Part shown: piece after piece, positions 1-64,000 of the stretch
Layout of the letters: each line of letters begins with the position of its first letter
Position numbering within the stretch: position 1 is the first letter of the stretch
Notes under the pieces: generated by a model
Told to the model about the DNA's origin: nothing
Seen by the model: the letters and a program-made list of their open reading frames with translations, nothing else
Database searches by the model: none
Source of the DNA: Bilabrum cf. latius
Taxonomy: Eukaryota
Assembly: GCA_965178125.1 (NCBI GenBank)
Contig: OZ237735.1
Coordinates: 1,054,001-1,118,000 of the forward strand
Direction: 5' to 3'
DNA: 64,000 nt
Made by a program: the position numbers and the translations under genes

Positions 1-3000
1 CGCACAGTCACCGTGCCCGTCACATCCACGTCGGACGTGCCAGAGCCCACAGTCACCGCGCCCGACGAGTCAAGCGACGAAGACCCAGACAGCACGCTCA
101 CGCCGCCAGATGCAGCCGACACCGCCGCGCCCGAGCCCACAGTCACCACGCCAGACACCGCGTTCGTCGATGCGCCCGACGCCACGCTCACCGCGCCCGA
201 TGACGCGGATGCCGCATCGCCAGACCGCACAGTCACCGCGCCCGTCACATCCTTGTCAGACACGCCCGACAGCACGCTCACGCCGCCAGATGCAGCCGAC
301 ACCGCCGCGCCCGAGCCCACAGTCACCACGCCAGACACCGCGTTCGTCGATGCGCCCGACGCCACGCTCACCGCGCCCGATGACGCAGATGCCGCATCGC
401 CAGACCGCACAGTCACCGCGCCCGTCACATCCACGTCGGACGTGCCAGAGCCCACAGTCACCGCGCCCGACGAGTCCAGCGACGAAGACCCAGACAGCAC
501 GCTCACGCCGCCAGATGCAGCCGACACCGCCGCGCCCGAGCCCACAGTCACCACGCCAGACACCGCGTTCGTCGATGCGCCCGACGCCACGCTCACCGCG
601 CCCGATGACGCGGATGCCGCATCGCCAGACCGCACAGTCACCGTGCCCGTCACATCCTTGTCAGACACGCCCGACAGCACGCTCACGCCGCCAGATGCAG
701 CCGACACCGCCGCGCCCGAGCCCACAGTCACCACGCCAGACACCGCGTTCGTCGATGCGCCCGACGCCACGCTCACCGCGCCCGATGACGCGGATGCCGC
801 ATCGCCAGACCGCACAGTCACCGTGCCCGTCACATCCTTGTCAGACACGCCCGACAGCACGCTCACGCCGCCAGATGCAGCCGACACCGCCGCGCCCGAG
901 CCCACAGTCACCACGCCAGACACCGCGTTCGTCGATGCGCCCGACGCCACGCTCACCGCGCCCGATGACGCAGATGCCGCATCGCCAGACCGCACAGTCA
1001 CCGCGCCCGTCACATCCTTGTCAGACACGCCCGACAGCACGCTCACGCCGCCAGATGCAGCCGACACCGCCGCGCCCGAGCCCACAGTCACCACGCCAGA
1101 CACCGCGTTCGTCGATGCGCCCGACGCCACGCTCACCGCGCCCGATGACGCCGATGCCGCATCGCCAGACCGCACAGTCACCGCGCCCGTCACATCCACG
1201 TCGGACGTGCCAGAGCCCACAGTCACCGCGCCCGACGAGTCAAGCGACGAAGACCCAGACAGCACGCTCACGCCGCCAGATGCAGCCGACACCGCCGCGC
1301 CCGAGCCCACAGTCACCACGCCAGACACCGCGTTCGTCGATGCGCCCGACGCCACGCTCACCGCGCCCGATGACGCGGATGCCGCATCGCCAGACCGCAC
1401 AGTCACCGCGCCCGTCACATCCTTGTCAGACACGCCCGACAGCACGCTCACGCCGCCAGATGCAGCCGACACCGCCGCGCCCGAGCCCACAGTCACCACG
1501 CCAGACACCGCGTTCGTCGATGCGCCCGACGCCACGCTCACCGCGCCCGATGACGCGGATGCCGCATCGCCAGACCGCACAGTCACCGCGCCCGTCACAT
1601 CCTTGTCAGACACGCCCGACAGCACGCTCACGCCGCCAGATGCAGCCGACACCGCCGCGCCCGATCCCACAGTCACCACGCCAGACACCGCGTTCGTCGA
1701 TGCGCCCGACGCCACGCTCACCGCGCCCGATGACGCGGATGCCGCATCGCCAGACCGCACAGTCACCGTGCCCGTCACATCCACGTCGGACGTGCCAGAG
1801 CCCACAGTCACCGCGCCCGACGAGTCAAGCGACGAAGACCCAGACAGCACGCTCACGCCGCCAGATGCAGCCGACACCGCCGCGCCCGAGCCCACAGTCA
1901 CCACGCCAGACACCGCGTTCGTCGATGCGCCCGACGCCACGCTCACCGCGCCCGATGACGCGGATGCCGCATCGCCAGACCGCACAGTCACCGTGCCCGT
2001 CACATCCTTGTCAGACACGCCCGACAGCACGCTCACGCCGCCAGATGCAGCCGACACCGCCGCGCCCGAGCCCACAGTCACCACGCCAGACACCGCGTTC
2101 GTCGATGCGCCCGACGCCACGCTCACCGCGCCCGATGACGCGGATGCCGCATCGCCAGACCGCACAGTCACCGCGCCCGTCACATCCACGTCGGACGTGC
2201 CAGAGCCCACAGTCACCGCGCCCGACGAGTCCAGCGACGAAGACCCAGACAGCACGCTCACGCCGCCAGATGCAGCCGACACCGCCGCGCCCGAGCCCAC
2301 AGTCACCACGCCAGACACCGCGTTCGTCGATGCGCCCGACGCCACGCTCACCGCGCCCGATGACGCAGATGCCGCATCGCCAGACCGCACAGTCACCGTG
2401 CCCGTCACATCCACGTCGGACGTGCCAGAGCCCACAGTCACCGCGCCCGACGAGTCAAGCGACGAAGACCCAGACAGCACGCTCACGCCGCCAGATGCAG
2501 CCGACACCGCCGCGCCCGAGCCCACAGTCACCACGCCAGACACCGCGTTCGTCGATGCGCCCGACGCCACGCTCACCGCGCCCGATGACGCGGATGCCGC
2601 ATCGCCAGACCGCACAGTCACCGCGCCCGTCACATCCTTGTCAGACACGCCCGACAGCACGCTCACGCCGCCAGATGCAGCCGACACCGCCGCGCCCGAG
2701 CCCACAGTCACCACGCCAGACACCGCGTTCGTCGATGCGCCCGACGCCACGCTCACCGCGCCCGATGACGCGGATGCCGCATCGCCAGACCGCACAGTCA
2801 CCGTGCCCGTCACATCCACGTCGGACGTGCCAGAGCCCACAGTCACCGCGCCCGACGAGTCAAGCGACGAAGACCCAGACAGCACGCTCACGCCGCCAGA
2901 TGCAGCCGACACCGCCGCGCCCGAGCCCACAGTCACCACGCCAGACACCGCGTTCGTCGATGCGCCCGACGCCACGCTCACCGCGCCCGATGACGCAGAT

Positions 3001-6000
3001 GCCGCATCGCCAGACCGCACAGTCACCGTGCCCGTCACATCCTTGTCAGACACGCCCGACAGCACGCTCACGCCGCCAGATGCAGCCGACACCGCCGCGC
3101 CCGAGCCCACAGTCACCACGCCAGACACCGCGTTCGTCGATGCGCCCGACGCCACGCTCACCGCGCCCGATGACGCGGATGCCGCATCGCCAGACCGCAC
3201 AGTCACCGCGCCCGTCACATCCACGTCGGACGTGCCAGAGCCCACAGTCACCGTGCCCGACGAGTCCAGCGACGAAGACCCAGACAGCACGCTCACGCCG
3301 CCAGATGCAGCCGACACCGCCGCGCCCGAGCCCACAGTCACCACGCCAGACACCGCGTTCGTCGATGCGCCCGACGCCACGCTCACCGCGCCCGATGACG
3401 CGGATGCCGCATCGCCAGACCGCACAGTCACCGTGCCCGTCACATCCTTGTCAGACACGCCCGACAGCACGCTCACGCCGCCAGATGCAGCCGACACCGC
3501 CGCGCCCGAGCCCACAGTCACCACGCCAGACACCGCGTTCGTCGATGCGCCCGACGCCACGCTCACCGCGCCCGATGACGCGGATGCCGCATCGCCAGAC
3601 CGCACAGTCACCGCGCCCGTCACATCCACGTCGGACGTGCCAGAGCCCACAGTCACCGCGCCCGACGAGTCCAGCGACGAAGACCCAGACAGCACGCTCA
3701 CGCCGCCAGATGCAGCCGACACCGCCGCGCCCGAGCCCACAGTCACCACGCCAGACACCGCGTTCGTCGATGCGCCCGACGCCACGCTCACCGCGCCCGA
3801 TGACGCGGATGCCGCATCGCCAGACCGCACAGTCACCGTGCCCGTCACATCCTTGTCAGACACGCCCGACAGCACGCTCACGCCGCCAGATGCAGCCGAC
3901 ACCGCCGCGCCCGAGCCCACAGTCACCACGCCAGACACCGCGTTCGTCGATGCGCCCGACGCCACGCTCACCGCGCCCGATGACGCAGATGCCGCATCGC
4001 CAGACCGCACAGTCACCGTGCCCGTCACATCCTTGTCAGACACGCCCGACAGCACGCTCACGCCGCCAGATGCAGCCGACACCGCCGCGCCCGAGCCCAC
4101 AGTCACCACGCCAGACACCGCGTTCGTCGATGCGCCCGACGCCACGCTCACCGCGCCCGATGACGCGGATGCCGCATCGCCAGACCGCACAGTCACCGTG
4201 CCCGTCACATCCTTGTCAGACACGCCCGACAGCACGCTCACGCCGCCAGATGCAGCCGACACCGCCGCGCCCGATCCCACAGTCACCACGCCAGACACCG
4301 CGTTCGTCGATGCGCCCGACGCCACGCTCACCGCGCCCGATGACGCGGATGCCGCATCGCCAGACCGCACAGTCACCGTGCCCGTCACATCCACGTCGGA
4401 CGTGCCAGAGCCCACAGTCACCGCGCCCGACGAGTCAAGCGACGAAGACCCAGACAGCACGCTCACGCCGCCAGATGCAGCCGACACCGCCGCGCCCGAG
4501 CCCACAGTCACCACGCCAGACACCGCGTTCGTCGATGCGCCCGACGCCACGCTCACCGCGCCCGATGACGCAGATGCCGCATCGCCAGACCGCACAGTCA
4601 CCGTGCCCGTCACATCCTTGTCAGACACGCCCGACAGCACGCTCACGCCGCCAGATGCAGCCGACACCGCCGCGCCCGAGCCCACAGTCACCACGCCAGA
4701 CACCGCGTTCGTCGATGCGCCCGACGCCACGCTCACCGCGCCCGATGACGCAGATGCCGCATCGCCAGACCGCACAGTCACCGTGCCCGTCACATCCACG
4801 TCGGACGTGCCAGAGCCCACAGTCACCGCGCCCGACGAGTCAAGCGACGAAGACCCAGACAGCACGCTCACGCCGCCAGATGCAGCCGACACCGCCGCGC
4901 CCGAGCCCACAGTCACCACGCCAGACACCGCGTTCGTCGATGCGCCCGACGCCACGCTCACCGCGCCCGATGACGCAGATGCCGCATCGCCAGACCGCAC
5001 AGTCACCGTGCCCGTCACAGCCTTGTCAGACACGCCCGACAGCACGCTCACGCCGCCAGATGCAGCCGACACCGCCGCGCCCGACCCCACAGTCACCACG
5101 CCAGACACCGCGTTCGTCGATGCGCCCGACGCCACGCTCACCGCGCCCGATGACGCGGATGCCGCATCGCCAGACCGCACAGTCACCGTGCCCGTCACAT
5201 CCACGTCGGACGTGCCAGAGCCCACAGTCACCGCGCCCGACGAGTCAAGCGACGAAGACCCAGACAGCACGCTCACGCCGCCAGATGCAGCCGACACCGC
5301 CGCGCCCGATCCCACAGTCACCACGCCAGACACCGCGTTCGTCGATGCGCCCGACGCCACGCTCACCGCGCCCGATGACGCAGATGCCGCATCGCCAGAC
5401 CGCACAGTCACCGTGCCCGTCACAGCCTTGTCAGACACGCCCGACAGCACGCTCACGCCGCCAGATGCAGCCGACACCGCCGCGCCCGAGCCCACAGTCA
5501 CCACGCCAGACACCGCGTTCGTCGATGCGCCCGACGCCACGCTCACCGCGCCCGATGACGCGGATGCCGCATCGCCAGACCGCACAGTCACCGTGCCCGT
5601 CACATCCACGTCGGACGTGCCAGAGCCCACAGTCACCGCGCCCGACGAGTCAAGCGACGAAGACCCAGACAGCACGCTCACGCCGCCAGATGCAGCCGAC
5701 ACCGCCGCGCCCGAGCCCACAGTCACCACGCCAGACACCGCGTTCGTTGATGCGCCCGACGCCACGCTCACCGCGCCCGATGACGCTGATGCCGCATCGC
5801 CAGACCGCACAGTCACCGCGCCCGTCACATCCTTGTCAGACACGCCCGACAGCACGCTCACGCCGCCAGATGCAGCCGACACCGCCGCGCCCGATCCCAC
5901 AGTCACCACGCCAGACACCGCGTTCGTCGATGCGCCCGACGCCACGCTCACCGCGCCCGATGACGCAGATGCCGCATCGCCAGACCGCACAGTCACCGCG

Positions 6001-9000
6001 CCCGTCACATCCTTGTCAGACACGCCCGACAGCACGCTCACGCCGCCAGATGCAGCCGACACCGCCGCGCCCGATCCCACAGTCACCACGCCAGACACCG
6101 CGTTCGTCGATGCGCCCGACGCCACGCTCACCGCGCCCGATGACGCAGATGCCGCATCGCCAGACCGCACAGTCACCGCGCCCGTCACATCCTTGTCAGA
6201 CACGCCCGACAGCACGCTCACGCCGCCAGATGCAGCCGACACCGCCGCGCCCGATCCCACAGTCACCACGCCAGACACCGCGTTCGTCGATGCGCCCGAC
6301 GCCACGCTCACCGCGCCCGATGACGCGGATGCCGCATCGCCAGACCGCACAGTCACCGTGCCCGTCACATCCACGTCGGACGTGCCAGAGCCCACAGTCA
6401 CCGCGCCCGACGAGTCAAGCGACGAAGACCCAGACAGCACGCTCACGCCGCCAGATGCAGCCGACACCGCCGCGCCCGAGCCCACAGTCACCACGCCAGA
6501 CACCGCGTTCGTCGATGCGCCCGACGCCACGCTCACCGCGCCCGATGACGCAGATGCCGCATCGCCAGACCGCACAGTCACCGTGCCCGTCACAGCCTTG
6601 TCAGACACGCCCGACAGCACGCTCACGCCGCCAGATGCAGCCGACACCGCCGCGCCCGAGCCCACAGTCACCACGCCAGACACCGCGTTCGTCGATGCGC
6701 CCGACGCCACGCTCACCGCGCCCGATGACGCAGATGCCGCATCGCCAGACCGCACAGTCACCGTGCCCGTCACATCCTTGTCAGACACGCCCGACAGCAC
6801 GCTCACGCCGCCAGATGCAGCCGACACCGCCGCGCCCGAGCCCACAGTCACCACGCCAGACACCGCGTTCGTCGATGCGCCCGACGCCACGCTCACCGCG
6901 CCTGATGACGCGGATGCCGCATCGCCAGACCGCACAGTCACCGTGCCCGTCACATCCACGTCGGACGTGCCAGAGCCCACAGTCACCGCGCCCGACGAGT
7001 CAAGCGACGAAGACCCAGACAGCACGCTCACGCCGCCAGATGCAGCCGACACCGCCGCGCCCGAGCCCACAGTCACCACGCCAGACACCGCGTTCGTCGA
7101 TGCGCCCGACGCCACGCTCACCGCGCCCGATGACGCAGATGCCGCATCGCCAGACCGCACAGTCACCGCGCCCGTCACATCCTTGTCAGACACGCCCGAC
7201 AGCACGCTCACGCCGCCAGATGCAGCCGACACCGCCGCGCCCGAGCCCACAGTCACCACGCCAGACACCGCGTTCGTCGATGCGCCCGACGCCACGCTCA
7301 CCGCGCCCGATGACGCGGATGCCGCATCGCCAGACCGCACAGTCACCGCGCCCGTCACATCCACATCGGACGTGCCAGAGCCCACAGTCACCGCGCCCGA
7401 CGAGTCAAGCGACGAAGACCCAGACAGCACGCTCACGCCGCCAGATGCAGCCGACACCGCCGCGCCCGATCCCACAGTCACCACGCCAGACACCGCGTTC
7501 GTCGATGCGCCCGACGCCACGCTCACCGCGCCCGATGACGCGGATGCCGCATCGCCAGACCGCACAGTCACCGTGCCCGTCACAGCCTTGTCAGACACGC
7601 CCGACAGCACGCTCACGCCGCCAGATGCAGCCGACACCGCCGCGCCCGAGCCCACAGTCACCACGCCAGACACCGCGTTCGTCGATGCGCCCGACGCCAC
7701 GCTCACCGCGCCCGATGACGCTGATGCCGCATCGCCAGACCGCACAGTCACCGCGCCCGTCACATCCACGTCGGACGTGCCAGAGCCCACAGTCACCGTG
7801 CCCGACGAGTCAAGCGACGAAGACCCAGACAGCACGCTCACGCCGCCAGATGCAGCCGACACCGCCGCGCCCGATCCCACAGTCACCACGCCAGACACCG
7901 CGTTCGTCGATGCGCCCGACGCCACGCTCACCGCGCCCGATGACGCGGATGCCGCATCGCCAGACCGCACAGTCACCGTGCCCGTCACATCCTTGTCAGA
8001 CACGCCCGACAGCACGCTCACGCCGCCAGATGCAGCCGACACCGCCGCGCCCGAGCCCACAGTCACCACGCCAGACACCGCGTTCGTCGATGCGCCCGAC
8101 GCCACGCTCACCGCGCCCGATGACGCGGATGCCGCATCGCCAGACCGCACAGTCACCGTGCCCGTCACATCCTTGTCAGACACGCCCGACAGCACGCTCA
8201 CGCCGCCAGATGCAGCCGACACCGCCGCGCCCGAGCCCACAGTCACCACGCCAGACACCGCGTTCGTCGATGCGCCCGACGCCACGCTCACCGCGCCCGA
8301 TGACGCGGATGCCGCATCGCCAGACCGCACAGTCACCGTGCCCGTCACATCCACGTCGGACGTGCCAGAGCCCACAGTCACCGCGCCCGACGAGTCCAGC
8401 GACGAAGACCCAGACAGCACGCTCACGCCGCCAGATGCAGCCGACACCGCCGCGCCCGAGCCCACAGTCACCACGCCAGACACCGCGTTCGTCGATGCGC
8501 CCGACGCCACGCTCACCGCGCCCGATGACGCAGATGCCGCATCGCCAGACCGCACAGTCACCGTGCCCGTCACATCCTTGTCAGACACGCCCGACAGCAC
8601 GCTCACGCCGCCAGATGCAGCCGACACCGCCGCGCCCGAGCCCACAGTCACCACGCCAGACACCGCGTTCGTCGATGCGCCCGACGCCACGCTCACCGCG
8701 CCCGATGACGCGGATGCCGCATCGCCAGACCGCACAGTCACCGTGCCCGTCACATCCTTGTCAGACACGCCCGACAGCACGCTCACGCCGCCAGATGCAG
8801 CCGACACCGCCGCGCCCGAGCCCACAGTCACCACGCCAGACACCGCGTTCGTCGATGCGCCCGACGCCACGCTCACCGCGCCCGATGACGCGGATGCCGC
8901 ATCGCCAGACCGCACAGTCACCGTGCCCGTCACATCCTTGTCAGACACGCCCGACAGCACGCTCACGCCGCCAGATGCAGCCGACACCGCCGCGCCCGAG

Positions 9001-12000
9001 CCCACAGTCACCACGCCAGACACCGCGTTCGTCGATGCGCCCGACGCCACGCTCACCGCGCCCGATGACGCAGATGCCGCATCGCCAGACCGCACAGTCA
9101 CCGTGCCCGTCACATCCACGTCGGACGTGCCAGAGCCCACAGTCACCGCGCCCGACGAGTCAAGCGACGAAGACCCAGACAGCACGCTCACGCCGCCAGA
9201 TGCAGCCGACACCGCCGCGCCCGAGCCCACAGTCACCACGCCAGACACCGCGTTCGTCGATGCGCCCGACGCCACGCTCACGCCGCCAGATGACGCGGAT
9301 GCCGCATCGCCAGACCGCACAGTCACCGCGCCCGTCACATCCACGTCGGACGTGCCAGAGCCCACAGTCACCGCGCCCGACGAGTCCAGCGACGAAGACC
9401 CAGACAGCACGCTCACGCCGCCAGATGCAGCCGACACCGCCGCGCCCGAGCCCACAGTCACCACGCCAGACACCGCGTTCGTCGATGCGCCCGACGCCAC
9501 GCTCACCGCGCCCGATGACGCGGATGCCGCATCGCCAGACCGCACAGTCACCGCGCCCGTCACATCCACGTCGGACGTGCCAGAGCCCACAGTCACCGCG
9601 CCCGACGAGTCCAGCGACGAAGACCCAGACAGCACGCTCACGCCGCCAGATGCAGCCGACACCGCCGCGCCCGAGCCCACAGTCACCACGCCAGACACCG
9701 CGTTCGTCGATGCGCCCGACGCCACGCTCACCGCGCCCGATGACGCAGATGCCGCATCGCCAGACCGCACAGTCACCGTGCCCGTCACATCCTTGTCAGA
9801 CACGCCCGACAGCACGCTCACGCCGCCAGATGCAGCCGACACCGCCGCGCCCGAGCCCACAGTCACCACGCCAGACACCGCGTTCGTCGATGCGCCCGAC
9901 GCCACGCTCACCGCGCCCGATGACGCGGATGCCGCATCGCCAGACCGCACAGTCACCGCGCCCGTCACATCCACGTCGGACGTGCCAGAGCCCACAGTCA
10001 CCGCGCCCGACGAGTCCAGCGACGAAGACCCAGACAGCACGCTCACGCCGCCAGATGCAGCCGACACCGCCGCGCCCGAGCCCACAGTCACCACGCCAGA
10101 CACCGCGTTCGTCGATGCGCCCGACGCCACGCTCACCGCGCCCGATGACGCAGATGCCGCATCGCCAGACCGCACAGTCACCGTGCCCGTCACATCCTTG
10201 TCAGACACGCCCGACAGCACGCTCACGCCGCCAGATGCAGCCGACACCGCCGCGCCCGAGCCCACAGTCACCACGCCAGACACCGCGTTCGTCGATGCGC
10301 CCGACGCCACGCTCACCGCGCCCGATGACGCGGATGCCGCATCGCCAGACCGCACAGTCACCGTGCCCGTCACATCCTTGTCAGACACGCCCGACAGCAC
10401 GCTCACGCCGCCAGATGCAGCCGACACCGCCGCGCCCGAGCCCACAGTCACCACGCCAGACACCGCGTTCGTCGATGCGCCCGACGCCACGCTCACCGCG
10501 CCCGATGACGCAGATGCCGCATCGCCAGACCGCACAGCCACCGCGCCCGTCACATCCACGTCGGACGTGCCAGAGCCCACAGTCACCGCGCCCGACGAGT
10601 CAAGCGACGAAGACCCAGACAGCACGCTCACGCCGCCAGATGCAGCCGACACCGCCGCGCCCGAGCCCACAGTCACCACGCCAGACACCGCGTTCGTCGA
10701 CGCGCCCGACGCCACGCTCACCGCGCCCGATGACGCGGATGCCGCATCGCCAGACCGCACAGTCACCGTGCCCGTCACAGCCTTGTCAGACACGCCCGAC
10801 AGCACGCTCACGCCGCCAGATGCAGCCGACACCGCCGCGCCCGATCCCACAGTCACCACGCCAGACACCGCGTTCGTCGATGCGCCCGACGCCACGCTCA
10901 CCGCGCCCGATGACGCGGATGCCGCATCGCCAGACCGCACAGTCACCGTGCCCGTCACATCCACGTCGGACGTGCCAGAGCCCACAGTCACCGCGCCCGA
11001 CGAGTCAAGCGACGAAGACCCAGACAGCACGCTCACGCCGCCAGATGCAGCCGACACCGCCGCGCCCGAGCCCACAGTCACCACGCCAGACACCGCGTTC
11101 GTCGATGCGCCCGACGCCACGCTCACCGCGCCCGATGACGCCGATGCCGCATCGCCGGACCGCACAGTCACCGTGCCCGTCACATCCTTGTCAGACACGC
11201 CCGACAGCACGCTCACGCCGCCAGATGCAGCCGACACCGCCGCGCCCGAGCCCACAGTCACCACGCCAGACACCGCGTTCGTCGATGCGCCCGACGCCAC
11301 GCTCACCGCGCCCGATGACGCAGATGCCGCATCGCCAGACCGCACAGTCACCGTGCCCGTCACATCCTTGTCAGACACGCCCGACAGCACGCTCACGCCG
11401 CCAGATGCAGCCGACACCGCCGCGCCCGATCCCACAGTCACCACGCCAGACACCGCGTTCGTCGATGCGCCCGACGCCACGCTCACCGCGCCCGATGACG
11501 CGGATGCCGCATCGCCAGACCGCACAGTCACCGTGCCCGTCACATCCACGTCGGACGTGCCAGAGCCCACAGTCACCGCGCCCGACGAGTCAAGCGACGA
11601 AGACCCAGACAGCACGCTCACGCCGCCAGATGCAGCCGACACCGCCGCGCCCGAGCCCACAGTCACCACGCCAGACACCGCGTTCGTCGATGCGCCCGAC
11701 GCCACGCTCACCGCGCCCGATGACGCGGATGCCGCATCGCCAGACCGCACAGTCACCGTGCCCGTCACATCCTTGTCAGACACGCCCGACAGCACGCTCA
11801 CGCCGCCAGATGCAGCCGACACCGCCGCGCCCGATCCCACAGTCACCACGCCAGACACCGCGTTCGTCGATGCGCCCGACGCCACGCTCACCGCGCCCGA
11901 TGACGCGGATGCCGCATCGCCAGACCGCACAGTCACCGTGCCCGTCACATCCTTGTCAGACACGCCCGACAGCACGCTCACGCCGCCAGATGCAGCCGAC

Positions 12001-15000
12001 ACCGCCGCGCCCGAGCCCACAGTCACCACGCCAGACACCGCGTTCGTCGATGCGCCCGACGCCACGCTCACCGCGCCCGATGACGCGGATGCCGCATCGC
12101 CAGACCGCACAGTCACCGTGCCCGTCACATCCACGTCGGACGTGCCAGAGCCCACAGTCACCGCGCCCGACGAGTCAAGCGACGAAGACCCAGACAGCAC
12201 GCTCACGCCGCCAGATGCAGCCGACACCGCCGCGCCCGAGCCCACAGTCACCACGCCAGACACCGCGTTCGTCGATGCGCCCGACGCCACGCTCACCGCG
12301 CCCGATGACGCGGATGCCGCATCGCCAGACCGCACAGTCACCGTGCCCGTCACATCCTTGTCAGACACGCCCGACAGCACGCTCACGCCGCCAGATGCAG
12401 CCGACACCGCCGCGCCCGAGCCCACAGTCACCACGCCAGACACCGCGTTCGTCGATGCGCCCGACGCCACGCTCACCGCGCCCGATGACGCGGATGCCGC
12501 ATCGCCAGACCGCACAGTCACCGTGCCCGTCACATCCACGTCGGACGTGCCAGAGCCCACAGTCACCGCGCCCGACGAGTCAAGCGACGAAGACCCAGAC
12601 AGCACGCTCACGCCGCCAGATGCAGCCGACACCGCCGCGCCCGAGCCCACAGTCACCACGCCAGACACCGCGTTCGTCGATGCGCCCGACGCCACGCTCA
12701 CCGCGCCCGATGACGCAGATGCCGCATCGCCAGACCGCACAGACACCGTGCCCGTCACAGCCTTGTCAGACACGCCCGACAGCACGCTCACGCCGCCAGA
12801 TGCAGCCGACACCGCCGCGCCCGACCCCACAGTCACCACGCCAGACACCGCGTTCGTCGATGCGCCCGACGCCACGCTCACCGCGCCCGATGACGCGGAT
12901 GCCGCATCGCCGGACCGCACAGTCACCGCGCCCGTCACATCCACGTCGGACGTGCCAGAGCCCACAGTCACCGCGCCCGACGAGTCAAGCGACGAAGACC
13001 CAGACAGCACGCTCACGCCGCCAGATGCAGCCGACACCGCCGCGCCCGAGCCCACAGTCACCACGCCAGACACCGCGTTCGTCGATGCGCCCGACGCCAC
13101 GCTCACCGCGCCCGATGACGCGGATGCCGCATCGCCAGACCGCACAGTCACCGCGCCCGTCACATCCTTGTCAGACACGCCCGACAGCACGCTCACGCCG
13201 CCAGATGCAGCCGACACCGCCGCGCCCGAGCCCACAGTCACCACGCCAGACACCGCGTTCGTCGATGCGCCCGACGCCACGCTCACCGCGCCCGATGACG
13301 CGGATGCCGCATCGCCAGACCGCACAGTCACCGTGCCCGTCACATCCACGTCGGACGTGCCAGAGCCCACAGTCACCGCGCCCGACGAGTCCAGCGACGA
13401 AGACCCAGACAGCACGCTCACGCCGCCAGATGCAGCCGACACCGCCGCGCCCGATCCCACAGTCACCACGCCAGACACCGCGTTCGTCGATGCGCCCGAC
13501 GCCACGCTCACCGCGCCCGATGACGCGGATGCCGCATCGCCAGACCGCACAGTCACCGCGCCCGTCACATCCACGTCGGACGTGCCAGAGCCCACAGTCA
13601 CCGCGCCCGACGAGTCAAGCGACGAAGACCCAGACAGCACGCTCACGCCGCCAGATGCAGCCGACACCGCCGCGCCCGAGCCCACAGTCACCACGCCAGA
13701 CACCGCGTTCGTCGATGCACCCGACGCCACGCTCACCGCGCCCGATGACGCGGATGCCGCATCGCCAGACCGCACAGTCACCGCGCCCGTCACATCCACG
13801 TCGGACGTGCCAGAGCCCACAGTCACCGCGCCCGACGAGTCAAGCGACGAAGACCCAGACAGCACGCTCACGCCGCCAGATGCAGCCGACACCGCCGCGC
13901 CCGAGCCCACAGTCACCACGCCAGACACCGCGTTCGTCGATGCGCCCGACGCCACGCTCACCGCGCCCGATGACGCGGATGCCGCATCGCCAGACCGCAC
14001 AGTCACCGTGCCCGTCACATCCACGTCGGACGTGCCAGAGCCCACAGTCACCGCGCCCGACGAGTCAAGCGACGAAGACCCAGACAGCACGCTCACGCCG
14101 CCAGATGCAGCCGACACCGCCGCGCCCGAGCCCACAGTCACCACGCCAGACACCGCGTTCGTCGATGCGCCCGACGCCACGCTCACCGCGCCCGATGACG
14201 CAGATGCCGCATCGCCAGACCGCACAGTCACCGTGCCCGTCACATCCTTGTCAGACACGCCCGACAGCACGCTCACGCCGCCAGATGCAGCCGACACCGC
14301 CGCGCCCGAGCCCACAGTCACCACGCCAGACACCGCGTTCGTCGATGCGCCCGACAGCACGCTCACGCCGCCCGATGACGCAGATGCCGCATCGCCAGAC
14401 CGCACAGTCACCGTGCCCGTCACATCCTTGTCAGACACGCCCGACAGCACGCTCACGCCGCCAGATGCAGCCGACACCGCCGCGCCCGAGCCCACAGTCA
14501 CCACGCCAGACACCGCGTTCGTCGATGCGCCCGACGCCACGCTCACCGCGCCCGATGACGCAGATGCCGCATCGCCAGACCGCACAGTCACCGTGCCCGT
14601 CACATCCACGTCGGACGTGCCAGAGCCCACAGTCACCGCGCCCGACGAGTCAAGCGACGAAGACCCAGACAGCACGCTCACGCCGCCAGATGCAGCCGAC
14701 ACCGCCGCGCCCGAGCCCACAGTCACCACGCCAGACACCGCGTTCGTCGATGCGCCCGACGCCACGCTCACCGCGCCCGATGACGCAGATGCCGCATCGC
14801 CAGACCGCACAGTCACCGCGCCCGTCACATCCTTGTCAGACACGCCCGACAGCACGCTCACGCCGCCAGATGCAGCCGACACCGCCGCGCCCGATCCCAC
14901 AGTTACCACGCCAGACACCGCGTTCGTCGATGCACCCGACGCCACGCTCACCGCGCCCGATGACGCGGATGCCGCATCGCCGGACCGCACAGTCACCGCG

Positions 15001-18000
15001 CCCGTCACATCCACGTCGGACGTGCCAGAGCCCACAGTCACCGCGCCCGACGAGTCAAGCGACGAAGACCCAGACAGCACGCTCACGCCGCCAGATGCAG
15101 CCGACACCGCCGCGCCCGAGCCCACAGTCACCACGCCAGACACCGCGTTCGTCGACGCGCCCGACGCCACGCTCACCGCGCCCGATGACGCGGATGCCGC
15201 ATCGCCAGACCGCACAGTCACCGCGCCCGTCACATCCTTGTCAGACACGCCCGACAGCACGCTCACGCCGCCAGATGCAGCCGACACCGCCGCGCCCGAG
15301 CCCACAGTCACCACGCCAGACACCGCGTTCGTCGATGCACCCGACGCCACGCTCACCGCGCCCGATGACGCGGATGCCGCATCGCCGGACCGCACAGTCA
15401 CCGCGCCCGTCACATCCACGTCGGACGTGCCAGAGCCCACAGTCACCGCGCCCGACGAGTCAAGCGACGAAGACCCAGACAGCACGCTCACGCCGCCAGA
15501 TGCAGCCGACACCGCCGCGCCCGAGCCCACAGTCACCACGCCAGACACCGCGTTCGTCGATGCGCCCGACGCCACGCTCACCGCGCCCGATGACGCGGAT
15601 GCCGCATCGCCAGACCGCACAGTCACCGTGCCCGTCACATCCACGTCGGACGTGCCAGAGCCCACAGTCACCGCGCCCGACGAGTCAAGCGACGAAGACC
15701 CAGACAGCACGCTCACGCCGCCAGATGCAGCCGACACCGCCGCGCCCGAGCCCACAGTCACCACGCCAGACACCGCGTTCGTCGATGCGCCCGACGCCAC
15801 GCTCACCGCGCCCGATGACGCGGATGCCGCATCGCCAGACCGCACAGTCACCGTGCCCGTCACATCCTTGTCAGACACGCCCGACAGCACGCTCACGCCG
15901 CCAGATGCAGCCGACACCGCCGCGCCCGAGCCCACAGTCACCACGCCAGACACCGCGTTCGTCGATGCGCCCGACGCCACGCTCACCGCGCCCGATGACG
16001 CAGATGCCGCATCGCCAGACCGCACAGTCACCGTGCCCGTCACATCCACGTCGGACGTGCCAGAGCCCACAGTCACCGCGCCCGACGAGTCAAGCGACGA
16101 AGACCCAGACAGCACGCTCACGCCGCCAGATGCAGCCGACACCGCCGCGCCCGAGCCCACAGTCACCACGCCAGACACCGCGTTCGTCGATGCGCCCGAC
16201 GCCACGCTCACCGCGCCCGATGACGCGGATGCCGCATCGCCAGACCGCACAGTCACCGTGCCCGTCACATCCTTGTCAGACACGCCCGACAGCACGCTCA
16301 CGCCGCCAGATGCAGCCGACACCGCCGCGCCCGAGCCCACAGTCACCACGCCAGACACCGCGTTCGTCGATGCGCCCGACGCCACGCTCACCGCGCCCGA
16401 TGACGCAGATGCCGCATCGCCAGACCGCACAGTCACCGCGCCCGTCACATCCACGTCGGACGTGCCAGAGCCCACAGTCACCGCGCCCGACGAGTCAAGC
16501 GACGAAGACCCAGACAGCACGCTCACGCCGCCAGATGCAGCCGACACCGCCGCGCCCGAGCCCACAGTCACCACGCCAGACACCGCGTTCGTCGATGCGC
16601 CCGACGCCACGCTCACCGCGCCCGATGACGCTGATGCCGCATCGCCAGACCGCACAGTCACCGCGCCCGTCACATCCTTGTCAGACACGCCCGACAGCAC
16701 GCTCACGCCGCCAGATGCAGCCGACACCGCCGCGCCCGAGCCCACAGTCACCACGCCAGACACCGCGTTCGTCGATGCGCCCGACGCCACGCTCACCGCG
16801 CCCGATGACGCGGATGCCGCATCGCCAGACCGCACAGTCACCGCGCCCGTCACATCCTTGTCAGACACGCCCGACAGCACGCTCACGCCGCCAGATGCAG
16901 CCGACACCGCCGCGCCCGATCCCACAGTCACCACGCCAGACACCGCGTTCGTCGATGCGCCCGACGCCACGCTCACCGCGCCCGATGACGCGGATGCCGC
17001 ATCGCCAGACCGCACAGTCACCGCGCCCGTCACATCCACGTCGGACGTGCCAGAGCCCACAGTCACCGCGCCCGACGAGTCAAGCGACGAAGACCCAGAC
17101 AGCACGCTCACGCCGCCAGATGCAGCCGACACCGCCGCGCCCGATCCCACAGTCACCACGCCAGACACCGCGTTCGTCGATGCGCCCGACGCCACGCTCA
17201 CCGCGCCCGATGACGCTGATGCCGCATCGCCAGACCGCACAGTCACCGCGCCCGTCACATCCTTGTCAGACACGCCCGACAGCACGCTCACGCCGCCAGA
17301 TGCAGCCGACACCGCCGCGCCCGAGCCCACAGTCACCACGCCAGACACCGCGTTCGTCGATGCGCCCGACGCCACGCTCACCGCGCCCGATGACGCGGAT
17401 GCCGCATCGCCAGACCGCACAGTCACCGCGCCCGTCACATCCTTGTCAGACACGCCCGACAGCACGCTCACGCCGCCAGATGCAGCCGACACCGCCGCGC
17501 CCGAGCCCACAGTCACCACGCCAGACACCGCGTTCGTTGATGCGCCCGACGCCACGCTCACCGCGCCCGATGACGCGGATGCCGCATCGCCAGACCGCAC
17601 AGTCACCGTGCCCGTCACATCCTTGTCAGACACGCCCGACAGCACGCTCACGCCGCCAGATGCAGCCGACACCGCCGCGCCCGAGCCCACAGTCACCACG
17701 CCAGACACCGCGTTCGTCGATGCGCCCGACGCCACGCTCACCGCGCCCGATGACGCAGATGCCGCATCGCCAGACCGCACAGTCACCGTGCCCGTCACAT
17801 CCTTGTCAGACACGCCCGACAGCACGCTCACGCCGCCAGATGCAGCCGACACCGCCGCGCCCGAGCCCACAGTCACCACGCCAGACACCGCGTTCGTCGA
17901 TGCGCCCGACGCCACGCTCACCGCGCCCGATGACGCGGATGCCGCATCGCCAGACCGCACAGTCACCGCGCCCGTCACATCCACGTCGGACGTGCCAGAG

Positions 18001-21000
18001 CCCACAGTCACCGCGCCCGACGAGTCAAGCGACGAAGACCCAGACAGCACGCTCACGCCGCCAGATGCAGCCGACACCGCCGCGCCCGATCCCACAGTCA
18101 CCACGCCAGACACCGCGTTCGTCGATGCGCCCGACGCCACGCTCACCGCGCCCGATGACGCTGATGCCGCATCGCCAGACCGCACAGTCACCGTGCCCGT
18201 CACATCCTTGTCAGACACGCCCGACAGCACGCTCACGCCGCCAGATGCAGCCGACACCGCCGCGCCCGAGCCCACAGTCACCACGCCAGACACCGCGTTC
18301 GTCGATGCGCCCGACGCCACGCTCACCGCGCCCGATGACGCGGATGCCGCATCGCCAGACCGCACAGTCACCGCGCCCGTCACATCCACGTCGGACGTGC
18401 CAGAGCCCACAGTCACCGCGCCCGACGAGTCAAGCGACGAAGACCCAGACAGCACGCTCACGCCGCCAGATGCAGCCGACACCGCCGCGCCCGATCCCAC
18501 AGTCACCACGCCAGACACCGCGTTCGTCGATGCGCCCGACGCCACGCTCACCGCGCCCGATGACGCTGATGCCGCATCGCCAGACCGCACAGTCACCGCG
18601 CCCGTCACATCCTTGTCAGACACGCCCGACAGCACGCTCACGCCGCCAGATGCAGCCGACACCGCCGCGCCCGATCCCACAGTCACCACGCCAGACACCG
18701 CGTTCGTCGATGCGCCCGACGCCACGCTCACCGCGCCCGATGACGCGGATGCCGCATCGCCAGACCGCACAGTCACCGTGCCCGTCACATCCACGTCGGA
18801 CGTGCCAGAGCCCACAGTCACCGCGCCCGACGAGTCAAGCGACGAAGACCCAGACAGCACGCTCACGCCGCCAGATGCAGCCGACACCGCCGCGCCCGAT
18901 CCCACAGTCACCACGCCAGACACCGCGTTCGTCGATGCGCCCGACGCCACGCTCACCGCGCCCGATGACGCTGATGCCGCATCGCCAGACCGCACAGTCA
19001 CCGTGCCCGTCACATCCTTGTCAGACACGCCCGACAGCACGCTCACGCCGCCAGATGCAGCCGACACCGCCGCGCCCGAGCCCACAGTCACCACGCCAGA
19101 CACCGCGTTCGTCGATGCGCCCGACGCCACGCTCACCGCGCCCGATGACGCGGATGCCGCATCGCCAGACCGCACAGTCACCGCGCCCGTCACATCCTTG
19201 TCAGACACGCCCGACAGCACGCTCACGCCGCCAGATGCAGCCGACACCGCCGCGCCCGAGCCCACAGTCACCACGCCAGACACCGCGTTCGTTGATGCGC
19301 CCGACGCCACGCTCACCGCGCCCGATGACGCGGATGCCGCATCGCCAGACCGCACAGTCACCGTGCCCGTCACATCCTTGTCAGACACGCCCGACAGCAC
19401 GCTCACGCCGCCAGATGCAGCCGACACCGCCGCGCCCGAGCCCACAGTCACCACGCCAGACACCGCGTTCGTCGATGCGCCCGACGCCACGCTCACCGCG
19501 CCCGATGACGCAGATGCCGCATCGCCAGACCGCACAGTCACCGTGCCCGTCACATCCTTGTCAGACACGCCCGACAGCACGCTCACGCCGCCAGATGCAG
19601 CCGACACCGCCGCGCCCGAGCCCACAGTCACCACGCCAGACACCGCGTTCGTCGATGCGCCCGACGCCACGCTCACCGCGCCCGATGACGCGGATGCCGC
19701 ATCGCCAGACCGCACAGTCACCGCGCCCGTCACATCCACGTCGGACGTGCCAGAGCCCACAGTCACCGCGCCCGACGAGTCAAGCGACGAAGACCCAGAC
19801 AGCACGCTCACGCCGCCAGATGCAGCCGACACCGCCGCGCCCGATCCCACAGTCACCACGCCAGACACCGCGTTCGTCGATGCGCCCGACGCCACGCTCA
19901 CCGCGCCCGATGACGCTGATGCCGCATCGCCAGACCGCACAGTCACCGTGCCCGTCACATCCTTGTCAGACACGCCCGACAGCACGCTCACGCCGCCAGA
20001 TGCAGCCGACACCGCCGCGCCCGAGCCCACAGTCACCACGCCAGACACCGCGTTCGTCGATGCGCCCGACGCCACGCTCACCGCGCCCGATGACGCGGAT
20101 GCCGCATCGCCAGACCGCACAGTCACCGCGCCCGTCACATCCACGTCGGACGTGCCAGAGCCCACAGTCACCGCGCCCGACGAGTCAAGCGACGAAGACC
20201 CAGACAGCACGCTCACGCCGCCAGATGCAGCCGACACCGCCGCGCCCGATCCCACAGTCACCACGCCAGACACCGCGTTCGTCGATGCGCCCGACGCCAC
20301 GCTCACCGCGCCCGATGACGCTGATGCCGCATCGCCAGACCGCACAGTCACCGCGCCCGTCACATCCTTGTCAGACACGCCCGACAGCACGCTCACGCCG
20401 CCAGATGCAGCCGACACCGCCGCGCCCGATCCCACAGTCACCACGCCAGACACCGCGTTCGTCGATGCGCCCGACGCCACGCTCACCGCGCCCGATGACG
20501 CGGATGCCGCATCGCCAGACCGCACAGTCACCGTGCCCGTCACATCCACGTCGGACGTGCCAGAGCCCACAGTCACCGCGCCCGACGAGTCAAGCGACGA
20601 AGACCCAGACAGCACGCTCACGCCGCCAGATGCAGCCGACACCGCCGCGCCCGATCCCACAGTCACCACGCCAGACACCGCGTTCGTCGATGCGCCCGAC
20701 GCCACGCTCACCGCGCCCGATGACGCGGATGCCGCATCGCCAGACCGCACAGTCACCGTGCCCGTCACATCCTTGTCAGACACGCCCGACAGCACGCTCA
20801 CGCCGCCAGATGCAGCCGACACCGCCGCGCCCGATCCCACAGTCACCACGCCAGACACCGCGTTCGTCGATGCGCCCGACGCCACGCTCACCGCGCCCGA
20901 TGACGCTGATGCCGCATCGCCAGACCGCACAGTCACCGTGCCCGTCACATCCTTGTCAGACACGCCCGACAGCACGCTCACGCCGCCAGATGCAGCCGAC

Positions 21001-24000
21001 ACCGCCGCGCCCGAGCCCACAGTCACCACGCCAGACACCGCGTTCGTCGATGCGCCCGACGCCACGCTCACCGCGCCCGATGACGCGGATGCCGCATCGC
21101 CAGACCGCACAGTCACCGCGCCCGTCACATCCACGTCGGACGTGCCAGAGCCCACAGTCACCGCGCCCGACGAGTCAAGCGACGAAGACCCAGACAGCAC
21201 GCTCACGCCGCCAGATGCAGCCGACACCGCCGCGCCCGATCCCACAGTCACCACGCCAGACACCGCGTTCGTCGATGCGCCCGACGCCACGCTCACCGCG
21301 CCCGATGACGCGGATGCCGCATCGCCAGACCGCACAGTCACCGTGCCCGTCACATCCACGTCGGACGTGCCAGAGCCCACAGTCACCGCGCCCGACGAGT
21401 CCAGCGACGAAGACCCAGACAGCACGCTCACGCCGCCAGATGCAGCCGACACCGCCGCGCCCGAGCCCACAGTCACCACGCCAGACACCGCGTTCGTCGA
21501 TGCGCCCGACGCCACGCTCACCGCGCCCGATGACGCTGATGCCGCATCGCCAGACCGCACAGTCACCGTGCCCGTCACATCCTTGTCAGACACGCCCGAC
21601 AGCACGCTCACGCCGCCAGATGCAGCCGACACCGCCGCGCCCGATCCCACAGTCACCACGCCAGACACCGCGTTCGTCGATGCGCCCGACGCCACGCTCA
21701 CCGCGCCCGATGACGCGGATGCCGCATCGCCAGACCGCACAGTCACCGCGCCCGTCACATCCACGTCGGACGTGCCAGAGCCCACAGTCACCGCGCCCGA
21801 CGAGTCAAGCGACGAAGACCCAGACAGCACGCTCACGCCGCCAGATGCAGCCGACACCGCCGCGCCCGAGCCCACAGTCACCACGCCAGACACCGCGTTC
21901 GTCGATGCGCCCGACGCCACGCTCACCGCGCCCGATGACGCGGATGCCGCATCGCCAGACCGCACAGTCACCGTGCCCGTCACATCCTTGTCAGACACGC
22001 CCGACAGCACGCTCACGCCGCCAGATGCAGCCGACACCGCCGCGCCCGATCCCACAGTCACCACGCCAGACACCGCGTTCGTCGATGCGCCCGACGCCAC
22101 GCTCACCGCGCCCGATGACGCTGATGCCGCATCGCCAGACCGCACAGTCACCGTGCCCGTCACATCCTTGTCAGACACGCCCGACAGCACGCTCACGCCG
22201 CCAGATGCAGCCGACACCGCCGCGCCCGATCCCACAGTCACCACGCCAGACACCGCGTTCGTCGATGCGCCCGACGCCACGCTCACCGCGCCCGATGACG
22301 CGGATGCCGCATCGCCAGACCGCACAGTCACCGTGCCCGTCACATCCACGTCGGACGTGCCAGAGCCCACAGTCACCGCGCCCGACGAGTCAAGCGACGA
22401 AGACCCAGACAGCACGCTCACGCCGCCAGATGCAGCCGACACCGCCGCGCCCGAGCCCACAGTCACCACGCCAGACACCGCGTTCGTCGATGCGCCCGAC
22501 GCCACGCTCACCGCGCCCGATGACGCGGATGCCGCATCGCCAGACCGCACAGTCACCGTGCCCGTCACATCCACGTCGGACGTGCCAGAGCCCACAGTCA
22601 CCGCGCCCGACGAGTCAAGCGACGAAGACCCAGACAGCACGCTCACGCCGCCAGATGCAGCCGACACCGCCGCGCCCGAGCCCACAGTCACCACGCCAGA
22701 CACCGCGTTCGTCGATGCGCCCGACGCCACGCTCACCGCGCCCGATGACGCTGATGCCGCATCGCCAGACCGCACAGTCACCGTGCCCGTCACATCCTTG
22801 TCAGACACGCCCGACAGCACGCTCACGCCGCCAGATGCAGCCGACACCGCCGCGCCCGATCCCACAGTCACCACGCCAGACACCGCGTTCGTCGATGCGC
22901 CCGACGCCACGCTCACCGCGCCCGATGACGCGGATGCCGCATCGCCAGACCGCACAGTCACCGCGCCCGTCACATCCACGTCGGACGTGCCAGAGCCCAC
23001 AGTCACCGCGCCCGACGAGTCAAGCGACGAAGACCCAGACAGCACGCTCACGCCGCCAGATGCAGCCGACACCGCCGCGCCCGAGCCCACAGTCACCACG
23101 CCAGACACCGCGTTCGTCGATGCGCCCGACGCCACGCTCACCGCGCCCGATGACGCGGATGCCGCATCGCCAGACCGCACAGTCACCGCGCCCGTCACAT
23201 CCACGTCGGACGTGCCAGAGCCCACAGTCACCGCGCCCGACGAGTCAAGCGACGAAGACCCAGACAGCACGCTCACGCCGCCAGATGCAGCCGACACCGC
23301 CGCGCCCGAGCCCACAGTCACCACGCCAGACACCGCGTTCGTCGATGCGCCCGACGCCACGCTCACCGCGCCCGATGACGCGGATGCCGCATCGCCAGAC
23401 CGCACAGTCACCGCGCCCGTCACATCCACGTCGGACGTGCCAGAGCCCACAGTCACCGCGCCCGACGAGTCAAGCGACGAAGACCCAGACAGCACGCTCA
23501 CGCCGCCAGATGCAGCCGACACCGCCGCGCCCGAGCCCACAGTCACCACGCCAGACACCGCGTTCGTCGATGCGCCCGACGCCACGCTCACCGCGCCCGA
23601 TGACGCTGATGCCGCATCGCCAGACCGCACAGTCACCGCGCCCGTCACATCCACGTCGGACGTGCCAGAGCCCACAGTCACCGCGCCCGACGAGTCAAGC
23701 GACGAAGACCCAGACAGCACGCTCACGCCGCCAGATGCAGCCGACACCGCCGCGCCCGAGCCCACAGTCACCTCGCCAGACACCGCGTTCGTCGATGCGC
23801 CCGACGCCACGCTCACCGCGCCCGATGACGCGGATGCCGCATCGCCAGACCGCACAGTCACCGCGCCCGTCACATCCTTGTCAGACACGCCCGACAGCAC
23901 GCTCACGCCGCCAGATGCAGCCGACACCGCCGCGCCCGAGCCCACAGTCACCACGCCAGACACCGCGTTCGTCGATGCGCCCGACGCCACGCTCACCGCG

Positions 24001-27000
24001 CCCGATGACGCGGATGCCGCATCGCCAGACCGCACAGTCACCGTGCCCGTCACATCCACGTCGGACGTGCCAGAGCCCACAGTCACCGCGCCCGACGAGT
24101 CAAGCGACGAAGACCCAGACAGCACGCTCACGCCGCCAGATGCAGCCGACACCGCCGCGCCCGAGCCCACAGTCACCACGCCAGACACCGCGTTCGTCGA
24201 TGCGCCCGACGCCACGCTCACCGCGCCCGATGACGCTGATGCCGCATCGCCAGACCGCACAGTCACCGCGCCCGTCACATCCACGTCGGACGTGCCAGAG
24301 CCCACAGTCACCGCGCCCGACGAGTCAAGCGACGAAGACCCAGACAGCACGCTCACGCCGCCAGATGCAGCCGACACCGCCGCGCCCGAGCCCACAGTCA
24401 CCACGCCAGACACCGCGTTCGTCGATGCGCCCGACGCCACGCTCACCGCGCCCGATGACGCGGATGCCGCATCGCCAGACCGCACAGTCACCGTGCCCGT
24501 CACATCCTTGTCAGACACGCCCGACAGCACGCTCACGCCGCCAGATGCAGCCGACACCGCCGCGCCCGATCCCACAGTCACCACGCCAGACACCGCGTTC
24601 GTCGATGCGCCCGACGCCACGCTCACCGCGCCCGATGACGCGGATGCCGCATCGCCAGACCGCACAGTCACCGCGCCCGTCACATCCACGTCGGACGTGC
24701 CAGAGCCCACAGTCACCACGCCCGACGAGTCAAGCGACGAAGACCCAGACAGCACGCTCACGCCGCCAGATGCAGCCGACACCGCCGCGCCCGAGCCCAC
24801 AGTCACCACGCCAGACACCGCGTTCGTCGATGCGCCCGACGCCACGCTCACCGCGCCCGATGACGCGGATGCCGCATCGCCAGACCGCACAGTCACCGCG
24901 CCCGTCACATCCACGTCGGACGTGCCAGAGCCCACAGTCACCGCGCCCGACGAGTCAAGCGACGAAGACCCAGACAGCACGCTCACGCCGCCAGATGCAG
25001 CCGACACCGCCGCGCCCGAGCCCACAGTCACCACGCCAGACACCGCGTTCGTCGATGCGCCCGACGCCACGCTCACCGCGCCCGATGACGCTGATGCCGC
25101 ATCGCCAGACCGCACAGTCACCGCGCCCGTCACATCCTTGTCAGACACGCCCGACAGCACGCTCACGCCGCCAGATGCAGCCGACACCGCCGCGCCCGAG
25201 CCCACAGTCACCACGCCAGACACCGCGTTCGTCGATGCGCCCGACGCCACGCTCACCGCGCCCGATGACGCTGATGCCGCATCGCCAGACCGCACAGTCA
25301 CCGCGCCCGTCACATCCTTGTCAGACACGCCCGACAGCACGCTCACGCCGCCAGATGCAGCCGACACCGCCGCGCCCGATCCCACAGTCACCACGCCAGA
25401 CACCGCGTTCGTCGATGCGCCCGACGCCACGCTCACCGCGCCCGATGACGCGGATGCCGCATCGCCAGACCGCACAGTCACCGCGCCCGTCACATCCTTG
25501 TCAGACACGCCCGACAGCACGCTCACGCCGCCAGATGCAGCCGACACCGCCGCGCCCGAGCCCACAGTCACCACGCCAGACACCGCGTTCGTCGATGCGC
25601 CCGACGCCACGCTCACCGCGCCCGATGACGCTGATGCCGCATCGCCAGACCGCACAGTCACCGTGCCCGTCACATCCTTGTCAGACACGCCCGACAGCAC
25701 GCTCACGCCGCCAGATGCAGCCGACACCGCCGCGCCCGATCCCACAGTCACCACGCCAGACACCGCGTTCGTCGATGCGCCCGACGCCACGCTCACCGCG
25801 CCCGATGACGCTGATGCCGCATCGCCAGACCGCACAGTCACCGCGCCCGTCACATCCACGTCGGACGTGCCAGAGCCCACAGTCACCGCGCCCGACGAGT
25901 CAAGCGACGAAGACCCAGACAGCACGCTCACGCCGCCAGATGCAGCCGACACCGCCGCGCCCGATCCCACAGTCACCACGCCAGACACCGCGTTCGTCGA
26001 TGCGCCCGACGCCACGCTCACTGCGCCCGATGACGCAGATGCCGCATCGCCAGACCGCACAGTCACCGCGCCCGTCACATCCACGTCGGACGTGCCAGAG
26101 CCCACAGTCACCGCGCCCGACGAGTCAAGCGACGAAGACCCAGACAGCACGCTCACGCCGCCAGATGCAGCCGACACCGCCGCGCCCGAGCCCACAGTCA
26201 CCACGCCAGACACCGCGTTCGTCGATGCGCCCGACGCCACGCTCACCGCGCCCGATGACGCAGATGCCGCATCGCCAGACCGCACAGTCACCGCGCCCGT
26301 CACATCCACGTCGGACGTGCCAGAGCCCACAGTCACCGCGCCCGACGAGTCAAGCGACGAAGACCCAGACAGCACGCTCACGCCGCCAGATGCAGCCGAC
26401 ACCGCCGCGCCCGAGCCCACAGTCACCACGCCAGACACCGCGTTCGTCGATGCGCCCGACGCCACGCTCACCGCGCCCGATGACGCTGATGCCGCATCGC
26501 CAGACCGCACAGTCACCGCGCCCGTCACATCCTTGTCAGACACGCCCGACAGCACGCTCACGCCGCCAGATGCAGCCGACACCGCCGCGCCCGAGCCCAC
26601 AGTCACCACGCCAGACACCGCGTTCGTCGATGCGCCCGACGCCACGCTCACCGCGCCCGATGACGCTGATGCCGCATCGCCAGACCGCACAGTCACCGCG
26701 CCCGTCACATCCTTGTCAGACACGCCCGACAGCACGCTCACGCCGCCAGATGCAGCCGACACCGCCGCGCCCGATCCCACAGTCACCACGCCAGACACCG
26801 CGTTCGTCGATGCGCCCGACGCCACGCTCACCGCGCCCGATGACGCGGATGCCGCATCGCCAGACCGCACAGTCACCGCGCCCGTCACATCCTTGTCAGA
26901 CACGCCCGACAGCACGCTCACGCCGCCAGATGCAGCCGACACCGCCGCGCCCGAGCCCACAGTCACCACGCCAGACACCGCGTTCGTCGATGCGCCCGAC

Positions 27001-30000
27001 GCCACGCTCACCGCGCCCGATGACGCTGATGCCGCATCGCCAGACCGCACAGTCACCGCGCCCGTCACATCCACGTCGGACGTGCCAGAGCCCACAGTCA
27101 CCGCGCCCGACGAGTCAAGCGACGAAGACCCAGACAGCACGCTCACGCCGCCAGATGCAGCCGACACCGCCGCGCCCGATCCCACAGTCACCACGCCAGA
27201 CACCGCGTTCGTCGATGCGCCCGACGCCACGCTCACCGCGCCCGATGACGCTGATGCCGCATCGCCAGACCGCACAGTCACCGTGCCCGTCACATCCACG
27301 TCGGACGTGCCAGAGCCCACAGTCACCACGCCCGACGAGTCAAGCGACGAAGACCCAGACAGCACGCTCACGCCGCCAGATGCAGCCGACACCGCCGCGC
27401 CCGAGCCCACAGTCACCACGCCAGACACCGCGTTCGTCGATGCGCCCGACGCCACGCTCACCGCGCCCGATGACGCTGATGCCGCATCGCCAGACCGCAC
27501 AGTCACCGTGCCCGTCACATCCACGTCGGACGTGCCAGAGCCCACAGTCACCGCGCCCGACGAGTCAAGCGACGAAGACCCAGACAGCACGCTCACGCCG
27601 CCAGATGCAGCCGACACCGCCGCGCCCGATCCCACAGTCACCACGCCAGACACCGCGTTCGTCGATGCGCCCGACGCCACGCTCACCGCGCCCGATGACG
27701 CGGATGCCGCATCGCCGGACCGCACAGTCACCGCGCCCGTCACATCCACGTCGGACGTGCCAGAGCCCACAGTCACCGCGCCCGACGAGTCAAGCGACGA
27801 AGACCCAGACAGCACGCTCACGCCGCCAGATGCAGCCGACACCGCCGCGCCCGATCCCACAGTCACCACGCCAGACACCGCGTTCGTCGATGCGCCCGAC
27901 GCCACGCTCACCGCGCCCGATGACGCTGATGCCGCATCGCCAGACCGCACAGTCACCGCGCCCGTCACATCCACGTCGGACGTGCCAGAGCCCACAGTCA
28001 CCGCGCCCGACGAGTCAAGCGACGAAGACCCAGACAGCACGCTCACGCCGCCAGATGCAGCCGACACCGCCGCGCCCGATCCCACAGTCACCACGCCAGA
28101 CACCGCGTTCGTCGATGCGCCCGACGCCACGCTCACCGCGCCCGATGACGCTGATGCCGCATCGCCAGACCGCACAGTCACCGCGCCCGTCACATCCACG
28201 TCGGACACGCCCGACAGCACGCTCACGCCGCCAGATGCAGCCGACACCGCCGCGCCCGAGCCCACAGTCACCACGCCAGACACCGCGTTCGTCGATGCGC
28301 CCGACGCCACGCTCACCGCGCCCGATGACGCTGATGCCGCATCGCCAGACCGCACAGTCACCGCGCCCGTCACATCCACGTCGGACGTGCCAGAGCCCAC
28401 AGTCACCGTGCCCGACGAGTCCAGCGACGAAGACCCAGACAGCACGCTCACGCCGCCAGATGCAGCCGACACCGCCGCGCCCGAGCCCACAGTCACCACG
28501 CCAGACACCGCGTTCGTCGATGCGCCCGACGCCACGCTCACCGCGCCCGATGACGCTGATGCCGCATCGCCAGACCGCACAGTCACCGCGCCCGTCACAT
28601 CCACGTCGGACACGCCCGACAGCACGCTCACGCCGCCAGATGCAGCCGACACCGCCGCGCCCGAGCCCACAGTCACCACGCCAGACACCGCGTTCGTCGA
28701 TGCGCCCGACGCCACGCTCACCGCGCCCGATGACGCGGATGCCGCATCGCCAGACCGCACAGTCACCGCGCCCGTCACATCCTTGTCAGACACGCCCGAC
28801 AGCACGCTCACGCCGCCAGATGCAGCCGACACCGCCGCGCCCGAGCCCACAGTCACCACGCCAGACACCGCGTTCGTCGATGCGCCCGACGCCACGCTCA
28901 CCGCGCCCGATGACGCGGATGCCGCATCGCCGGACCGCACAGTCACCGTGCCCGTCACATCCTTGTCAGACACGCCCGACAGCACGCTCACGCCGCCAGA
29001 TGCAGCCGACACCGCCGCGCCCGATCCCACAGTTACCACGCCAGACACCGCGTTCGTCGATGCGCCCGACGCCACGCTCACCGCGCCCGATGACGCGGAT
29101 GCCGCATCGCCGGACCGCACAGTCACCGCGCCCGTCACATCCACGTCGGACGTGCCAGAGCCCACAGTCACCACGCCCGACGAGTCAAGCGACGAAGACC
29201 CAGACAGCACGCTCACGCCGCCAGATGCAGCCGACACCGCCGCGCCCGATCCCACAGTCACCACGCCAGACACCGCGTTCGTCGATGCGCCCGACGCCAC
29301 GCTCACCGCGCCCGATGACGCTGATGCCGCATCGCCAGACCGCACAGTCACCGCGCCCGTCACATCCTTGTCAGACACGCCCGACAGCACGCTCACGCCG
29401 CCAGATGCAGCCGACACCGCCGCGCCCGATCCCACAGTCACCACGCCAGACACCGCGTTCGTCGATGCGCCCGACGCCACGCTCACCGCGCCCGATGACG
29501 CGGATGCCGCATCGCCGGACCGCACAGTCACCGCGCCCGTCACATCCTTGTCAGACACGCCCGACAGCACGCTCACGCCGCCAGATGCAGCCGACACCGC
29601 CGCGCCCGAGCCCACAGTTACCACGCCAGACACCGCGTTCGTCGACGCGCCCGACGCCACGCTCACCGCGCCCGATGACGCGGATGCCGCATCGCCAGAC
29701 CGCACAGTCACCGCGCCCGTCACATCCACGTCGGACGTGCCAGAGCCCACAGTCACCACGCCCGACGAGTCAAGCGACGAAGACCCAGACAGCACGCTCA
29801 CGCCGCCAGATGCAGCCGACACCGCCGCGCCCGATCCCACAGTCACCACGCCAGACACCGCGTTCGTCGATGCGCCCGACGCCACGCTCACCGCGCCCGA
29901 TGACGCTGATGCCGCATCGCCAGACCGCACAGTCACCGCGCCCGTCACATCCTTGTCAGACACGCCCGACAGCACGCTCACGCCGCCCGATGCAGCCGAC

Positions 30001-33000
30001 ACCGCCGCGCCCGATCCCACAGTCACCACGCCAGACACCGCGTTCGTCGATGCGCCCGACGCCACGCTCACCGCGCCCGATGACGCGGATGCCGCATCGC
30101 CAGACCGCACAGTCACCGCGCCCGTCACATCCTTGTCAGACACGCCCGACAGCACGCTCACGCCGCCAGATGCAGCCGACACCGCCGCGCCCGATCCCAC
30201 AGTCACCACGCCAGACACCGCGTTCGTCGACGCGCCCGACGCCACGCTCACCGCGCCCGATGACGCGGATGCCGCATCGCCAGACCGCACAGTCACCGTG
30301 CCCGTCACATCCTTGTCAGACACGCCCGACAGCACGCTCACGCCGCCAGATGCAGCCGACACCGCCGCGCCCGAGCCCACAGTCACCACGCCAGACACCG
30401 CGTTCGTCGACGCGCCCGACGCCACGCTCACCGCGCCCGATGACGCTGATGCCGCATCGCCAGACCGCACAGTCACCGTGCCCGTCACATCCACGTCGGA
30501 CGTGCCAGAGCCCACAGTCACCGCGCCCGACGAGTCAAGCGACGAAGACCCAGACAGCACGCTCACGCCGCCAGATGCAGCCGACACCGCCGCGCCCGAG
30601 CCCACAGTCACCACGCCAGACACCGCGTTCGTCGACGCGCCCGACGCCACGCTCACCGCGCCCGATGACGCTGATGCCGCATCGCCAGACCGCACAGTCA
30701 CCGCGCCCGTCACATCCACGTCGGACGTGCCAGAGCCCACAGTCACCGCGCCCGACGAGTCAAGCGACGAAGACCCAGACAGCACGCTCACGCCGCCAGA
30801 TGCAGCCGACACCGCCGCGCCCGATCCCACAGTCACCACGCCAGACACCGCGTTCGTCGATGCGCCCGACGCCACGCTCACCGCGCCCGATGACGCTGAT
30901 GCCGCATCGCCAGACCGCACAGTCACCGCGCCCGTCACATCCTTGTCAGACACGCCCGACAGCACGCTCACGCCGCCAGATGCAGCCGACACCGCCGCGC
31001 CCGAGCCCACAGTCACCACGCCAGACACCGCGTTCGTCGATGCGCCCGACGCCACGCTCACCGCGCCCGATGACGCTGATGCCGCATCGCCAGACCGCAC
31101 AGTCACCGCGCCCGTCACATCCTTGTCAGACACGCCCGACAGCACGCTCACGCCGCCAGATGCAGCCGACACCGCCGCGCCCGATCCCACAGTCACCACG
31201 CCAGACACCGCGTTCGTCGATGCGCCCGACGCCACGCTCACCGCGCCCGATGACGCGGATGCCGCATCGCCAGACCGCACAGTCACCGCGCCCGTCACAT
31301 CCTTGTCAGACACGCCCGACAGCACGCTCACGCCGCCAGATGCAGCCGACACCGCCGCGCCCGAGCCCACAGTCACCACGCCAGACACCGCGTTCGTCGA
31401 TGCGCCCGACGCCACGCTCACCGCGCCCGATGACGCGGATGCCGCATCGCCAGACCGCACAGTCACCGCGCCCGTCACATCCACGTCGGACGTGCCAGAG
31501 CCCACAGTCACCGCGCCCGACGAGTCAAGCGACGAAGACCCAGACAGCACGCTCACGCCGCCAGATGCAGCCGATACCGCCGCGCCCGAGCCCACAGTCA
31601 CCACGCCAGACACCGCGTTCGTCGATGCGCCCGACGCCACGCTCACCGCGCCCGATGACGCGGATGCCGCATCGCCAGACCGCACAGTCACCGCGCCCGT
31701 CACATCCACGTCGGACGTGCCAGAGCCCACAGTCACCGCGCCCGACGAGTCAAGCGACGAAGACCCAGACAGCACGCTCACGCCGCCAGATGCAGCCGAC
31801 ACCGCCGCGCCCGATCCCACAGTCACCACGCCAGACACCGCGTTCGTCGATGCGCCCGACGCCACGCTCACCGCGCCCGATGACGCTGATGCCGCATCGC
31901 CAGACCGCACAGTCACCGCGCCCGTCACATCCTTGTCAGACACGCCCGACAGCACGCTCACGCCGCCAGATGCAGCCGACACCGCCGCGCCCGAGCCCAC
32001 AGTCACCACGCCAGACACCGCGTTCGTCGACGCGCCCGACGCCACGCTCACCGCGCCCGATGACGCTGATGCCGCATCGCCAGACCGCACAGTCACCGCG
32101 CCCGTCACATCCACGTCGGACGTGCCAGAGCCCACAGTCACCACGCCCGACGAGTCAAGCGACGAAGACCCAGACAGCACGCTCACGCCGCCAGATGCAG
32201 CCGACACCGCCGCGCCCGAGCCCACAGTCACCACGCCAGACACCGCGTTCGTCGATGCGCCCGACGCCACGCTCACCGCGCCCGATGACGCGGATGCCGC
32301 ATCGCCAGACCGCACAGTCACCGCGCCCGTCACATCCACGTCGGACGTGCCAGAGCCCACAGTCACCGCGCCCGACGAGTCCAGCGACGAAGACCCAGAC
32401 AGCACGCTCACGCCGCCAGATGCAGCTGACACCGCCGCGCCCGATCCCACAGTTACCACGCCAGACACCGCGTTCGTCGATGCGCCCGACGCCACGCTCA
32501 CCGCGCCCGATGACGCTGATGCCGCATCGCCAGACCGCACAGTCACCGCGCCCGTCACATCCACGTCGGACGTGCCAGAGCCCATAGTCACCGCGCCCGA
32601 CGAGTCAAGCGACGAAGACCCAGACAGCACGCTCACGCCGCCAGATGCAGCCGACACCGCCGCGCCCGATCCCACAGTCACCACGCCAGACACCGCGTTC
32701 GTCGATGCGCCCGACGCCACGCTCACCGCGCCCGATGACGCGGATGCCGCATCGCCAGACCGCACAGTCACCGCGCCCGTCACATCCACGTCGGACGTGC
32801 CAGAGCCCACAGTCACCACGCCCGACGAGTCCAGCGACGAAGACCCAGACAGCACGCTCACGCCGCCAGATGCAGCCGACACCGCCGCGCCCGAGCCCAC
32901 AGTCACCACGCCAGACACCGCGTTCGTCGATGCGCCCGACGCCACGCTCACCGCGCCCGATGACGCTGATGCCGCATCGCCAGACCGCACAGTCACCGCG

Positions 33001-36000
33001 CCCGTCACATCCTTGTCAGACACGCCCGACAGCACGCTCACGCCGCCAGATGCAGCCGACACCGCCGCGCCCGATCCCACAGTCACCACGCCAGACACTG
33101 CGTTCGTCGACGCGCCCGACGCCACGCTCACCGCGCCCGATGACGCGGATGCCGCATCGCCAGACCGCACAGTCACCGTGCCCGTCACATCCTTGTCAGA
33201 CACGCCCGACAGCACGCTCACGCCGCCAGATGCAGCCGACACCGCCGCGCCCGAGCCCACAGTCACCACGCCAGACACCGCGTTCGTCGACGCGCCCGAC
33301 GCCACGCTCACCGCGCCCGATGACGCGGATGCCGCATCGCCAGACCGCACAGTCACCGCGCCCGTCACATCCTTGTCAGACACGCCCGACAGCACGCTCA
33401 CGCCGCCAGATGCAGCCGACACCGCCGCGCCCGACCCCACAGTCACCACGCCAGACACCGCGTTCGTCGACGCGCCCGACGCCACGCTCACCGCGCCCGA
33501 TGACGCTGATGCCGCATCGCCAGACCGCACAGTCACCGCGCCCGTCACATCCTTGTCAGACACGCCCGACAGCACGCTCACGCCGCCAGATGCAGCCGAC
33601 ACCGCCGCGCCCGATCCCACAGTCACCACGCCAGACACCGCGTTCGTCGACGCGCCCGACGCCACGCTCACCGCGCCCGATGACGCTGATGCCGCATCGC
33701 CAGACCGCACAGTCACCGCGCCCGTCACATCCACGTCGGACGTGCCAGAGCCCACAGTCACCGCGCCCGACGAGTCAAGCGACGAAGACCCAGACAGCAC
33801 GCTCACGCCGCCAGATGCAGCCGACACCGCCGCGCCCGATCCCACAGTCACCACGCCAGACACCGCGTTCGTCGATGCGCCCGACGCCACGCTCACCGCG
33901 CCCGATGACGCGGATGCCGCATCGCCAGACCGCACAGTCACCGCGCCCGTCACATCCTTGTCAGACACGCCCGACAGCACGCTCACGCCGCCAGATGCAG
34001 CCGACACCGCCGCGCCCGATCCCACAGTCACCACGCCAGACACCGCGTTCGTCGATGCGCCCGACGCCACGCTCACCGCGCCCGATGACGCGGATGCCGC
34101 ATCGCCAGACCGCACAGTCACCGCGCCCGTCACATCCACGTCGGACGTGCCAGAGCCCACAGTCACCGCGCCCGACGAGTCAAGCGACGAAGACCCAGAC
34201 AGCACGCTCACGCCGCCAGATGCAGCCGACACCGCCGCGCCCGAGCCCACAGTCACCACGCCAGACACCGCGTTCGTCGATGCGCCCGACGCCACGCTCA
34301 CCGCGCCCGATGACGCGGATGCCGCATCGCCAGACCGCACAGTCACCGCGCCCGTCACATCCACGTCGGACGTGCCAGAGCCCACAGTCACCGCGCCCGA
34401 CGAGTCAAGCGACGAAGACCCAGACAGCACGCTCACGCCGCCAGATGCAGCCGACACCGCCGCGCCCGAGCCCACAGTCACCACGCCAGACACCGCGTTC
34501 GTCGATGCGCCCGACGCCACGCTCACCGCGCCCGATGACGCTGATGCCGCATCGCCAGACCGCACAGTCACCGCGCCCGTCACATCCTTGTCAGACACGC
34601 CCGACAGCACGCTCACGCCGCCAGATGCAGCCGACACCGCCGCGCCCGATCCCACAGTCACCACGCCAGACACCGCGTTCGTCGATGCGCCCGACGCCAC
34701 GCTCACCGCGCCCGATGACGCTGATGCCGCATCGCCAGACCGCACAGTCACCGCGCCCGTCACATCCACGTCGGACGTGCCAGAGCCCACAGTCACCGCG
34801 CCCGACGAGTCAAGCGACGAAGACCCAGACAGCACGCTCACGCCGCCAGATGCAGCCGACACCGCCGCGCCCGAGCCCACAGTCACCACGCCAGACACCG
34901 CGTTCGTCGATGCGCCCGACGCCACGCTCACCGCGCCCGATGACGCTGATGCCGCATCGCCAGACCGCACAGTCACCGTGCCCGTCACATCCACGTCGGA
35001 CGTGCCAGAGCCCACAGTCACCGCGCCCGACGAGTCAAGCGACGAAGACCCAGACAGCACGCTCACGCCGCCAGATGCAGCCGACACCGCCGCGCCCGAG
35101 CCCACAGTCACCACGCCAGACACCGCGTTCGTCGATGCGCCCGACGCCACGCTCACCGCGCCCGATGACGCTGATGCCGCATCGCCAGACCGCACAGTCA
35201 CCGCGCCCGTCACATCCACGTCGGACGTGCCAGAGCCCACAGTCACCGCGCCCGACGAGTCAAGCGACGAAGACCCAGACAGCACGCTCACGCCGCCAGA
35301 TGCAGCCGACACCGCCGCGCCCGATCCCACAGTCACCACGCCAGACACCGCGTTCGTCGATGCGCCCGACGCCACGCTCACCGCGCCCGATGACGCTGAT
35401 GCCGCATCGCCAGACCGCACAGTCACCGCGCCCGTCACATCCACGTCGGACGTGCCAGAGCCCACAGTCACCGCGCCCGACGAGTCAAGCGACGAAGACC
35501 CAGACAGCACGCTCACGCCGCCAGATGCAGCCGACACCGCCGCGCCCGAGCCCACAGTCACCACGCCAGACACCGCGTTCGTCGATGCGCCCGACGCCAC
35601 GCTCACCGCGCCCGATGACGCGGATGCCGCATCGCCAGACCGCACAGTCACCGCGCCCGTCACATCCACGTCGGACGTGCCAGAGCCCACAGTCACCGCG
35701 CCCGACGAGTCAAGCGACGAAGACCCAGACAGCACGCTCACGCCGCCAGATGCAGCCGACACCGCCGCGCCCGAGCCCACAGTCACCACGCCAGACACCG
35801 CGTTCGTCGATGCGCCCGACGCCACGCTCACCGCGCCCGATGACGCTGATGCCGCATCGCCAGACCGCACAGTCACCGCGCCCGTCACATCCACGTCGGA
35901 CGTGCCAGAGCCCACAGTCACCGCGCCCGACGAGTCAAGCGACGAAGACCCAGACAGCACGCTCACGCCGCCAGATGCAGCCGACACCGCCGCGCCCGAG

Positions 36001-39000
36001 CCCACAGTCACCACGCCAGACACCGCGTTCGTCGATGCGCCCGACGCCACGCTCACCGCGCCCGATGACGCGGATGCCGCATCGCCAGATCGCACAGTCA
36101 CCGCGCCCGTCACATCCACGTCGGACACGCCCGACAGCACGCTCACGCCGCCAGATGCAGCCGACACCGCCGCGCCCGAGCCCACAGTCACCACGCCAGA
36201 CACCGCGTTCGTCGATGCGCCCGACGCCACGCTCACCGCGCCCGATGACGCTGATGCCGCATCGCCAGACCGCACAGTCACCGCGCCCGTCACATCCACG
36301 TCGGACGTGCCAGAGCCCACAGTCACTGCGCCCGACGAGTCAAGCGACGAAGACCCAGACAGCACGCTCACGCCGCCAGATGCAGCCGACACCGCCGCGC
36401 CCGAGCCCACAGTCACCACGCCAGACACCGCGTTCGTCGATGCGCCCGACGCCACGCTCACCGCGCCCGATGACGCTGATGCCGCATCGCCAGACCGCAC
36501 AGTCACCGCGCCCGTCACATCCACGTCGGACGTGCCAGAGCCCACAGTCACCGCGCCCGACGAGTCAAGCGACGAAGACCCAGACAGCACGCTCACGCCG
36601 CCAGATGCAGCCGACACCGCCGCGCCCGAGCCCACAGTCACCACGCCAGACACCGCGTTCGTCGATGCGCCCGACGCCACGCTCACCGCGCCCGATGACG
36701 CGGATGCCGCATCGCCAGACCGCACAGTCACCGCGCCCGTCACATCCTTGTCAGACACGCCCGACAGCACGCTCACGCCGCCAGATGCAGCCGACACCGC
36801 CGCGCCCGAGCCCACAGTCACCACGCCAGACACCGCGTTCGTCGATGCGCCCGACGCCACGCTCACCGCGCCCGATGACGCTGATGCCGCATCGCCAGAC
36901 CGCACAGTCACTGCGCCCGTCACATCCACGTCGGACGTGCCAGAGCCCACAGTCACCGCGCCCGACGAGTCAAGCGACGAAGACCCAGACAGCACGCTCA
37001 CGCCGCCAGATGCAGCCGACACCGCCGCGCCCGATCCCACAGTCACCACGCCAGACACCGCGTTCGTCGATGCGCCCGACGCCACGCTCACCGCGCCCGA
37101 TGACGCTGATGCCGCATCGCCAGACCGCACAGTCACCGCGCCCGTCACATCCACGTCGGACGTGCCAGAGCCCACAGTCACCGCGCCCGACGAGTCAAGC
37201 GACGAAGACCCAGACAGCACGCTCACGCCGCCAGATGCAGCCGACACCGCCGCGCCCGAGCCCACAGTCACCACGCCAGACACCGCGTTCGTCGATGCGC
37301 CCGACGCCACGCTCACCGCGCCCGATGACGCTGATGCCGCATCGCCAGACCGCACAGTCACCGCGCCCGTCACATCCTTGTCAGACACGCCCGACAGCAC
37401 GCTCACGCCGCCAGATGCAGCTGACACCGCCGCGCCCGATCCCACAGTCACCACGCCAGACACCGCGTTCGTCGATGCGCCCGACGCCACGCTCACCGCG
37501 CCCGATGACGCTGATGCCGCATCGCCAGACCGCACAGTCACCGCGCCCGTCACATCCACGTCGGACGTGCCAGAGCCCACAGTCACCGCGCCCGACGAGT
37601 CAAGCGACGAAGACCCAGACAGCACGCTCACGCCGCCAGATGCAGCCGACACCGCCGCGCCCGAGCCCACAGTCACCACGCCAGACACCGCGTTCGTCGA
37701 TGCGCCCGACGCCACGCTCACCGCGCCCGATGACGCTGATGCCGCATCGCCAGACCGCACAGTCACCGCGCCCGTCACATCCTTGTCAGACACGCCCGAC
37801 AGCACGCTCACGCCGCCAGATGCAGCTGACACCGCCGCGCCCGAGCCCACAGTCACCACGCCAGACACCGCGTTCGTCGATGCGCCCGACGCCACGCTCA
37901 CCGCGCCCGATGACGCGGATGCCGCATCGCCAGACCGCACAGTCACCGCGCCCGTCACATCCACGTCGGACGTGCCAGAGCCCACAGTCACCGCGCCCGA
38001 CGAGTCAAGCGACGAAGACCCAGACAGCACGCTCACGCCGCCAGATGCAGCCGACACCGCCGCGCCCGAGCCCACAGTCACCACGCCAGACACCGCGTTC
38101 GTCGATGCGCCCGACGCCACGCTCACCGCGCCCGATGACGCGGATGCCGCATCGCCAGACCGCACAGTCACCGCGCCCGTCACATCCACGTCGGACGCGC
38201 CAGAGCCCACAGTCACCGCGCCCGACGAGTCAAGCGACGAAGACCCAGACAGCACGCTCACGCCGCCAGATGCAGCCGACACCGCCGCGCCCGATCCCAC
38301 AGTCACCACGCCAGACACCGCGTTCGTCGATGCGCCCGACGCCACGCTCACCGCGCCCGATGACGCGGATGCCGCATCGCCAGACCGCACAGTCACCGTG
38401 CCCGTCACATCCTTGTCAGACACGCCCGACAGCACGCTCACGCCGCCAGATGCAGCCGACACCGCCGCGCCCGATCCCACAGTCACCACGCCAGACACCG
38501 CGTTCGTCGATGCGCCCGACGCCACGCTCACCGCGCCCGATGACGCTGATGCCGCATCGCCAGACCGCACAGTCACCGCGCCCGTCACATCCACGTCGGA
38601 CGTGCCAGAGCCCACAGTCACCGCGCCCGACGAGTCAAGCGACGAAGACCCAGACAGCACGCTCACGCCGCCAGATGCAGCCGACACCGCCGCGCCCGAG
38701 CCCACAGTCACCACGCCAGACACCGCGTTCGTCGATGCGCCCGACGCCACGCTCACTGCGCCCGATGACGCGGATGCCGCATCGCCAGACCGCATAGTCA
38801 CCGCGCCCGTCACATCCACGTCGGACGTGCCAGAGCCCACAGTCACCGCGCCCGACGAGTCAAGCGACGAAGACCCAGACAGCACGCTCACGCCGCCAGA
38901 TGCAGCCGACACCGCCGCGCCCGAGCCCACAGTCACCATGCCAGACACCGCGTTCGTCGATGCGCCCGACGCCACGCTCACCGCGCCCGATGACGCGGAT

Positions 39001-42000
39001 GCCGCATCGCCAGACCGCACAGTCACCGCGCCCGTCACATCCACGTCGGACGTGCCAGAGCCCACAGTCACCGCGCCCGACGAGTCAAGCGACGAAGACC
39101 CAGACAGCACGCTCACGCCGCCAGATGCAGCCGACACCGTCGCGCCCGAGCCCACAGTCACCACGCCAGACACCGCGTTCGTCGATGCGCCCGACGCCAC
39201 GCTCACCGCGCCCGATGACGCTGATGCCGCATCGCCAGACCGCACAGTCACCGCGCCCGTCACATCCACGTCGGACGTGCCAGAGCCCACAGTCACCGCG
39301 CCCGACGAGTCAAGCGACGAAGACCCAGACAGCACGCTCACGCCGCCAGATGCAGCCGACACCGCCGCGCCCGATCCCACAGTCACCACGCCAGACACCG
39401 CGTTCGTCGATGCGCCCGACGCCACACTCACCGCGCCCGATGACGCGGATGCCGCATCGCCAGACCGCACAGTCACCGCGCCCGTCACATCCACGTCGGA
39501 CGTGCCAGAGCCCACAGTCACCGCGCCCGACGAGTCAAGCGACGAAGACCCAGACAGCACGCTCACGCCGCCAGATGCAGCCGACACCGCCGCGCCCGAG
39601 CCCACAGTCACCACGCCAGACACCGCGTTCGTCGACGCGCCCGACGCCACGCTCACCGCGCCCGATGACGCTGATGCCGCATCGCCAGACCGCACAGTCA
39701 CCGCGCCCGTCACATCCACGTCGGACGTGCCAGAGCCCACAGTCACCGCGCCCGACGAGTCAAGCGACGAAGACCCAGACAGCACGCTCACGCCGCCAGA
39801 TGCAGCCGACACCGCCGCGCCCGATCCCACAGTCACCACGCCAGACACCGCGTTCGTCGACGCGCCCGACGCCACGCTCACCGCGCCCGATGACGCTGAT
39901 GCCGCATCGCCAGACCGCACAGTCACCGCGCCCGTCACATCCTTGTCAGACACGCCCGACAGCACGCTCACGCCGCCAGATGCAGCCGACACCGCCGCGC
40001 CCGAGCCCACAGTCACCACGCCAGACACCGCGTTCGTCGATGCGCCCGACGCCACGCTCACCGCGCCCGATGACGCTGATGCCGCATCGCCAGACCGCAC
40101 AGTCACCGTGCCCGTCACATCCACGTCGGACGTGCCAGAGCCCACAGTCACCGCGCCCGACGAGTCAAGCGACGAAGACCCAGACAGCACGCTCACGCCG
40201 CCAGATGCAGCCGACACCGCAGCGCCCGAGCCCACAGTCACCACGCCAGACACCGCGTTCGTCGATGCGCCCGACGCCACGCTCACCGCGCCCGATGACG
40301 CTGATGCCGCATCGCCAGACCGCACAGTCACCGCGCCCGTCACATCCTTGTCAGACACGCCCGACAGCACGCTCACGCCGCCAGATGCAGCTGACACCGC
40401 CGCGCCCGAGCCCACAGTCACCACGCCAGACACCGCGTTCGTCGATGCGCCCGACGCCACGCTCACCGCGCCCGATGACGCGGATGCCGCATCGCCAGAC
40501 CGCACAGTCACCGCGCCCGTCACATCCACATCGGACGTGCCAGAGCCCACAGTCACCGCGCCCGACGAGTCAAGCGACGAAGACCCAGACAGCACGCTCA
40601 CGCCGCCAGATGCAGCCGACACCGCCGCGCCCGAGCCCACAGTCACCACGCCAGACACCGCGTTCGTCGATGCGCCCGACGCCACGCTCACCGCGCCCGA
40701 TGACGCTGATGCCGCATCGCCAGACCGCACAGTCACCGCGCCCGTCACATCCACGTCGGACGTGCCAGAGCCCACAGTCACCGCGCCCGACGAGTCAAGC
40801 GACGAAGACCCAGACAGCACGCTCACGCCGCCAGATGCAGCCGACACCGCCGCGCCCGATCCCACAGTCACCACGCCAGACACCGCGTTCGTCGATGCGC
40901 CCGACGCCACGCTCACCGCGCCCGATGACGCTGATGCCGCATCGCCAGACCGCACAGTCACCGCGCCCGTCACATCCACGTCGGACGTGCCAGAGCCCAC
41001 AGTCACCGCGCCCGACGAGTCAAGCGACGAAGACCCAGACAGCACGCTCACGCCGCCGGATGCAGCCGACACCGCCGCGCCCGAGCCCACAGTCACCACG
41101 CCAGACACCGCGTTCGTCGATGCGCCCGACGCCACGCTCACCGCGCCCGATGACGCTGATGCCGCATCGCCAGACCGCACAGTCACCGCGCCCGTCACAT
41201 CCACGTCGGACGTGCCAGAGCCCACAGTCACCGCGCCCGACGAGTCAAGCGACGAAGACCCAGACAGCACGCTCACGCCGCCAGATGCAGCCGACACCGC
41301 CGCGCCCGATCCCACAGTCACCACGCCAGACACCGCGTTCGTCGATGCGCCCGACGCCACGCTCACCGCGCCCGATGACGCGGATGCCGCATCGCCAGAC
41401 CGCACAGTCACCGCGCCCGTCACATCCACGTCGGACGTGCCAGAGCCCACAGTCACCGCGCCCGACGAGTCAAGCGACGAAGACCCAGACAGCACGCTCA
41501 CGCCGCCAGATGCAGCCGACACCGCCGCGCCCGATCCCACAGTCACCACGCCAGACACCGCGTTCGTCGATGCGCCCGACGCCACGCTCACCGCGCCCGA
41601 TGACGCGGATGCCGCATCGCCAGACCGCACAGTCACCGCGCCCGTCACATCCACGTCGGACGTGCCAGAGCCCACAGTCACCGCGCCCGACGAGTCAAGC
41701 GACGAAGACCCAGACAGCACGCTCACGCCGCCAGATGCAGCCGACACCGCCGCGCCCGATCCCACAGTCACCACGCCAGACACCGCGTTCGTCGATGCGC
41801 CCGACGCCACGCTCACCGCGCCCGATGACGCGGATGCCGCATCGCCAGACCGCACAGTCACCGCGCCCGTCACATCCACGTCGGACGTGCCAGAGCCCAC
41901 AGTCACCGCGCCCGACGAGTCAAGCGACGAAGACCCAGACAGCACGCTCACGCCGCCAGATGCAGCCGACACCGCCGCGCCCGAGCCCACAGTCACCACG

Positions 42001-45000
42001 CCAGACACCGCGTTCGTCGATGCGCCCGACGCCACGCTCACCGCGCCCGATGACGCTGATGCCGCATCGCCAGACCGCACAGTCACCGCGCCCGTCACAT
42101 CCTTGTCAGACACGCCCGACAGCACGCTCATGCCGCCAGATGCAGCCGACACCGCCGCGCCCGAGCCCACAGTCACCACGCCAGACACCGCGTTCGTCGA
42201 TGCGCCCGACGCCACGCTCACCGCGCCCGATGACGCTGATGCCGCATCGCCAGACCGCACAGTCACCGCGCCCGTCACATCCACGTCGGACGTGCCAGAG
42301 CCCACAGTCACCGCGCCCGACGAGTCAAGCGACGAAGACCCAGACAGCACGCTCACGCCGCCAGATGCAGCCGACACCGCCGCGCCCGAGCCCACAGTCA
42401 CCACGCCAGACACCGCGTTCGTCGATGCGCCCGACGCCACGCTCACCGCGCCCGATGACGCGGATGCCGCATCGCCAGACCGCACAGTCACCGCGCCCGT
42501 CACATCCACGTCGGACGTGCCAGAGCCCACAGTCACCACGCCCGACGAGTCAAGCGACGAAGACCCAGACAGCACGCTCACGCCGCCAGATGCAGCCGAC
42601 ACCGCCGCGCCCGATCCCACAGTCACCACGCCAGACACCGCGTTCGTCGACGCGCCCGACAGCACGCTCACCGCGCCCGATGACGCGGATGCCGCATCGC
42701 CAGACCGCAAAGTCACCGCGCCCGTCACATCCACGTCGGACGTGCCAGAGCCCACAGTCACCACGCCAGACGAGTCAAGCGACGAAGACCCAGACAGCAC
42801 GCTCACGCCGCCAGATGCAGCCGATACCGCCGCGCCCGAGCCCACAGTCACCACGCCAGACACCGCGTTCGTCGATGCACCCGACGCCACGCTCACCGCG
42901 CCCGATGACGCGGATGCCGCATCGCCAGACCGCACAGTCACCGCGCCCGTCACATCCTTGTCAGACATGCCCGACAGCACGCTCACGCCGCCAGATGCAG
43001 CCGACACCGCCGCGCCCGAGCCCACAGTCACCACGCCAGACACCGCGTTCGTCGATGCGCCCGACGCCACGCTCACCGCGCCCGATGACGCTGATGCCGC
43101 ATCGCCAGACCGCACAGTCACCGCGCCCGTCACATCCACGTCGGACGTGCCAGAGCCCACAGTCACCGCGCCCGACGAGTCAAGCGACGAAGACCCAGAC
43201 AGCACGCTCACGCCGCCAGATGCAGCCGACACCGCCGCGCCCGATCCCACAGTCACCACGCCAGACACCGCGTTCGTCGATGCGCCCGACGCCACGCTCA
43301 CCGCGCCCGATGACGCGGATGCCGCATCGCCAGACCGCACAGTCACCGCGCCCGTCACATCCACGTCGGACGTGCCAGAGCCCACAGTCACCGCGCCCGA
43401 CGAGTCAAGCGACGAAGACCCAGACAGCACGCTCACGCCGCCAGATGCAGCCGACACCGCCGCGCCCGATCCCACAGTCACCACGCCAGACACCGCGTTC
43501 GTCGATGCGCCCGACGCCACGCTCACCGCGCCCGATGACGCGGATGCCGCATCGCCAGACCGCACAGTCACCGCGCCCGTCACATCCACGTCGGACGTGC
43601 CAGAGCCCACAGTCACCGCGCCCGACGAGTCAAGCGACGAAGACCCAGACAGCACGCTCACGCCGCCAGATGCAGCCGACACCGCCGCGCCCGAGCCCAC
43701 AGTCACCACGCCAGACACCGCGTTCGTCGATGCGCCCGACGCCACGCTCACCGCGCCCGATGACGCTGATGCCGCATCGCCAGACCGCACAGTCACCGCG
43801 CCCGTCACATCCACGTCGGACGTGCCAGAGCCCACAGTCACCGCGCCCGACGAGTCAAGCGACGAAGACCCAGACAGCACGCTCACGCCGCCAGATGCAG
43901 CCGACACCGCCGCGCCCGAGCCCACAGTCACCACGCCAGACACCGCGTTCGTCGATGCGCCCGACGCCACGCTCACCGCGCCCGATGACGCGGATGCCGC
44001 ATCGCCAGACCGCACAGTCACCGTGCCCGTCACATCCTTGTCAGACACGCCCGACAGCACGCTCACGCCGCCAGATGCAGCCGACACCGCCGCGCCCGAT
44101 CCCACAGTCACCACGCCAGACACCGCGTTCGTCGATGCGCCCGACGCCACGCTCACCGCGCCCGATGACGCGGATGCCGCATCGCCAGACCGCACAGTCA
44201 CCGCGCCCGTCACATCCACGTCGGACGTGCCAGAGCCCACAGTCACCGCGCCCGACGAGTCAAGCGACGAAGACCCAGACAGCACGCTCACGCCGCCAGA
44301 TGCAGCCGACACCGCCGCGCCCGATCCCACAGTCACCACGCCAGACACCGCGTTCGTCGATGCGCCCGACGCCACGCTCACCGCGCCCGATGACGCTGAT
44401 GCCGCATCGCCAGACCGCACAGTCACCGCGCCCGTCACATCCTTGTCAGACACGCCCGACAGCACGCTCACGCCGCCAGATGCAGCCGACACCGCCGCGC
44501 CCGATCCCACAGTCACCACGCCAGACACCGCGTTCGTCGATGCGCCCGACGCCACGCTCACCGCGCCCGATGACGCGGATGCCGCATCGCCAGACCGCAC
44601 AGTCACCGCGCCCGTCACATCCACGTCGGACGTGCCAGAGCCCACAGTCACCGCGCCCGACGAGTCAAGCGACGAAGACCCAGACAGCACGCTCACGCCG
44701 CCAGATGCAGCCGACACCGCCGCGCCCGATCCCACAGTCACCACGCCAGACACCGCGTTCGTCGATGCGCCCGACGCCACGCTCACCGCGCCCGATGACG
44801 CTGATGCCGCATCGCCAGACCGCACAGTCACCGCGCCCGTCACATCCACGTCGGACGTGCCAGAGCCCACAGTCACCGCGCCCGACGAGTCAAGCGACGA
44901 AGACCCAGACAGCACGCTCACGCCGCCAGATGCAGCCGACACCGCCGCGCCCGAGCCCACAGTCACCACGCCAGACACCGCGTTCGTCGATGCGCCCGAC

Positions 45001-48000
45001 GCCACGCTCACCGCGCCCGATGACGCGGATGCCGCATCGCCAGACCGCACAGTCACCGTGCCCGTCACATCCTTGTCAGACACGCCCGACAGCACGCTCA
45101 CGCCGCCAGATGCAGCCGACACCGCCGCGCCCGATCCCACAGTCACCACGCCAGACACCGCGTTCGTCGATGCGCCCGACGCCACGCTCACCGCGCCCGA
45201 TGACGCGGATGCCGCATCGCCAGACCGCACAGTCACCGCGCCCGTCACATCCACGTCGGACGTGCCAGAGCCCACAGTCACCGCGCCCGACGAGTCAAGC
45301 GACGAAGACCCAGACAGCACGCTCACGCCGCCAGATGCAGCCGACACCGCCGCGCCCGATCCCACAGTCACCACGCCAGACACCGCGTTCGTCGATGCGC
45401 CCGACGCCACGCTCACCGCGCCCGATGACGCTGATGCCGCATCGCCAGACCGCACAGTCACCGTGCCCGTCACATCCTTGTCAGACACGCCCGACAGCAC
45501 GCTCATGCCGCCAGATGCAGCCGACACCGCCGCGCCCGAGCCCACAGTCACCACGCCAGACACCGCGTTCGTCGACGCGCCCGACGCCACGCTCACCGCG
45601 CCCGATGACGCTGATGCCGCATCGCCAGACCGCACAGTCACCGCGCCCGTCACATCCACGTCGGACGTGCCAGAGCCCACAGTCACCGCGCCCGACGAGT
45701 CAAGCGACGAAGACCCAGACAGCACGCTCACGCCGCCAGATGCAGCCGACACCGCCGCGCCCGATCCCACAGTCACCATGCCAGACACCGCGTTCGTCGA
45801 CGCGCCCGACGCCACGCTCACCGCGCCCGATGACGCGGATGCCGCATCGCCAGACCGCACAGTCACCGCGCCCGTCACATCCACGTCGGACGTGCCAGAG
45901 CCCACAGTCACCGCGCCCGACGAGTCAAGCGACGAAGACCCAGACAGCACGCTCACGCCGCCAGATGCAGCCGACACCGCCGCGCCCGATCCCACAGTCA
46001 CCACGCCAGACACCGCGTTCGTCGATGCGCCCGACGCCACGCTCACCGCGCCCGATGACGCGGATGCCGCATCGCCAGACCGCACAGTCACCGCGCCCGT
46101 CACATCCACGTCGGACGTGCCAGAGCCCACAGTCACCGCGCCCGACGAGTCAAGCGACGAAGACCCAGACAGCACGCTCACGCCGCCAGATGCAGCCGAC
46201 ACCGCCGCGCCCGAGCCCACAGTCACCACGCCAGACACCGCGTTCGTCGATGCGCCCGACGCCACGCTCACCGCGCCCGATGACGCGGATGCCGCATCGC
46301 CAGACCGCACAGTCACCGCGCCCGTCACATCCTTGTCAGACACGCCCGACAGCACGCTCACGCCGCCAGATGCAGCCGACACCGCCGCGCCCGAGCCCAC
46401 AGTCACCACGCCAGACACCGCGTTCGTCGATGCGCCCGACGCCACGCTCACCGCGCCCGATGACGCAGATGCCGCATCGCCAGACCGCACAGTCACCGCG
46501 CCCGTCACATCCACGTCGGACGTGCCAGAGCCCACAGTCACCGCGCCCGACGAGTCAAGCGACGAAGACCCAGACAGCAAGCTCACGCCGCCAGATGCAG
46601 CCGACACCGCCGCGCCCGATCCCACAGTCACCATGCCAGACACCGCGTTCGTCGATGCGCCCGACGCCACGCTCACCGCGCCCGATGACGCGGATGCCGC
46701 ATCGCCAGACCGCACAGTCACCGCACCCGTCACATCCACGTCGGACGTGCCAGAGCCCACAGTCACCGCGCCCGACGAGTCAAGCGACGAAGACCCAGAC
46801 AGCACGCTCACGCCGCCAGATGCAGCCGACACCGCCGCGCCCGATCCCACAGTCACCACGCCAGACACCGCGTTCGTCGACGCGCCCGACGCCACGCTCA
46901 CCGCGCCCGATGACGCGGATGCCGCATCGCCAGACCGCACAGTCACCGCACCCGTCACATCCACGTTGGACGTGCCAGAGCCCACAGTCACCACGCCCGA
47001 CGAGTCAAGCGACGAAGACCCAGACAGCACGCTCACGCCGCCAGATGCAGCCGACACCGCCGCGCCCGATCCCACAGTCACCACGCCAGACACCGCGTTC
47101 GTCGATGCGCCCGACGCCACGCTCACCGCGCCCGATGACGCGGATGCCGCATCGCCAGACCGCACAGTCACCGCGCCCGTCACATCCTTGTCAGACACGC
47201 CCGACAGCACGCTCACGCCGCCAGATGCAGCCGACACCGCCGCGCCCGATCCCACAGTCACCATGCCAGACACCGCGTTCGTCGATGCGCCCGACGCCAC
47301 GCTCACCGCGCCCGATGACGCGGATGCCGCATCGCCAGACCGCACAGTCACCGCGCCCGTCACATCCACGTCGGACGTGCCAGAGCCCACAGTCACCGCG
47401 CCCGACGAGTCAAGCGACGAAGACCCAGACAGCACGCTCACGCCGCCAGATGCAGCCGACACCGCCGCGCCCGATCCCACAGTCACCACGCCAGACACCG
47501 CGTTCGTCGATGCGCCCGACGCCACGCTCACCGCGCCCGATGACGCGGATGCCGCATCGCCAGACCGCACAGTCACCGCGCCCGTCACATCCACGTCGGA
47601 CGTGCCAGAGCCCACAGTCACCGCGCCCGACGAGTCAAGCGACGAAGACCCAGACAGCACGCTCACGCCGCCAGATGCAGCCGACACCGCCGCGCCCGAT
47701 CCCACAGTCACCACGCCAGACACCGCGTTCGTCGACGCGCCCGACGCCACGCTCACCGCGCCCGATGACGCGGATGCCGCATCGCCAGACCGCACAGTCA
47801 CCGCGCCCGTCACATCCTTGTCAGACACGCCCGACAGCACGCTCACGCCGCCAGATGCAGCCGACACCGCCGCGCCCGATCCCACAGTCACCATGCCAGA
47901 CACCGCGTTCGTCGATGCGCCCGACGCCACGCTCACCGCGCCCGATGACGCGGATGCCGCATCGCCAGACCGCACAGTCACCGCGCCCGTCACATCCACG

Positions 48001-51000
48001 TCGGACGTGCCAGAGCCCACAGTCACCGCGCCCGACGAGTCAAGCGACGAAGACCCAGACAGCACGCTCACGCCGCCAGATGCAGCCGACACCGCCGCGC
48101 CCGAGCCCACAGTCACCACGCCAGACACCGCGTTCGTCGATGCGCCCGACGCCACGCTCACCGCGCCCGATGACGCTGATGCCGCATCGCCAGACCGCAC
48201 AGTCACCGCGCCCGTCACATCCACGTCGGACGTGCCAGAGCCCACAGTCACCGCGCCCGACGAGTCAAGCGACGAAGACCCAGACAGCACGCTCACGCCG
48301 CCAGATGCAGCCGACACCGCCGCGCCCGATCCCACAGTCACCACGCCAGACACCGCGTTCGTCGATGCGCCCGACGCCACGCTCACCGCGCCCGATGACG
48401 CGGATGCCGCATCGCCAGACCGCACAGTCACCGCGCCCGTCACATCCACGTCGGACGTGCCAGAGCCCACAGTCACCGCGCCCGACGAGTCAAGCGACGA
48501 AGACCCAGACAGCACGCTCACGCCGCCAGATGCAGCCGACACCGCCGCGCCCGAGCCCACAGTCACCATGCCAGACACCGCGTTCGTCGATGCGCCCGAC
48601 GCCACGCTCACCGCGCCCGATGACGCGGATGCCGCATCGCCAGACCGCACAGTCACCGCGCCCGTCACATCCACGTCGGACGTACCAGAGCCCACAGTCA
48701 CCGCGCCCGACGAGTCAAGCGACGAAGACCCAGACAGCACGCTCACGCCGCCAGATGCAGCCGACACCGCCGCGCCCGATCCCACAGTCACCACGCCAGA
48801 CACCGCGTTCGTCGATGCGCCCGACGCCACGCTCACCGCGCCCGATGACGCGGATGCCGCATCGCCAGACCGCACAGTCACCGTGCCAGTCACATCCACG
48901 TCGGACGTGCCAGAGCCCACAGTCACCGCGCCCGACGAGTCAAGCGACGAAGACCCAGACAGCACGCTCACGCCGCCAGATGCAGCCGACACCGCCGCGC
49001 CCGAGCCCACAGTCACCACGCCAGACACCGCGTTCGTCGATGCGCCCGACGCCACGCTCACCGCGCCCGATGACGCTGATGCCGCGTCGCCAGACCGCAC
49101 AGTCACCGCGCCCGTCACATCCACGTCGGACGTGCCAGAGCCCACAGTCACCGCGCCCGACGAGTCAAGCGACGAAGACCCAGACAGCACGCTCACGCCG
49201 CCAGATGCAGCCGACACCGCCGCGCCCGAGCCCACAGTCACCACGCCAGACACCGCGTTCGTCGATGCGCCCGACGCCACGCTCACCGCGCCCGATGACG
49301 CGGATGCCGCATCGCCAGACCGCACAGTCACCGCACCCGTCACATCCACGTCGGACGTGCCAGAGCCCACAGTCACCGCGCCCGACGAGTCAAGCGACGA
49401 AGACCCAGACAGCACGCTCACGCCGCCAGATGCAGCCGACACCGCCGCGCCCGATCCCACAGTCACCACGCCAGACACCGCGTTCGTCGATGCGCCCGAC
49501 GCCACGCTCACCGCGCCCGATGACGCTGATGCCGCGTCGCCAGACCGCACAGTCACCGCGCCCGTCACATCCACGTCGGACGTGCCAGAGCCCACAGTCA
49601 CCACGCCCGACGAGTCAAGCGACGAAGACCCAGACAGCACGCTCACGCCGCCAGATGCAGCCGACACCGCCGCGCCCGAGCCCACAGTCACCACGCCAGA
49701 CACCGCGTTCGTCGATGCGCCCGACGCCACGCTCACCGCGCCCGATGACGCGGATGCCGCATCGCCAGACCGCACAGTCACCGTGCCCGTCACATCCTTG
49801 TCAGACACGCCCGACAGCACGCTCACGCCGCCAGATGCAGCCGACACCGCCGCGCCCGAGCCCACAGTCACCACGCCAGACACCGCGTTCGTCGATGCGC
49901 CCGACGCCACGCTCACCGCGCCCGATGACGCGGATGCCGCATCGCCAGACCGCACAGTCACCGCGCCCGTCACATCCTTGTCAGACACGCCCGACAGCAC
50001 GCTCACGCCGCCAGATGCAGCCGACACCGCCGCGCCCGAGCCCACAGTCACCACGCCAGACACCGCGTTCGTCGATGCGCCCGACGCCACGCTCACCGCG
50101 CCCGATGACGCTGATGCCGCATCGCCAGACCGCACAGTCACCGCGCCCGTCACATCCACGTCGGACGTACCAGAGCCCACAGTCACCGCGCCCGACGAGT
50201 CAAGCGACGAAGGCCCAGACAGCACGCTCACGCCGCCAGATGCAGCCGACACCGCCGCGCCCGAGCCCACAGTCACCACGCCAGACACCGCGTTCGTCGA
50301 TGCGCCCGACAGCACGCTCACCGCGCCCGATGACGCTGATGCCGCATCGCCAGACCGCACAGTCACCGCGCCCGTCACATCCTTGTCAGACACGCCCGAC
50401 AGCACGCTCACGCCGCCAGATGCAGCTGACACCGCCGCGCCCGATCCCACAGTCACCACGCCAGACACCGCGTTCGTCGATGCGCCCGACGCCACGCTCA
50501 CCGCGCCCGATGACGCGGATGCCGCATCGCCAGACCGCACAGTCACCGCGCCCGTCACATCCACGTCGGACGTGCCAGAGCCCACAGTCACCGCGCCCGA
50601 CGAGTCAAGCGACGAAGACCCAGACAGCACGCTCACGCCGCCAGATGCAGCCGACACCGCCGCGCCCGATCCCACAGTCACCACGCCAGACACCGCGTTC
50701 GTCGATGCGCCCGATGCCACGCTCACCGCGCCCGATGACGCAGATGCCGCATCGCCAGACCGCACAGTCACCGCGCCCGTCACATCCACGTCGGACGTGC
50801 CAGAGCCCACAGTCACCGCGCCCGACGAGTCAAGCGACGAAGACCCAGACAGCACGCTCACGCCGCCAGATGCAGCCGACACTGCCGCGCCCGATCCCAC
50901 AGTCACCACGCCAGACACCGCGTTCGTCGATGCGCCCGACGCCACGCTCACCGCGCCCGATGACGCTGATGCCGCATCGCCAGACCGCACAGTCACCGCG

Positions 51001-54000
51001 CCCGTCACATCCACGTCGGACGTGCCAGAGCCCACAGTCACCGCGCCCGACGAGTCAAGCGACGAAGACCCAGACAGCACGCTCACGCCGCCAGATGCAG
51101 CCGACACCGCCGCGCCCGAGCCCACAGTCACCACGCCAGACACCGCGTTCGTCGATGCGCCCGACGCCACGCTCACCGCGCCCGATGACGCTGATGCCGC
51201 ATCGCCAGACCGCACAGTCACCGCGCCCGTCACATCCTTGTCAGACACGCCCGACAGCACGCTCACGCCGCCAGATGCAGCCGACACCGCCGCGCCCGAG
51301 CCCACAGTCACCACGCCAGACACCGCGTTCGTCGATGCGCCCGACGCCACGCTCACCGCGCCCGATGACGCGGATGCCGCATCGCCAGACCGCACAGTCA
51401 CCGCGCCCGTCACATCCACGTCGGACGTGCCAGAGCCCACAGTCACCGCGCCCGACGAGTCAAGCGACGAAGACCCAGACAGCACGCTCACGCCGCCAGA
51501 TGCAGCCGACACCGCCGCGCCCGAGCCCACAGTCACCACGCCAGACACCGCGTTCGTCGATGCGCCCGACGCCACGCTCACCGCGCCCGATGACGCTGAT
51601 GCCGCATCGCCAGACCGCACAGTCACCGCGCCCGTCACATCCACGTCGGACGTACCAGAGCCCACAGTCACCGCGCCCGACGAGTCAAGCGACGAAGACC
51701 CAGACAGCACGCTCACGCCGCCAGATGCAGCCGACACCGCCGCGCCCGAGCCCACAGTCACCACGCCAGACACCGCGTTCGTCGATGCGCCCGACGCCAC
51801 GCTCACCGCGCCCGATGACGCGGATGCCGCATCGCCAGACCGCACAGTCACCGTGCCCGTCACATCCTTGTCAGACACGCCCGACAGCACGCTCACGCCG
51901 CCAGATGCAGCCGACACCGCCGCGCCCGAGCCCACAGTCACCACGCCAGACACCGCGTTCGTCGATGCGCCCGACGCCACGCTCACCGCGCCCGATGACG
52001 CTGATGCCGCATCGCCAGACCGCACAGTCACCGCGCCCGTCACATCCTTGTCAGACACGCCCGACAGCACGCTCACGCCGCCAGATGCAGCCGACACCGC
52101 CGCGCCCGATCCCACAGTCACCATGCCAGACACCGCGTTCGTCGATGCGCCCGACGCCACGCTCACCGCGCCCGATGACGCGGATACCGCATCGCCAGAC
52201 CGCACAGTCACCGCGCCCGTCACATCCACGTCGGACGTGCCAGAGCCCACAGTCACCGCGCCCGACGAGTCAAGCGACGAAGACCCAGACAGCACGCTCA
52301 CGCCGCCAGATGCAGCCGACACCGCCGCGCCCGAGCCCACAGTCACCACGCCAGACACCGCGTTCGTCGATGCGCCCGACGCCACGCTCACCGCGCCCGA
52401 TGACGCTGATGCCGCATCGCCAGACCGCACAGTCACCGCGCCCGTCACATCCTTGTCAGACACGCCCGACAGCACGCTCACGCCGCCAGATGCAGCCGAC
52501 ACCGCCGCGCCCGATCCCACAGTCACCACGCCAGACACCGCGTTCGTCGATGCGCCCGACGCCACGCTCACCGCGCCCGATGACGCAGATGCCGCATCGC
52601 CAGACCGCACAGTCACCGTGCCCGTCACATCCACGTCGGACGTGCCAGAGCCCACAGTCACCGCGCCCGACGAGTCAAGCGACGAAGACCCAGACAGCAC
52701 GCTCACGCCGCCAGATGCAGCCGACACCGCCGCGCCCGATCCCACAGTCACCACGCCAGACACCGCGTTCGTCGATGCGCCCGACGCCACGCTCACCGCG
52801 CCCGATGTCGCGGATGCCGCATCGCCAGACCGCACAGTCACCGCGCCCGTCACATCCTTGTCAGACACGCCCGACAGCACGCTCACGCCGCCAGATGCAG
52901 CCGACACCGCCGCGCCCGAGCCCACAGTCACCACGCCAGACACCGCGTTCGTCGATGCGCCCGACGCCACGCTCACCGCGCCCGATGACGCTGATGCCGC
53001 ATCGCCAGACCGCACAGTCACCGCGCCCGTCACATCCACGTCGGACGTGCCAGAGCCCACAGTCACCGCGCCCGACGAGTCAAGCGACGAAGACCCAGAC
53101 AGCACGCTCACGCCGCCAGATGCAGCCGACACCGCCGCGCCCGAGCCCACAGTCACCACGCCAGACACCGCGTTCGTCGACGCGCCCGACGCCACGCTCA
53201 CCGCGCCCGATGACGCTGATGCCGCATCGCCAGACCGCACAGTCACCGCGCCCGTCACATCCTTGTCAGACACGCCCGACAGCACGCTCACGCCGCCAGA
53301 TGCAGCTGACACCGCCGCGCCCGATCCCACAGTCACCACGCCAGACACCGCGTTCGTCGATGCGCCCGACGACACGCTCACCGCGCCCGATGACGCTGAT
53401 GCCGCATCGCCAGACCGCACAGTCACCGCGCCCGTCACATCCTTGTCAGACACGCCCGACAGCACGCTCACGCCGCCAGATGCAGCCGACACCGCCGCGC
53501 CCGATCCCACAGTCACCATGCCAGACACCGCGTTCGTCGATGCGCCCGACGCCACGCTCACCGCGCCCGATGACGCGGATGCCGCATCGCCAGACCGCAC
53601 AGTCACCGCGCCCGTCACATCCTTGTCAGACACGCCCGACAGCACGCTCACGCCGCCAGATGCAGCCGACACCGCCGTGCCCGATCCCACAGTCACCACG
53701 CCAGACACCGCGTTCGTCGATGCGCCCGACGACACGCTCACCGCGCCCGATGACGCGGATGCCGCATCGCCAGACCGCACAGTCACCGCGCCAGTCACAT
53801 CCTTGTCAGACACGCCCGACAGCACGCTCACGCCGCCAGATGCAGCCGACACCGCCGCGCCCGATCCCACAGTCACCACGCCAGACACCGCGTTCGTCGA
53901 CGCGCCCGACGACACGCTCACCGCGCCCGATGACGCGGATGCCGCATCACCAGACCGCACAGTCACCGCGCCCGTCACATCCACGTCGGACGTGCCAGAG

Positions 54001-54936
54001 CCCACAGTCACCGCGCCCGACGAGTCAAGCGACGAAGACCCAGACAGCACGCTCACGCCGCCAGATGCAGCCGACACCGCCGCGCCCGATCCCACAGTCA
54101 CCACGCCAGACACCGCGTTCGTCGACGCGCCCGACGCCACGCTCACCGCGCCCGATGACGCTGATGCCGCATCGCCAGACCGCACAGTCACCGCGCCCGT
54201 CACATCCACGTCGGACGTGCCAGAGCCCACAGTCACCGTGCCCGACGAGTCAAGCGACGAAGACCCAGACAGCACGCTCACGCCGCCAGATGCAGCCGAC
54301 ACCGCCGCGCCCGAGCCCACAGTCACCACGCCAGACACCGCGTTCGTCGATGCGCCCGACGCCACGCTCACCGCGCCCGATGACGCGGATGCCGCATCGC
54401 CAGACCGCACAGTCACCGCGCCCGTCACATCCTTGTCAGACACGCCCGACAGCACGCTCACGCCGCCAGATGCAGCCGACACCGCCGCGCCCGATCCCAC
54501 AGTCACCACGCCAGACACCGCGTTCGTCGATGCGCCCGACGCCACGCTCACCGCGCCCGATGACGCGGATGCCGCATCGCCAGACCGCACAGTCACCGCG
54601 CCCGTCACATCCACGTCGGACGTGCCAGAGCCCACAGTCACCGCGCCCGACGAGTCAAGCGACGAAGACCCAGACAGCACGCTCACGCCGCCAGATGCAG
54701 CCGACACCGCCGCGCCCGATCCCACAGTCACCACGCCAGACACCGCGTTCGTCGATGCGCCCGACGCCACGCTCACCGCGCCCGATGACGCGGATGCCGC
54801 ATCGCCAGACCGCACAGTCACCGCGCCCGTCACATCCTTGTCAGACACGCCCGACAGCACGCTCACGCCGCCAGATGCAGCCGACACCGCCGCGCCCGAT
54901 CCCACAGTCACCACGCCAGACACCGCATTCGTCGAT
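1..54936 (-). repeat. Coding tandem array A: interspersed 180-bp (60 aa) and 225-bp (75 aa) units made of 45-bp subunits, roughly 270 units
   Basis: Short unit, minus strand: SGVVTVGSGAAVSAA-SGGVSVLSGVSDKDV-TG[A/T]VTVRSGDAASAS-SGAVSVASGASTNAV. The long unit replaces the second coil with SGGVSVLSGSSSLDS-SGAVTVGSGTSDVDV. Copies are near-identical. The array ends at ...gcattcgtcgat (54936). Unit count is estimated from length. Confidence 0.97.
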
Positions 54937-57900
54937 ATTCCGGAGAGCAGTTGCACGTCTCCAGATCTTCCGGAACCGCTATTGCCGCTGGCGATTTCAA
55001 CTGCACCTGAGAAACCATTTGTTGAGTCACCGGATAATACTTGAAGCTACCCTGACGACCCGCTTGGTCCGGTTCCTGCAGAACTTCTCAATAGAATGGT
55101 GCCTGATGTCTATCCTGTAGCAGCCTCTCCTGATTCAATCACGATGTTTCCTCCATTGTGCAACGTGGAAGATGACATGCCTGCGTTAATTTGGATATTG
55201 CCACCGTTCTAGTTCTCAGCAGATCCTGCTGAGACACTTATTGCTCCAACCGTACCTCTTGTTGTTGATCCTGATGATAAAAGCAACCAACCCGACTGTC
55301 CGGACGTCGAGGAGCCGGTTTGCAAAATGGCATTACCAGAAGAGGCAATTCCACTAGCAGATGCTAGATTGAGAACACCAGATGCTCCATCATTGTTCTG
55401 GCTAGCACCGGTAATAAGTGAGATTGAACCTCCAGTGTTAGGTGCATCGCCCGCCAAAACTTGAACTCCGCCTCCCGACCCGATAGATGTTGACCCAACA
55501 ACAAGACTTATGTCGCCCGCTTGCCCACCTGTAGCAGCCCCAGTTGCCAGGACCGCATCACCAGATGAACCACCTGTTGCAGCACCAGTTCCGGCGAAAA
55601 GCTATCCCGACGATGCAGAAACAGCAGTAGATACAGAAACGTCTCCGGACTGATCGGTTGGTGAAGCTGTCTCCCCTGATACAATTCGAACATCACCGCC
55701 GTCAAGGGCGGATCCCGATGCTATTCCAGATGCCTAGATGTGTACATCTCCTGGCGAGCCGGCCGCAACTCCAGCAACAATACTGATTGACCCAGCGATT
55801 GCAGAGCTCGACCCCGACTGCACTATCACATCACCAGAATTCCCCTCAGCATTACCGCTTCCTACTGTAATAACGCCGGAATCCCCCGAGCTTAGCGGAT
55901 CAGCACTCAAAACACTCACAGCGCCGGAAGTCTATCCAGAACCACTAGACACAATGACATCACCACCAGCACTACCACCATCTGAAGCGTCTCCAGCAAG
56001 AACGTAGGCAAGGCCACCGGACCCACTAGACGAGGACCCGACAGCAATACTAATACTACCAGCAACGCCTCTATCGGCAGAACCAGTATCGAGAACCAGC
56101 CAACCAGAATTACCCGACTATGCGTCCCCAGAAAAAACATTAACAGCGCCAGACTATCCCGCAGCAGCAACCCCACTACTAAATGAAACAGCACCAGACA
56201 CACCTGAAACAACAGCACCAGAAGCAACAGACACCGTTCCAGATGCTCCACCCTGTCCAGACCCAGCCGCGCTGCCCACGCTCACAGACCCGCTCGTCTG
56301 CCCGTCCGCCGCGCCCCCAGACTGCACGCGCACCAGCCCGCCCGTGCCGCTCGTACCAGAGCTGGACCCGGCCAGCACGTACACGGACCCGCCAGCCTCA
56401 GACACGCCGCTCGTCTGCGATGCCTGCACAGACACCGACCCACTAGCACCCAGCGTGGACTCCCCAGTGCGCAGCACAAGCCAGCCAGCGTCGCCCGACG
56501 ATGCGTCGCCAGTCTCAACCACCACGTTCCCGCTGCTGCCGCGCAGAGCTCCGCCGCTCGACACGCTCACAGACCCAGACGCATCGCCAGACGATGTGCC
56601 GGATCCCACGCTCACAGACCCAGACACGTCAAGCAACGAGTCGCCCGATCCCACGCTCACAGACCCAGACGCCGCTGACACCGCAGATCCAGATGTCACG
56701 CTCACAGACCCAGACACATCTCGAGTCGCATCGCCGGATGCTACCGTCACACTCCCAGATGCTGCCGACAACGCAGATCCAGATGTCACGCTCACAGCGC
56801 CCGACACCGAGTTCGTCGCAAACCCAGATCCCACGCTCACGCTGCCCGATGAGCCAGACCCAGCGTTCCCGCTCGACACAGACACCACGCCAGTAAAGCC
56901 GCCCGTGGACACACCACTCGACACATCCACGGCCCCAGACGAACCGTCCGATCCAGACCCAGCCGCGCTGCCCACGCTCACAGACCCGCTCGTCTGCCCG
57001 TCCGCCGCGCCCCCAGACTGCACGCGCACCAGCCCGCCCGTGCCGCTCGTACCAGAGCTGGACCCGGCCAGCACGTACACGGACCCGCCAGCCTCAGACA
57101 CGCCGCTCGTCTGCGATGCCTGCACAGACACCGACCCACTAGCACCCAGCGTGGACTCCCCAGTGCGCAGCACAAGCCAGCCAGCGTCGCCCGACGATGC
57201 GTCGCCAGTCTCAACCACCACGTTCCCGCTGCTGCCGCGCAGAGCTCCGCCGCTCGACACGCTCACAGACCCAGACGCATCGCCAGACGATGTGCCGGAT
57301 CCCACGCTCACAGACCCAGACACGTCAAGCAACGAGTCGCCCGATCCCACGCTCACAGACCCAGACGCCGCTGACACCGCAGATCCAGATGTCACGCTCA
57401 CAGCGCCCGACACCGAGTTCGTCGCAAACCCAGATCCCACGCTCACGCTGCCCGATGAGCCAGACCCAGCGTTCCCGCTCGACACAGACACCACGCCAGT
57501 GAAGCCGCCCGTGGACACACCACTCGACACATCCACGGCCCCAGACGAACCGTCCGATCCAGACCCAGCCGCGCTGCCCACGCTCACAGACCCGCTCGTC
57601 TGCCCGTCCGCCGCGCCCCCAGACTGCACGCGCACCAGCCCGCCCGTGCCGCTCGTACCAGAGCTGGACCCGGCCAGCACGTACACGGACCCGCCAGCCT
57701 CAGACACGCCGCTCGTCTGCGATGCCTGCACAGACACCGACCCACTAGCACCCAGCGTGGACTCCCCAGTGCGCAACACAAGCCAGCCAGCGTCGCCCGA
57801 CGATGCGTCGCCAGTCTCAACCACCACGTTCCCGCTGCTGCCGCGCAGAGCTCCGCCGCTCGACACGCTCACAGACCCAGACGCATCGCCAGACGATGTG

Positions 57901-60900
57901 CCGGATCCCACGCTCACAGACCCAGACACGTCAAGCAACGAGTCGCCCGATCCCACGCTCACAGACCCAGACGCCGCTGACACCGCAGATCCAGATGTCA
58001 CGCTCACAGACCCAGACACATCTCGAGTCGCATCGCCGGATGCTACCGTCACACTCCCAGATGCTGCTGACACCGCAGATCCAGATGTCACGCTCACAGC
58101 GCCCGACACCGAGTTCGTCGCAAACCCAGATCCCACGCTCACGCTGCCCGATGAGCCAGACCCAGCGTTCCCGCTCGACACAGACACCACGCCAGTGAAG
58201 CCGCCCGTGGACACACCACTCGACACATCCACGGCCCCAGACGAACCGTCCGATCCAGACCCAGCCGCGCTGCCCACGCTCACAGACCCGCTCGTCTGCC
58301 CGTCCGCCGCGCCCCCAGACTGCACGCGCACCAGCCCGCCCGTGCCGCTCGTACCAGAGCTGGACCCGGCCAGCACGTACACGGACCCGCCAGCCTCAGA
58401 CACGCCGCTCGTCTGCGATGCCTGCACAGACACCGACCCACTAGCACCCAGCGTGGACTCCCCAGTGCGCAGCACAAGCCAGCCAGCGTCGCCCGACGAT
58501 GCGTCGCCAGTCTCAACCACCACGTTCCCGCTGCTGCCGCGCAGAGCTCCGCCGCTCGACACGCTCACAGACCCAGACGCATCGCCAGACGATGTGCCGG
58601 ATCCCACGCTCACAGACCCAGACACGTCAAGCAACGAGTCGCCCGATCCCACGCTCACAGACCCAGACGCCGCTGACACCGCAGATCCAGATGTCACGCT
58701 CACAGACCCAGACACATCTCGAGTCGCATCACCGGATGCTACCGTCACACTCCCAGATGCTGCCGACAACGCAGATCCAGATGTCACGCTCACAGCGCCC
58801 GACACCGAGTTCGTCGCAAACCCAGATCCCACGCTCACGCTGCCCGATGAGCCAGACCCAGCGTTCCCGCTCGACACAGACACCACGCCAGTAAAGCCGC
58901 CCGTGGACACACCACTCGACACATCCACGGCCCCAGACGAACCGTCCGATCCAGACCCAGCCGCGCTGCCCACGCTCACAGACCCGCTCGTCTGCCCGTC
59001 CGCCGCGCCCCCAGACTGCACGCGCACCAGCCCGCCCGTGCCGCTCGTACCAGAGCTGGACCCGGCCAGCACGTACACGGACCCGCCAGCCTCAGACACG
59101 CCGCTCGTCTGCGATGCCTGCACAGACACCGACCCACTAGCACCCAGCGTGGACTCCCCAGTGCGCAGCACAAGCCAGCCAGCGTCGCCCGACGATGCGT
59201 CGCCAGTCTCAACCACCACGTTCCCGCTGCTGCCGCGCAGAGCTCCGCCGCTCGACACGCTCACAGACCCAGACGCATCGCCAGACGATGTGCCGGATCC
59301 CACGCTCACAGACCCAGACACGTCAAGCAACGAGTCGCCCGATCCCACGCTCACAGACCCAGACGCCGCTGACACCGCAGATCCAGATGTCACGCTCACA
59401 GACCCAGACACATCTCGAGTCGCATCGCCGGATGCTACCGTCACACTCCCAGATGCTGCCGACAACGCAGATCCAGATGTCACGCTCACAGCGCCCGACA
59501 CCGAGTTCGTCGCAAACCCAGATCCCACGCTCACGCTGCCCGATGAGCCAGACCCAGCGTTCCCGCTCGACACAGACACCACGCCAGTGAAGCCGCCCGT
59601 GGACACACCACTCGACACATCCACGGCCCCAGACGAACCGTCCGATCCAGACCCAGCCGCGCTGCCCACGCTCACAGACCCGCTCGTCTGCCCGTCCGCC
59701 GCGCCCCCAGACTGCACGCGCACCAGCCCGCCCGTGCCGCTCGTACCAGAGCTGGACCCGGCCAGCACGTACACGGACCCGCCAGCCTCAGACACGCCGC
59801 TCGTCTGCGATGCCTGCACAGACACCGACCCACTAGCACCCAGCGTGGACTCCCCAGTGCGCAGCACAAGCCAGCCAGCGTCGCCCGACGATGCGTCGCC
59901 AGTCTCAACCACCACGTTCCCGCTGCTGCCGCGCAGAGCTCCGCCGCTCGACACGCTCACAGACCCAGACGCATCGCCAGACGATGTGCCGGATCCCACG
60001 CTCACAGACCCAGACACGTCAAGCAACGAGTCGCCCGATCCCACGCTCACAGACCCAGACGCCGCTGACACCGCAGATCCAGATGTCACGCTCACAGACC
60101 CAGACACATCTCGAGTCGCATCGCCGGATGCTACCGTCACACTCCCAGATGCTGCCGACAACGCAGATCCAGATGTCACGCTCACAGCGCCCGACACCGA
60201 GTTCGTCGCAAACCCAGATCCCACGCTCACGCTGCCCGATGAGCCAGACCCAGCGTTCCCGCTCGACACAGACACCACGCCAGTGAAGCCGCCCGTGGAC
60301 ACACCACTCGACACATCCACGGCCCCAGACGAACCGTCCGATCCAGACCCAGCCGCGCTGCCCACGCTCACAGACCCGCTCGTCTGCCCGTCCGCCGCGC
60401 CCCCAGACTGCACGCGCACCAGCCCGCCCGTGCCGCTCGTACCAGAGCTGGACCCGGCCAGCACGTACACGGACCCGCCAGCCTCAGACACGCCGCTCGT
60501 CTGCGATGCCTGCACAGACACCGACCCACTAGCACCCAGCGTGGACTCCCCAGTGCGCAGCACAAGCCAGCCAGCGTCGCCCGACGATGCGTCGCCAGTC
60601 TCAACCACCACGTTCCCGCTGCTGCCGCGCAGAGCTCCGCCGCTCGACACGCTCACAGACCCAGACGCATCGCCAGACGATGTGCCGGATCCCACGCTCA
60701 CAGACCCAGACACGTCAAGCAACGAGTCGCCCGATCCCACGCTCACAGACCCAGACGCCGCTGATACCGCAGATCCAGATGTCACGCTCACAGCGCCCGA
60801 CACCGAGTTCGTCGCAAACCCAGATCCCACGCTCACGCTGCCCGATGAGCCAGACCCAGCGTTCCCGCTCGACACAGACACCACGCCAGTGAAGCCGCCC

Positions 60901-63900
60901 GTGGACACACCACTCGACACATCCACGGCCCCAGACGAACCGTCCGATCCAGACCCAGCCGCGCTGCCCACGCTCACAGACCCGCTCGTCTGCCCGTCCG
61001 CCGCGCCCCCAGACTGCACGCGCACCAGCCCGCCCGTGCCGCTCGTACCAGAGCTGGACCCGGCCAGCACGTACACGGACCCGCCAGCCTCAGACACGCC
61101 GCTCGTCTGCGATGCCTGCACAGACACCGACCCACTAGCACCCAGCGTGGACTCCCCAGTGCGCAGCACAAGCCAGCCAGCGTCGCCCGACGATGCGTCG
61201 CCAGTCTCAACCACCACGTTCCCGCTGCTGCCGCGCAGAGCTCCGCCGCTCGACACGCTCACAGACCCAGACGCATCGCCAGACGATGTGCCGGATCCCA
61301 CGCTCACAGACCCAGACACGTCAAGCAACGAGTCGCCCGATCCCACGCTCACAGACCCAGACGCCGCTGATACCGCAGATCCAGATGTCACGCTCACAGC
61401 GCCCGACACCGAGTTCGTCGCAAACCCAGATCCCACGCTCACGCTGCCCGATGAGCCAGACCCAGCGTTCCCGCTCGACACAGACACCACGCCAGTGAAG
61501 CCGCCCGTGGACACACCACTCGACACATCCACGGCCCCAGACGAACCGTCCGATCCAGACCCAGCCGCGCTGCCCACGCTCACAGACCCGCTCGTCTGCC
61601 CGTCCGCCGCGCCCCCAGACTGCACGCGCACCAGCCCGCCCGTGCCGCTCGTACCAGAGCTGGACCCGGCCAGCACGTACACGGACCCGCCAGCCTCAGA
61701 CACGCCGCTCGTCTGCGATGCCTGCACAGACACCGACCCACTAGCACCCAGCGTGGACTCCCCAGTGCGCAGCACAAGCCAGCCAGCGTCGCCCGACGAT
61801 GCGTCGCCAGTCTCAACCACCACGTTCCCGCTGCTGCCGCGCAGAGCTCCGCCGCTCGACACGCTCACAGACCCAGACGCATCGCCAGACGATGTGCCGG
61901 ATCCCACGCTCACAGACCCAGACACGTCAAGCAACGAGTCGCCCGATCCCACGCTCACAGACCCAGACGCCGCTGACACCGCAGATCCAGATGTCACGCT
62001 CACAGACCCAGACACATCTCGAGTCGCATCACCGGATGCTACCGTCACACTCCCAGATGCTGCTGACACCGCAGATCCAGATGTCACGCTCACAGCGCCC
62101 GACACCGAGTTCGTCGCAAACCCAGATCCCACGCTCACGCTGCCCGATGAGCCAGACCCAGCGTTCCCGCTCGACACAGACACCACGCCAGTGAAGCCGC
62201 CCGTGGACACACCACTCGACACATCCACGGCCCCAGACGAACCGTCCGATCCAGACCCAGCCGCGCTGCCCACGCTCACAGACCCGCTCGTCTGCCCGTC
62301 CGCCGCGCCCCCAGACTGCACGCGCACCAGCCCGCCCGTGCCGCTCGTACCAGAGCTGGACCCGGCCAGCACGTACACGGACCCGCCAGCCTCAGACACG
62401 CCGCTCGTCTGCGATGCCTGCACAGACACCGACCCACTAGCACCCAGCGTGGACTCCCCAGTGCGCAGCACAAGCCAGCCAGCGTCGCCCGACGATGCGT
62501 CGCCAGTCTCAACCACCACGTTCCCGCTGCTGCCGCGCAGAGCTCCGCCGCTCGACACGCTCACAGACCCAGACGCATCGCCAGACGATGTGCCGGATCC
62601 CACGCTCACAGACCCAGACACGTCAAGCAACGAGTCGCCCGATCCCACGCTCACAGACCCAGACGCCGCTGACACCGCAGATCCAGATGTCACGCTCACA
62701 GACCCAGACACATCTCGAGTCGCATCGCCGGATGCTACCGTCACACTCCCAGATGCTGCCGACAACGCAGATCCAGATGTCACGCTCACAGCGCCCGACA
62801 CCGAGTTCGTCGCAAACCCAGATCCCACGCTCACGCTGCCCGATGAGCCAGACCCAGCGTTCCCGCTCGACACAGACACCACGCCAGTGAAGCCGCCCGT
62901 GGACACACCACTCGACACATCCACGGCCCCAGACGAACCGTCCGATCCAGACCCAGCCGCGCTGCCCACGCTCACAGACCCGCTCGTCTGCCCGTCCGCC
63001 GCGCCCCCAGACTGCACGCGCACCAGCCCGCCCGTGCCGCTCGTACCAGAGCTGGACCCGGCCAGCACGTACACGGACCCGCCAGCCTCAGACACGCCGC
63101 TCGTCTGCGATGCCTGCACAGACACCGACCCACTAGCACCCAGCGTGGACTCCCCAGTGCGCAGCACAAGCCAGCCAGCGTCGCCCGACGATGCGTCGCC
63201 AGTCTCAACCACCACGTTCCCGCTGCTGCCGCGCAGAGCTCCGCCGCTCGACACGCTCACAGACCCAGACGCATCGCCAGACGATGTGCCGGATCCCACG
63301 CTCACAGACCCAGACACGTCAAGCAACGAGTCGCCCGATCCCACGCTCACAGACCCAGATGCCGCTGATACCGCAGATCCAGATGTCACGCTCACAGCGC
63401 CCGACACCGAGTTCGTCGCAAACCCAGATCCCACGCTCACGCTGCCCGATGAGCCAGACCCAGCGTTCCCGCTCGACACAGACACCACGCCAGTGAAGCC
63501 GCCCGTGGACACACCACTCGACACATCCACGGCCCCAGACGAACCGTCCGATCCAGACCCAGCCGCGCTGCCCACGCTCACAGACCCGCTCGTCTGCCCG
63601 TCCGCCGCGCCCCCAGACTGCACGCGCACCAGCCCGCCCGTGCCGCTCGTACCAGAGCTGGACCCGGCCAGCACGTACACGGACCCGCCAGCCTCAGACA
63701 CGCCGCTCGTCTGCGATGCCTGCACAGACACCGACCCACTAGCACCCAGCGTGGACTCCCCAGTGCGCAGCACAAGCCAGCCAGCGTCGCCCGACGATGC
63801 GTCGCCAGTCTCAACCACCACGTTCCCGCTGCTGCCACGCAGAGCTCCGCCGCTCGACACGCTCACAGACCCAGACGCATCGCCAGACGATGTGCCGGAT

Positions 63901-63998
63901 CCCACGCTCACAGACCCAGACACGTCAAGCAACGAGTCGCCCGATCCCACGCTCACAGACCCAGACGCCGCTGATACCGCAGATCCAGATGTCACGCT
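3..63998 (-). CDS. Internal fragment (5' and 3' partial) of a giant Gly/Ser/Val/Ala-rich repeat protein, predicted beta-solenoid fibre, at least ~21,330 aa; requires TAG to be read as sense (likely Gln)
   Basis: Track ORFs 56154..63995, 55734..55919 and 55209..55457 share one minus frame. Manual translation of the gaps keeps the SGxVxVxSG motif through 8 TAG codons. The frame then enters array A (...SGRSGDVQLLSGISTNAVSGVVTVGSGAAVSAASGGVSVLSG...) and, in the unit consensus and all variants I checked, stays stop-free to position 3. That part is probably missing from the track because it has no stop inside the window. Confidence 0.85.
17250..20726. repeat. Higher-order tandem duplication within array A, period 1755 bp (6x180 + 3x225)
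   Basis: The rare variant gttgat occurs at 17536 and 19291, 1755 bp apart. The order of short/long units and the point variants match between 17250..18971 and 19005..20726. Flanking mismatches are at 17249/19004 and 18972/20727. Confidence 0.8.
54937..56255 (-). other. Non-repetitive coding linker (~440 codons) of diverged solenoid coils joining arrays B and A
   Basis: Translation includes ...GVAAAG*SGAVNVFSGDA*SGNSGWLVLDTGSADRGVAGSISIAVG...DVIVSSGSG*TSGAVSVL...PGDVHI*ASGIASG...SASSG*LFAGTG...SAGSAEN*NGGNIQINAG...IESGEAATG*TSGTILLRSSAGTGPSGSSG*LQVLSGDSTNGFSGAVEIASG. Sampled lines are 43-55% GC, versus 73% in a sampled array A line. Confidence 0.9.
55047..56156 (-). other. Eight in-frame TAG codons, putatively recoded as Gln
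   Basis: Plus-strand cta triplets in the coding frame start at 55047, 55110, 55209, 55602, 55734, 55932, 56118 and 56154. No in-frame TAA or TGA. Confidence 0.9.
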
Positions 63999-64000
63999 CA
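56256..64000 (-). repeat. Coding tandem array B: 696-bp (232 aa) and 606-bp (202 aa) units; 11 complete units (7 long, 4 short) plus a partial one, continuing off the window
   Basis: Recurrent 78-aa shadow ORFs start at 56282, 56978, 57584, 58280, 58976, 59672, 60368, 60974, 61580, 62276, 62972 and 63578, giving periods 696,606,696,696,696,696,606,606,696,696,606. The optional 90 bp encodes two extra 15-aa coils (…SAASGSVTVASGDATRDVSGSVSVTSGSA…). Confidence 0.97.

What the first reader, a model, noticed from the sequence alone, without database searches (positions are those of the whole stretch)
3..63998. One uninterrupted reading frame of more than 21,000 codons: a titin-scale beta-solenoid fibre protein
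Seen: one frame spans the window with neither start nor end visible. It consists almost entirely of ~15-aa units with alternating Val (VxV) flanked by SG turns. The arrays' consensus units contain no Pro or Cys and few large residues. Inference: a continuous parallel beta-solenoid with a small Val/Ala/Ser core. If one 15-mer is one rung at the usual ~0.48 nm rise, the ~1,400 rungs here would give a rod ~0.7 micrometre long. Such a rod could be a single-molecule surface filament, adhesin stalk, coat fibre or molecular ruler. I recognise no catalytic domain and cannot name a characterised family.
Basis: partly seen in the sequence, partly recalled or inferred. Interest (0 to 1): 0.85.

Follow-up and report, generated by a model that had tools for sequence, protein, structure and literature searches.

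The report
Giant recoded tail-fibre-like repeat protein gene
The whole 64-kb window is an internal piece of one enormous gene that reads the stop codon TAG as an amino acid and encodes over 21,000 residues of a 15-residue repeat also found in virus tail-fibre-like proteins, so it most likely builds a very long extracellular fibre.

Summary
One minus-strand frame runs through all 64,000 bases (21,332 codons). It is broken only by 8 TAG codons, all inside a 1.3-kb unique segment that has no in-frame TAA or TGA. Shuffles expect 9.6 TAA+TGA there (P=5e-5), so TAG is a sense codon, most likely Gln.

The protein has three parts: 12 protein-identical 202/232-aa modules (array B), two old diverged modules (the "linker"), and 1,220 fifteen-residue units in strict register (array A).

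The family can now be placed. All three parts match a profile built only from other proteins (108-228 bits; shuffled copies score nothing). These relatives are an unnamed 15±1-residue S/G repeat family. It occurs in phage and large-virus tail-fibre-like proteins and in secreted oomycete or protist proteins, some carrying the self-cleaving trimerisation chaperone Peptidase_S74.

An AlphaFold2 model with an alignment predicts order (pLDDT 71). No solved fold matches it, and one chain versus three is unresolved.

Word depth in independent short-read assemblies argues against assembly over-expansion.

Still open: the termini, the organism, whether the gene is expressed, and its function. Best reading: a giant extracellular beta-helical fibre, at least 0.7 µm long.

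The parts
56232..63998 (-). Array B, the N-terminal side, which runs off the window. It has 11 complete superunits of 202 aa (4) or 232 aa (7), identical at protein level. The first ~157 aa of a 12th superunit continue into the diverged segment. GC3 is 0.71 and Gln is always CAG (49 codons).
54939..56231 (-). It is about two old copies of the B-type module and still carries the 15-residue motif. GC3 is 0.36. Gln-type codons are CAA 6, CAG 4, TAG 8, TAA 0. It is the best match to the family profile, at 227.6 bits.
55047..56156 (-). The eight in-frame TAG codons: 56154-56156, 56118-56120, 55932-55934, 55734-55736, 55602-55604, 55209-55211, 55110-55112, 55047-55049. All sit at variable, polar positions of the repeat. 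Two of the 8 lie opposite CAG-Gln of the motif GQTSG in array B.
3..54938 (-). Array A, the C-terminal side, which runs off the window. It has 1,220 units of 15 aa in strict register (34 peptide types, 81 DNA types). They are organised as 144 long (75-aa) and 120 short (60-aa) superunits in aperiodic order, plus 20 units in irregular stretches. Variant types show positional gradients. GC3 is 0.77.
1..55044 (+). Antisense open frame (+ frame 0; Pro/Thr/Asp/Ala-rich translation) ending at TGA 55042. It is judged a by-product of the codon composition of the minus-strand gene, not a gene. The same frame is open again over 56344..63999.

Best explanation
The window is an internal piece of one very large protein-coding gene on the minus strand. 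Its organism or element decodes TAG as a sense codon, most likely Gln. TAA and TGA are avoided, so the code looks like NCBI table 15.

The visible part encodes 21,332 residues (1.85 MDa, pI about 4, no Cys). It is made of about 1,420 fifteen-residue units, each with one G-x-V-x-V-x-S-G strand-turn and one Ser/Ala-rich half.

The units are members of an unnamed repeat family. That family makes up the elongated part of phage and large-virus tail-fibre-like proteins and of secreted oomycete or protist proteins, which are often linked to the self-cleaving trimerisation chaperone Peptidase_S74.

Inferred: the product is an extracellular, rigid beta-helical fibre at least 0.7 µm long, used as an attachment, coat or stalk filament. 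Relatives suggest a three-chain fibre; a single-chain solenoid is not excluded.

Also inferred: the two arrays grew recently from old modules like those in the linker, by unequal crossing-over. They are kept uniform by gene conversion, which would also explain their raised GC3 (0.71-0.77 against 0.36).

Shown: the coding frame, TAG as sense, the repeat anatomy, family membership by profile, and array size being consistent with read depth.

Not shown: the fold, the oligomeric state, the cellular location, the function and expression.
For: Frame and code
- The frame has 8 TAG and no TAA or TGA over 21,332 codons.
- In the linker, shuffles expect TAA 3.4 and TGA 6.2 against 0 observed (P=5e-5), and TAG 2.3 against 8 observed.
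- Two of the 8 TAG align with CAG-Gln in the paralogous B module.
- If TAA were used like CAA (CAA 6: CAG 4), 0 TAA among 8 TAR codons has P about 7e-4 (my arithmetic).

Strand
- B versus linker differences at codon positions 1/2/3 are 209/158/308 over 425 codons (position 1 vs 2, p=0.009).
- Array-A variant events at positions 1/2/3 are 22/9/39 (p=0.03).
- This is the coding order for the minus frame and the wrong order for the antisense frame.

Family
- The linker piece finds 13 proteins at E<=1e-3, the best 1.1e-17, from Aphanomyces.
- The B module finds 106 representatives at E<=1e-3 among 1.84 billion, the best 3e-14.
- This is not a composition effect: real 69.6 bits, 20 shuffles at most 7.0, reversed 14.1.
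- A profile of 44 relatives without the window scores the linker 227.6, A 116.5 and B 107.8 bits.
- The relatives' anchor spacing peaks at 15 residues (397, against 155 at 14 and 195 at 16).
- Of 58 relatives: Peptidase_S74 5, Phage_T7_tail 3, PSI 2, Kringle 1, Collar 1. PHROG tail-fibre families match a few members each.
- An 837-aa ORF on a 205,703-bp IMG/VR contig is 33% identical over 224 aa.

Structure
- The model is ordered: pLDDT 71.2, pTM 0.55 with 45 sequences.
- BFVD fold matches are to uncultured Caudovirales proteins, the best E 6.4e-4, TMq 0.52.

Assembly
- Unique-linker contigs at 99-100% identity occur in 3 studies besides the likely source.
- Array word depth divided by linker depth is at least the copy number in the window:
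  - A, run X1: 320 against 84 copies.
  - A, run X5: 110 against 109, and 206 against 90.
  - B: 20.6 (X1) and 13.9 (X5) against 12.
- The order of long and short superunits is aperiodic, and variant types form gradients.

Background from papers
- Tail fibres are trimeric (abstract of PMC12143355 in the listing).
- Peptidase_S74 cleaves itself after oligomerisation of upstream fibre domains (passages of PMC12220804).
Against: - Neither terminus is in the window. No signal peptide, anchor, Peptidase_S74 or receptor domain can be checked.
- There is no evidence of transcription or translation.
- Array copies are so alike (B is identical at protein level) that open frames there could persist by recency alone. 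The wobble-aligned antisense frame is equally open in the arrays and gives the same synonymous/non-synonymous split (38/32 against 39/31).
- The amino acid at TAG is not fixed. The family profile is uninformative at the 8 sites (Gln +0.9 bits, several others higher).
- The structure is weakly grounded:
  - The single-sequence model of array A is poor (pLDDT 44).
  - DSSP gave nothing for the B model.
  - There are 0 Foldseek matches to solved structures and no PDB sequence relative.
- No Pfam, NCBIfam or PHROG model hits the window's own pieces.
- Only a minority of relatives carry phage or S74 domains. Only 1 of 20 top relatives scanned singly has a PHROG hit.
- Other contigs leave A-like repeats into different unique sequence. 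Paralogous loci therefore share array words, and depth cannot give this locus's size.
- The organism is unknown.
Confidence: 0.6

Rival explanations
1. Decaying or untranslated satellite. A tandem DNA array was born from a fragment of a fibre gene. The frame stays open only because the copies are young and GC-rich, and no giant protein is made.
For: - Array copies are near-identical: B is identical at protein level, and A has 12 DNA unit types covering 1,083 of 1,220 units.
- Several frames are open in the arrays.
- No expression data are available.
Against: - Variant events favour codon position 3 (39, against 22 and 9). They are 39 synonymous to 31 non-synonymous, and none of the 70 creates a stop.
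- All length variation keeps the 15-aa register over 1,220 units.
- The old, diverged linker between the arrays has stayed free of TAA and TGA in the same frame (P=5e-5). It still scores 227.6 bits against the family profile.
Confidence: 0.15
2. It is a viral gene, not a cellular one: the fibre gene of a TAG-recoded jumbo phage or a large virus of a recoded protist.
For: - TAG-to-Gln recoding is known in phages, mostly in late genes (passages of PMC7886860).
- Relatives include phage tail-fibre proteins and an ORF on a 205-kb IMG/VR contig.
- The low GC3 of the linker (0.36) would suit such phages.
Against: - One gene of more than 64 kb, with array words at 110-320 times the linker depth, is hard to fit in a capsid.
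- No match in INPHARED, by protein or by DNA.
- No match in IMG/VR.
- The best-scoring relatives are the eukaryote-type ones: a PSI domain, and oomycete proteins.
- No tRNA lies in the window.
Confidence: 0.15
3. Silk-like material. The Ser/Gly/Ala/Val-rich units do not fold into a discrete helix. They stack between molecules as cross-beta sheets, giving a secreted thread or cement.
For: - Composition is S+G+A+V = 80%, with alternating small and hydrophobic residues.
- The single-sequence model is poor.
- No solved fold matches.
- The resemblance to fibroins and to caddisfly (SX)n motifs is recalled, not tested.
Against: - There is specific, non-compositional homology to a repeat family found in viral fibre proteins.
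- Gly and turn positions are conserved in strict register.
- Model confidence is moderate with an alignment.
Confidence: 0.12
4. The plus strand is the coding one. Under the standard code, an acidic Pro/Thr-rich protein ends at TGA 55042 and a second gene starts at about 56344.
For: - + frame 0 is open over 1..55044 and 56344..63999, and needs no recoding.
- The synonymous/non-synonymous split of array variants is the same as for the minus frame.
Against: - The linker in that frame has 3 TGA and 3 TAG.
- Differences by codon position run 3>2>1 in that frame, which is atypical.
- No Pfam hit reaches its cut-off.
- The minus translation of the supposed 'spacer' is the best family match in the window.
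Confidence: 0.03
5. Assembly artefact. The arrays were over-expanded or mis-joined by the assembler.
For: - Highly uniform tandem repeats are error-prone to assemble.
- 44 of 81 DNA unit types are singletons and may be read errors.
Against: - In independent runs, word depth relative to the unique linker equals or exceeds the copies in the window.
- A 1,389-nt contig joins the linker to both arrays in X1.
- The superunit order is aperiodic, and variants form gradients.
Confidence: 0.05

Closest known systems
Phage and large-virus tail-fibre-like proteins with S/G-rich 15±1-residue repeats (no Pfam model). Examples: P0004, P0005; L001:10001-12514 on a 205-kb IMG/VR contig; members matching PHROG tail-fibre families and Phage_T7_tail or Collar.
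   Same: They share the same repeat motif and period, including the SG-W-L-V-L-x-T/SG element. Identity is 33% over 224 aa. The profile match is 108-228 bits.
   Different: Those proteins are 0.6-1.8 kb-scale (600-1,800 aa), with distinct N- and C-terminal domains and diverged repeats. Here there are at least 21,332 aa of mostly homogenised repeats, no terminal domains in view, and TAG as sense.
Secreted oomycete or protist repeat proteins, some with Peptidase_S74 (chaperone of endosialidase). Examples: Aphanomyces P0002, Phytophthora P0003, Lagenidium P0045, and P0026 with three repeat-S74 modules.
   Same: They are among the best sequence relatives of the linker (E 1.1e-17). They are eukaryotic and have the same repeat. 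Extracellular hallmarks are present: PSI and Kringle domains in relatives, and a signal-peptide-like N-terminus in P0003, judged by eye.
   Different: No S74, PSI or signal peptide is visible in the window. Those organisms use the standard code as far as I know (recalled). Sizes differ more than tenfold.
Single-chain beta-solenoids with 15-16-residue coils: spruce budworm antifreeze protein and bacterial ice-nucleation protein repeats (recalled, not tested).
   Same: The coil length and small-residue core are compatible with one rung per unit.
   Different: There is no sequence or fold match to any solved solenoid. The relatives' context is trimeric fibres.
Giant proteins: titin, and PKZILLA-1 (45,212 aa, about 25% larger than titin; passages of bioRxiv 10.1101/2024.01.29.577497).
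   Same: The scale is similar: at least 21,332 aa and 1.85 MDa are visible, with both ends missing.
   Different: Those are multidomain (Ig/Fn3, or enzyme domains). This is one short repeat, and it is unverified by RNA or proteomics.
Users of a TAG-only-to-Gln code (NCBI table 15): the ciliates Hartmannula sinica and Trochilia petrani (abstract and section 7 of PMC11687900), and crAss-like and other recoded phages (PMC7886860).
   Same: In-frame TAG occurs at Gln-like sites, while TAA and TGA are excluded.
   Different: Only 8 codons in one gene are available here. No tRNA, release factor or terminator usage can be checked.

Membership tests
Tail-fibre-like S/G 15-residue repeat family (unnamed; defined here by the relatives) | Significant, non-compositional match to a profile built from other members | tested here: met
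   A profile of 44 relatives without the window scores the linker 227.6, A (270 aa) 116.5 and B 107.8 bits. Of 20 shuffled copies, only one was reported at all, at -46.6 bits. In the phmmer control: real 69.6 bits, 20 shuffles at most 7.0, reversed 14.1.
Tail-fibre-like S/G 15-residue repeat family | Repeat period of about 15 residues with the motif [ST]G-x-hydrophobic-x-hydrophobic | tested here: met
   In the relatives (117 proteins, 1,505 anchors), the spacing mode is 15 (397), with 14 (155) and 16 (195). In the window, A has 1,220 of 1,220 spacings at 15, and B has 94 of 130 at 15.
Tail-fibre-like S/G 15-residue repeat family | Terminal domains that go with the repeat (virion-attachment N-terminus, Peptidase_S74, receptor-binding or PSI/Kringle domains) | not testable with these tools
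   Both ends of the gene lie outside the window. No whole genome is held. The DNA is absent from the three contig collections.
Tail-fibre-like S/G 15-residue repeat family | Homotrimeric fibre | tested here: inconclusive
   This is only inferred from the company the repeat keeps. The one in-silico attempt gave no verdict (see Tried and rejected).
Single-chain beta-solenoid (pectate-lyase-like, antifreeze or ice-nucleation type) | Sequence or fold match to a known solenoid family or solved structure | tested here: not met
   Pfam gave no family at E<=1 for three pieces. PDB sequence searches gave 0 hits, plus two chance-level hits. Foldseek against the PDB gave 0 matches at E<=10 for the pLDDT-71 model.
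Single-chain beta-solenoid | One strand-turn rung per repeat, stacked within one chain | tested here: inconclusive
   The low-confidence model of A (pLDDT 44) shows a strand every 15 residues. The better model of B came back without any DSSP assignment. Coordinates cannot be inspected.
Genetic code with TAG = Gln only (NCBI table 15) | In-frame TAG in conserved coding sequence, at Gln-equivalent positions | tested here: met
   There are 8 TAG in 420 codons that match the family profile. Two of the 8 lie opposite CAG-Gln of the paralogous B module. The profile itself cannot name the residue.
Genetic code with TAG = Gln only | TAA and TGA remain stops | tested here: inconclusive
   0 TAA and 0 TGA in frame over 21,332 codons. 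In the AT3-rich linker, 3.4 and 6.2 are expected. This is consistent, but no terminator is in view.
Genetic code with TAG = Gln only | Suppressor tRNA (anticodon CUA), and TAG not used as a terminator genome-wide | not testable with these tools
   There are no tRNA genes in the window and no genome is held.

The most novel reading that the evidence does not exclude
A cellular (eukaryotic) lineage with a TAG-only sense reassignment has taken a viral tail-fibre shaft module and amplified it. The result is a single translated polypeptide that, with the parts outside the window, rivals or exceeds the largest proteins known (PKZILLA-1, 45,212 aa). It would be a micrometre-scale, single-gene beta-helical filament. 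Array-word depth of up to 3.8 times the window's copy number leaves room for this.
Probability: 0.12. Interest if true: 0.95.

Novelty: new variant of a known kind. Interest (0 to 1): 0.75.

Why it matters
If translated, this would be one of the largest proteins recorded. It would be by far the longest run of a tail-fibre-type beta repeat, a natural micrometre-scale protein rod encoded by one gene.

It gives a handle on an uncharacterised repeat family. That family has no Pfam model and no solved structure, yet it is shared by phage fibres, large viruses and secreted protist proteins.

The 8 TAG codons flag a TAG-only recoded organism or element. Such cases are rare outside a few ciliates and phages.

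The contrast between the old AT3-rich modules and the young GC3-rich arrays is a clean case for studying how giant repeat genes grow and are homogenised.

Tried and rejected
A parallel call failed for a missing field.
- No whole genome is held.
I did not use the Atlas again.

Trimer test
- Complex prediction with 3 copies of the B module gave no verdict (score 0.03, mark 0.32; the alignment was not used; controls were not run). This is neither for nor against.

Expression and habitat
- No RNA holder was listed among the sequencing runs.
They say nothing about habitat.

Searches for the locus or close relatives that found nothing
- A 30-base linker word in viral, genome and metagenome contigs.
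- A 36-base array-A word in metagenome and genome contigs.
- The B module by tblastn, and linker DNA by blastn, against INPHARED phages.
- The B module in IMG/VR.
- P0005 alone in IMG/VR. The alignment A2 was too loose for the search for related loci.
- The B ORF against proteins of 1,437-4,575 aa found only 3 distant hits.
- Array A against proteins of 2,626-5,000 aa found none. A first try with a longer query was too long for the tool.

Family libraries
- Pfam, NCBIfam and PHROGs on the window's pieces gave no hit.
- PHROGs on 20 top relatives, scanned singly, gave 1 hit.

Ideas considered and dropped
- Repeat-induced point mutation (CpA to TpA) as the source of the TAGs. It would also make TAA and TGA, and it should hit the arrays first.
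- Pyrrolysine at TAG. Eight sites in 420 codons of a repeat protein, two of them opposite Gln, do not fit.

Uninformative tests
- The synonymous/non-synonymous count alone does not pick the strand.
- Literature searches for a described giant repeat protein of this kind gave nothing relevant in their listings.

Supplements of PMC11687900 (codon tables) could not be opened. They might show whether the linker's codon usage fits those ciliates.
Full report
**What is in the sequence**

The window is about 70% GC, except for a dip at 52-56 kb. Of the six frames, only two are nearly free of stops.
- The minus frame starting at 63998 has 8 stops, all TAG, between 55049 and 56156.
- The plus frame 0 has 6 stops (3 TGA, 3 TAG) between 55042 and 56005.

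Read with TAG as a residue, the minus frame gives 21,332 codons with neither end in view. The product so far is 1.85 MDa with pI 4.05. It has no Cys and 6 Pro. Composition is S 25.7, V 19.9, G 17.8, A 16.8, T 7.7, D 5.0 %.

**Anatomy, N to C on the minus strand**

Array B (63998 to about 56232)
- It holds 11 complete superunits of 202 aa (4) or 232 aa (7), identical at protein level.
- The start of a 12th superunit runs into the next segment.

The unique segment (56231-54939)
- It aligns along its length with two tandem B modules (score 774), so it is two old, diverged copies of the same module.

Array A (54938-3)
- It is 1,220 units of 15 aa in strict register. The Gly, Val, Val, Ser and Gly positions are invariant or nearly so (1,217-1,221 of 1,220-1,221).
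- There are 34 peptide and 81 DNA unit types.
- The units are arranged as 144 seventy-five-residue and 120 sixty-residue superunits in aperiodic order, plus 20 units in irregular stretches.
- Unit variants show positional gradients along the array.

The 15-residue period is sharp in all three parts.

**Is it coding, on which strand, and with what code?**

Open frames inside the arrays prove little, because GC-rich near-identical copies leave several frames open. The decisive part is the old segment.
- Its GC3 is 0.36, against 0.71 and 0.77 in the arrays.
- Shuffles that keep composition per codon position expect 3.4 TAA, 6.2 TGA and 2.3 TAG in frame. Observed: 0, 0 and 8 (P of no TAA/TGA = 5e-5; P of 8 or more TAG = 0.00175).
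- So the frame has been kept free of two stop codons while TAG is used freely.
- The TAGs lie at variable polar positions of the repeat.
- Two of the eight lie opposite CAG-Gln in the motif GQTSG of the B module.
- The family profile cannot name the residue (Gln +0.9 bits). Gln therefore rests on those two sites and on precedent.
- In the linker the Gln codons are CAA 6 and CAG 4, but TAA is 0 against TAG 8. By my arithmetic that is P about 7e-4 if TAA were used like CAA.
- This points to a TAG-only change, as in NCBI table 15.

On strand, the count of synonymous against non-synonymous array variants (39/31) is matched by the wobble-aligned antisense frame (38/32), so it does not decide. The order of change by codon position does.
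- B against linker gives 209/158/308 differences at positions 1/2/3 over 425 codons (position 1 vs 2, p=0.009).
- Array-A variants give 22/9/39 (p=0.03).
- This is the usual 3>1>2 order for the minus frame and the unusual 3>2>1 order for the plus frame.
- The plus translation is a Pro/Thr/Asp-rich low-complexity string with no Pfam match above cut-off.

**What family is it?**

Pfam, NCBIfam and PHROGs do not recognise the window's pieces, but sequence searches do find relatives.
- The linker piece found 13 proteins at E<=1e-3 among 7,998 scored candidates. The best are Aphanomyces euteiches (1.1e-17) and Phytophthora fragariae (7.6e-15).
- One B module found 106 representatives at E<=1e-3 in 1.84 billion. 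Five are at <=1e-10 and none at <=1e-30, with 29-48% identity.
- The similarity is not compositional. The real query scores 69.6 bits, 20 shuffles score at most 7.0, and the reversed sequence scores 14.1.
- A profile made from 44 relatives without the window scores the linker at 227.6, two A superunits at 116.5 and a B module at 107.8 bits. Shuffled copies are not reported, or score negative.
- The relatives have the same unit: anchor spacing peaks at 15, with 14 and 16 as shoulders.

Who the relatives are:
- Of 58 longer ones scanned, Pfam finds Peptidase_S74 in 5, Phage_T7_tail in 3, PSI in 2, Kringle in 1 and Collar in 1.
- PHROGs finds several tail-fibre families, each in 1-4 members.
- Of 20 top hits scanned singly, only 1 has a PHROG hit. 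The phage-marked members are therefore a minority.
- Named sources are oomycetes (Aphanomyces, Phytophthora, Lagenidium) and one MAG protein called 'tail fiber domain-containing'.
- P0026 is a chain of repeat blocks, each followed by an S74-like segment (by eye).
- A relative of the P0004/P0005 pair is an 837-aa ORF on a 205,703-bp IMG/VR contig. It sits next to thymidylate synthase, homing-endonuclease and DprA-like genes. It is 33% identical to the B module over 224 aa, including the SG-W-x-V-x-R-T/SG element.

From papers:
- Tail fibres are elongated trimers (abstract of PMC12143355 as listed).
- Peptidase_S74 sits at the C-terminus of long modular fibre proteins of protist viral elements, and cleaves itself after oligomerisation of the upstream part (passages of PMC12220804).

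**Structure**

- Array A folded without an alignment is uninformative (pLDDT 44.2, pTM 0.24), though it places a strand every 15 residues.
- A B module with a 45-sequence alignment gives pLDDT 71.2 and pTM 0.55, with 148 of 232 residues at 70-90.
- DSSP returned nothing for that model, and I could not see coordinates.
- Foldseek found no solved structure at E<=10.
- Foldseek found four predicted viral proteins, all 'uncultured Caudovirales phage' (best E 6.4e-4, TMq 0.52).
- No PDB chain is related by sequence or profile.
- The fold class is therefore open. The repeat fits a beta-helical rod.
- The length estimate is about the same either way, roughly 0.48 nm per unit and 683 nm for the visible part. 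The rise value is general knowledge of beta-helices, not measured here.

**Is the array real?**

- The unique segment occurs as contigs at 99-100% identity in runs of four studies. One may be the source, so three are independent.
- Those pieces are a 1,027-nt contig with 0 differences in X5, three pieces with 1 difference in X6, and 151 nt in X7.
- In X1 a 1,389-nt contig joins the segment to both arrays.
- Word depth relative to the unique segment is at or above the copy number in the window:
  - A 57-mer of array A has 84 copies in the window and a depth ratio of 7777.8/24.3 = 320 in X1.
  - Another A word has 109 copies and a ratio of 110 in X5.
  - A third A word has 90 copies and a ratio of 206 in X5.
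  - A B word has 12 copies, against ratios of 20.6 (X1) and 13.9 (X5).
- Over-expansion by the assembler is therefore unlikely, and the arrays probably go on beyond the window.
- Several contigs leave A-like repeats into other unique sequence, one of 7.8 kb at depth 41. Paralogous loci therefore share these words, and depth cannot size this gene.

**How it most likely works**

Shown:
- There is a constrained minus-strand coding frame with TAG as sense.
- It carries a 15-residue beta-type repeat of a family used in viral fibre proteins and secreted protist proteins.
- Two young arrays flank two old modules.

Inferred:
- The product is secreted or surface-exposed. It is acidic, Cys-free and Ser/Thr-rich, and probably glycosylated if eukaryotic.
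- It forms a stiff beta-helical filament, serving attachment, a coat or a stalk.
- The arrays arose by unequal exchange and are homogenised by conversion, with GC-biased conversion raising GC3.

I put about 0.6 on this package. About 0.8 of that is for 'real coding gene with TAG as sense', and roughly even odds are on three chains versus one.

**Whose gene?**

This is unknown.
- TAG or TAR to Gln is known in several eukaryote groups (passages of PMC5304391).
- TAG-only to Gln is known in two phyllopharyngean ciliates (PMC11687900) and in recoded phages (PMC7886860).
- The size of the locus, the eukaryote-type best relatives and the absence from phage collections make a cellular eukaryote my first guess (about 0.65).
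- A large virus or phage is second (about 0.15).
- The window holds no tRNA.

**Novelty**

The repeat family and giant repeat proteins are both known kinds. A stretch of at least 21,000 residues built of this repeat, with a TAG sense codon, is a new variant.

My searches of the paper library found no description of it in their listings. The searches were by keywords only, and supplements were closed.

Noticed in passing
window 1-55044 and 56344-63999, + strand: The wobble-aligned antisense frame is open for 18,347 and 2,552 codons and would read as an acidic Pro/Thr/Asp/Ala-rich protein. Gene callers using the standard code may annotate this antisense ORF instead of the real gene.
   Followed up: yes
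window 54939-56231 versus the arrays: GC3 is 0.36 in the old diverged modules but 0.71-0.77 in the homogenised arrays, and Gln is CAA/CAG/TAG in the former but only CAG in array B. This looks like GC-biased gene conversion acting where copies exchange often.
   Followed up: partly
window about 54837-54935 (array A edge), from laid contigs: At least four different contigs leave A-like repeats into other unique sequences in several runs, for example a 7,829-nt contig at depth 41 in X1. The organism therefore has paralogous loci carrying the same repeat.
   Followed up: no
P0026 (1,767 aa, NCBI source, unnamed): This is a relative built as three or more successive blocks of S/G repeats, each followed by a Peptidase_S74-like segment. 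It looks like a polyprotein of self-cleaving fibre modules.
   Followed up: no
L001:10001-12514 (IMG/VR contig of 205,703 bp): This 837-aa member of the same repeat family is encoded in a large viral contig beside thymidylate synthase, homing endonuclease and DprA-like genes. It has a conserved N-terminus (MSTL.AIQKT) shared with P0004 and P0005 and with three further viral contigs.
   Followed up: partly
window 3-54938, array A: Unit variants are not scattered at random. One synonymous type of the DAAS unit (31 copies) sits almost only in the last three tenths of the array, and another (80 copies) is nearly absent there. This is a record of local amplification.
   Followed up: partly

What the first reader, a model, noticed from the sequence alone, without database searches (positions are those of the whole stretch)
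55047..56156. Stop-codon reassignment: eight in-frame TAG codons behave as sense codons, most likely Gln
Seen: 8 TAG, 0 TAA, 0 TGA and no frameshift in ~440 codons joining two huge open arrays in the same frame, with the solenoid motif unbroken on both sides of each TAG. Seen: internal homology indicates the amino acid. Linker GGNIVIESGEAATG*TSGTILLRSSAGTG aligns without gaps to array B GGLVRVQSGGAADGQTSGSVSVGSAAGSG (TAG 55110 = Q). SSGSG*TSGAVSV (55932) repeats the GQTSG motif, DVHI*AS (55734) resembles SVSVQAS, and G*SG (56154) resembles GQSG at 55296. Known: UAG=Gln occurs in translation table 6 (many ciliates, hexamitine diplomonads, some ulvophyte algae) and table 15 (recoded crAss-like and Lak phages). 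Inference: the source genome uses a variant code, which may be undescribed for this lineage.
Basis: partly seen in the sequence, partly recalled or inferred. Interest (0 to 1): 0.95.

Follow-up and report, generated by a model that had tools for sequence, protein, structure and literature searches.

The report
Sense-like TAG codons in giant gene
A giant repeat-protein gene is interrupted only by eight TAG codons that behave like ordinary amino-acid codons, so its unidentified host probably reads TAG as an amino acid (most likely glutamine), but no second gene was available to confirm this.

Summary
One minus-strand frame is open across all 64,000 bases (21,332 codons) except for eight stops. 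All eight are TAG and all lie in 55047-56156. This stretch is the unique, low-GC3 joint between two homogenised repeat arrays. Short-read contigs from three studies other than the possible source sample match the window at the seven of eight TAGs they cover, so the TAGs are not assembly errors.

A decayed pseudogene fits poorly. From the linker's own codons, TGA and TAA are easier to reach than TAG (48 and 23 against 30 one-step paths), so eight TAGs out of eight has P about 6e-5. There is no frameshift and no RIP or CHG-deamination signature. Homologues align straight through the TAG columns.

The best explanation is that TAG is translated. Gln is favoured because two paralogous TAGs lie opposite CAG in a G-Q-T-S-G motif. 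Glu is not excluded. The absence of TAA suggests a UAG-only change.

Not tested: other genes, tRNA, eRF1, RNA and the lineage. No genome is held, so novelty remains open.

The parts
3..63998 (-). One continuous reading frame of 21,332 codons, open at both ends of the window. It is interrupted only by 8 TAG. It is part of a giant G/S/A/V-rich repeat-protein gene.
56256..63998 (-). Array B: 202- and 232-residue units (606/696 bp), nearly identical to each other. GC3 is 0.70 and Gln is always CAG (49 of 49).
   Evidence: Repeat depth jumps at 56256.
54924..56255 (-). Unique linker of about 444 codons. GC3 is 0.36 over the 370 codons 55047-56156. It is made of diverged copies of the array-B unit and holds all 8 TAG.
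55719..56198 (-). L1: first diverged copy of the array-B unit (82 of 159 aligned residues identical to B). It contains TAG 56156, 56120, 55934 and 55736.
54969..55388 (-). L2: second diverged copy of the array-B unit (64 of 139 identical to B, 52 of 132 to L1). It contains TAG 55211, 55112 and 55049.
56154..56156 (-). In-frame TAG 1 (AAAG*SGAV). The paralogous array-B residue is Ser (AGC).
   Evidence: Seen in X1 and X6 contigs.
56118..56120 (-). In-frame TAG 2 (SGDA*SGNSGW). The paralogous array-B residue is Ser (TCG).
   Evidence: Seen in X1 and X6.
55932..55934 (-). In-frame TAG 3 (SGSG*TSGAV). It lies opposite CAG (Gln) of G-Q-T-S-G in 12 of 12 array-B copies.
   Evidence: Seen in X1, X5, X6 and X7.
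55734..55736 (-). In-frame TAG 4 (GDVHI*ASG). The aligner gives a gap here. By eye it may match Gln in SVSVQAS.
   Evidence: Seen in X1, X5 and X6.
55602..55604 (-). In-frame TAG 5 (ASSG*LFAG), in the stretch between L1 and L2. No paralogous assignment was made.
   Evidence: Seen in X1, X5 and X6.
55209..55211 (-). In-frame TAG 6 (SAEN*NGGN). The paralogous array-B residue is Glu (GAG). P0008, from a relative 93% identical, ends exactly before this codon.
   Evidence: Seen in X1 and X5.
55110..55112 (-). In-frame TAG 7 (EAATG*TSGTI). It lies opposite the same CAG (Gln) of G-Q-T-S-G as TAG 3.
   Evidence: Seen in X1 and X5.
55047..55049 (-). In-frame TAG 8 (GSSG*LQVL). The paralogous array-B residue is Ala (GCC).
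   Evidence: Covered by the X1 contig only.
3..54923 (-). Array A: 268 full units between 269 anchor motifs (123 of 60 residues, 145 of 75 residues; 180/225 bp). GC3 is 0.76. Variation among copies is concentrated at codon position 3.

Best explanation
The window is part of one very large gene on the minus strand. It encodes a fibre-like G/S/A/V-rich protein built from 15-residue beta-strand repeats. Its distant relatives are oomycete and metagenomic 'tail-fibre-like' proteins, some of which carry the Peptidase_S74 chaperone domain. Two young, homogenised, GC-rich arrays are joined by an older, non-homogenised stretch. In that stretch the organism's translation apparatus reads TAG as an amino acid, most likely glutamine and possibly glutamate. 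TAA and TGA stay forbidden in frame. Shown here: the eight TAGs are real, they sit in frame in a stretch that otherwise looks like coding sequence, and only TAG is tolerated. Inferred from known variant codes: the mechanism is a tRNA with anticodon CUA (by precedent a tRNA-Gln) together with a release factor eRF1 that no longer ends translation at UAG, and the change holds genome-wide. Because TAA is absent, the code is more likely UAG-only (like NCBI table 15, Iotanema spirale, Hartmannula and Trochilia) than UAR=Gln (table 6).
For: (1) There are 8 stops in 21,332 codons, all TAG and all in the unique linker. (2) The sites are not errors. An X1 contig (possibly the source sample) matches across all 8. 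Contigs from three other studies match with 0 other letters at the TAGs they cover: X5 5 of 8, X6 5 of 8, X7 1 of 8. Together these cover 7 of 8 outside X1. The only difference seen was A>G at 55536 in X6. (3) The stop type is non-random. One-step mutational paths from the linker's sense codons are TAG 30, TGA 48 and TAA 23, so P(8 of 8 TAG) is 6e-5, or 1.4e-4 with transitions weighted x3. Compositional expectation is TAA 2.9, TGA 5.2 and TAG 2.2 against 0/0/8. (4) The frame is coding. Among array-A copies the variable sites by codon position are 9/4/15 and 12/5/26. Synonymous to non-synonymous alleles are 18:14 and 30:19, the best of six frames. Without CpG transitions, 28 of 49 are synonymous against 31-32% expected, P=2e-4. 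(5) The linker is old yet intact. Its two copies of the array-B unit are only 39-52% identical to B and to each other, and they keep frame and motif. (6) With TAG masked as X, 286 of 295 local alignments to the stored relatives (154 of them matched) span at least one TAG column, and 9 span all eight. The relatives have a residue rather than a gap in 87-98% of spanning alignments. (7) For Gln: TAG 55934 (L1) and TAG 55112 (L2) both lie opposite CAG in G-Q-T-S-G in 12 of 12 array-B copies. Flanking-residue log-odds are positive only for Asn 2.8, Glu 2.2 and Gln 1.3, and negative for Ser -7.0, Gly -7.0, Leu -9.1 and Asp -10.2. (8) P0008 (82 aa, from another assembly) is 93% identical and gap-free to linker residues 334-415. 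It ends exactly before TAG 55211, so a diverged relative also has a stop codon there. (9) UAG-only reassignment has precedents (abstracts of PMC5304391 and PMC11687900).
Against: Everything rests on one gene. No second gene, tRNA, release factor or transcript of the organism was seen. The gene's true terminator lies outside the window, so it is unknown whether TAG also ends genes. Only one homologous site (two TAGs) clearly matches Gln. The other alignable TAGs lie opposite Ser, Ser, Glu and Ala in array B. Family-level columns are variable loop positions where Asn, Glu, Ala, Arg, Pro, Gln, Asp and Ser are indistinguishable. The 20,962 codons of the two arrays contain no TAG. All evidence therefore comes from 370 codons whose codon usage (GC3 0.36) differs sharply from the rest of the gene (0.70-0.76). 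The selection signal in the arrays is nearly matched by the antisense frame that shares third positions (15:16 and 28:20). The choice of strand therefore leans on protein homology. P0008 is equally compatible with an inherited nonsense mutation, because its DNA could not be seen. The type of its stop codon is also unknown.
Confidence: 0.65

Rival explanations
1. Recently inactivated gene. The TAGs are true stops, either in a pseudogene or in a decayed spacer between two separate genes (array B ending at 56154, array A starting further on).
For: All 8 stops fall in the one part of the gene that is not kept uniform by repeat homogenisation. The relative's fragment P0008 stops at the same place as TAG 55211, as an inherited nonsense mutation would. 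Array A has no plausible start of its own near the joint, but a GTG-started ORF is listed from 54956.
Against: Eight of 8 nonsense hits being TAG has P about 6e-5 to 1.4e-4 from the linker's own codons. By my arithmetic, 101 of 3258 single changes are nonsense. Eight nonsense hits would then imply about 250 substitutions in 1110 bases, yet frame, motif and codon-position composition are intact. There is no mutational signature that would make only TAG. In the linker the O/E values are CAG 1.42, CTG 1.91, CpA 1.41, TpA 0.79 and TAG overall 1.03. The solenoid motif runs through the joint without an N-terminus for a second gene.
Confidence: 0.1
2. The TAGs never reach the ribosome. Either the linker (or most of it) is removed as an intron or 'intronised' exon, or the UAGs are corrected in the RNA (U-to-C giving CAG, or A-to-I giving UGG as in fungal sexual-stage editing; both recalled from the literature, not from a call).
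For: The last TAG ends in AG, and in-frame GTN codons lie just upstream of the first TAG. A frame-preserving GT...AG intron that covers all eight can therefore be drawn (sequence). The stretch has a different base composition from its flanks. UAG is the one stop that a single A-to-I edit turns into a sense codon (recalled).
Against: An intron would not keep 370 codons free of TAA and TGA with coding-like position-specific composition and a recognisable protein repeat. Trp does not fit hydrophilic loop positions where paralogues have Gln, Ser, Glu or Ala. No contig with a joint across the linker was seen in 4 of 4 runs laid, but none of those runs is known to be RNA.
Confidence: 0.1
3. Partial or context-dependent decoding. 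TAG is still a stop elsewhere in the genome but is read through in this gene. This could be an ambiguous stop/sense code as in karyorelict ciliates or Blastocrithidia, or a strong natural suppressor tRNA.
For: The evidence is the same as for the main explanation, because the window cannot show whether TAG also terminates genes. Ambiguous codes exist (abstract listing of bioRxiv 10.1101/2022.04.12.488043).
Against: Eight successive inefficient read-throughs would leave almost no full-length product (inference). The base after the TAGs is T,T,A,G,C,A,A,C, with no shared read-through context.
Confidence: 0.08
4. This is not a gene at all. It is a satellite-like repeat whose frames are open only because the strand is poor in T/A, and the TAGs in the joint are meaningless.
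For: The plus strand has 9.6% T. A second frame (plus frame 0) is also open over 55 kb and has only 6 stops. Two other frames are open for 16-32 kb. No Pfam family matches.
Against: There is an excess of synonymous variation among copies. There are 242 database proteins with E<=1e-3, 27 with E<=1e-10. They include annotated oomycete proteins. The plus frame's 6 stops are mixed (3 TGA, 3 TAG), while the minus frame's 8 are all TAG. Read depth of array-B words is about 17 times that of the linker, which fits a single-copy locus rather than a genome-wide satellite.
Confidence: 0.05
5. Sequencing or assembly artefact, for example systematic long-read miscalls of CAG as TAG.
For: The window must come from a long-read assembly, since 55 kb of near-identical repeats are resolved (inference).
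Against: k-mer contigs of short-read-type runs from four studies reproduce the linker letter for letter.
Confidence: 0.02

Closest known systems
UAG-only reassignment to Gln in eukaryotic nuclei: Iotanema spirale (Fornicata), and the phyllopharyngean ciliates Hartmannula sinica and Trochilia petrani (abstracts of PMC5304391 and PMC11687900)
   Same: TAG is used in frame while TAA (and here TGA) are not. Gln is the best-fitting meaning.
   Different: Those cases rest on hundreds of genes, and in some on suppressor tRNAs. Here there is one gene and no tRNA. The lineage is unknown. The arrays are 70% GC and the gene is over 64 kb. By my own knowledge, not a call, that is unlike ciliate gene-sized chromosomes.
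UAR=Gln codes (NCBI table 6: many ciliates, hexamitin diplomonads, some ulvophytes, aphelids)
   Same: TAG is read as Gln.
   Different: There are 0 TAA among the 8 in-frame stops although CAA:CAG is 4:4 in the same stretch. TAA therefore seems not to be a Gln codon here.
UAG=Leu codes (rhizarian exLh; TARA phyllopharyngean lineage; abstracts)
   Same: UAG-only change.
   Different: The TAG positions are hydrophilic loop sites. Leu scores poorly by family columns (-26.0 against about -22.5) and by context (-9.1).
Code 15 (TAG=Gln) in crAss-like and Lak phages (PMC9523058, abstract listing)
   Same: TAG=Gln, typically in late structural genes such as tail fibres. The present protein family is annotated 'tail fiber domain-containing' in one record.
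   Different: No relative was found in IMG/VR or in GenBank phages. The gene is over 64 kb with 70% GC arrays. The nearest named relatives are oomycete proteins.
Oomycete and metagenomic G/S-rich fibre proteins with Peptidase_S74 (PF13884) chaperone domains (for example Aphanomyces euteiches CAK4417441.1, and the hypothetical proteins Lagenidium giganteum DAZ94475.1 and Phytophthora fragariae PF002_g28544)
   Same: They share the same SG-x-[VI]-x-[VI]-x-[ST]G type of repeat. E-values are down to 4e-22 and identity is 30-39% over hundreds of residues.
   Different: No PF13884 domain is present in the 64 kb seen. The repeat arrays are far longer and more uniform. The relatives are read with the standard code.

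Membership tests
Variant nuclear code with UAG = Gln and UAA/UGA = stop (table-15-like) | In-frame TAG in genes that are otherwise intact, across many genes | tested here: inconclusive
   Met in the only gene available (8 TAG). No other gene lies in the window and no genome is held.
Variant nuclear code with UAG = Gln and UAA/UGA = stop (table-15-like) | TAG aligns with Gln in homologues | tested here: inconclusive
   2 of 8 TAG (one homologous site) lie opposite CAG in 12 of 12 array-B copies, and 1 more is possible. The others lie opposite Ser, Ser, Glu and Ala. Family columns are uninformative. Context favours Asn, Glu and Gln.
Variant nuclear code with UAG = Gln and UAA/UGA = stop (table-15-like) | TAA and TGA remain excluded from reading frames | tested here: met
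   0 TAA and 0 TGA in 21,332 codons. 8.1 are expected in the linker from composition, P=3e-4.
Variant nuclear code with UAG = Gln and UAA/UGA = stop (table-15-like) | A tRNA with anticodon CUA (Gln identity) | not testable with these tools
   0 tRNA genes in the window and 0 Rfam matches. The rest of the genome is not available.
Variant nuclear code with UAG = Gln and UAA/UGA = stop (table-15-like) | Genes do not end in TAG; eRF1 is altered in its stop-recognition motifs | not testable with these tools
   The gene runs off both ends of the window. No eRF1 sequence of the organism is at hand.
UAR = Gln code (NCBI table 6) | TAA is used in frame alongside TAG | tested here: not met
   0 TAA against 8 TAG with CAA:CAG = 4:4 in the same 370 codons, P about 0.004 if third-base preference were the same. 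This is one gene only, so it is a weak rejection.
Tail-fibre-like G/S-rich repeat proteins with Peptidase_S74 | Sequence similarity of the repeat region | tested here: met
   242 proteins with E<=1e-3 and 27 with E<=1e-10. Named relatives are listed.
Tail-fibre-like G/S-rich repeat proteins with Peptidase_S74 | Presence of the PF13884 intramolecular chaperone domain | tested here: not met
   0 Pfam families in the three parts of the window's protein that were scanned: linker with flanks, 1166 aa of array B, 1349 aa of array A. 4 of 8 relatives scanned carry it. The gene is incomplete in the window, so the domain may lie outside.
Pseudogene | Random mix of stop types, frameshifts, loss of codon-position structure | tested here: not met
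   8 of 8 stops are TAG (P 6e-5), there is no frameshift, and the codon-position composition is coding-like.

The most novel reading that the evidence does not exclude
The window comes from a eukaryote outside the lineages known to have changed their nuclear code. It would not be a ciliate, a fornicate or the exLh rhizarian, and may be related to stramenopiles, since the nearest named relatives of the protein are oomycete proteins. In this reading the organism has reassigned UAG alone to glutamine and uses it in a gene of more than 21,000 codons. That would be a further independent origin of the rare UAG-only code.
Probability: 0.3. Interest if true: 0.85.

Novelty: new member of a known kind. 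Interest (0 to 1): 0.65.

Why it matters
Nuclear code changes are rare. Changes that separate UAG from UAA are known from only a handful of lineages (abstracts). A further lineage would add an independent case for studying how tRNA(CUA) and eRF1 co-evolve. In practice, any standard-code annotation of this organism would break genes at TAG. The only database trace of the linker's relative is such an 82-residue fragment. The gene itself, with at least 21,332 codons and open at both ends of the window, would be among the longest coding sequences known if it is translated as one product.

Tried and rejected
Whole genome: none is held for this window, so no Codetta-type analysis, tRNA survey or eRF1 check was possible.

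- Relatives with DNA context: none in metagenome contigs, genome contigs of prokaryotes, viral contigs or GenBank phages by tblastn.
- Runs: no RNA holder is listed for the linker. X6 and X7 are only guessed to be RNA. TAG 55047-55049 was covered by X1 only.
- Named close relatives: array B as query gave only distant hits. The native ORF 55212-55601 gave only P0008.
- No hit in Pfam or among PDB sequences for the window's protein.
- Structure: AlphaFold2 on two array-B units without an alignment gave pLDDT 36, which is unusable. No fold search was run.
- Family-level inference of the amino acid cannot separate Asn, Glu, Ala, Arg, Pro, Gln, Asp and Ser.
- RIP-like or CHG-methylation deamination as a source of TAG-only stops was rejected on O/E values.
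- CpG hypermutability as the cause of third-position variation was rejected, because the excess survives removal of CpG transitions.
- Literature: searches 'UAG + glutamine + nuclear genetic code + reassignment' (33 papers) and 'stramenopile + stop codon reassignment + UAG' (4 papers) listed no report of a UAG reassignment in stramenopiles. Only listings and two abstracts were read. Supplements are closed.
Full report
WHAT IS THERE

The window is a single, extremely repetitive locus. The plus strand is 44.5% C and 9.6% T. GC is 0.70 over 1-54000, 0.60 at 54001-56000 and 0.66-0.67 beyond.

One minus-strand frame is open from 63998 to 3 (21,332 codons) apart from eight stops. All eight are TAG, with top coordinates 56156, 56120, 55934, 55736, 55604, 55211, 55112 and 55049. 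The translation is a G/S/A/V-rich series of about 15-residue units of the type SG-x-V-x-V-x-SG.

- Array A (3-54923) alternates 60- and 75-residue units, 123 and 145 copies.
- Array B (56256-63998) has 202- and 232-residue units.
- Between them lies a unique stretch, about 54924-56255 or 444 codons. It is delimited by the ends of the tandem arrays, by a single unique read contig, and by the jump in k-mer depth at 56256.

The eight TAGs span 370 of these codons. GC3 there is 0.36, against 0.70 in array B and 0.76 in array A.

Yes. Contigs from an X1 run (possibly the source sample) match the window across all eight TAGs. Contigs from three other studies match with no other letters at the TAGs they cover: X5 covers 5 of 8, X6 covers 5 of 8 and X7 covers 1 of 8. 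Together they cover 7 of 8, and 55047-55049 was covered by X1 only. The single difference seen anywhere was A>G at 55536 in X6. An assembly or base-calling artefact is therefore excluded.

WHICH STRAND AND FRAME?

Composition alone keeps several frames open. Plus frame 0 has only 6 stops, 3 TGA and 3 TAG, so openness of the arrays proves little. Three things point to the minus frame.

- Variation among array-A copies is concentrated at its third codon positions (9/4/15 and 12/5/26). Synonymous to non-synonymous alleles are 18:14 and 30:19, the best of six frames. The antisense frame that shares third positions comes close, at 15:16 and 28:20.
- The excess survives removal of CpG transitions: 28 of 49 alleles are synonymous against 31-32% expected, P=2e-4.
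- The minus-frame protein has real relatives. There are 242 proteins with E<=1e-3 and 27 with E<=1e-10. The named ones are from oomycetes (Phytophthora fragariae, Aphanomyces euteiches, Lagenidium giganteum), plus one MAG record called 'tail fiber domain-containing protein'. Four of eight relatives scanned carry the Peptidase_S74 chaperone domain. None is seen in the window.

ARE THE TAGs STOPS OR CODONS?

The linker is not featureless spacer. It consists of two diverged copies (L1, L2) of the array-B unit plus intervening repeats. These are 52% and 46% identical to B and 39% identical to each other, aligned in one frame apart from codon-length gaps. Such divergence with an intact frame means long evolution under coding constraint.

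Its position-specific base composition is coding-like and predicts 2.9 TAA, 5.2 TGA and 2.2 TAG. The observed counts are 0, 0 and 8, with Poisson P of 3e-4 for no TAA/TGA and 2e-3 for eight or more TAG. The other five frames of the same bases hold 5-24 stops of mixed type.

If the gene had recently died, nonsense mutations should fall mostly on TGA and TAA. One-step paths are 48 and 23 against 30 for TAG, so eight of eight TAG has P=6e-5, or 1.4e-4 with transitions weighted x3.

I looked for a mutational process that makes only TAG, namely RIP-like CpA>TpA or deamination of methylated CAG/CTG. I found no signature. In the linker the O/E values are CAG 1.42, CTG 1.91, CpA 1.41, TpA 0.79, and TAG over all frames 1.03.

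With the TAGs masked as X, 286 of 295 local alignments to the stored relatives span at least one TAG column and 9 span all eight. The relatives have a residue rather than a gap in 87-98% of cases.

One database fragment from a different assembly (P0008, 82 aa, 93% identical, no gaps) ends exactly before TAG 55211. A diverged relative therefore carries a stop codon at the same site. This is weak support, because an inherited nonsense mutation would look the same, and its DNA could not be fetched.

WHICH AMINO ACID?

The strongest clue is paralogy. TAG 55934 in L1 and TAG 55112 in L2 occupy the same homologous position, and array B has CAG there in G-Q-T-S-G in 12 of 12 copies. TAG 55736 may match the Gln of SVSVQAS. 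The others lie opposite Ser (AGC), Ser (TCG), Glu (GAG) and Ala (GCC).

A flanking-residue test, trained on a non-redundant part of the gene, gives positive log-odds only for Asn 2.8, Glu 2.2 and Gln 1.3. It gives clearly negative values for Ser, Gly, Leu, Asp and Arg.

Across the wider family the TAG columns are variable hydrophilic loop positions. They exclude Val, Leu, Ile and Gly but cannot separate the rest.

Of the amino acids whose codons are one step from UAG, Gln fits best, Glu is not excluded, and Leu and Ser fit poorly.

TAA is absent although CAA and CAG are used 4:4 in the same stretch. This gives P about 0.004 and argues for a UAG-only change rather than table 6.

MECHANISM

Shown: TAG is tolerated in frame where TAA and TGA are not.

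Inferred from known variant codes: a tRNA with anticodon CUA, charged with Gln, together with an eRF1 that has lost UAG recognition. This would act genome-wide.

None of this could be tested. The window has no tRNA, no Rfam match and no second gene. No genome is held. No relative with DNA context was found in any collection. No run is known to be RNA.

RIVALS

- A recent pseudogene or two-gene spacer (0.10) fails on the stop-type statistics and on the intact frame.
- Removal of the linker as an intron, or RNA editing of UAG (0.10), cannot be excluded without RNA. A frame-preserving GT...AG interval can be drawn. An intron would not, however, stay free of TAA/TGA and keep the protein repeat, and Trp from A-to-I editing does not suit these loop positions.
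- Context-dependent or partial read-through (0.08) is a variant of the main reading. The window cannot separate the two.
- A non-coding satellite (0.05) is contradicted by the synonymous excess, the homologues and the depth ratio of about 17.
- An artefact (0.02) is contradicted.

COMPARISON WITH WHAT IS KNOWN

UAG-only reassignment to Gln is described for Iotanema spirale (PMC5304391, abstract read). It is also described for Hartmannula sinica and Trochilia petrani, with UAG=Leu in other phyllopharyngeans and in the rhizarian exLh (PMC11687900, abstract read). TAG=Gln is also code 15 of some phages (PMC9523058, listing only), but no phage or viral relative was found.

Two literature searches listed no UAG reassignment in stramenopiles. 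Only listings and abstracts were read, and supplements are closed.

The present case works like these codes. Membership in a genome-wide code could be tested on one gene only. The lineage is unknown, so I file it as a probable new member of a known kind. It may yet prove to be an already described lineage.

VERDICT

- Observation: confirmed.
- Interpretation: partly supported. TAG as a sense codon is the best explanation (0.65). Gln is the likeliest meaning, and a UAG-only code is likelier than table 6.
- Genome-wide scope and novelty remain untested.
- Interest: 0.65.

Noticed in passing
window 3-63998 (-): With TAG read as sense, the reading frame is at least 21,332 codons long and runs off both ends of the window. 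If it is one gene, it is among the longest coding sequences known. Neither its start, its end nor any non-repeat domain is in view.
   Followed up: partly
window 55047-56156 against 3-54923 and 56256-63998: GC3 is 0.36 in the unique linker and 0.70-0.76 in the homogenised arrays of the same gene. This may reflect GC-biased gene conversion in the arrays, or the linker may show the organism's native codon usage. It remains unexplained.
   Followed up: no
window 1-55044 (+): A mirror frame on the plus strand shares third codon positions with the coding frame. It is open for 55 kb and would encode a P/D/T/A-rich sequence. It has 6 mixed stops, all in 55042-56005. It is most likely a by-product of the GNN/NCN-rich sense codons.
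   Followed up: partly
window 54950-56300: Runs filed under four different coded organism labels in four studies hold the linker with 0-1 differences. Either the labels cover one species, or the source organism travels with other organisms as a symbiont, parasite or culture companion. This was not pursued and no sample was identified.
   Followed up: no
protein P0131 (metagenome, 7.5-kb contig): A 276-residue predicted protein is 61% identical over about 80 residues to the array-A unit. The rest reads like out-of-frame GC-rich sequence. This may be a related locus in another organism, mis-called across an intron or frame change. Its DNA could not be fetched.
   Followed up: no
window 56256-63998 and read depth: Array-B words have about 17 times the depth of the linker in X1 (167.6 against 9.6). 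The window shows about 11-12 units, which suggests that array B continues for several more units beyond the window end.
   Followed up: no

Follow-up and report, generated by a model that had tools for sequence, protein, structure and literature searches.

Only a few genetic codes, listed in PMC11687900, give UAG and UAA different meanings. A nuclear code in which UAG encodes glutamine and both UAA and UGA are stops is described for Iotanema spirale (PMC5304391) and for Hartmannula sinica, Trochilia petrani, and Protocruzia tuzeti (PMC11687900). The latter source also records UAG as leucine in the rhizarian exLh and in TARA phyllopharyngeans, UAG as serine in Scotinosphaera, and UAA as lysine together with UAG as glutamate in an oligohymenophorean ciliate. 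The decoding tRNA is central to such a split: the anticodon CUA lets a tRNA read UAG but not UAA, and with the anticodon UUA both codons are drawn in together (PMC11687900). NCBI table 6, the ordinary code in which UAR encodes glutamine, is used by many ciliates, hexamitin diplomonads, some Ulvophyceae, Streblomastix, and Amoeboaphelidium, according to the same listing. In seven table-6 ciliate species, the TAA/TAG ratio tracks the CAA/CAG ratio within a factor of 0.34 to 1.11, as computed here from Table 1 of PMC10942620. TAG is also read as glutamine under phage code 15, which is found in crAss-like and other phages (PMC9523058).

The window, by which the whole analysed stretch of 64,000 bases is meant, resembles the UAG-only codes in carrying in-frame TAG without in-frame TAA or TGA. 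TAG accounts for 8 of the 19 glutamine-type codons in its informative segment, compared with published shares of 31.8% in T. petrani and 18.5% in H. sinica. With its low GC3, this segment would be consistent with TAA serving as the main terminator, which is the situation in those species. However, the UAG-only species rest, in the published accounts, on hundreds of TAGs spread over many conserved genes and on gene ends at UAA, whereas the present case concerns one gene. The leucine-coding relatives in PMC11687900 are backed by tRNA(CUA) genes, whereas no tRNA gene was found in the 64-kb window, which also gave no Rfam family match. In addition, the named relatives of this protein come from oomycetes, whereas the known cases of UAG as glutamine are ciliate or fornicate.

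The locus can also be compared with other variant codes. It shares with table 6 a TAG that is probably glutamine, but TAA exceeds TAG in five of the seven species with values in PMC10942620, whereas TAA accounts for 0 of 8 such codons here at a CAA:CAG ratio of 6:5, in a small sample. The other decoupled codes likewise take TAG alone out of the stop set; they differ in that the conserved column at this locus points to glutamine, and leucine would be unsuited to polar loops, while serine and glutamate are still candidates. Phage code 15 has an identical codon table. The locus shows no phage signal: PHROGs matched none of three translations, tblastn against 50,697 phage records was empty, and no relative turned up in viral_contigs. 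With more than 64 kb in one frame and 70% GC, the sequence also does not fit a phage gene.

The minus-strand frame, its repeat arrays and its relatives

An ORF scan of the 64,000 bases revealed a single minus-strand frame of at least 21,332 codons, composed of a left array, a segment at 54937–56255, and a right array. This frame runs off both ends of the window, and its terminator therefore lies outside it. The left (downstream) high-GC array occupies positions 3–54936 on the minus strand and consists of 45-nt units organized in higher-order repeats of 180, 225, and 405 nt; it keeps the same frame, is free of stops, and is still open at the first bases of the window. The right (upstream) high-GC array, at 56256–63998 on the minus strand, is in the same frame and contains 12 units of 696 or 606 nt, with their number and lengths read from the spacing of off-frame stops. 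Its glutamine codons are CAG in all 48 cases, with neither TAG nor CAA, and it is open at the end of the window.

Between these high-copy 45-nt repeat arrays, and in frame with both, lies a unique coding segment of low GC3 at 54937–56255 on the minus strand, which is referred to here as the linker. Its GC3 is 0.36, compared with 0.77 and 0.70 in the arrays, whereas the composition of codon positions 1 and 2 shifts little. At both edges of the linker, GC3 drops from 0.77–0.90 to 0.17–0.43. The frame is unbroken across 400 codons, and the 15-residue Ser/Gly/Val repeat register persists through every TAG. Serine makes up 21% of the linker residues. The window is best explained as the interior of one very long minus-strand gene that encodes a Ser/Gly/Val/Ala-rich protein with 15-residue repeats.

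Searching with the product of this frame among 1.84 billion proteins returned 234 matches with E ≤ 1e-3, of which 25 reach E ≤ 1e-10. Those named by organism among the 19 relatives that were looked up are three oomycete proteins and two proteins from MAGs. Peptidase_S74, a "tail fiber domain", is present in 3 of the 14 relatives scanned (P0003, P0006, and P0007), and these repeat proteins of oomycetes and MAGs are 30–40% identical to the present protein over 200–350 residues. They share Ser/Gly-rich 15-residue repeats with two near-invariant glycines per unit, placed 7 or 8 residues apart. The present frame is much longer than these, with a minimum of 21,332 codons. The S74 domain itself was not seen in the window when three minus-strand translations were searched against Pfam, and the 3' end of the gene falls beyond the window. 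The best explanation is that the protein belongs to a fibre-like or adhesin-like family, some relatives of which carry the Peptidase_S74 tail-fibre chaperone domain. Since the oomycete matches reach only 30–40% identity within a repeat family, they do not place the organism. From the relatives, we infer that the sequence is probably eukaryotic and nuclear.

A much closer relative is an 82-residue ORF on another public contig (P0002), which is 93% identical and ends exactly before the TAG at 55209. It is the only short ORF fragment of a relative among 8,000 scored candidates. The 130-residue ORF between two of the TAGs resembles only unnamed clusters in the protein atlas; the few taxa recorded there include Oomycota and Uroviricota. 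Pfam yielded no family in three minus-frame and two plus-frame translations, and a PDB sequence search gave no match. No relative of the translated segment was found in metagenome_contigs, genome_contigs, or viral_contigs, and an exact 30-mer from the array was absent from metagenome_contigs and genome_contigs. A search of the literature, with supplements outside its scope, found no publication attributable to this sequence.

An AlphaFold2 model built from the single sequence was useless, with a mean pLDDT of 38.7. With 42 aligned sequences, the mean pLDDT rose to 65.5, and 10-residue blocks from about residue 240 to 520 reached 72–91. Foldseek returned no match in the PDB for the predicted model. 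The best result of a wide VIA-align search was 2c3f_A, a phage tail-fibre hyaluronidase (Z 4.2; rmsd 4.5 over 168 residues). This candidate fold was not adopted, as a Z of 4.2 for a predicted model is below the meaningful level and would be too weak to name a fold.

Evidence for a sense reading of TAG in the linker

Codons of the linker were counted in the minus-strand frame with codon ends at coordinates equal to 2 mod 3, which gives 439 codons in 54937–56255. The recount reproduced exactly the codon numbers and positions of the original prediction. There are six CAA codons (lower coordinates 54951, 55041, 55191, 55320, 55461, and 55521), five CAG codons (55296, 55398, 55650, 55818, and 56253), eight TAG codons, and no TAA, with CAA, CAG, and TAG all read on the minus strand. 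TGA is also absent from the frame. In the direction of translation, the TAGs lie at 56154–56156 (AAG-TAG-SGAV), 56118–56120 (GDA-TAG-SGNSGW), 55932–55934 (motif G-x-T-S-G), 55734–55736 (DVHI-TAG-ASG), 55602–55604 (SSG-TAG-LFAG), 55209–55211 (SAEN-TAG-NGG), 55110–55112 (a second copy of the G-x-T-S-G motif), and 55047–55049 (SSG-TAG-LQVL).

These eight codons are the only stops of the giant frame in all 64,000 bases; every one is TAG, and they are confined to 55047–56156. In-frame TAA and TGA are both at zero over 21,332 codons, of which only the 400–439 low-GC3 codons are informative. For 400 linker codons, the position-specific composition predicts 3.4 TAA, 2.3 TAG, and 6.0 TGA, and the observed numbers are 0, 8, and 0, respectively. 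Among 20,000 shuffles of the linker by codon position, none lacked both TAA and TGA. Over these 1,200 bases, the two remaining frames of the minus strand contain 9 TAA, 13 TAG, and 17 TGA, and the comparison of TAA plus TGA with TAG, in frame against out of frame, is significant (Fisher p = 0.00065). At the third positions of the linker, A (0.25) is more frequent than G (0.17), so codons ending in A are not rare.

The letters themselves were confirmed by public sequencing runs. A contig of run X1 (1,389 nt) spans 54900–56285 without a difference to the window. Run contigs matched 1,386 linker bases in X1, 1,027 in X5, about 750 in X6, and 151 in X7, and the sole difference listed among these contigs is an A>G at 55536 in X6. 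The eight TAGs are genuine, and assembly errors are rejected on the agreement of the four runs. No RNA run was found among the public sequencing runs listed for the window. Runs X8–X10, which share only a small proportion of its words, may contain the diverged relative. The sense reading of TAG in the linker is strongly supported, because TAA and TGA are depleted, the repeat register is unbroken through the TAGs, the relatives are in frame, and the runs agree.

Two explanations that dispense with a sense TAG in this frame were weighed. Under the standard code, the upstream array gene would end at the first TAG (56154), and the remainder would be a decayed, untranslated remnant or the product of rare read-through. 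Read with table 11 or table 1, the frame indeed ends at 56154, and long open frames are expected in the arrays anyway, because T makes up 9.6% of the strand and the units are near-identical. However, decay would gather TAA, TGA, and frameshifts, and the linker shows none of the 9.4 TAA and TGA expected together, an outcome absent from the shuffles, while it holds its frame for 400 codons with both arrays in the same frame. GC loss is moreover restricted to third positions, and P0002 retains its high protein identity over 82 residues, which leaves this explanation very improbable. It is even harder to credit that the plus strand is coding, for a Pro/Asp/Thr-rich protein, and that the minus-strand frame is merely its shadow. 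Over 64 kb, the plus frame from base 1 is interrupted by just 6 stops, and both frames have their third positions in common, so the GC3 argument would suit either. Those six stops are nevertheless of two kinds (three TGA and three TAG), and two reassignments would be needed; the relatives were retrieved with the minus-frame product, the independently called ORF P0002 is in the minus frame, and Pfam is empty for the frames of either strand.

The residue encoded by TAG and the meaning of TAA

Glutamine is a plausible residue for TAG and the best guess, because one conserved paralogous column, in the motif G-Q-T-S-G, covers two of the eight TAGs. In this column, a right-array unit has CAG, and the linker has TAG at 55932 and 55110, one transition apart. 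No other paralogous column under a TAG is invariant. The motif G-x-T-S-G has glutamine in 12 of 12 right-array units and no other residue anywhere in the 21,332 codons. The other two TAG columns that could be aligned are less uniform: paralogous units have TCG (Ser) or ACG (Thr) at 56118 and GAG (Glu) or GGG (Gly) at 55209, and all of these are one base away from TAG.

The wider family was compared by a search in which glutamine and TAG positions were masked to X. Columns under TAG were enriched 2.1-fold for glutamine and 0.9-fold for serine, and columns under CAA or CAG behaved similarly (2.35-fold and 0.8-fold, respectively). Serine columns masked for comparison gave 1.5-fold for glutamine and 1.6-fold for serine. 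No dominant residue was found under any TAG in the distant relatives. With TAG counted as glutamine, the linker has 17 glutamines in 400 codons (4.3%), compared with 2.7% in the relatives and 1.9% in the right array.

A related explanation keeps TAG as a sense codon and TAA and TGA as stops, but assigns TAG to glutamate, serine, or leucine. In two of the three TAG columns that could be aligned, the paralogues have serine/threonine or glutamate/glycine codons, serine is already abundant in the segment, and CAA and CAG alone yield a glutamine content typical of the family. Codes with UAG as leucine, serine, or glutamate are also on record among those listed in PMC11687900. Against this stand the sole invariant motif column under TAG, which is glutamine, and a TAG column profile that is like that of CAA/CAG and unlike that of serine. 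Leucine, tryptophan, and tyrosine are disfavoured because the TAGs occupy polar loop positions (SG-x-L/V), where paralogues have D, N, S, A, or G. A residue other than glutamine is improbable, though less so than the two explanations without a sense TAG in this frame.

The second question is whether TAA is also read as glutamine. Under the table 6 code, the lack of TAA would be due to chance, to a local preference among codons, or to a common descent of the TAGs. This is the commonest nuclear variant, with at least 13 independent coordinated changes of UAG and UAA counted in PMC5304391, against the few UAG-only glutamine lineages in PMC11687900, and the sample here is eight codons. The two TAGs in G-x-T-S-G may share one ancestral codon, which would leave at most seven independent events. 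In Aristerostoma, TAA/TAG is about one third of the value predicted from CAA/CAG (PMC10942620), and a spread of this size would raise the probability of 0 of 8 TAA to about 0.065; across the table-6 ciliates with values in that paper, this probability ranges from 0.001 to 0.065. In contrast, A is commoner than G at third positions, CAA is no rarer than CAG, and TAA is absent just as TGA is, despite an expectation of 3.4 TAA. Fisher's exact test of CAG 5 and CAA 6 against TAG 8 and TAA 0 gives a one-sided p of 0.017, and p is 0.035 when the in-frame TAA:TAG counts (0:8) are compared with the out-of-frame counts (9:13). If UAR encoded glutamine, the beta-binomial marginal probability of finding no TAA among the 8 codons would be 0.01–0.03. 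Table 6 is unlikely, although it is the most serious of the competing explanations.

The original prediction had proposed a rare decoupled code resembling table 15 and had put the chance of 0 of 8 TAA at (5/11)^8, or 0.002. Its null model is reasonable, because TAA/TAG follows CAA/CAG in the table-6 ciliates within a factor of 0.34 to 1.11, and its arithmetic is correct, but the calculation treats a ratio from 11 codons as known. TAG as a sense codon held up, and glutamine is plausible, whereas the evidence that TAA was not reassigned is suggestive only (p about 0.017–0.035), as it comes from eight codons, none of them TAA, within 400 codons of a single repetitive gene. TAA and TGA are excluded from the frame like true stops, so the code looks UAG-only, and a code with UAG as glutamine and UAA and UGA as stops is the probable one.

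Implications of a probable UAG-only code

In this explanation, the organism would write TAG in the linker as an ordinary sense codon, most likely for glutamine. The expected reader would be a tRNA with the anticodon CUA, pairing with UAG but not with UAA. Termination at UAA, the glutamine residue, the tRNA mechanism, and a eukaryotic nuclear genome are the parts of the explanation that we infer. More broadly, it can be hypothesized, tentatively and with considerable doubt, that the source of the sequence is a so far unrecognised lineage of eukaryotes, belonging to neither the ciliates nor the fornicates, with its nearest named protein relatives among the stramenopiles (oomycetes). Such a lineage would have reassigned UAG alone to glutamine independently, with UAA and UGA kept as stops, and it would carry an uninterrupted frame of more than 64 kb, with arrays driven to a GC3 of about 0.75 and unique parts at about 0.36.

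If true, standard annotation would badly truncate the genes of this organism and of its infecting agents. P0002 is an example of such truncation, as its 82 residues stop at the same position as the TAG at 55209. A UAG-only code here would be a further example of a known rare kind. Codes that split UAG and UAA indicate that the translation machinery can tell the two codons apart, and they inform how reassignment begins; a further independent lineage, especially one outside the ciliates, would, if confirmed, add an extra data point.

Reading frames across the repeat arrays and the unique segment

The plus strand of the window is rich in C and A (C 28,498; G 15,986; A 13,393; T 6,123), and GC content stays near 0.70 outside 54-56 kb. 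Between about 1 and 54,923, Tandem Repeats Finder detected 45/90-nt units grouped into higher-order repeats of 180, 225 and 405 nt, and past 56,600 it detected more 90-nt repeats. Two near-open frames cross all 64 kb, one per strand. The minus-strand frame (codon ends = 2 mod 3) has eight stops in 64 kb, every one TAG; the plus-strand frame from base 1 has six, three TGA and three TAG. All of these stops lie within 55,042-56,156. Both frames are open in the GC3-rich repeats because their third codon positions are common to both. The plus strand is extremely improbable as the coding strand, since that reading requires the reassignment of two different stop codons. An open frame of 18,347 codons (1-55044) lies opposite the minus-strand gene. 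It shares its third positions with the minus frame, on a strand with only 9.6% T, and seems to be a shadow ORF, not a gene. The plus frame is broken by both TGA and TAG within the unique segment.

The minus-strand frame comprises a left array (3-54936, downstream), a unique segment (54937-56255) and a right array (56256-63998, upstream). With TAG read as sense, 3-63998 is a frame of 21,332 codons that runs off the window at either end. The gene start and stop are both beyond the window, and if one exon holds the whole frame, the coding sequence exceeds 64 kb. The protein consists almost entirely of S, V, A, G, T and D. In the left array, 18,318 codons long, Gln, Glu, Pro and Ile occur once each and aromatic residues are absent. 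The 12 units of the right array measure either 696 or 606 nt, a 90-nt gap equal to two 15-residue repeats, and each contains one Trp and four CAG. The arrays write Gln as CAG only (48/48 in the right array).

The segment edges at 54937 and 56255 are real. GC3 in 30-codon windows is 0.17-0.43 inside and 0.77-0.90 outside, with the step falling within about 50 bases of each edge, and array-unit contigs of public sequencing runs branch to other sequences at 54932-54936 and 56256. Within the segment, codon positions 1/2/3 have a GC content of 0.56/0.63/0.36; the left array has 0.64/0.70/0.77 and the right array 0.61/0.70/0.70, so the difference is mainly one of synonymous-site composition. At both edges GC3 steps between about 0.8 in the arrays and about 0.3-0.4 in the segment, and positions 1 and 2 barely shift. 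This suggests that the arrays were homogenised towards GC, perhaps via GC-biased conversion, with the baseline genome composition preserved in the segment.

Evidence for TAG as a sense codon

The codon counts of the original prediction for the 439 minus-strand codons of the segment were exact, with identical positions: CAA 6, CAG 5, TAG 8, TAA 0 and TGA 0. The full frame of 21,332 codons has CAA 6, CAG 53, TAG 8, TAA 0 and TGA 0. Position-specific composition predicts 3.4 TAA, 2.3 TAG and 6.0 TGA in the 400 codons of 54957-56156, where 0, 8 and 0 were observed, and every one of 20,000 codon-position shuffles had at least one TAA or TGA. In the two remaining minus-strand frames of these bases, TAA occurs 9 times, TAG 13 times and TGA 17 times. 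One-sided Fisher tests of in-frame versus out-of-frame counts gave p = 0.0042 for TGA vs TAG and p = 0.00065 for TAA+TGA vs TAG. In addition, a 15-residue motif (a short V/I-x-V/I strand, then S-G) is carried over from the right array into the segment and on into the left array; in rows of 15 residues, it crosses each of the eight TAGs and rarely shifts register. A unit of about 80 residues, present in the right array, has two copies in the segment with 55% and 42% identity to the right-array unit and 26 invariant columns. Under the standard code the segment would be a decaying or untranslated stretch, which is very unlikely, as decay would not avoid two stops, gain eight of the third and stay without a frameshift. 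The reading of TAG as a sense codon in the segment is therefore well supported, as originally proposed. Five of the eight TAGs (55047-56156) are preceded by Gly (GGA x4, GGG x1).

The TAG letters are no assembly slip. Contigs from four runs (four organism labels, four studies) span 1,386, 1,027, about 750 and 151 segment bases, and just one difference from the window is listed, A>G at 55536 in run X6; run X1 is possibly the source sample and so lends no independent support. The near-identical 1.3-kb segment (54900-56300) occurs under all four labels at low depth (2-10 each), and it may come from a contaminant or an associate common to the samples, not from the labelled organism. In X1, summed word depth is 5,690.9 for the left array (54900-54946), 265.8 for the right array (56263-56300) and 9.6 for the unique segment. 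The arrays thus reach about 590x and 28x the depth of the segment, and the same array 30-mer occurs 258 times in the window; therefore, more array copies lie outside it.

Protein relatives and the probable residue at TAG

The 533-aa translation with TAG as Gln was scanned with HMMER against 1.84 billion representatives, giving 234 matches at E<=1e-3, of which 25 reach E<=1e-10 and one E<=1e-30. The top match is an 82-residue ORF on another public contig (P0002) with 93% identity, and its end coincides exactly with the window TAG at 55209-55211. The remaining matches have 30-40% identity. In public contigs, the array unit at 54932-54936 also leads into two or more further unique sequences, of which one occurs in X1, X6 and X7 and another in X5, so paralogues of the segment seem to exist. 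Translated in the gene's frame, the X5 sequence has a motif resembling the window's own junction, with Gln as CAA. P0002 may likewise be a paralogue rather than an orthologue. Among 19 looked-up relatives, those with organism names belong to Aphanomyces euteiches, Lagenidium giganteum and Phytophthora palmivora, along with two proteins labelled as MAG, and Peptidase_S74 was present in 3 of 14 scanned relatives. No tRNA or Rfam match was found within the 64-kb window, and no relatives of the locus were found in three contig collections (metagenome, genome, viral). From the names of the relatives and the absence of phage signal, we infer a eukaryotic source.

Only one column with a TAG is invariant, the Q of G-Q-T-S-G; the array unit writes it CAG, and the copies at 55932 and 55110 write it TAG. 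It is Q in 12/12 array units, with no alternative residue anywhere in frame. In variable columns, TAG 56118 faces TCG (Ser) and ACG (Thr), and TAG 55209 faces GAG (Glu) and GGG (Gly). When 156 fetched relatives were re-aligned to the query with X at all TAG, all CAA/CAG and 13 random Ser positions, Gln and Ser reached 2.1x and 0.9x background in TAG columns, 2.35x and 0.8x in CAA/CAG columns, and 1.5x and 1.6x in Ser columns. Among the distant relatives, no TAG column had a dominant residue and G-Q-T-S-G was not conserved. Provided that TAG is sense, Gln is the best reading of these alignments and probably correct. The proposed assignment is thus likely, favoured by the G-Q-T-S-G column and the masked Gln enrichment, but the other aligned TAG columns face Ser/Thr and Glu/Gly, with Glu or Ser as the less likely candidates.

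Absence of TAA and comparison with known codes

The original prediction held that UAG alone encodes Gln and gave a chance of 0.002 for the missing TAA, about ten times too optimistic. A Fisher exact test of CAG 5 and CAA 6 against TAG 8 and TAA 0 gave p = 0.017 (0.020 within the strict 400 codons, with CAA 5 and CAG 4), in-frame versus out-of-frame TAA:TAG gave p = 0.035, the Poisson chance of no TAA with 3.4 expected was 0.034, and a beta-binomial carrying the A:G ratio uncertainty gave 0.010-0.030, all from a small sample of eight TAGs in one gene. Two of these TAGs may share ancestry, which would make the effective n seven. The underlying null model, in which TAA/TAG tracks CAA/CAG, is reasonable: the ratio of the two, computed from the excerpted Table 1 of PMC10942620, is 0.79, 0.69, 0.92, 0.83, 1.11, 0.34 and 0.78 in seven table-6 species, one of which, Favella, is inconsistently described there. 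With CAA/CAG = 1.2 in the segment, these ratios imply that TAA should make up 0.29-0.57 of TAA plus TAG, with P(0 of 8) = 0.065-0.0012.

Table 6, in which UAA and UAG both encode Gln, is the main competing code. Its defining in-frame UAA is missing from the window, within the limits of eight codons. Coordinated UAG+UAA changes number "at least 13" in the excerpt of PMC5304391, and lineages with UAG alone as Gln about four in that of PMC11687900; the prior for the latter among UAG = Gln lineages is therefore 0.1-0.3, and the posterior becomes 0.5-0.95. If TAG is sense, a code with UAG alone reassigned is accordingly the likely one; the full statement, including Gln as the residue, is only somewhat favoured. 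The absence of in-frame TAA (0 of 8) stands, but as evidence it is only suggestive (p 0.017-0.035).

Codes with UAG = Gln and UAA/UGA as stops are documented, in the same excerpts, for Iotanema spirale (PMC5304391), with 204 in-frame UAG in 126 genes that end in UAA (104) or UGA (15), for Hartmannula sinica and Trochilia petrani (PMC11687900), and for Protocruzia tuzeti, as cited in PMC11687900. The window shares with them in-frame UAG and no in-frame UAA, here in one gene. If confirmed genome-wide, its code would be a further case of a known, rare code type.
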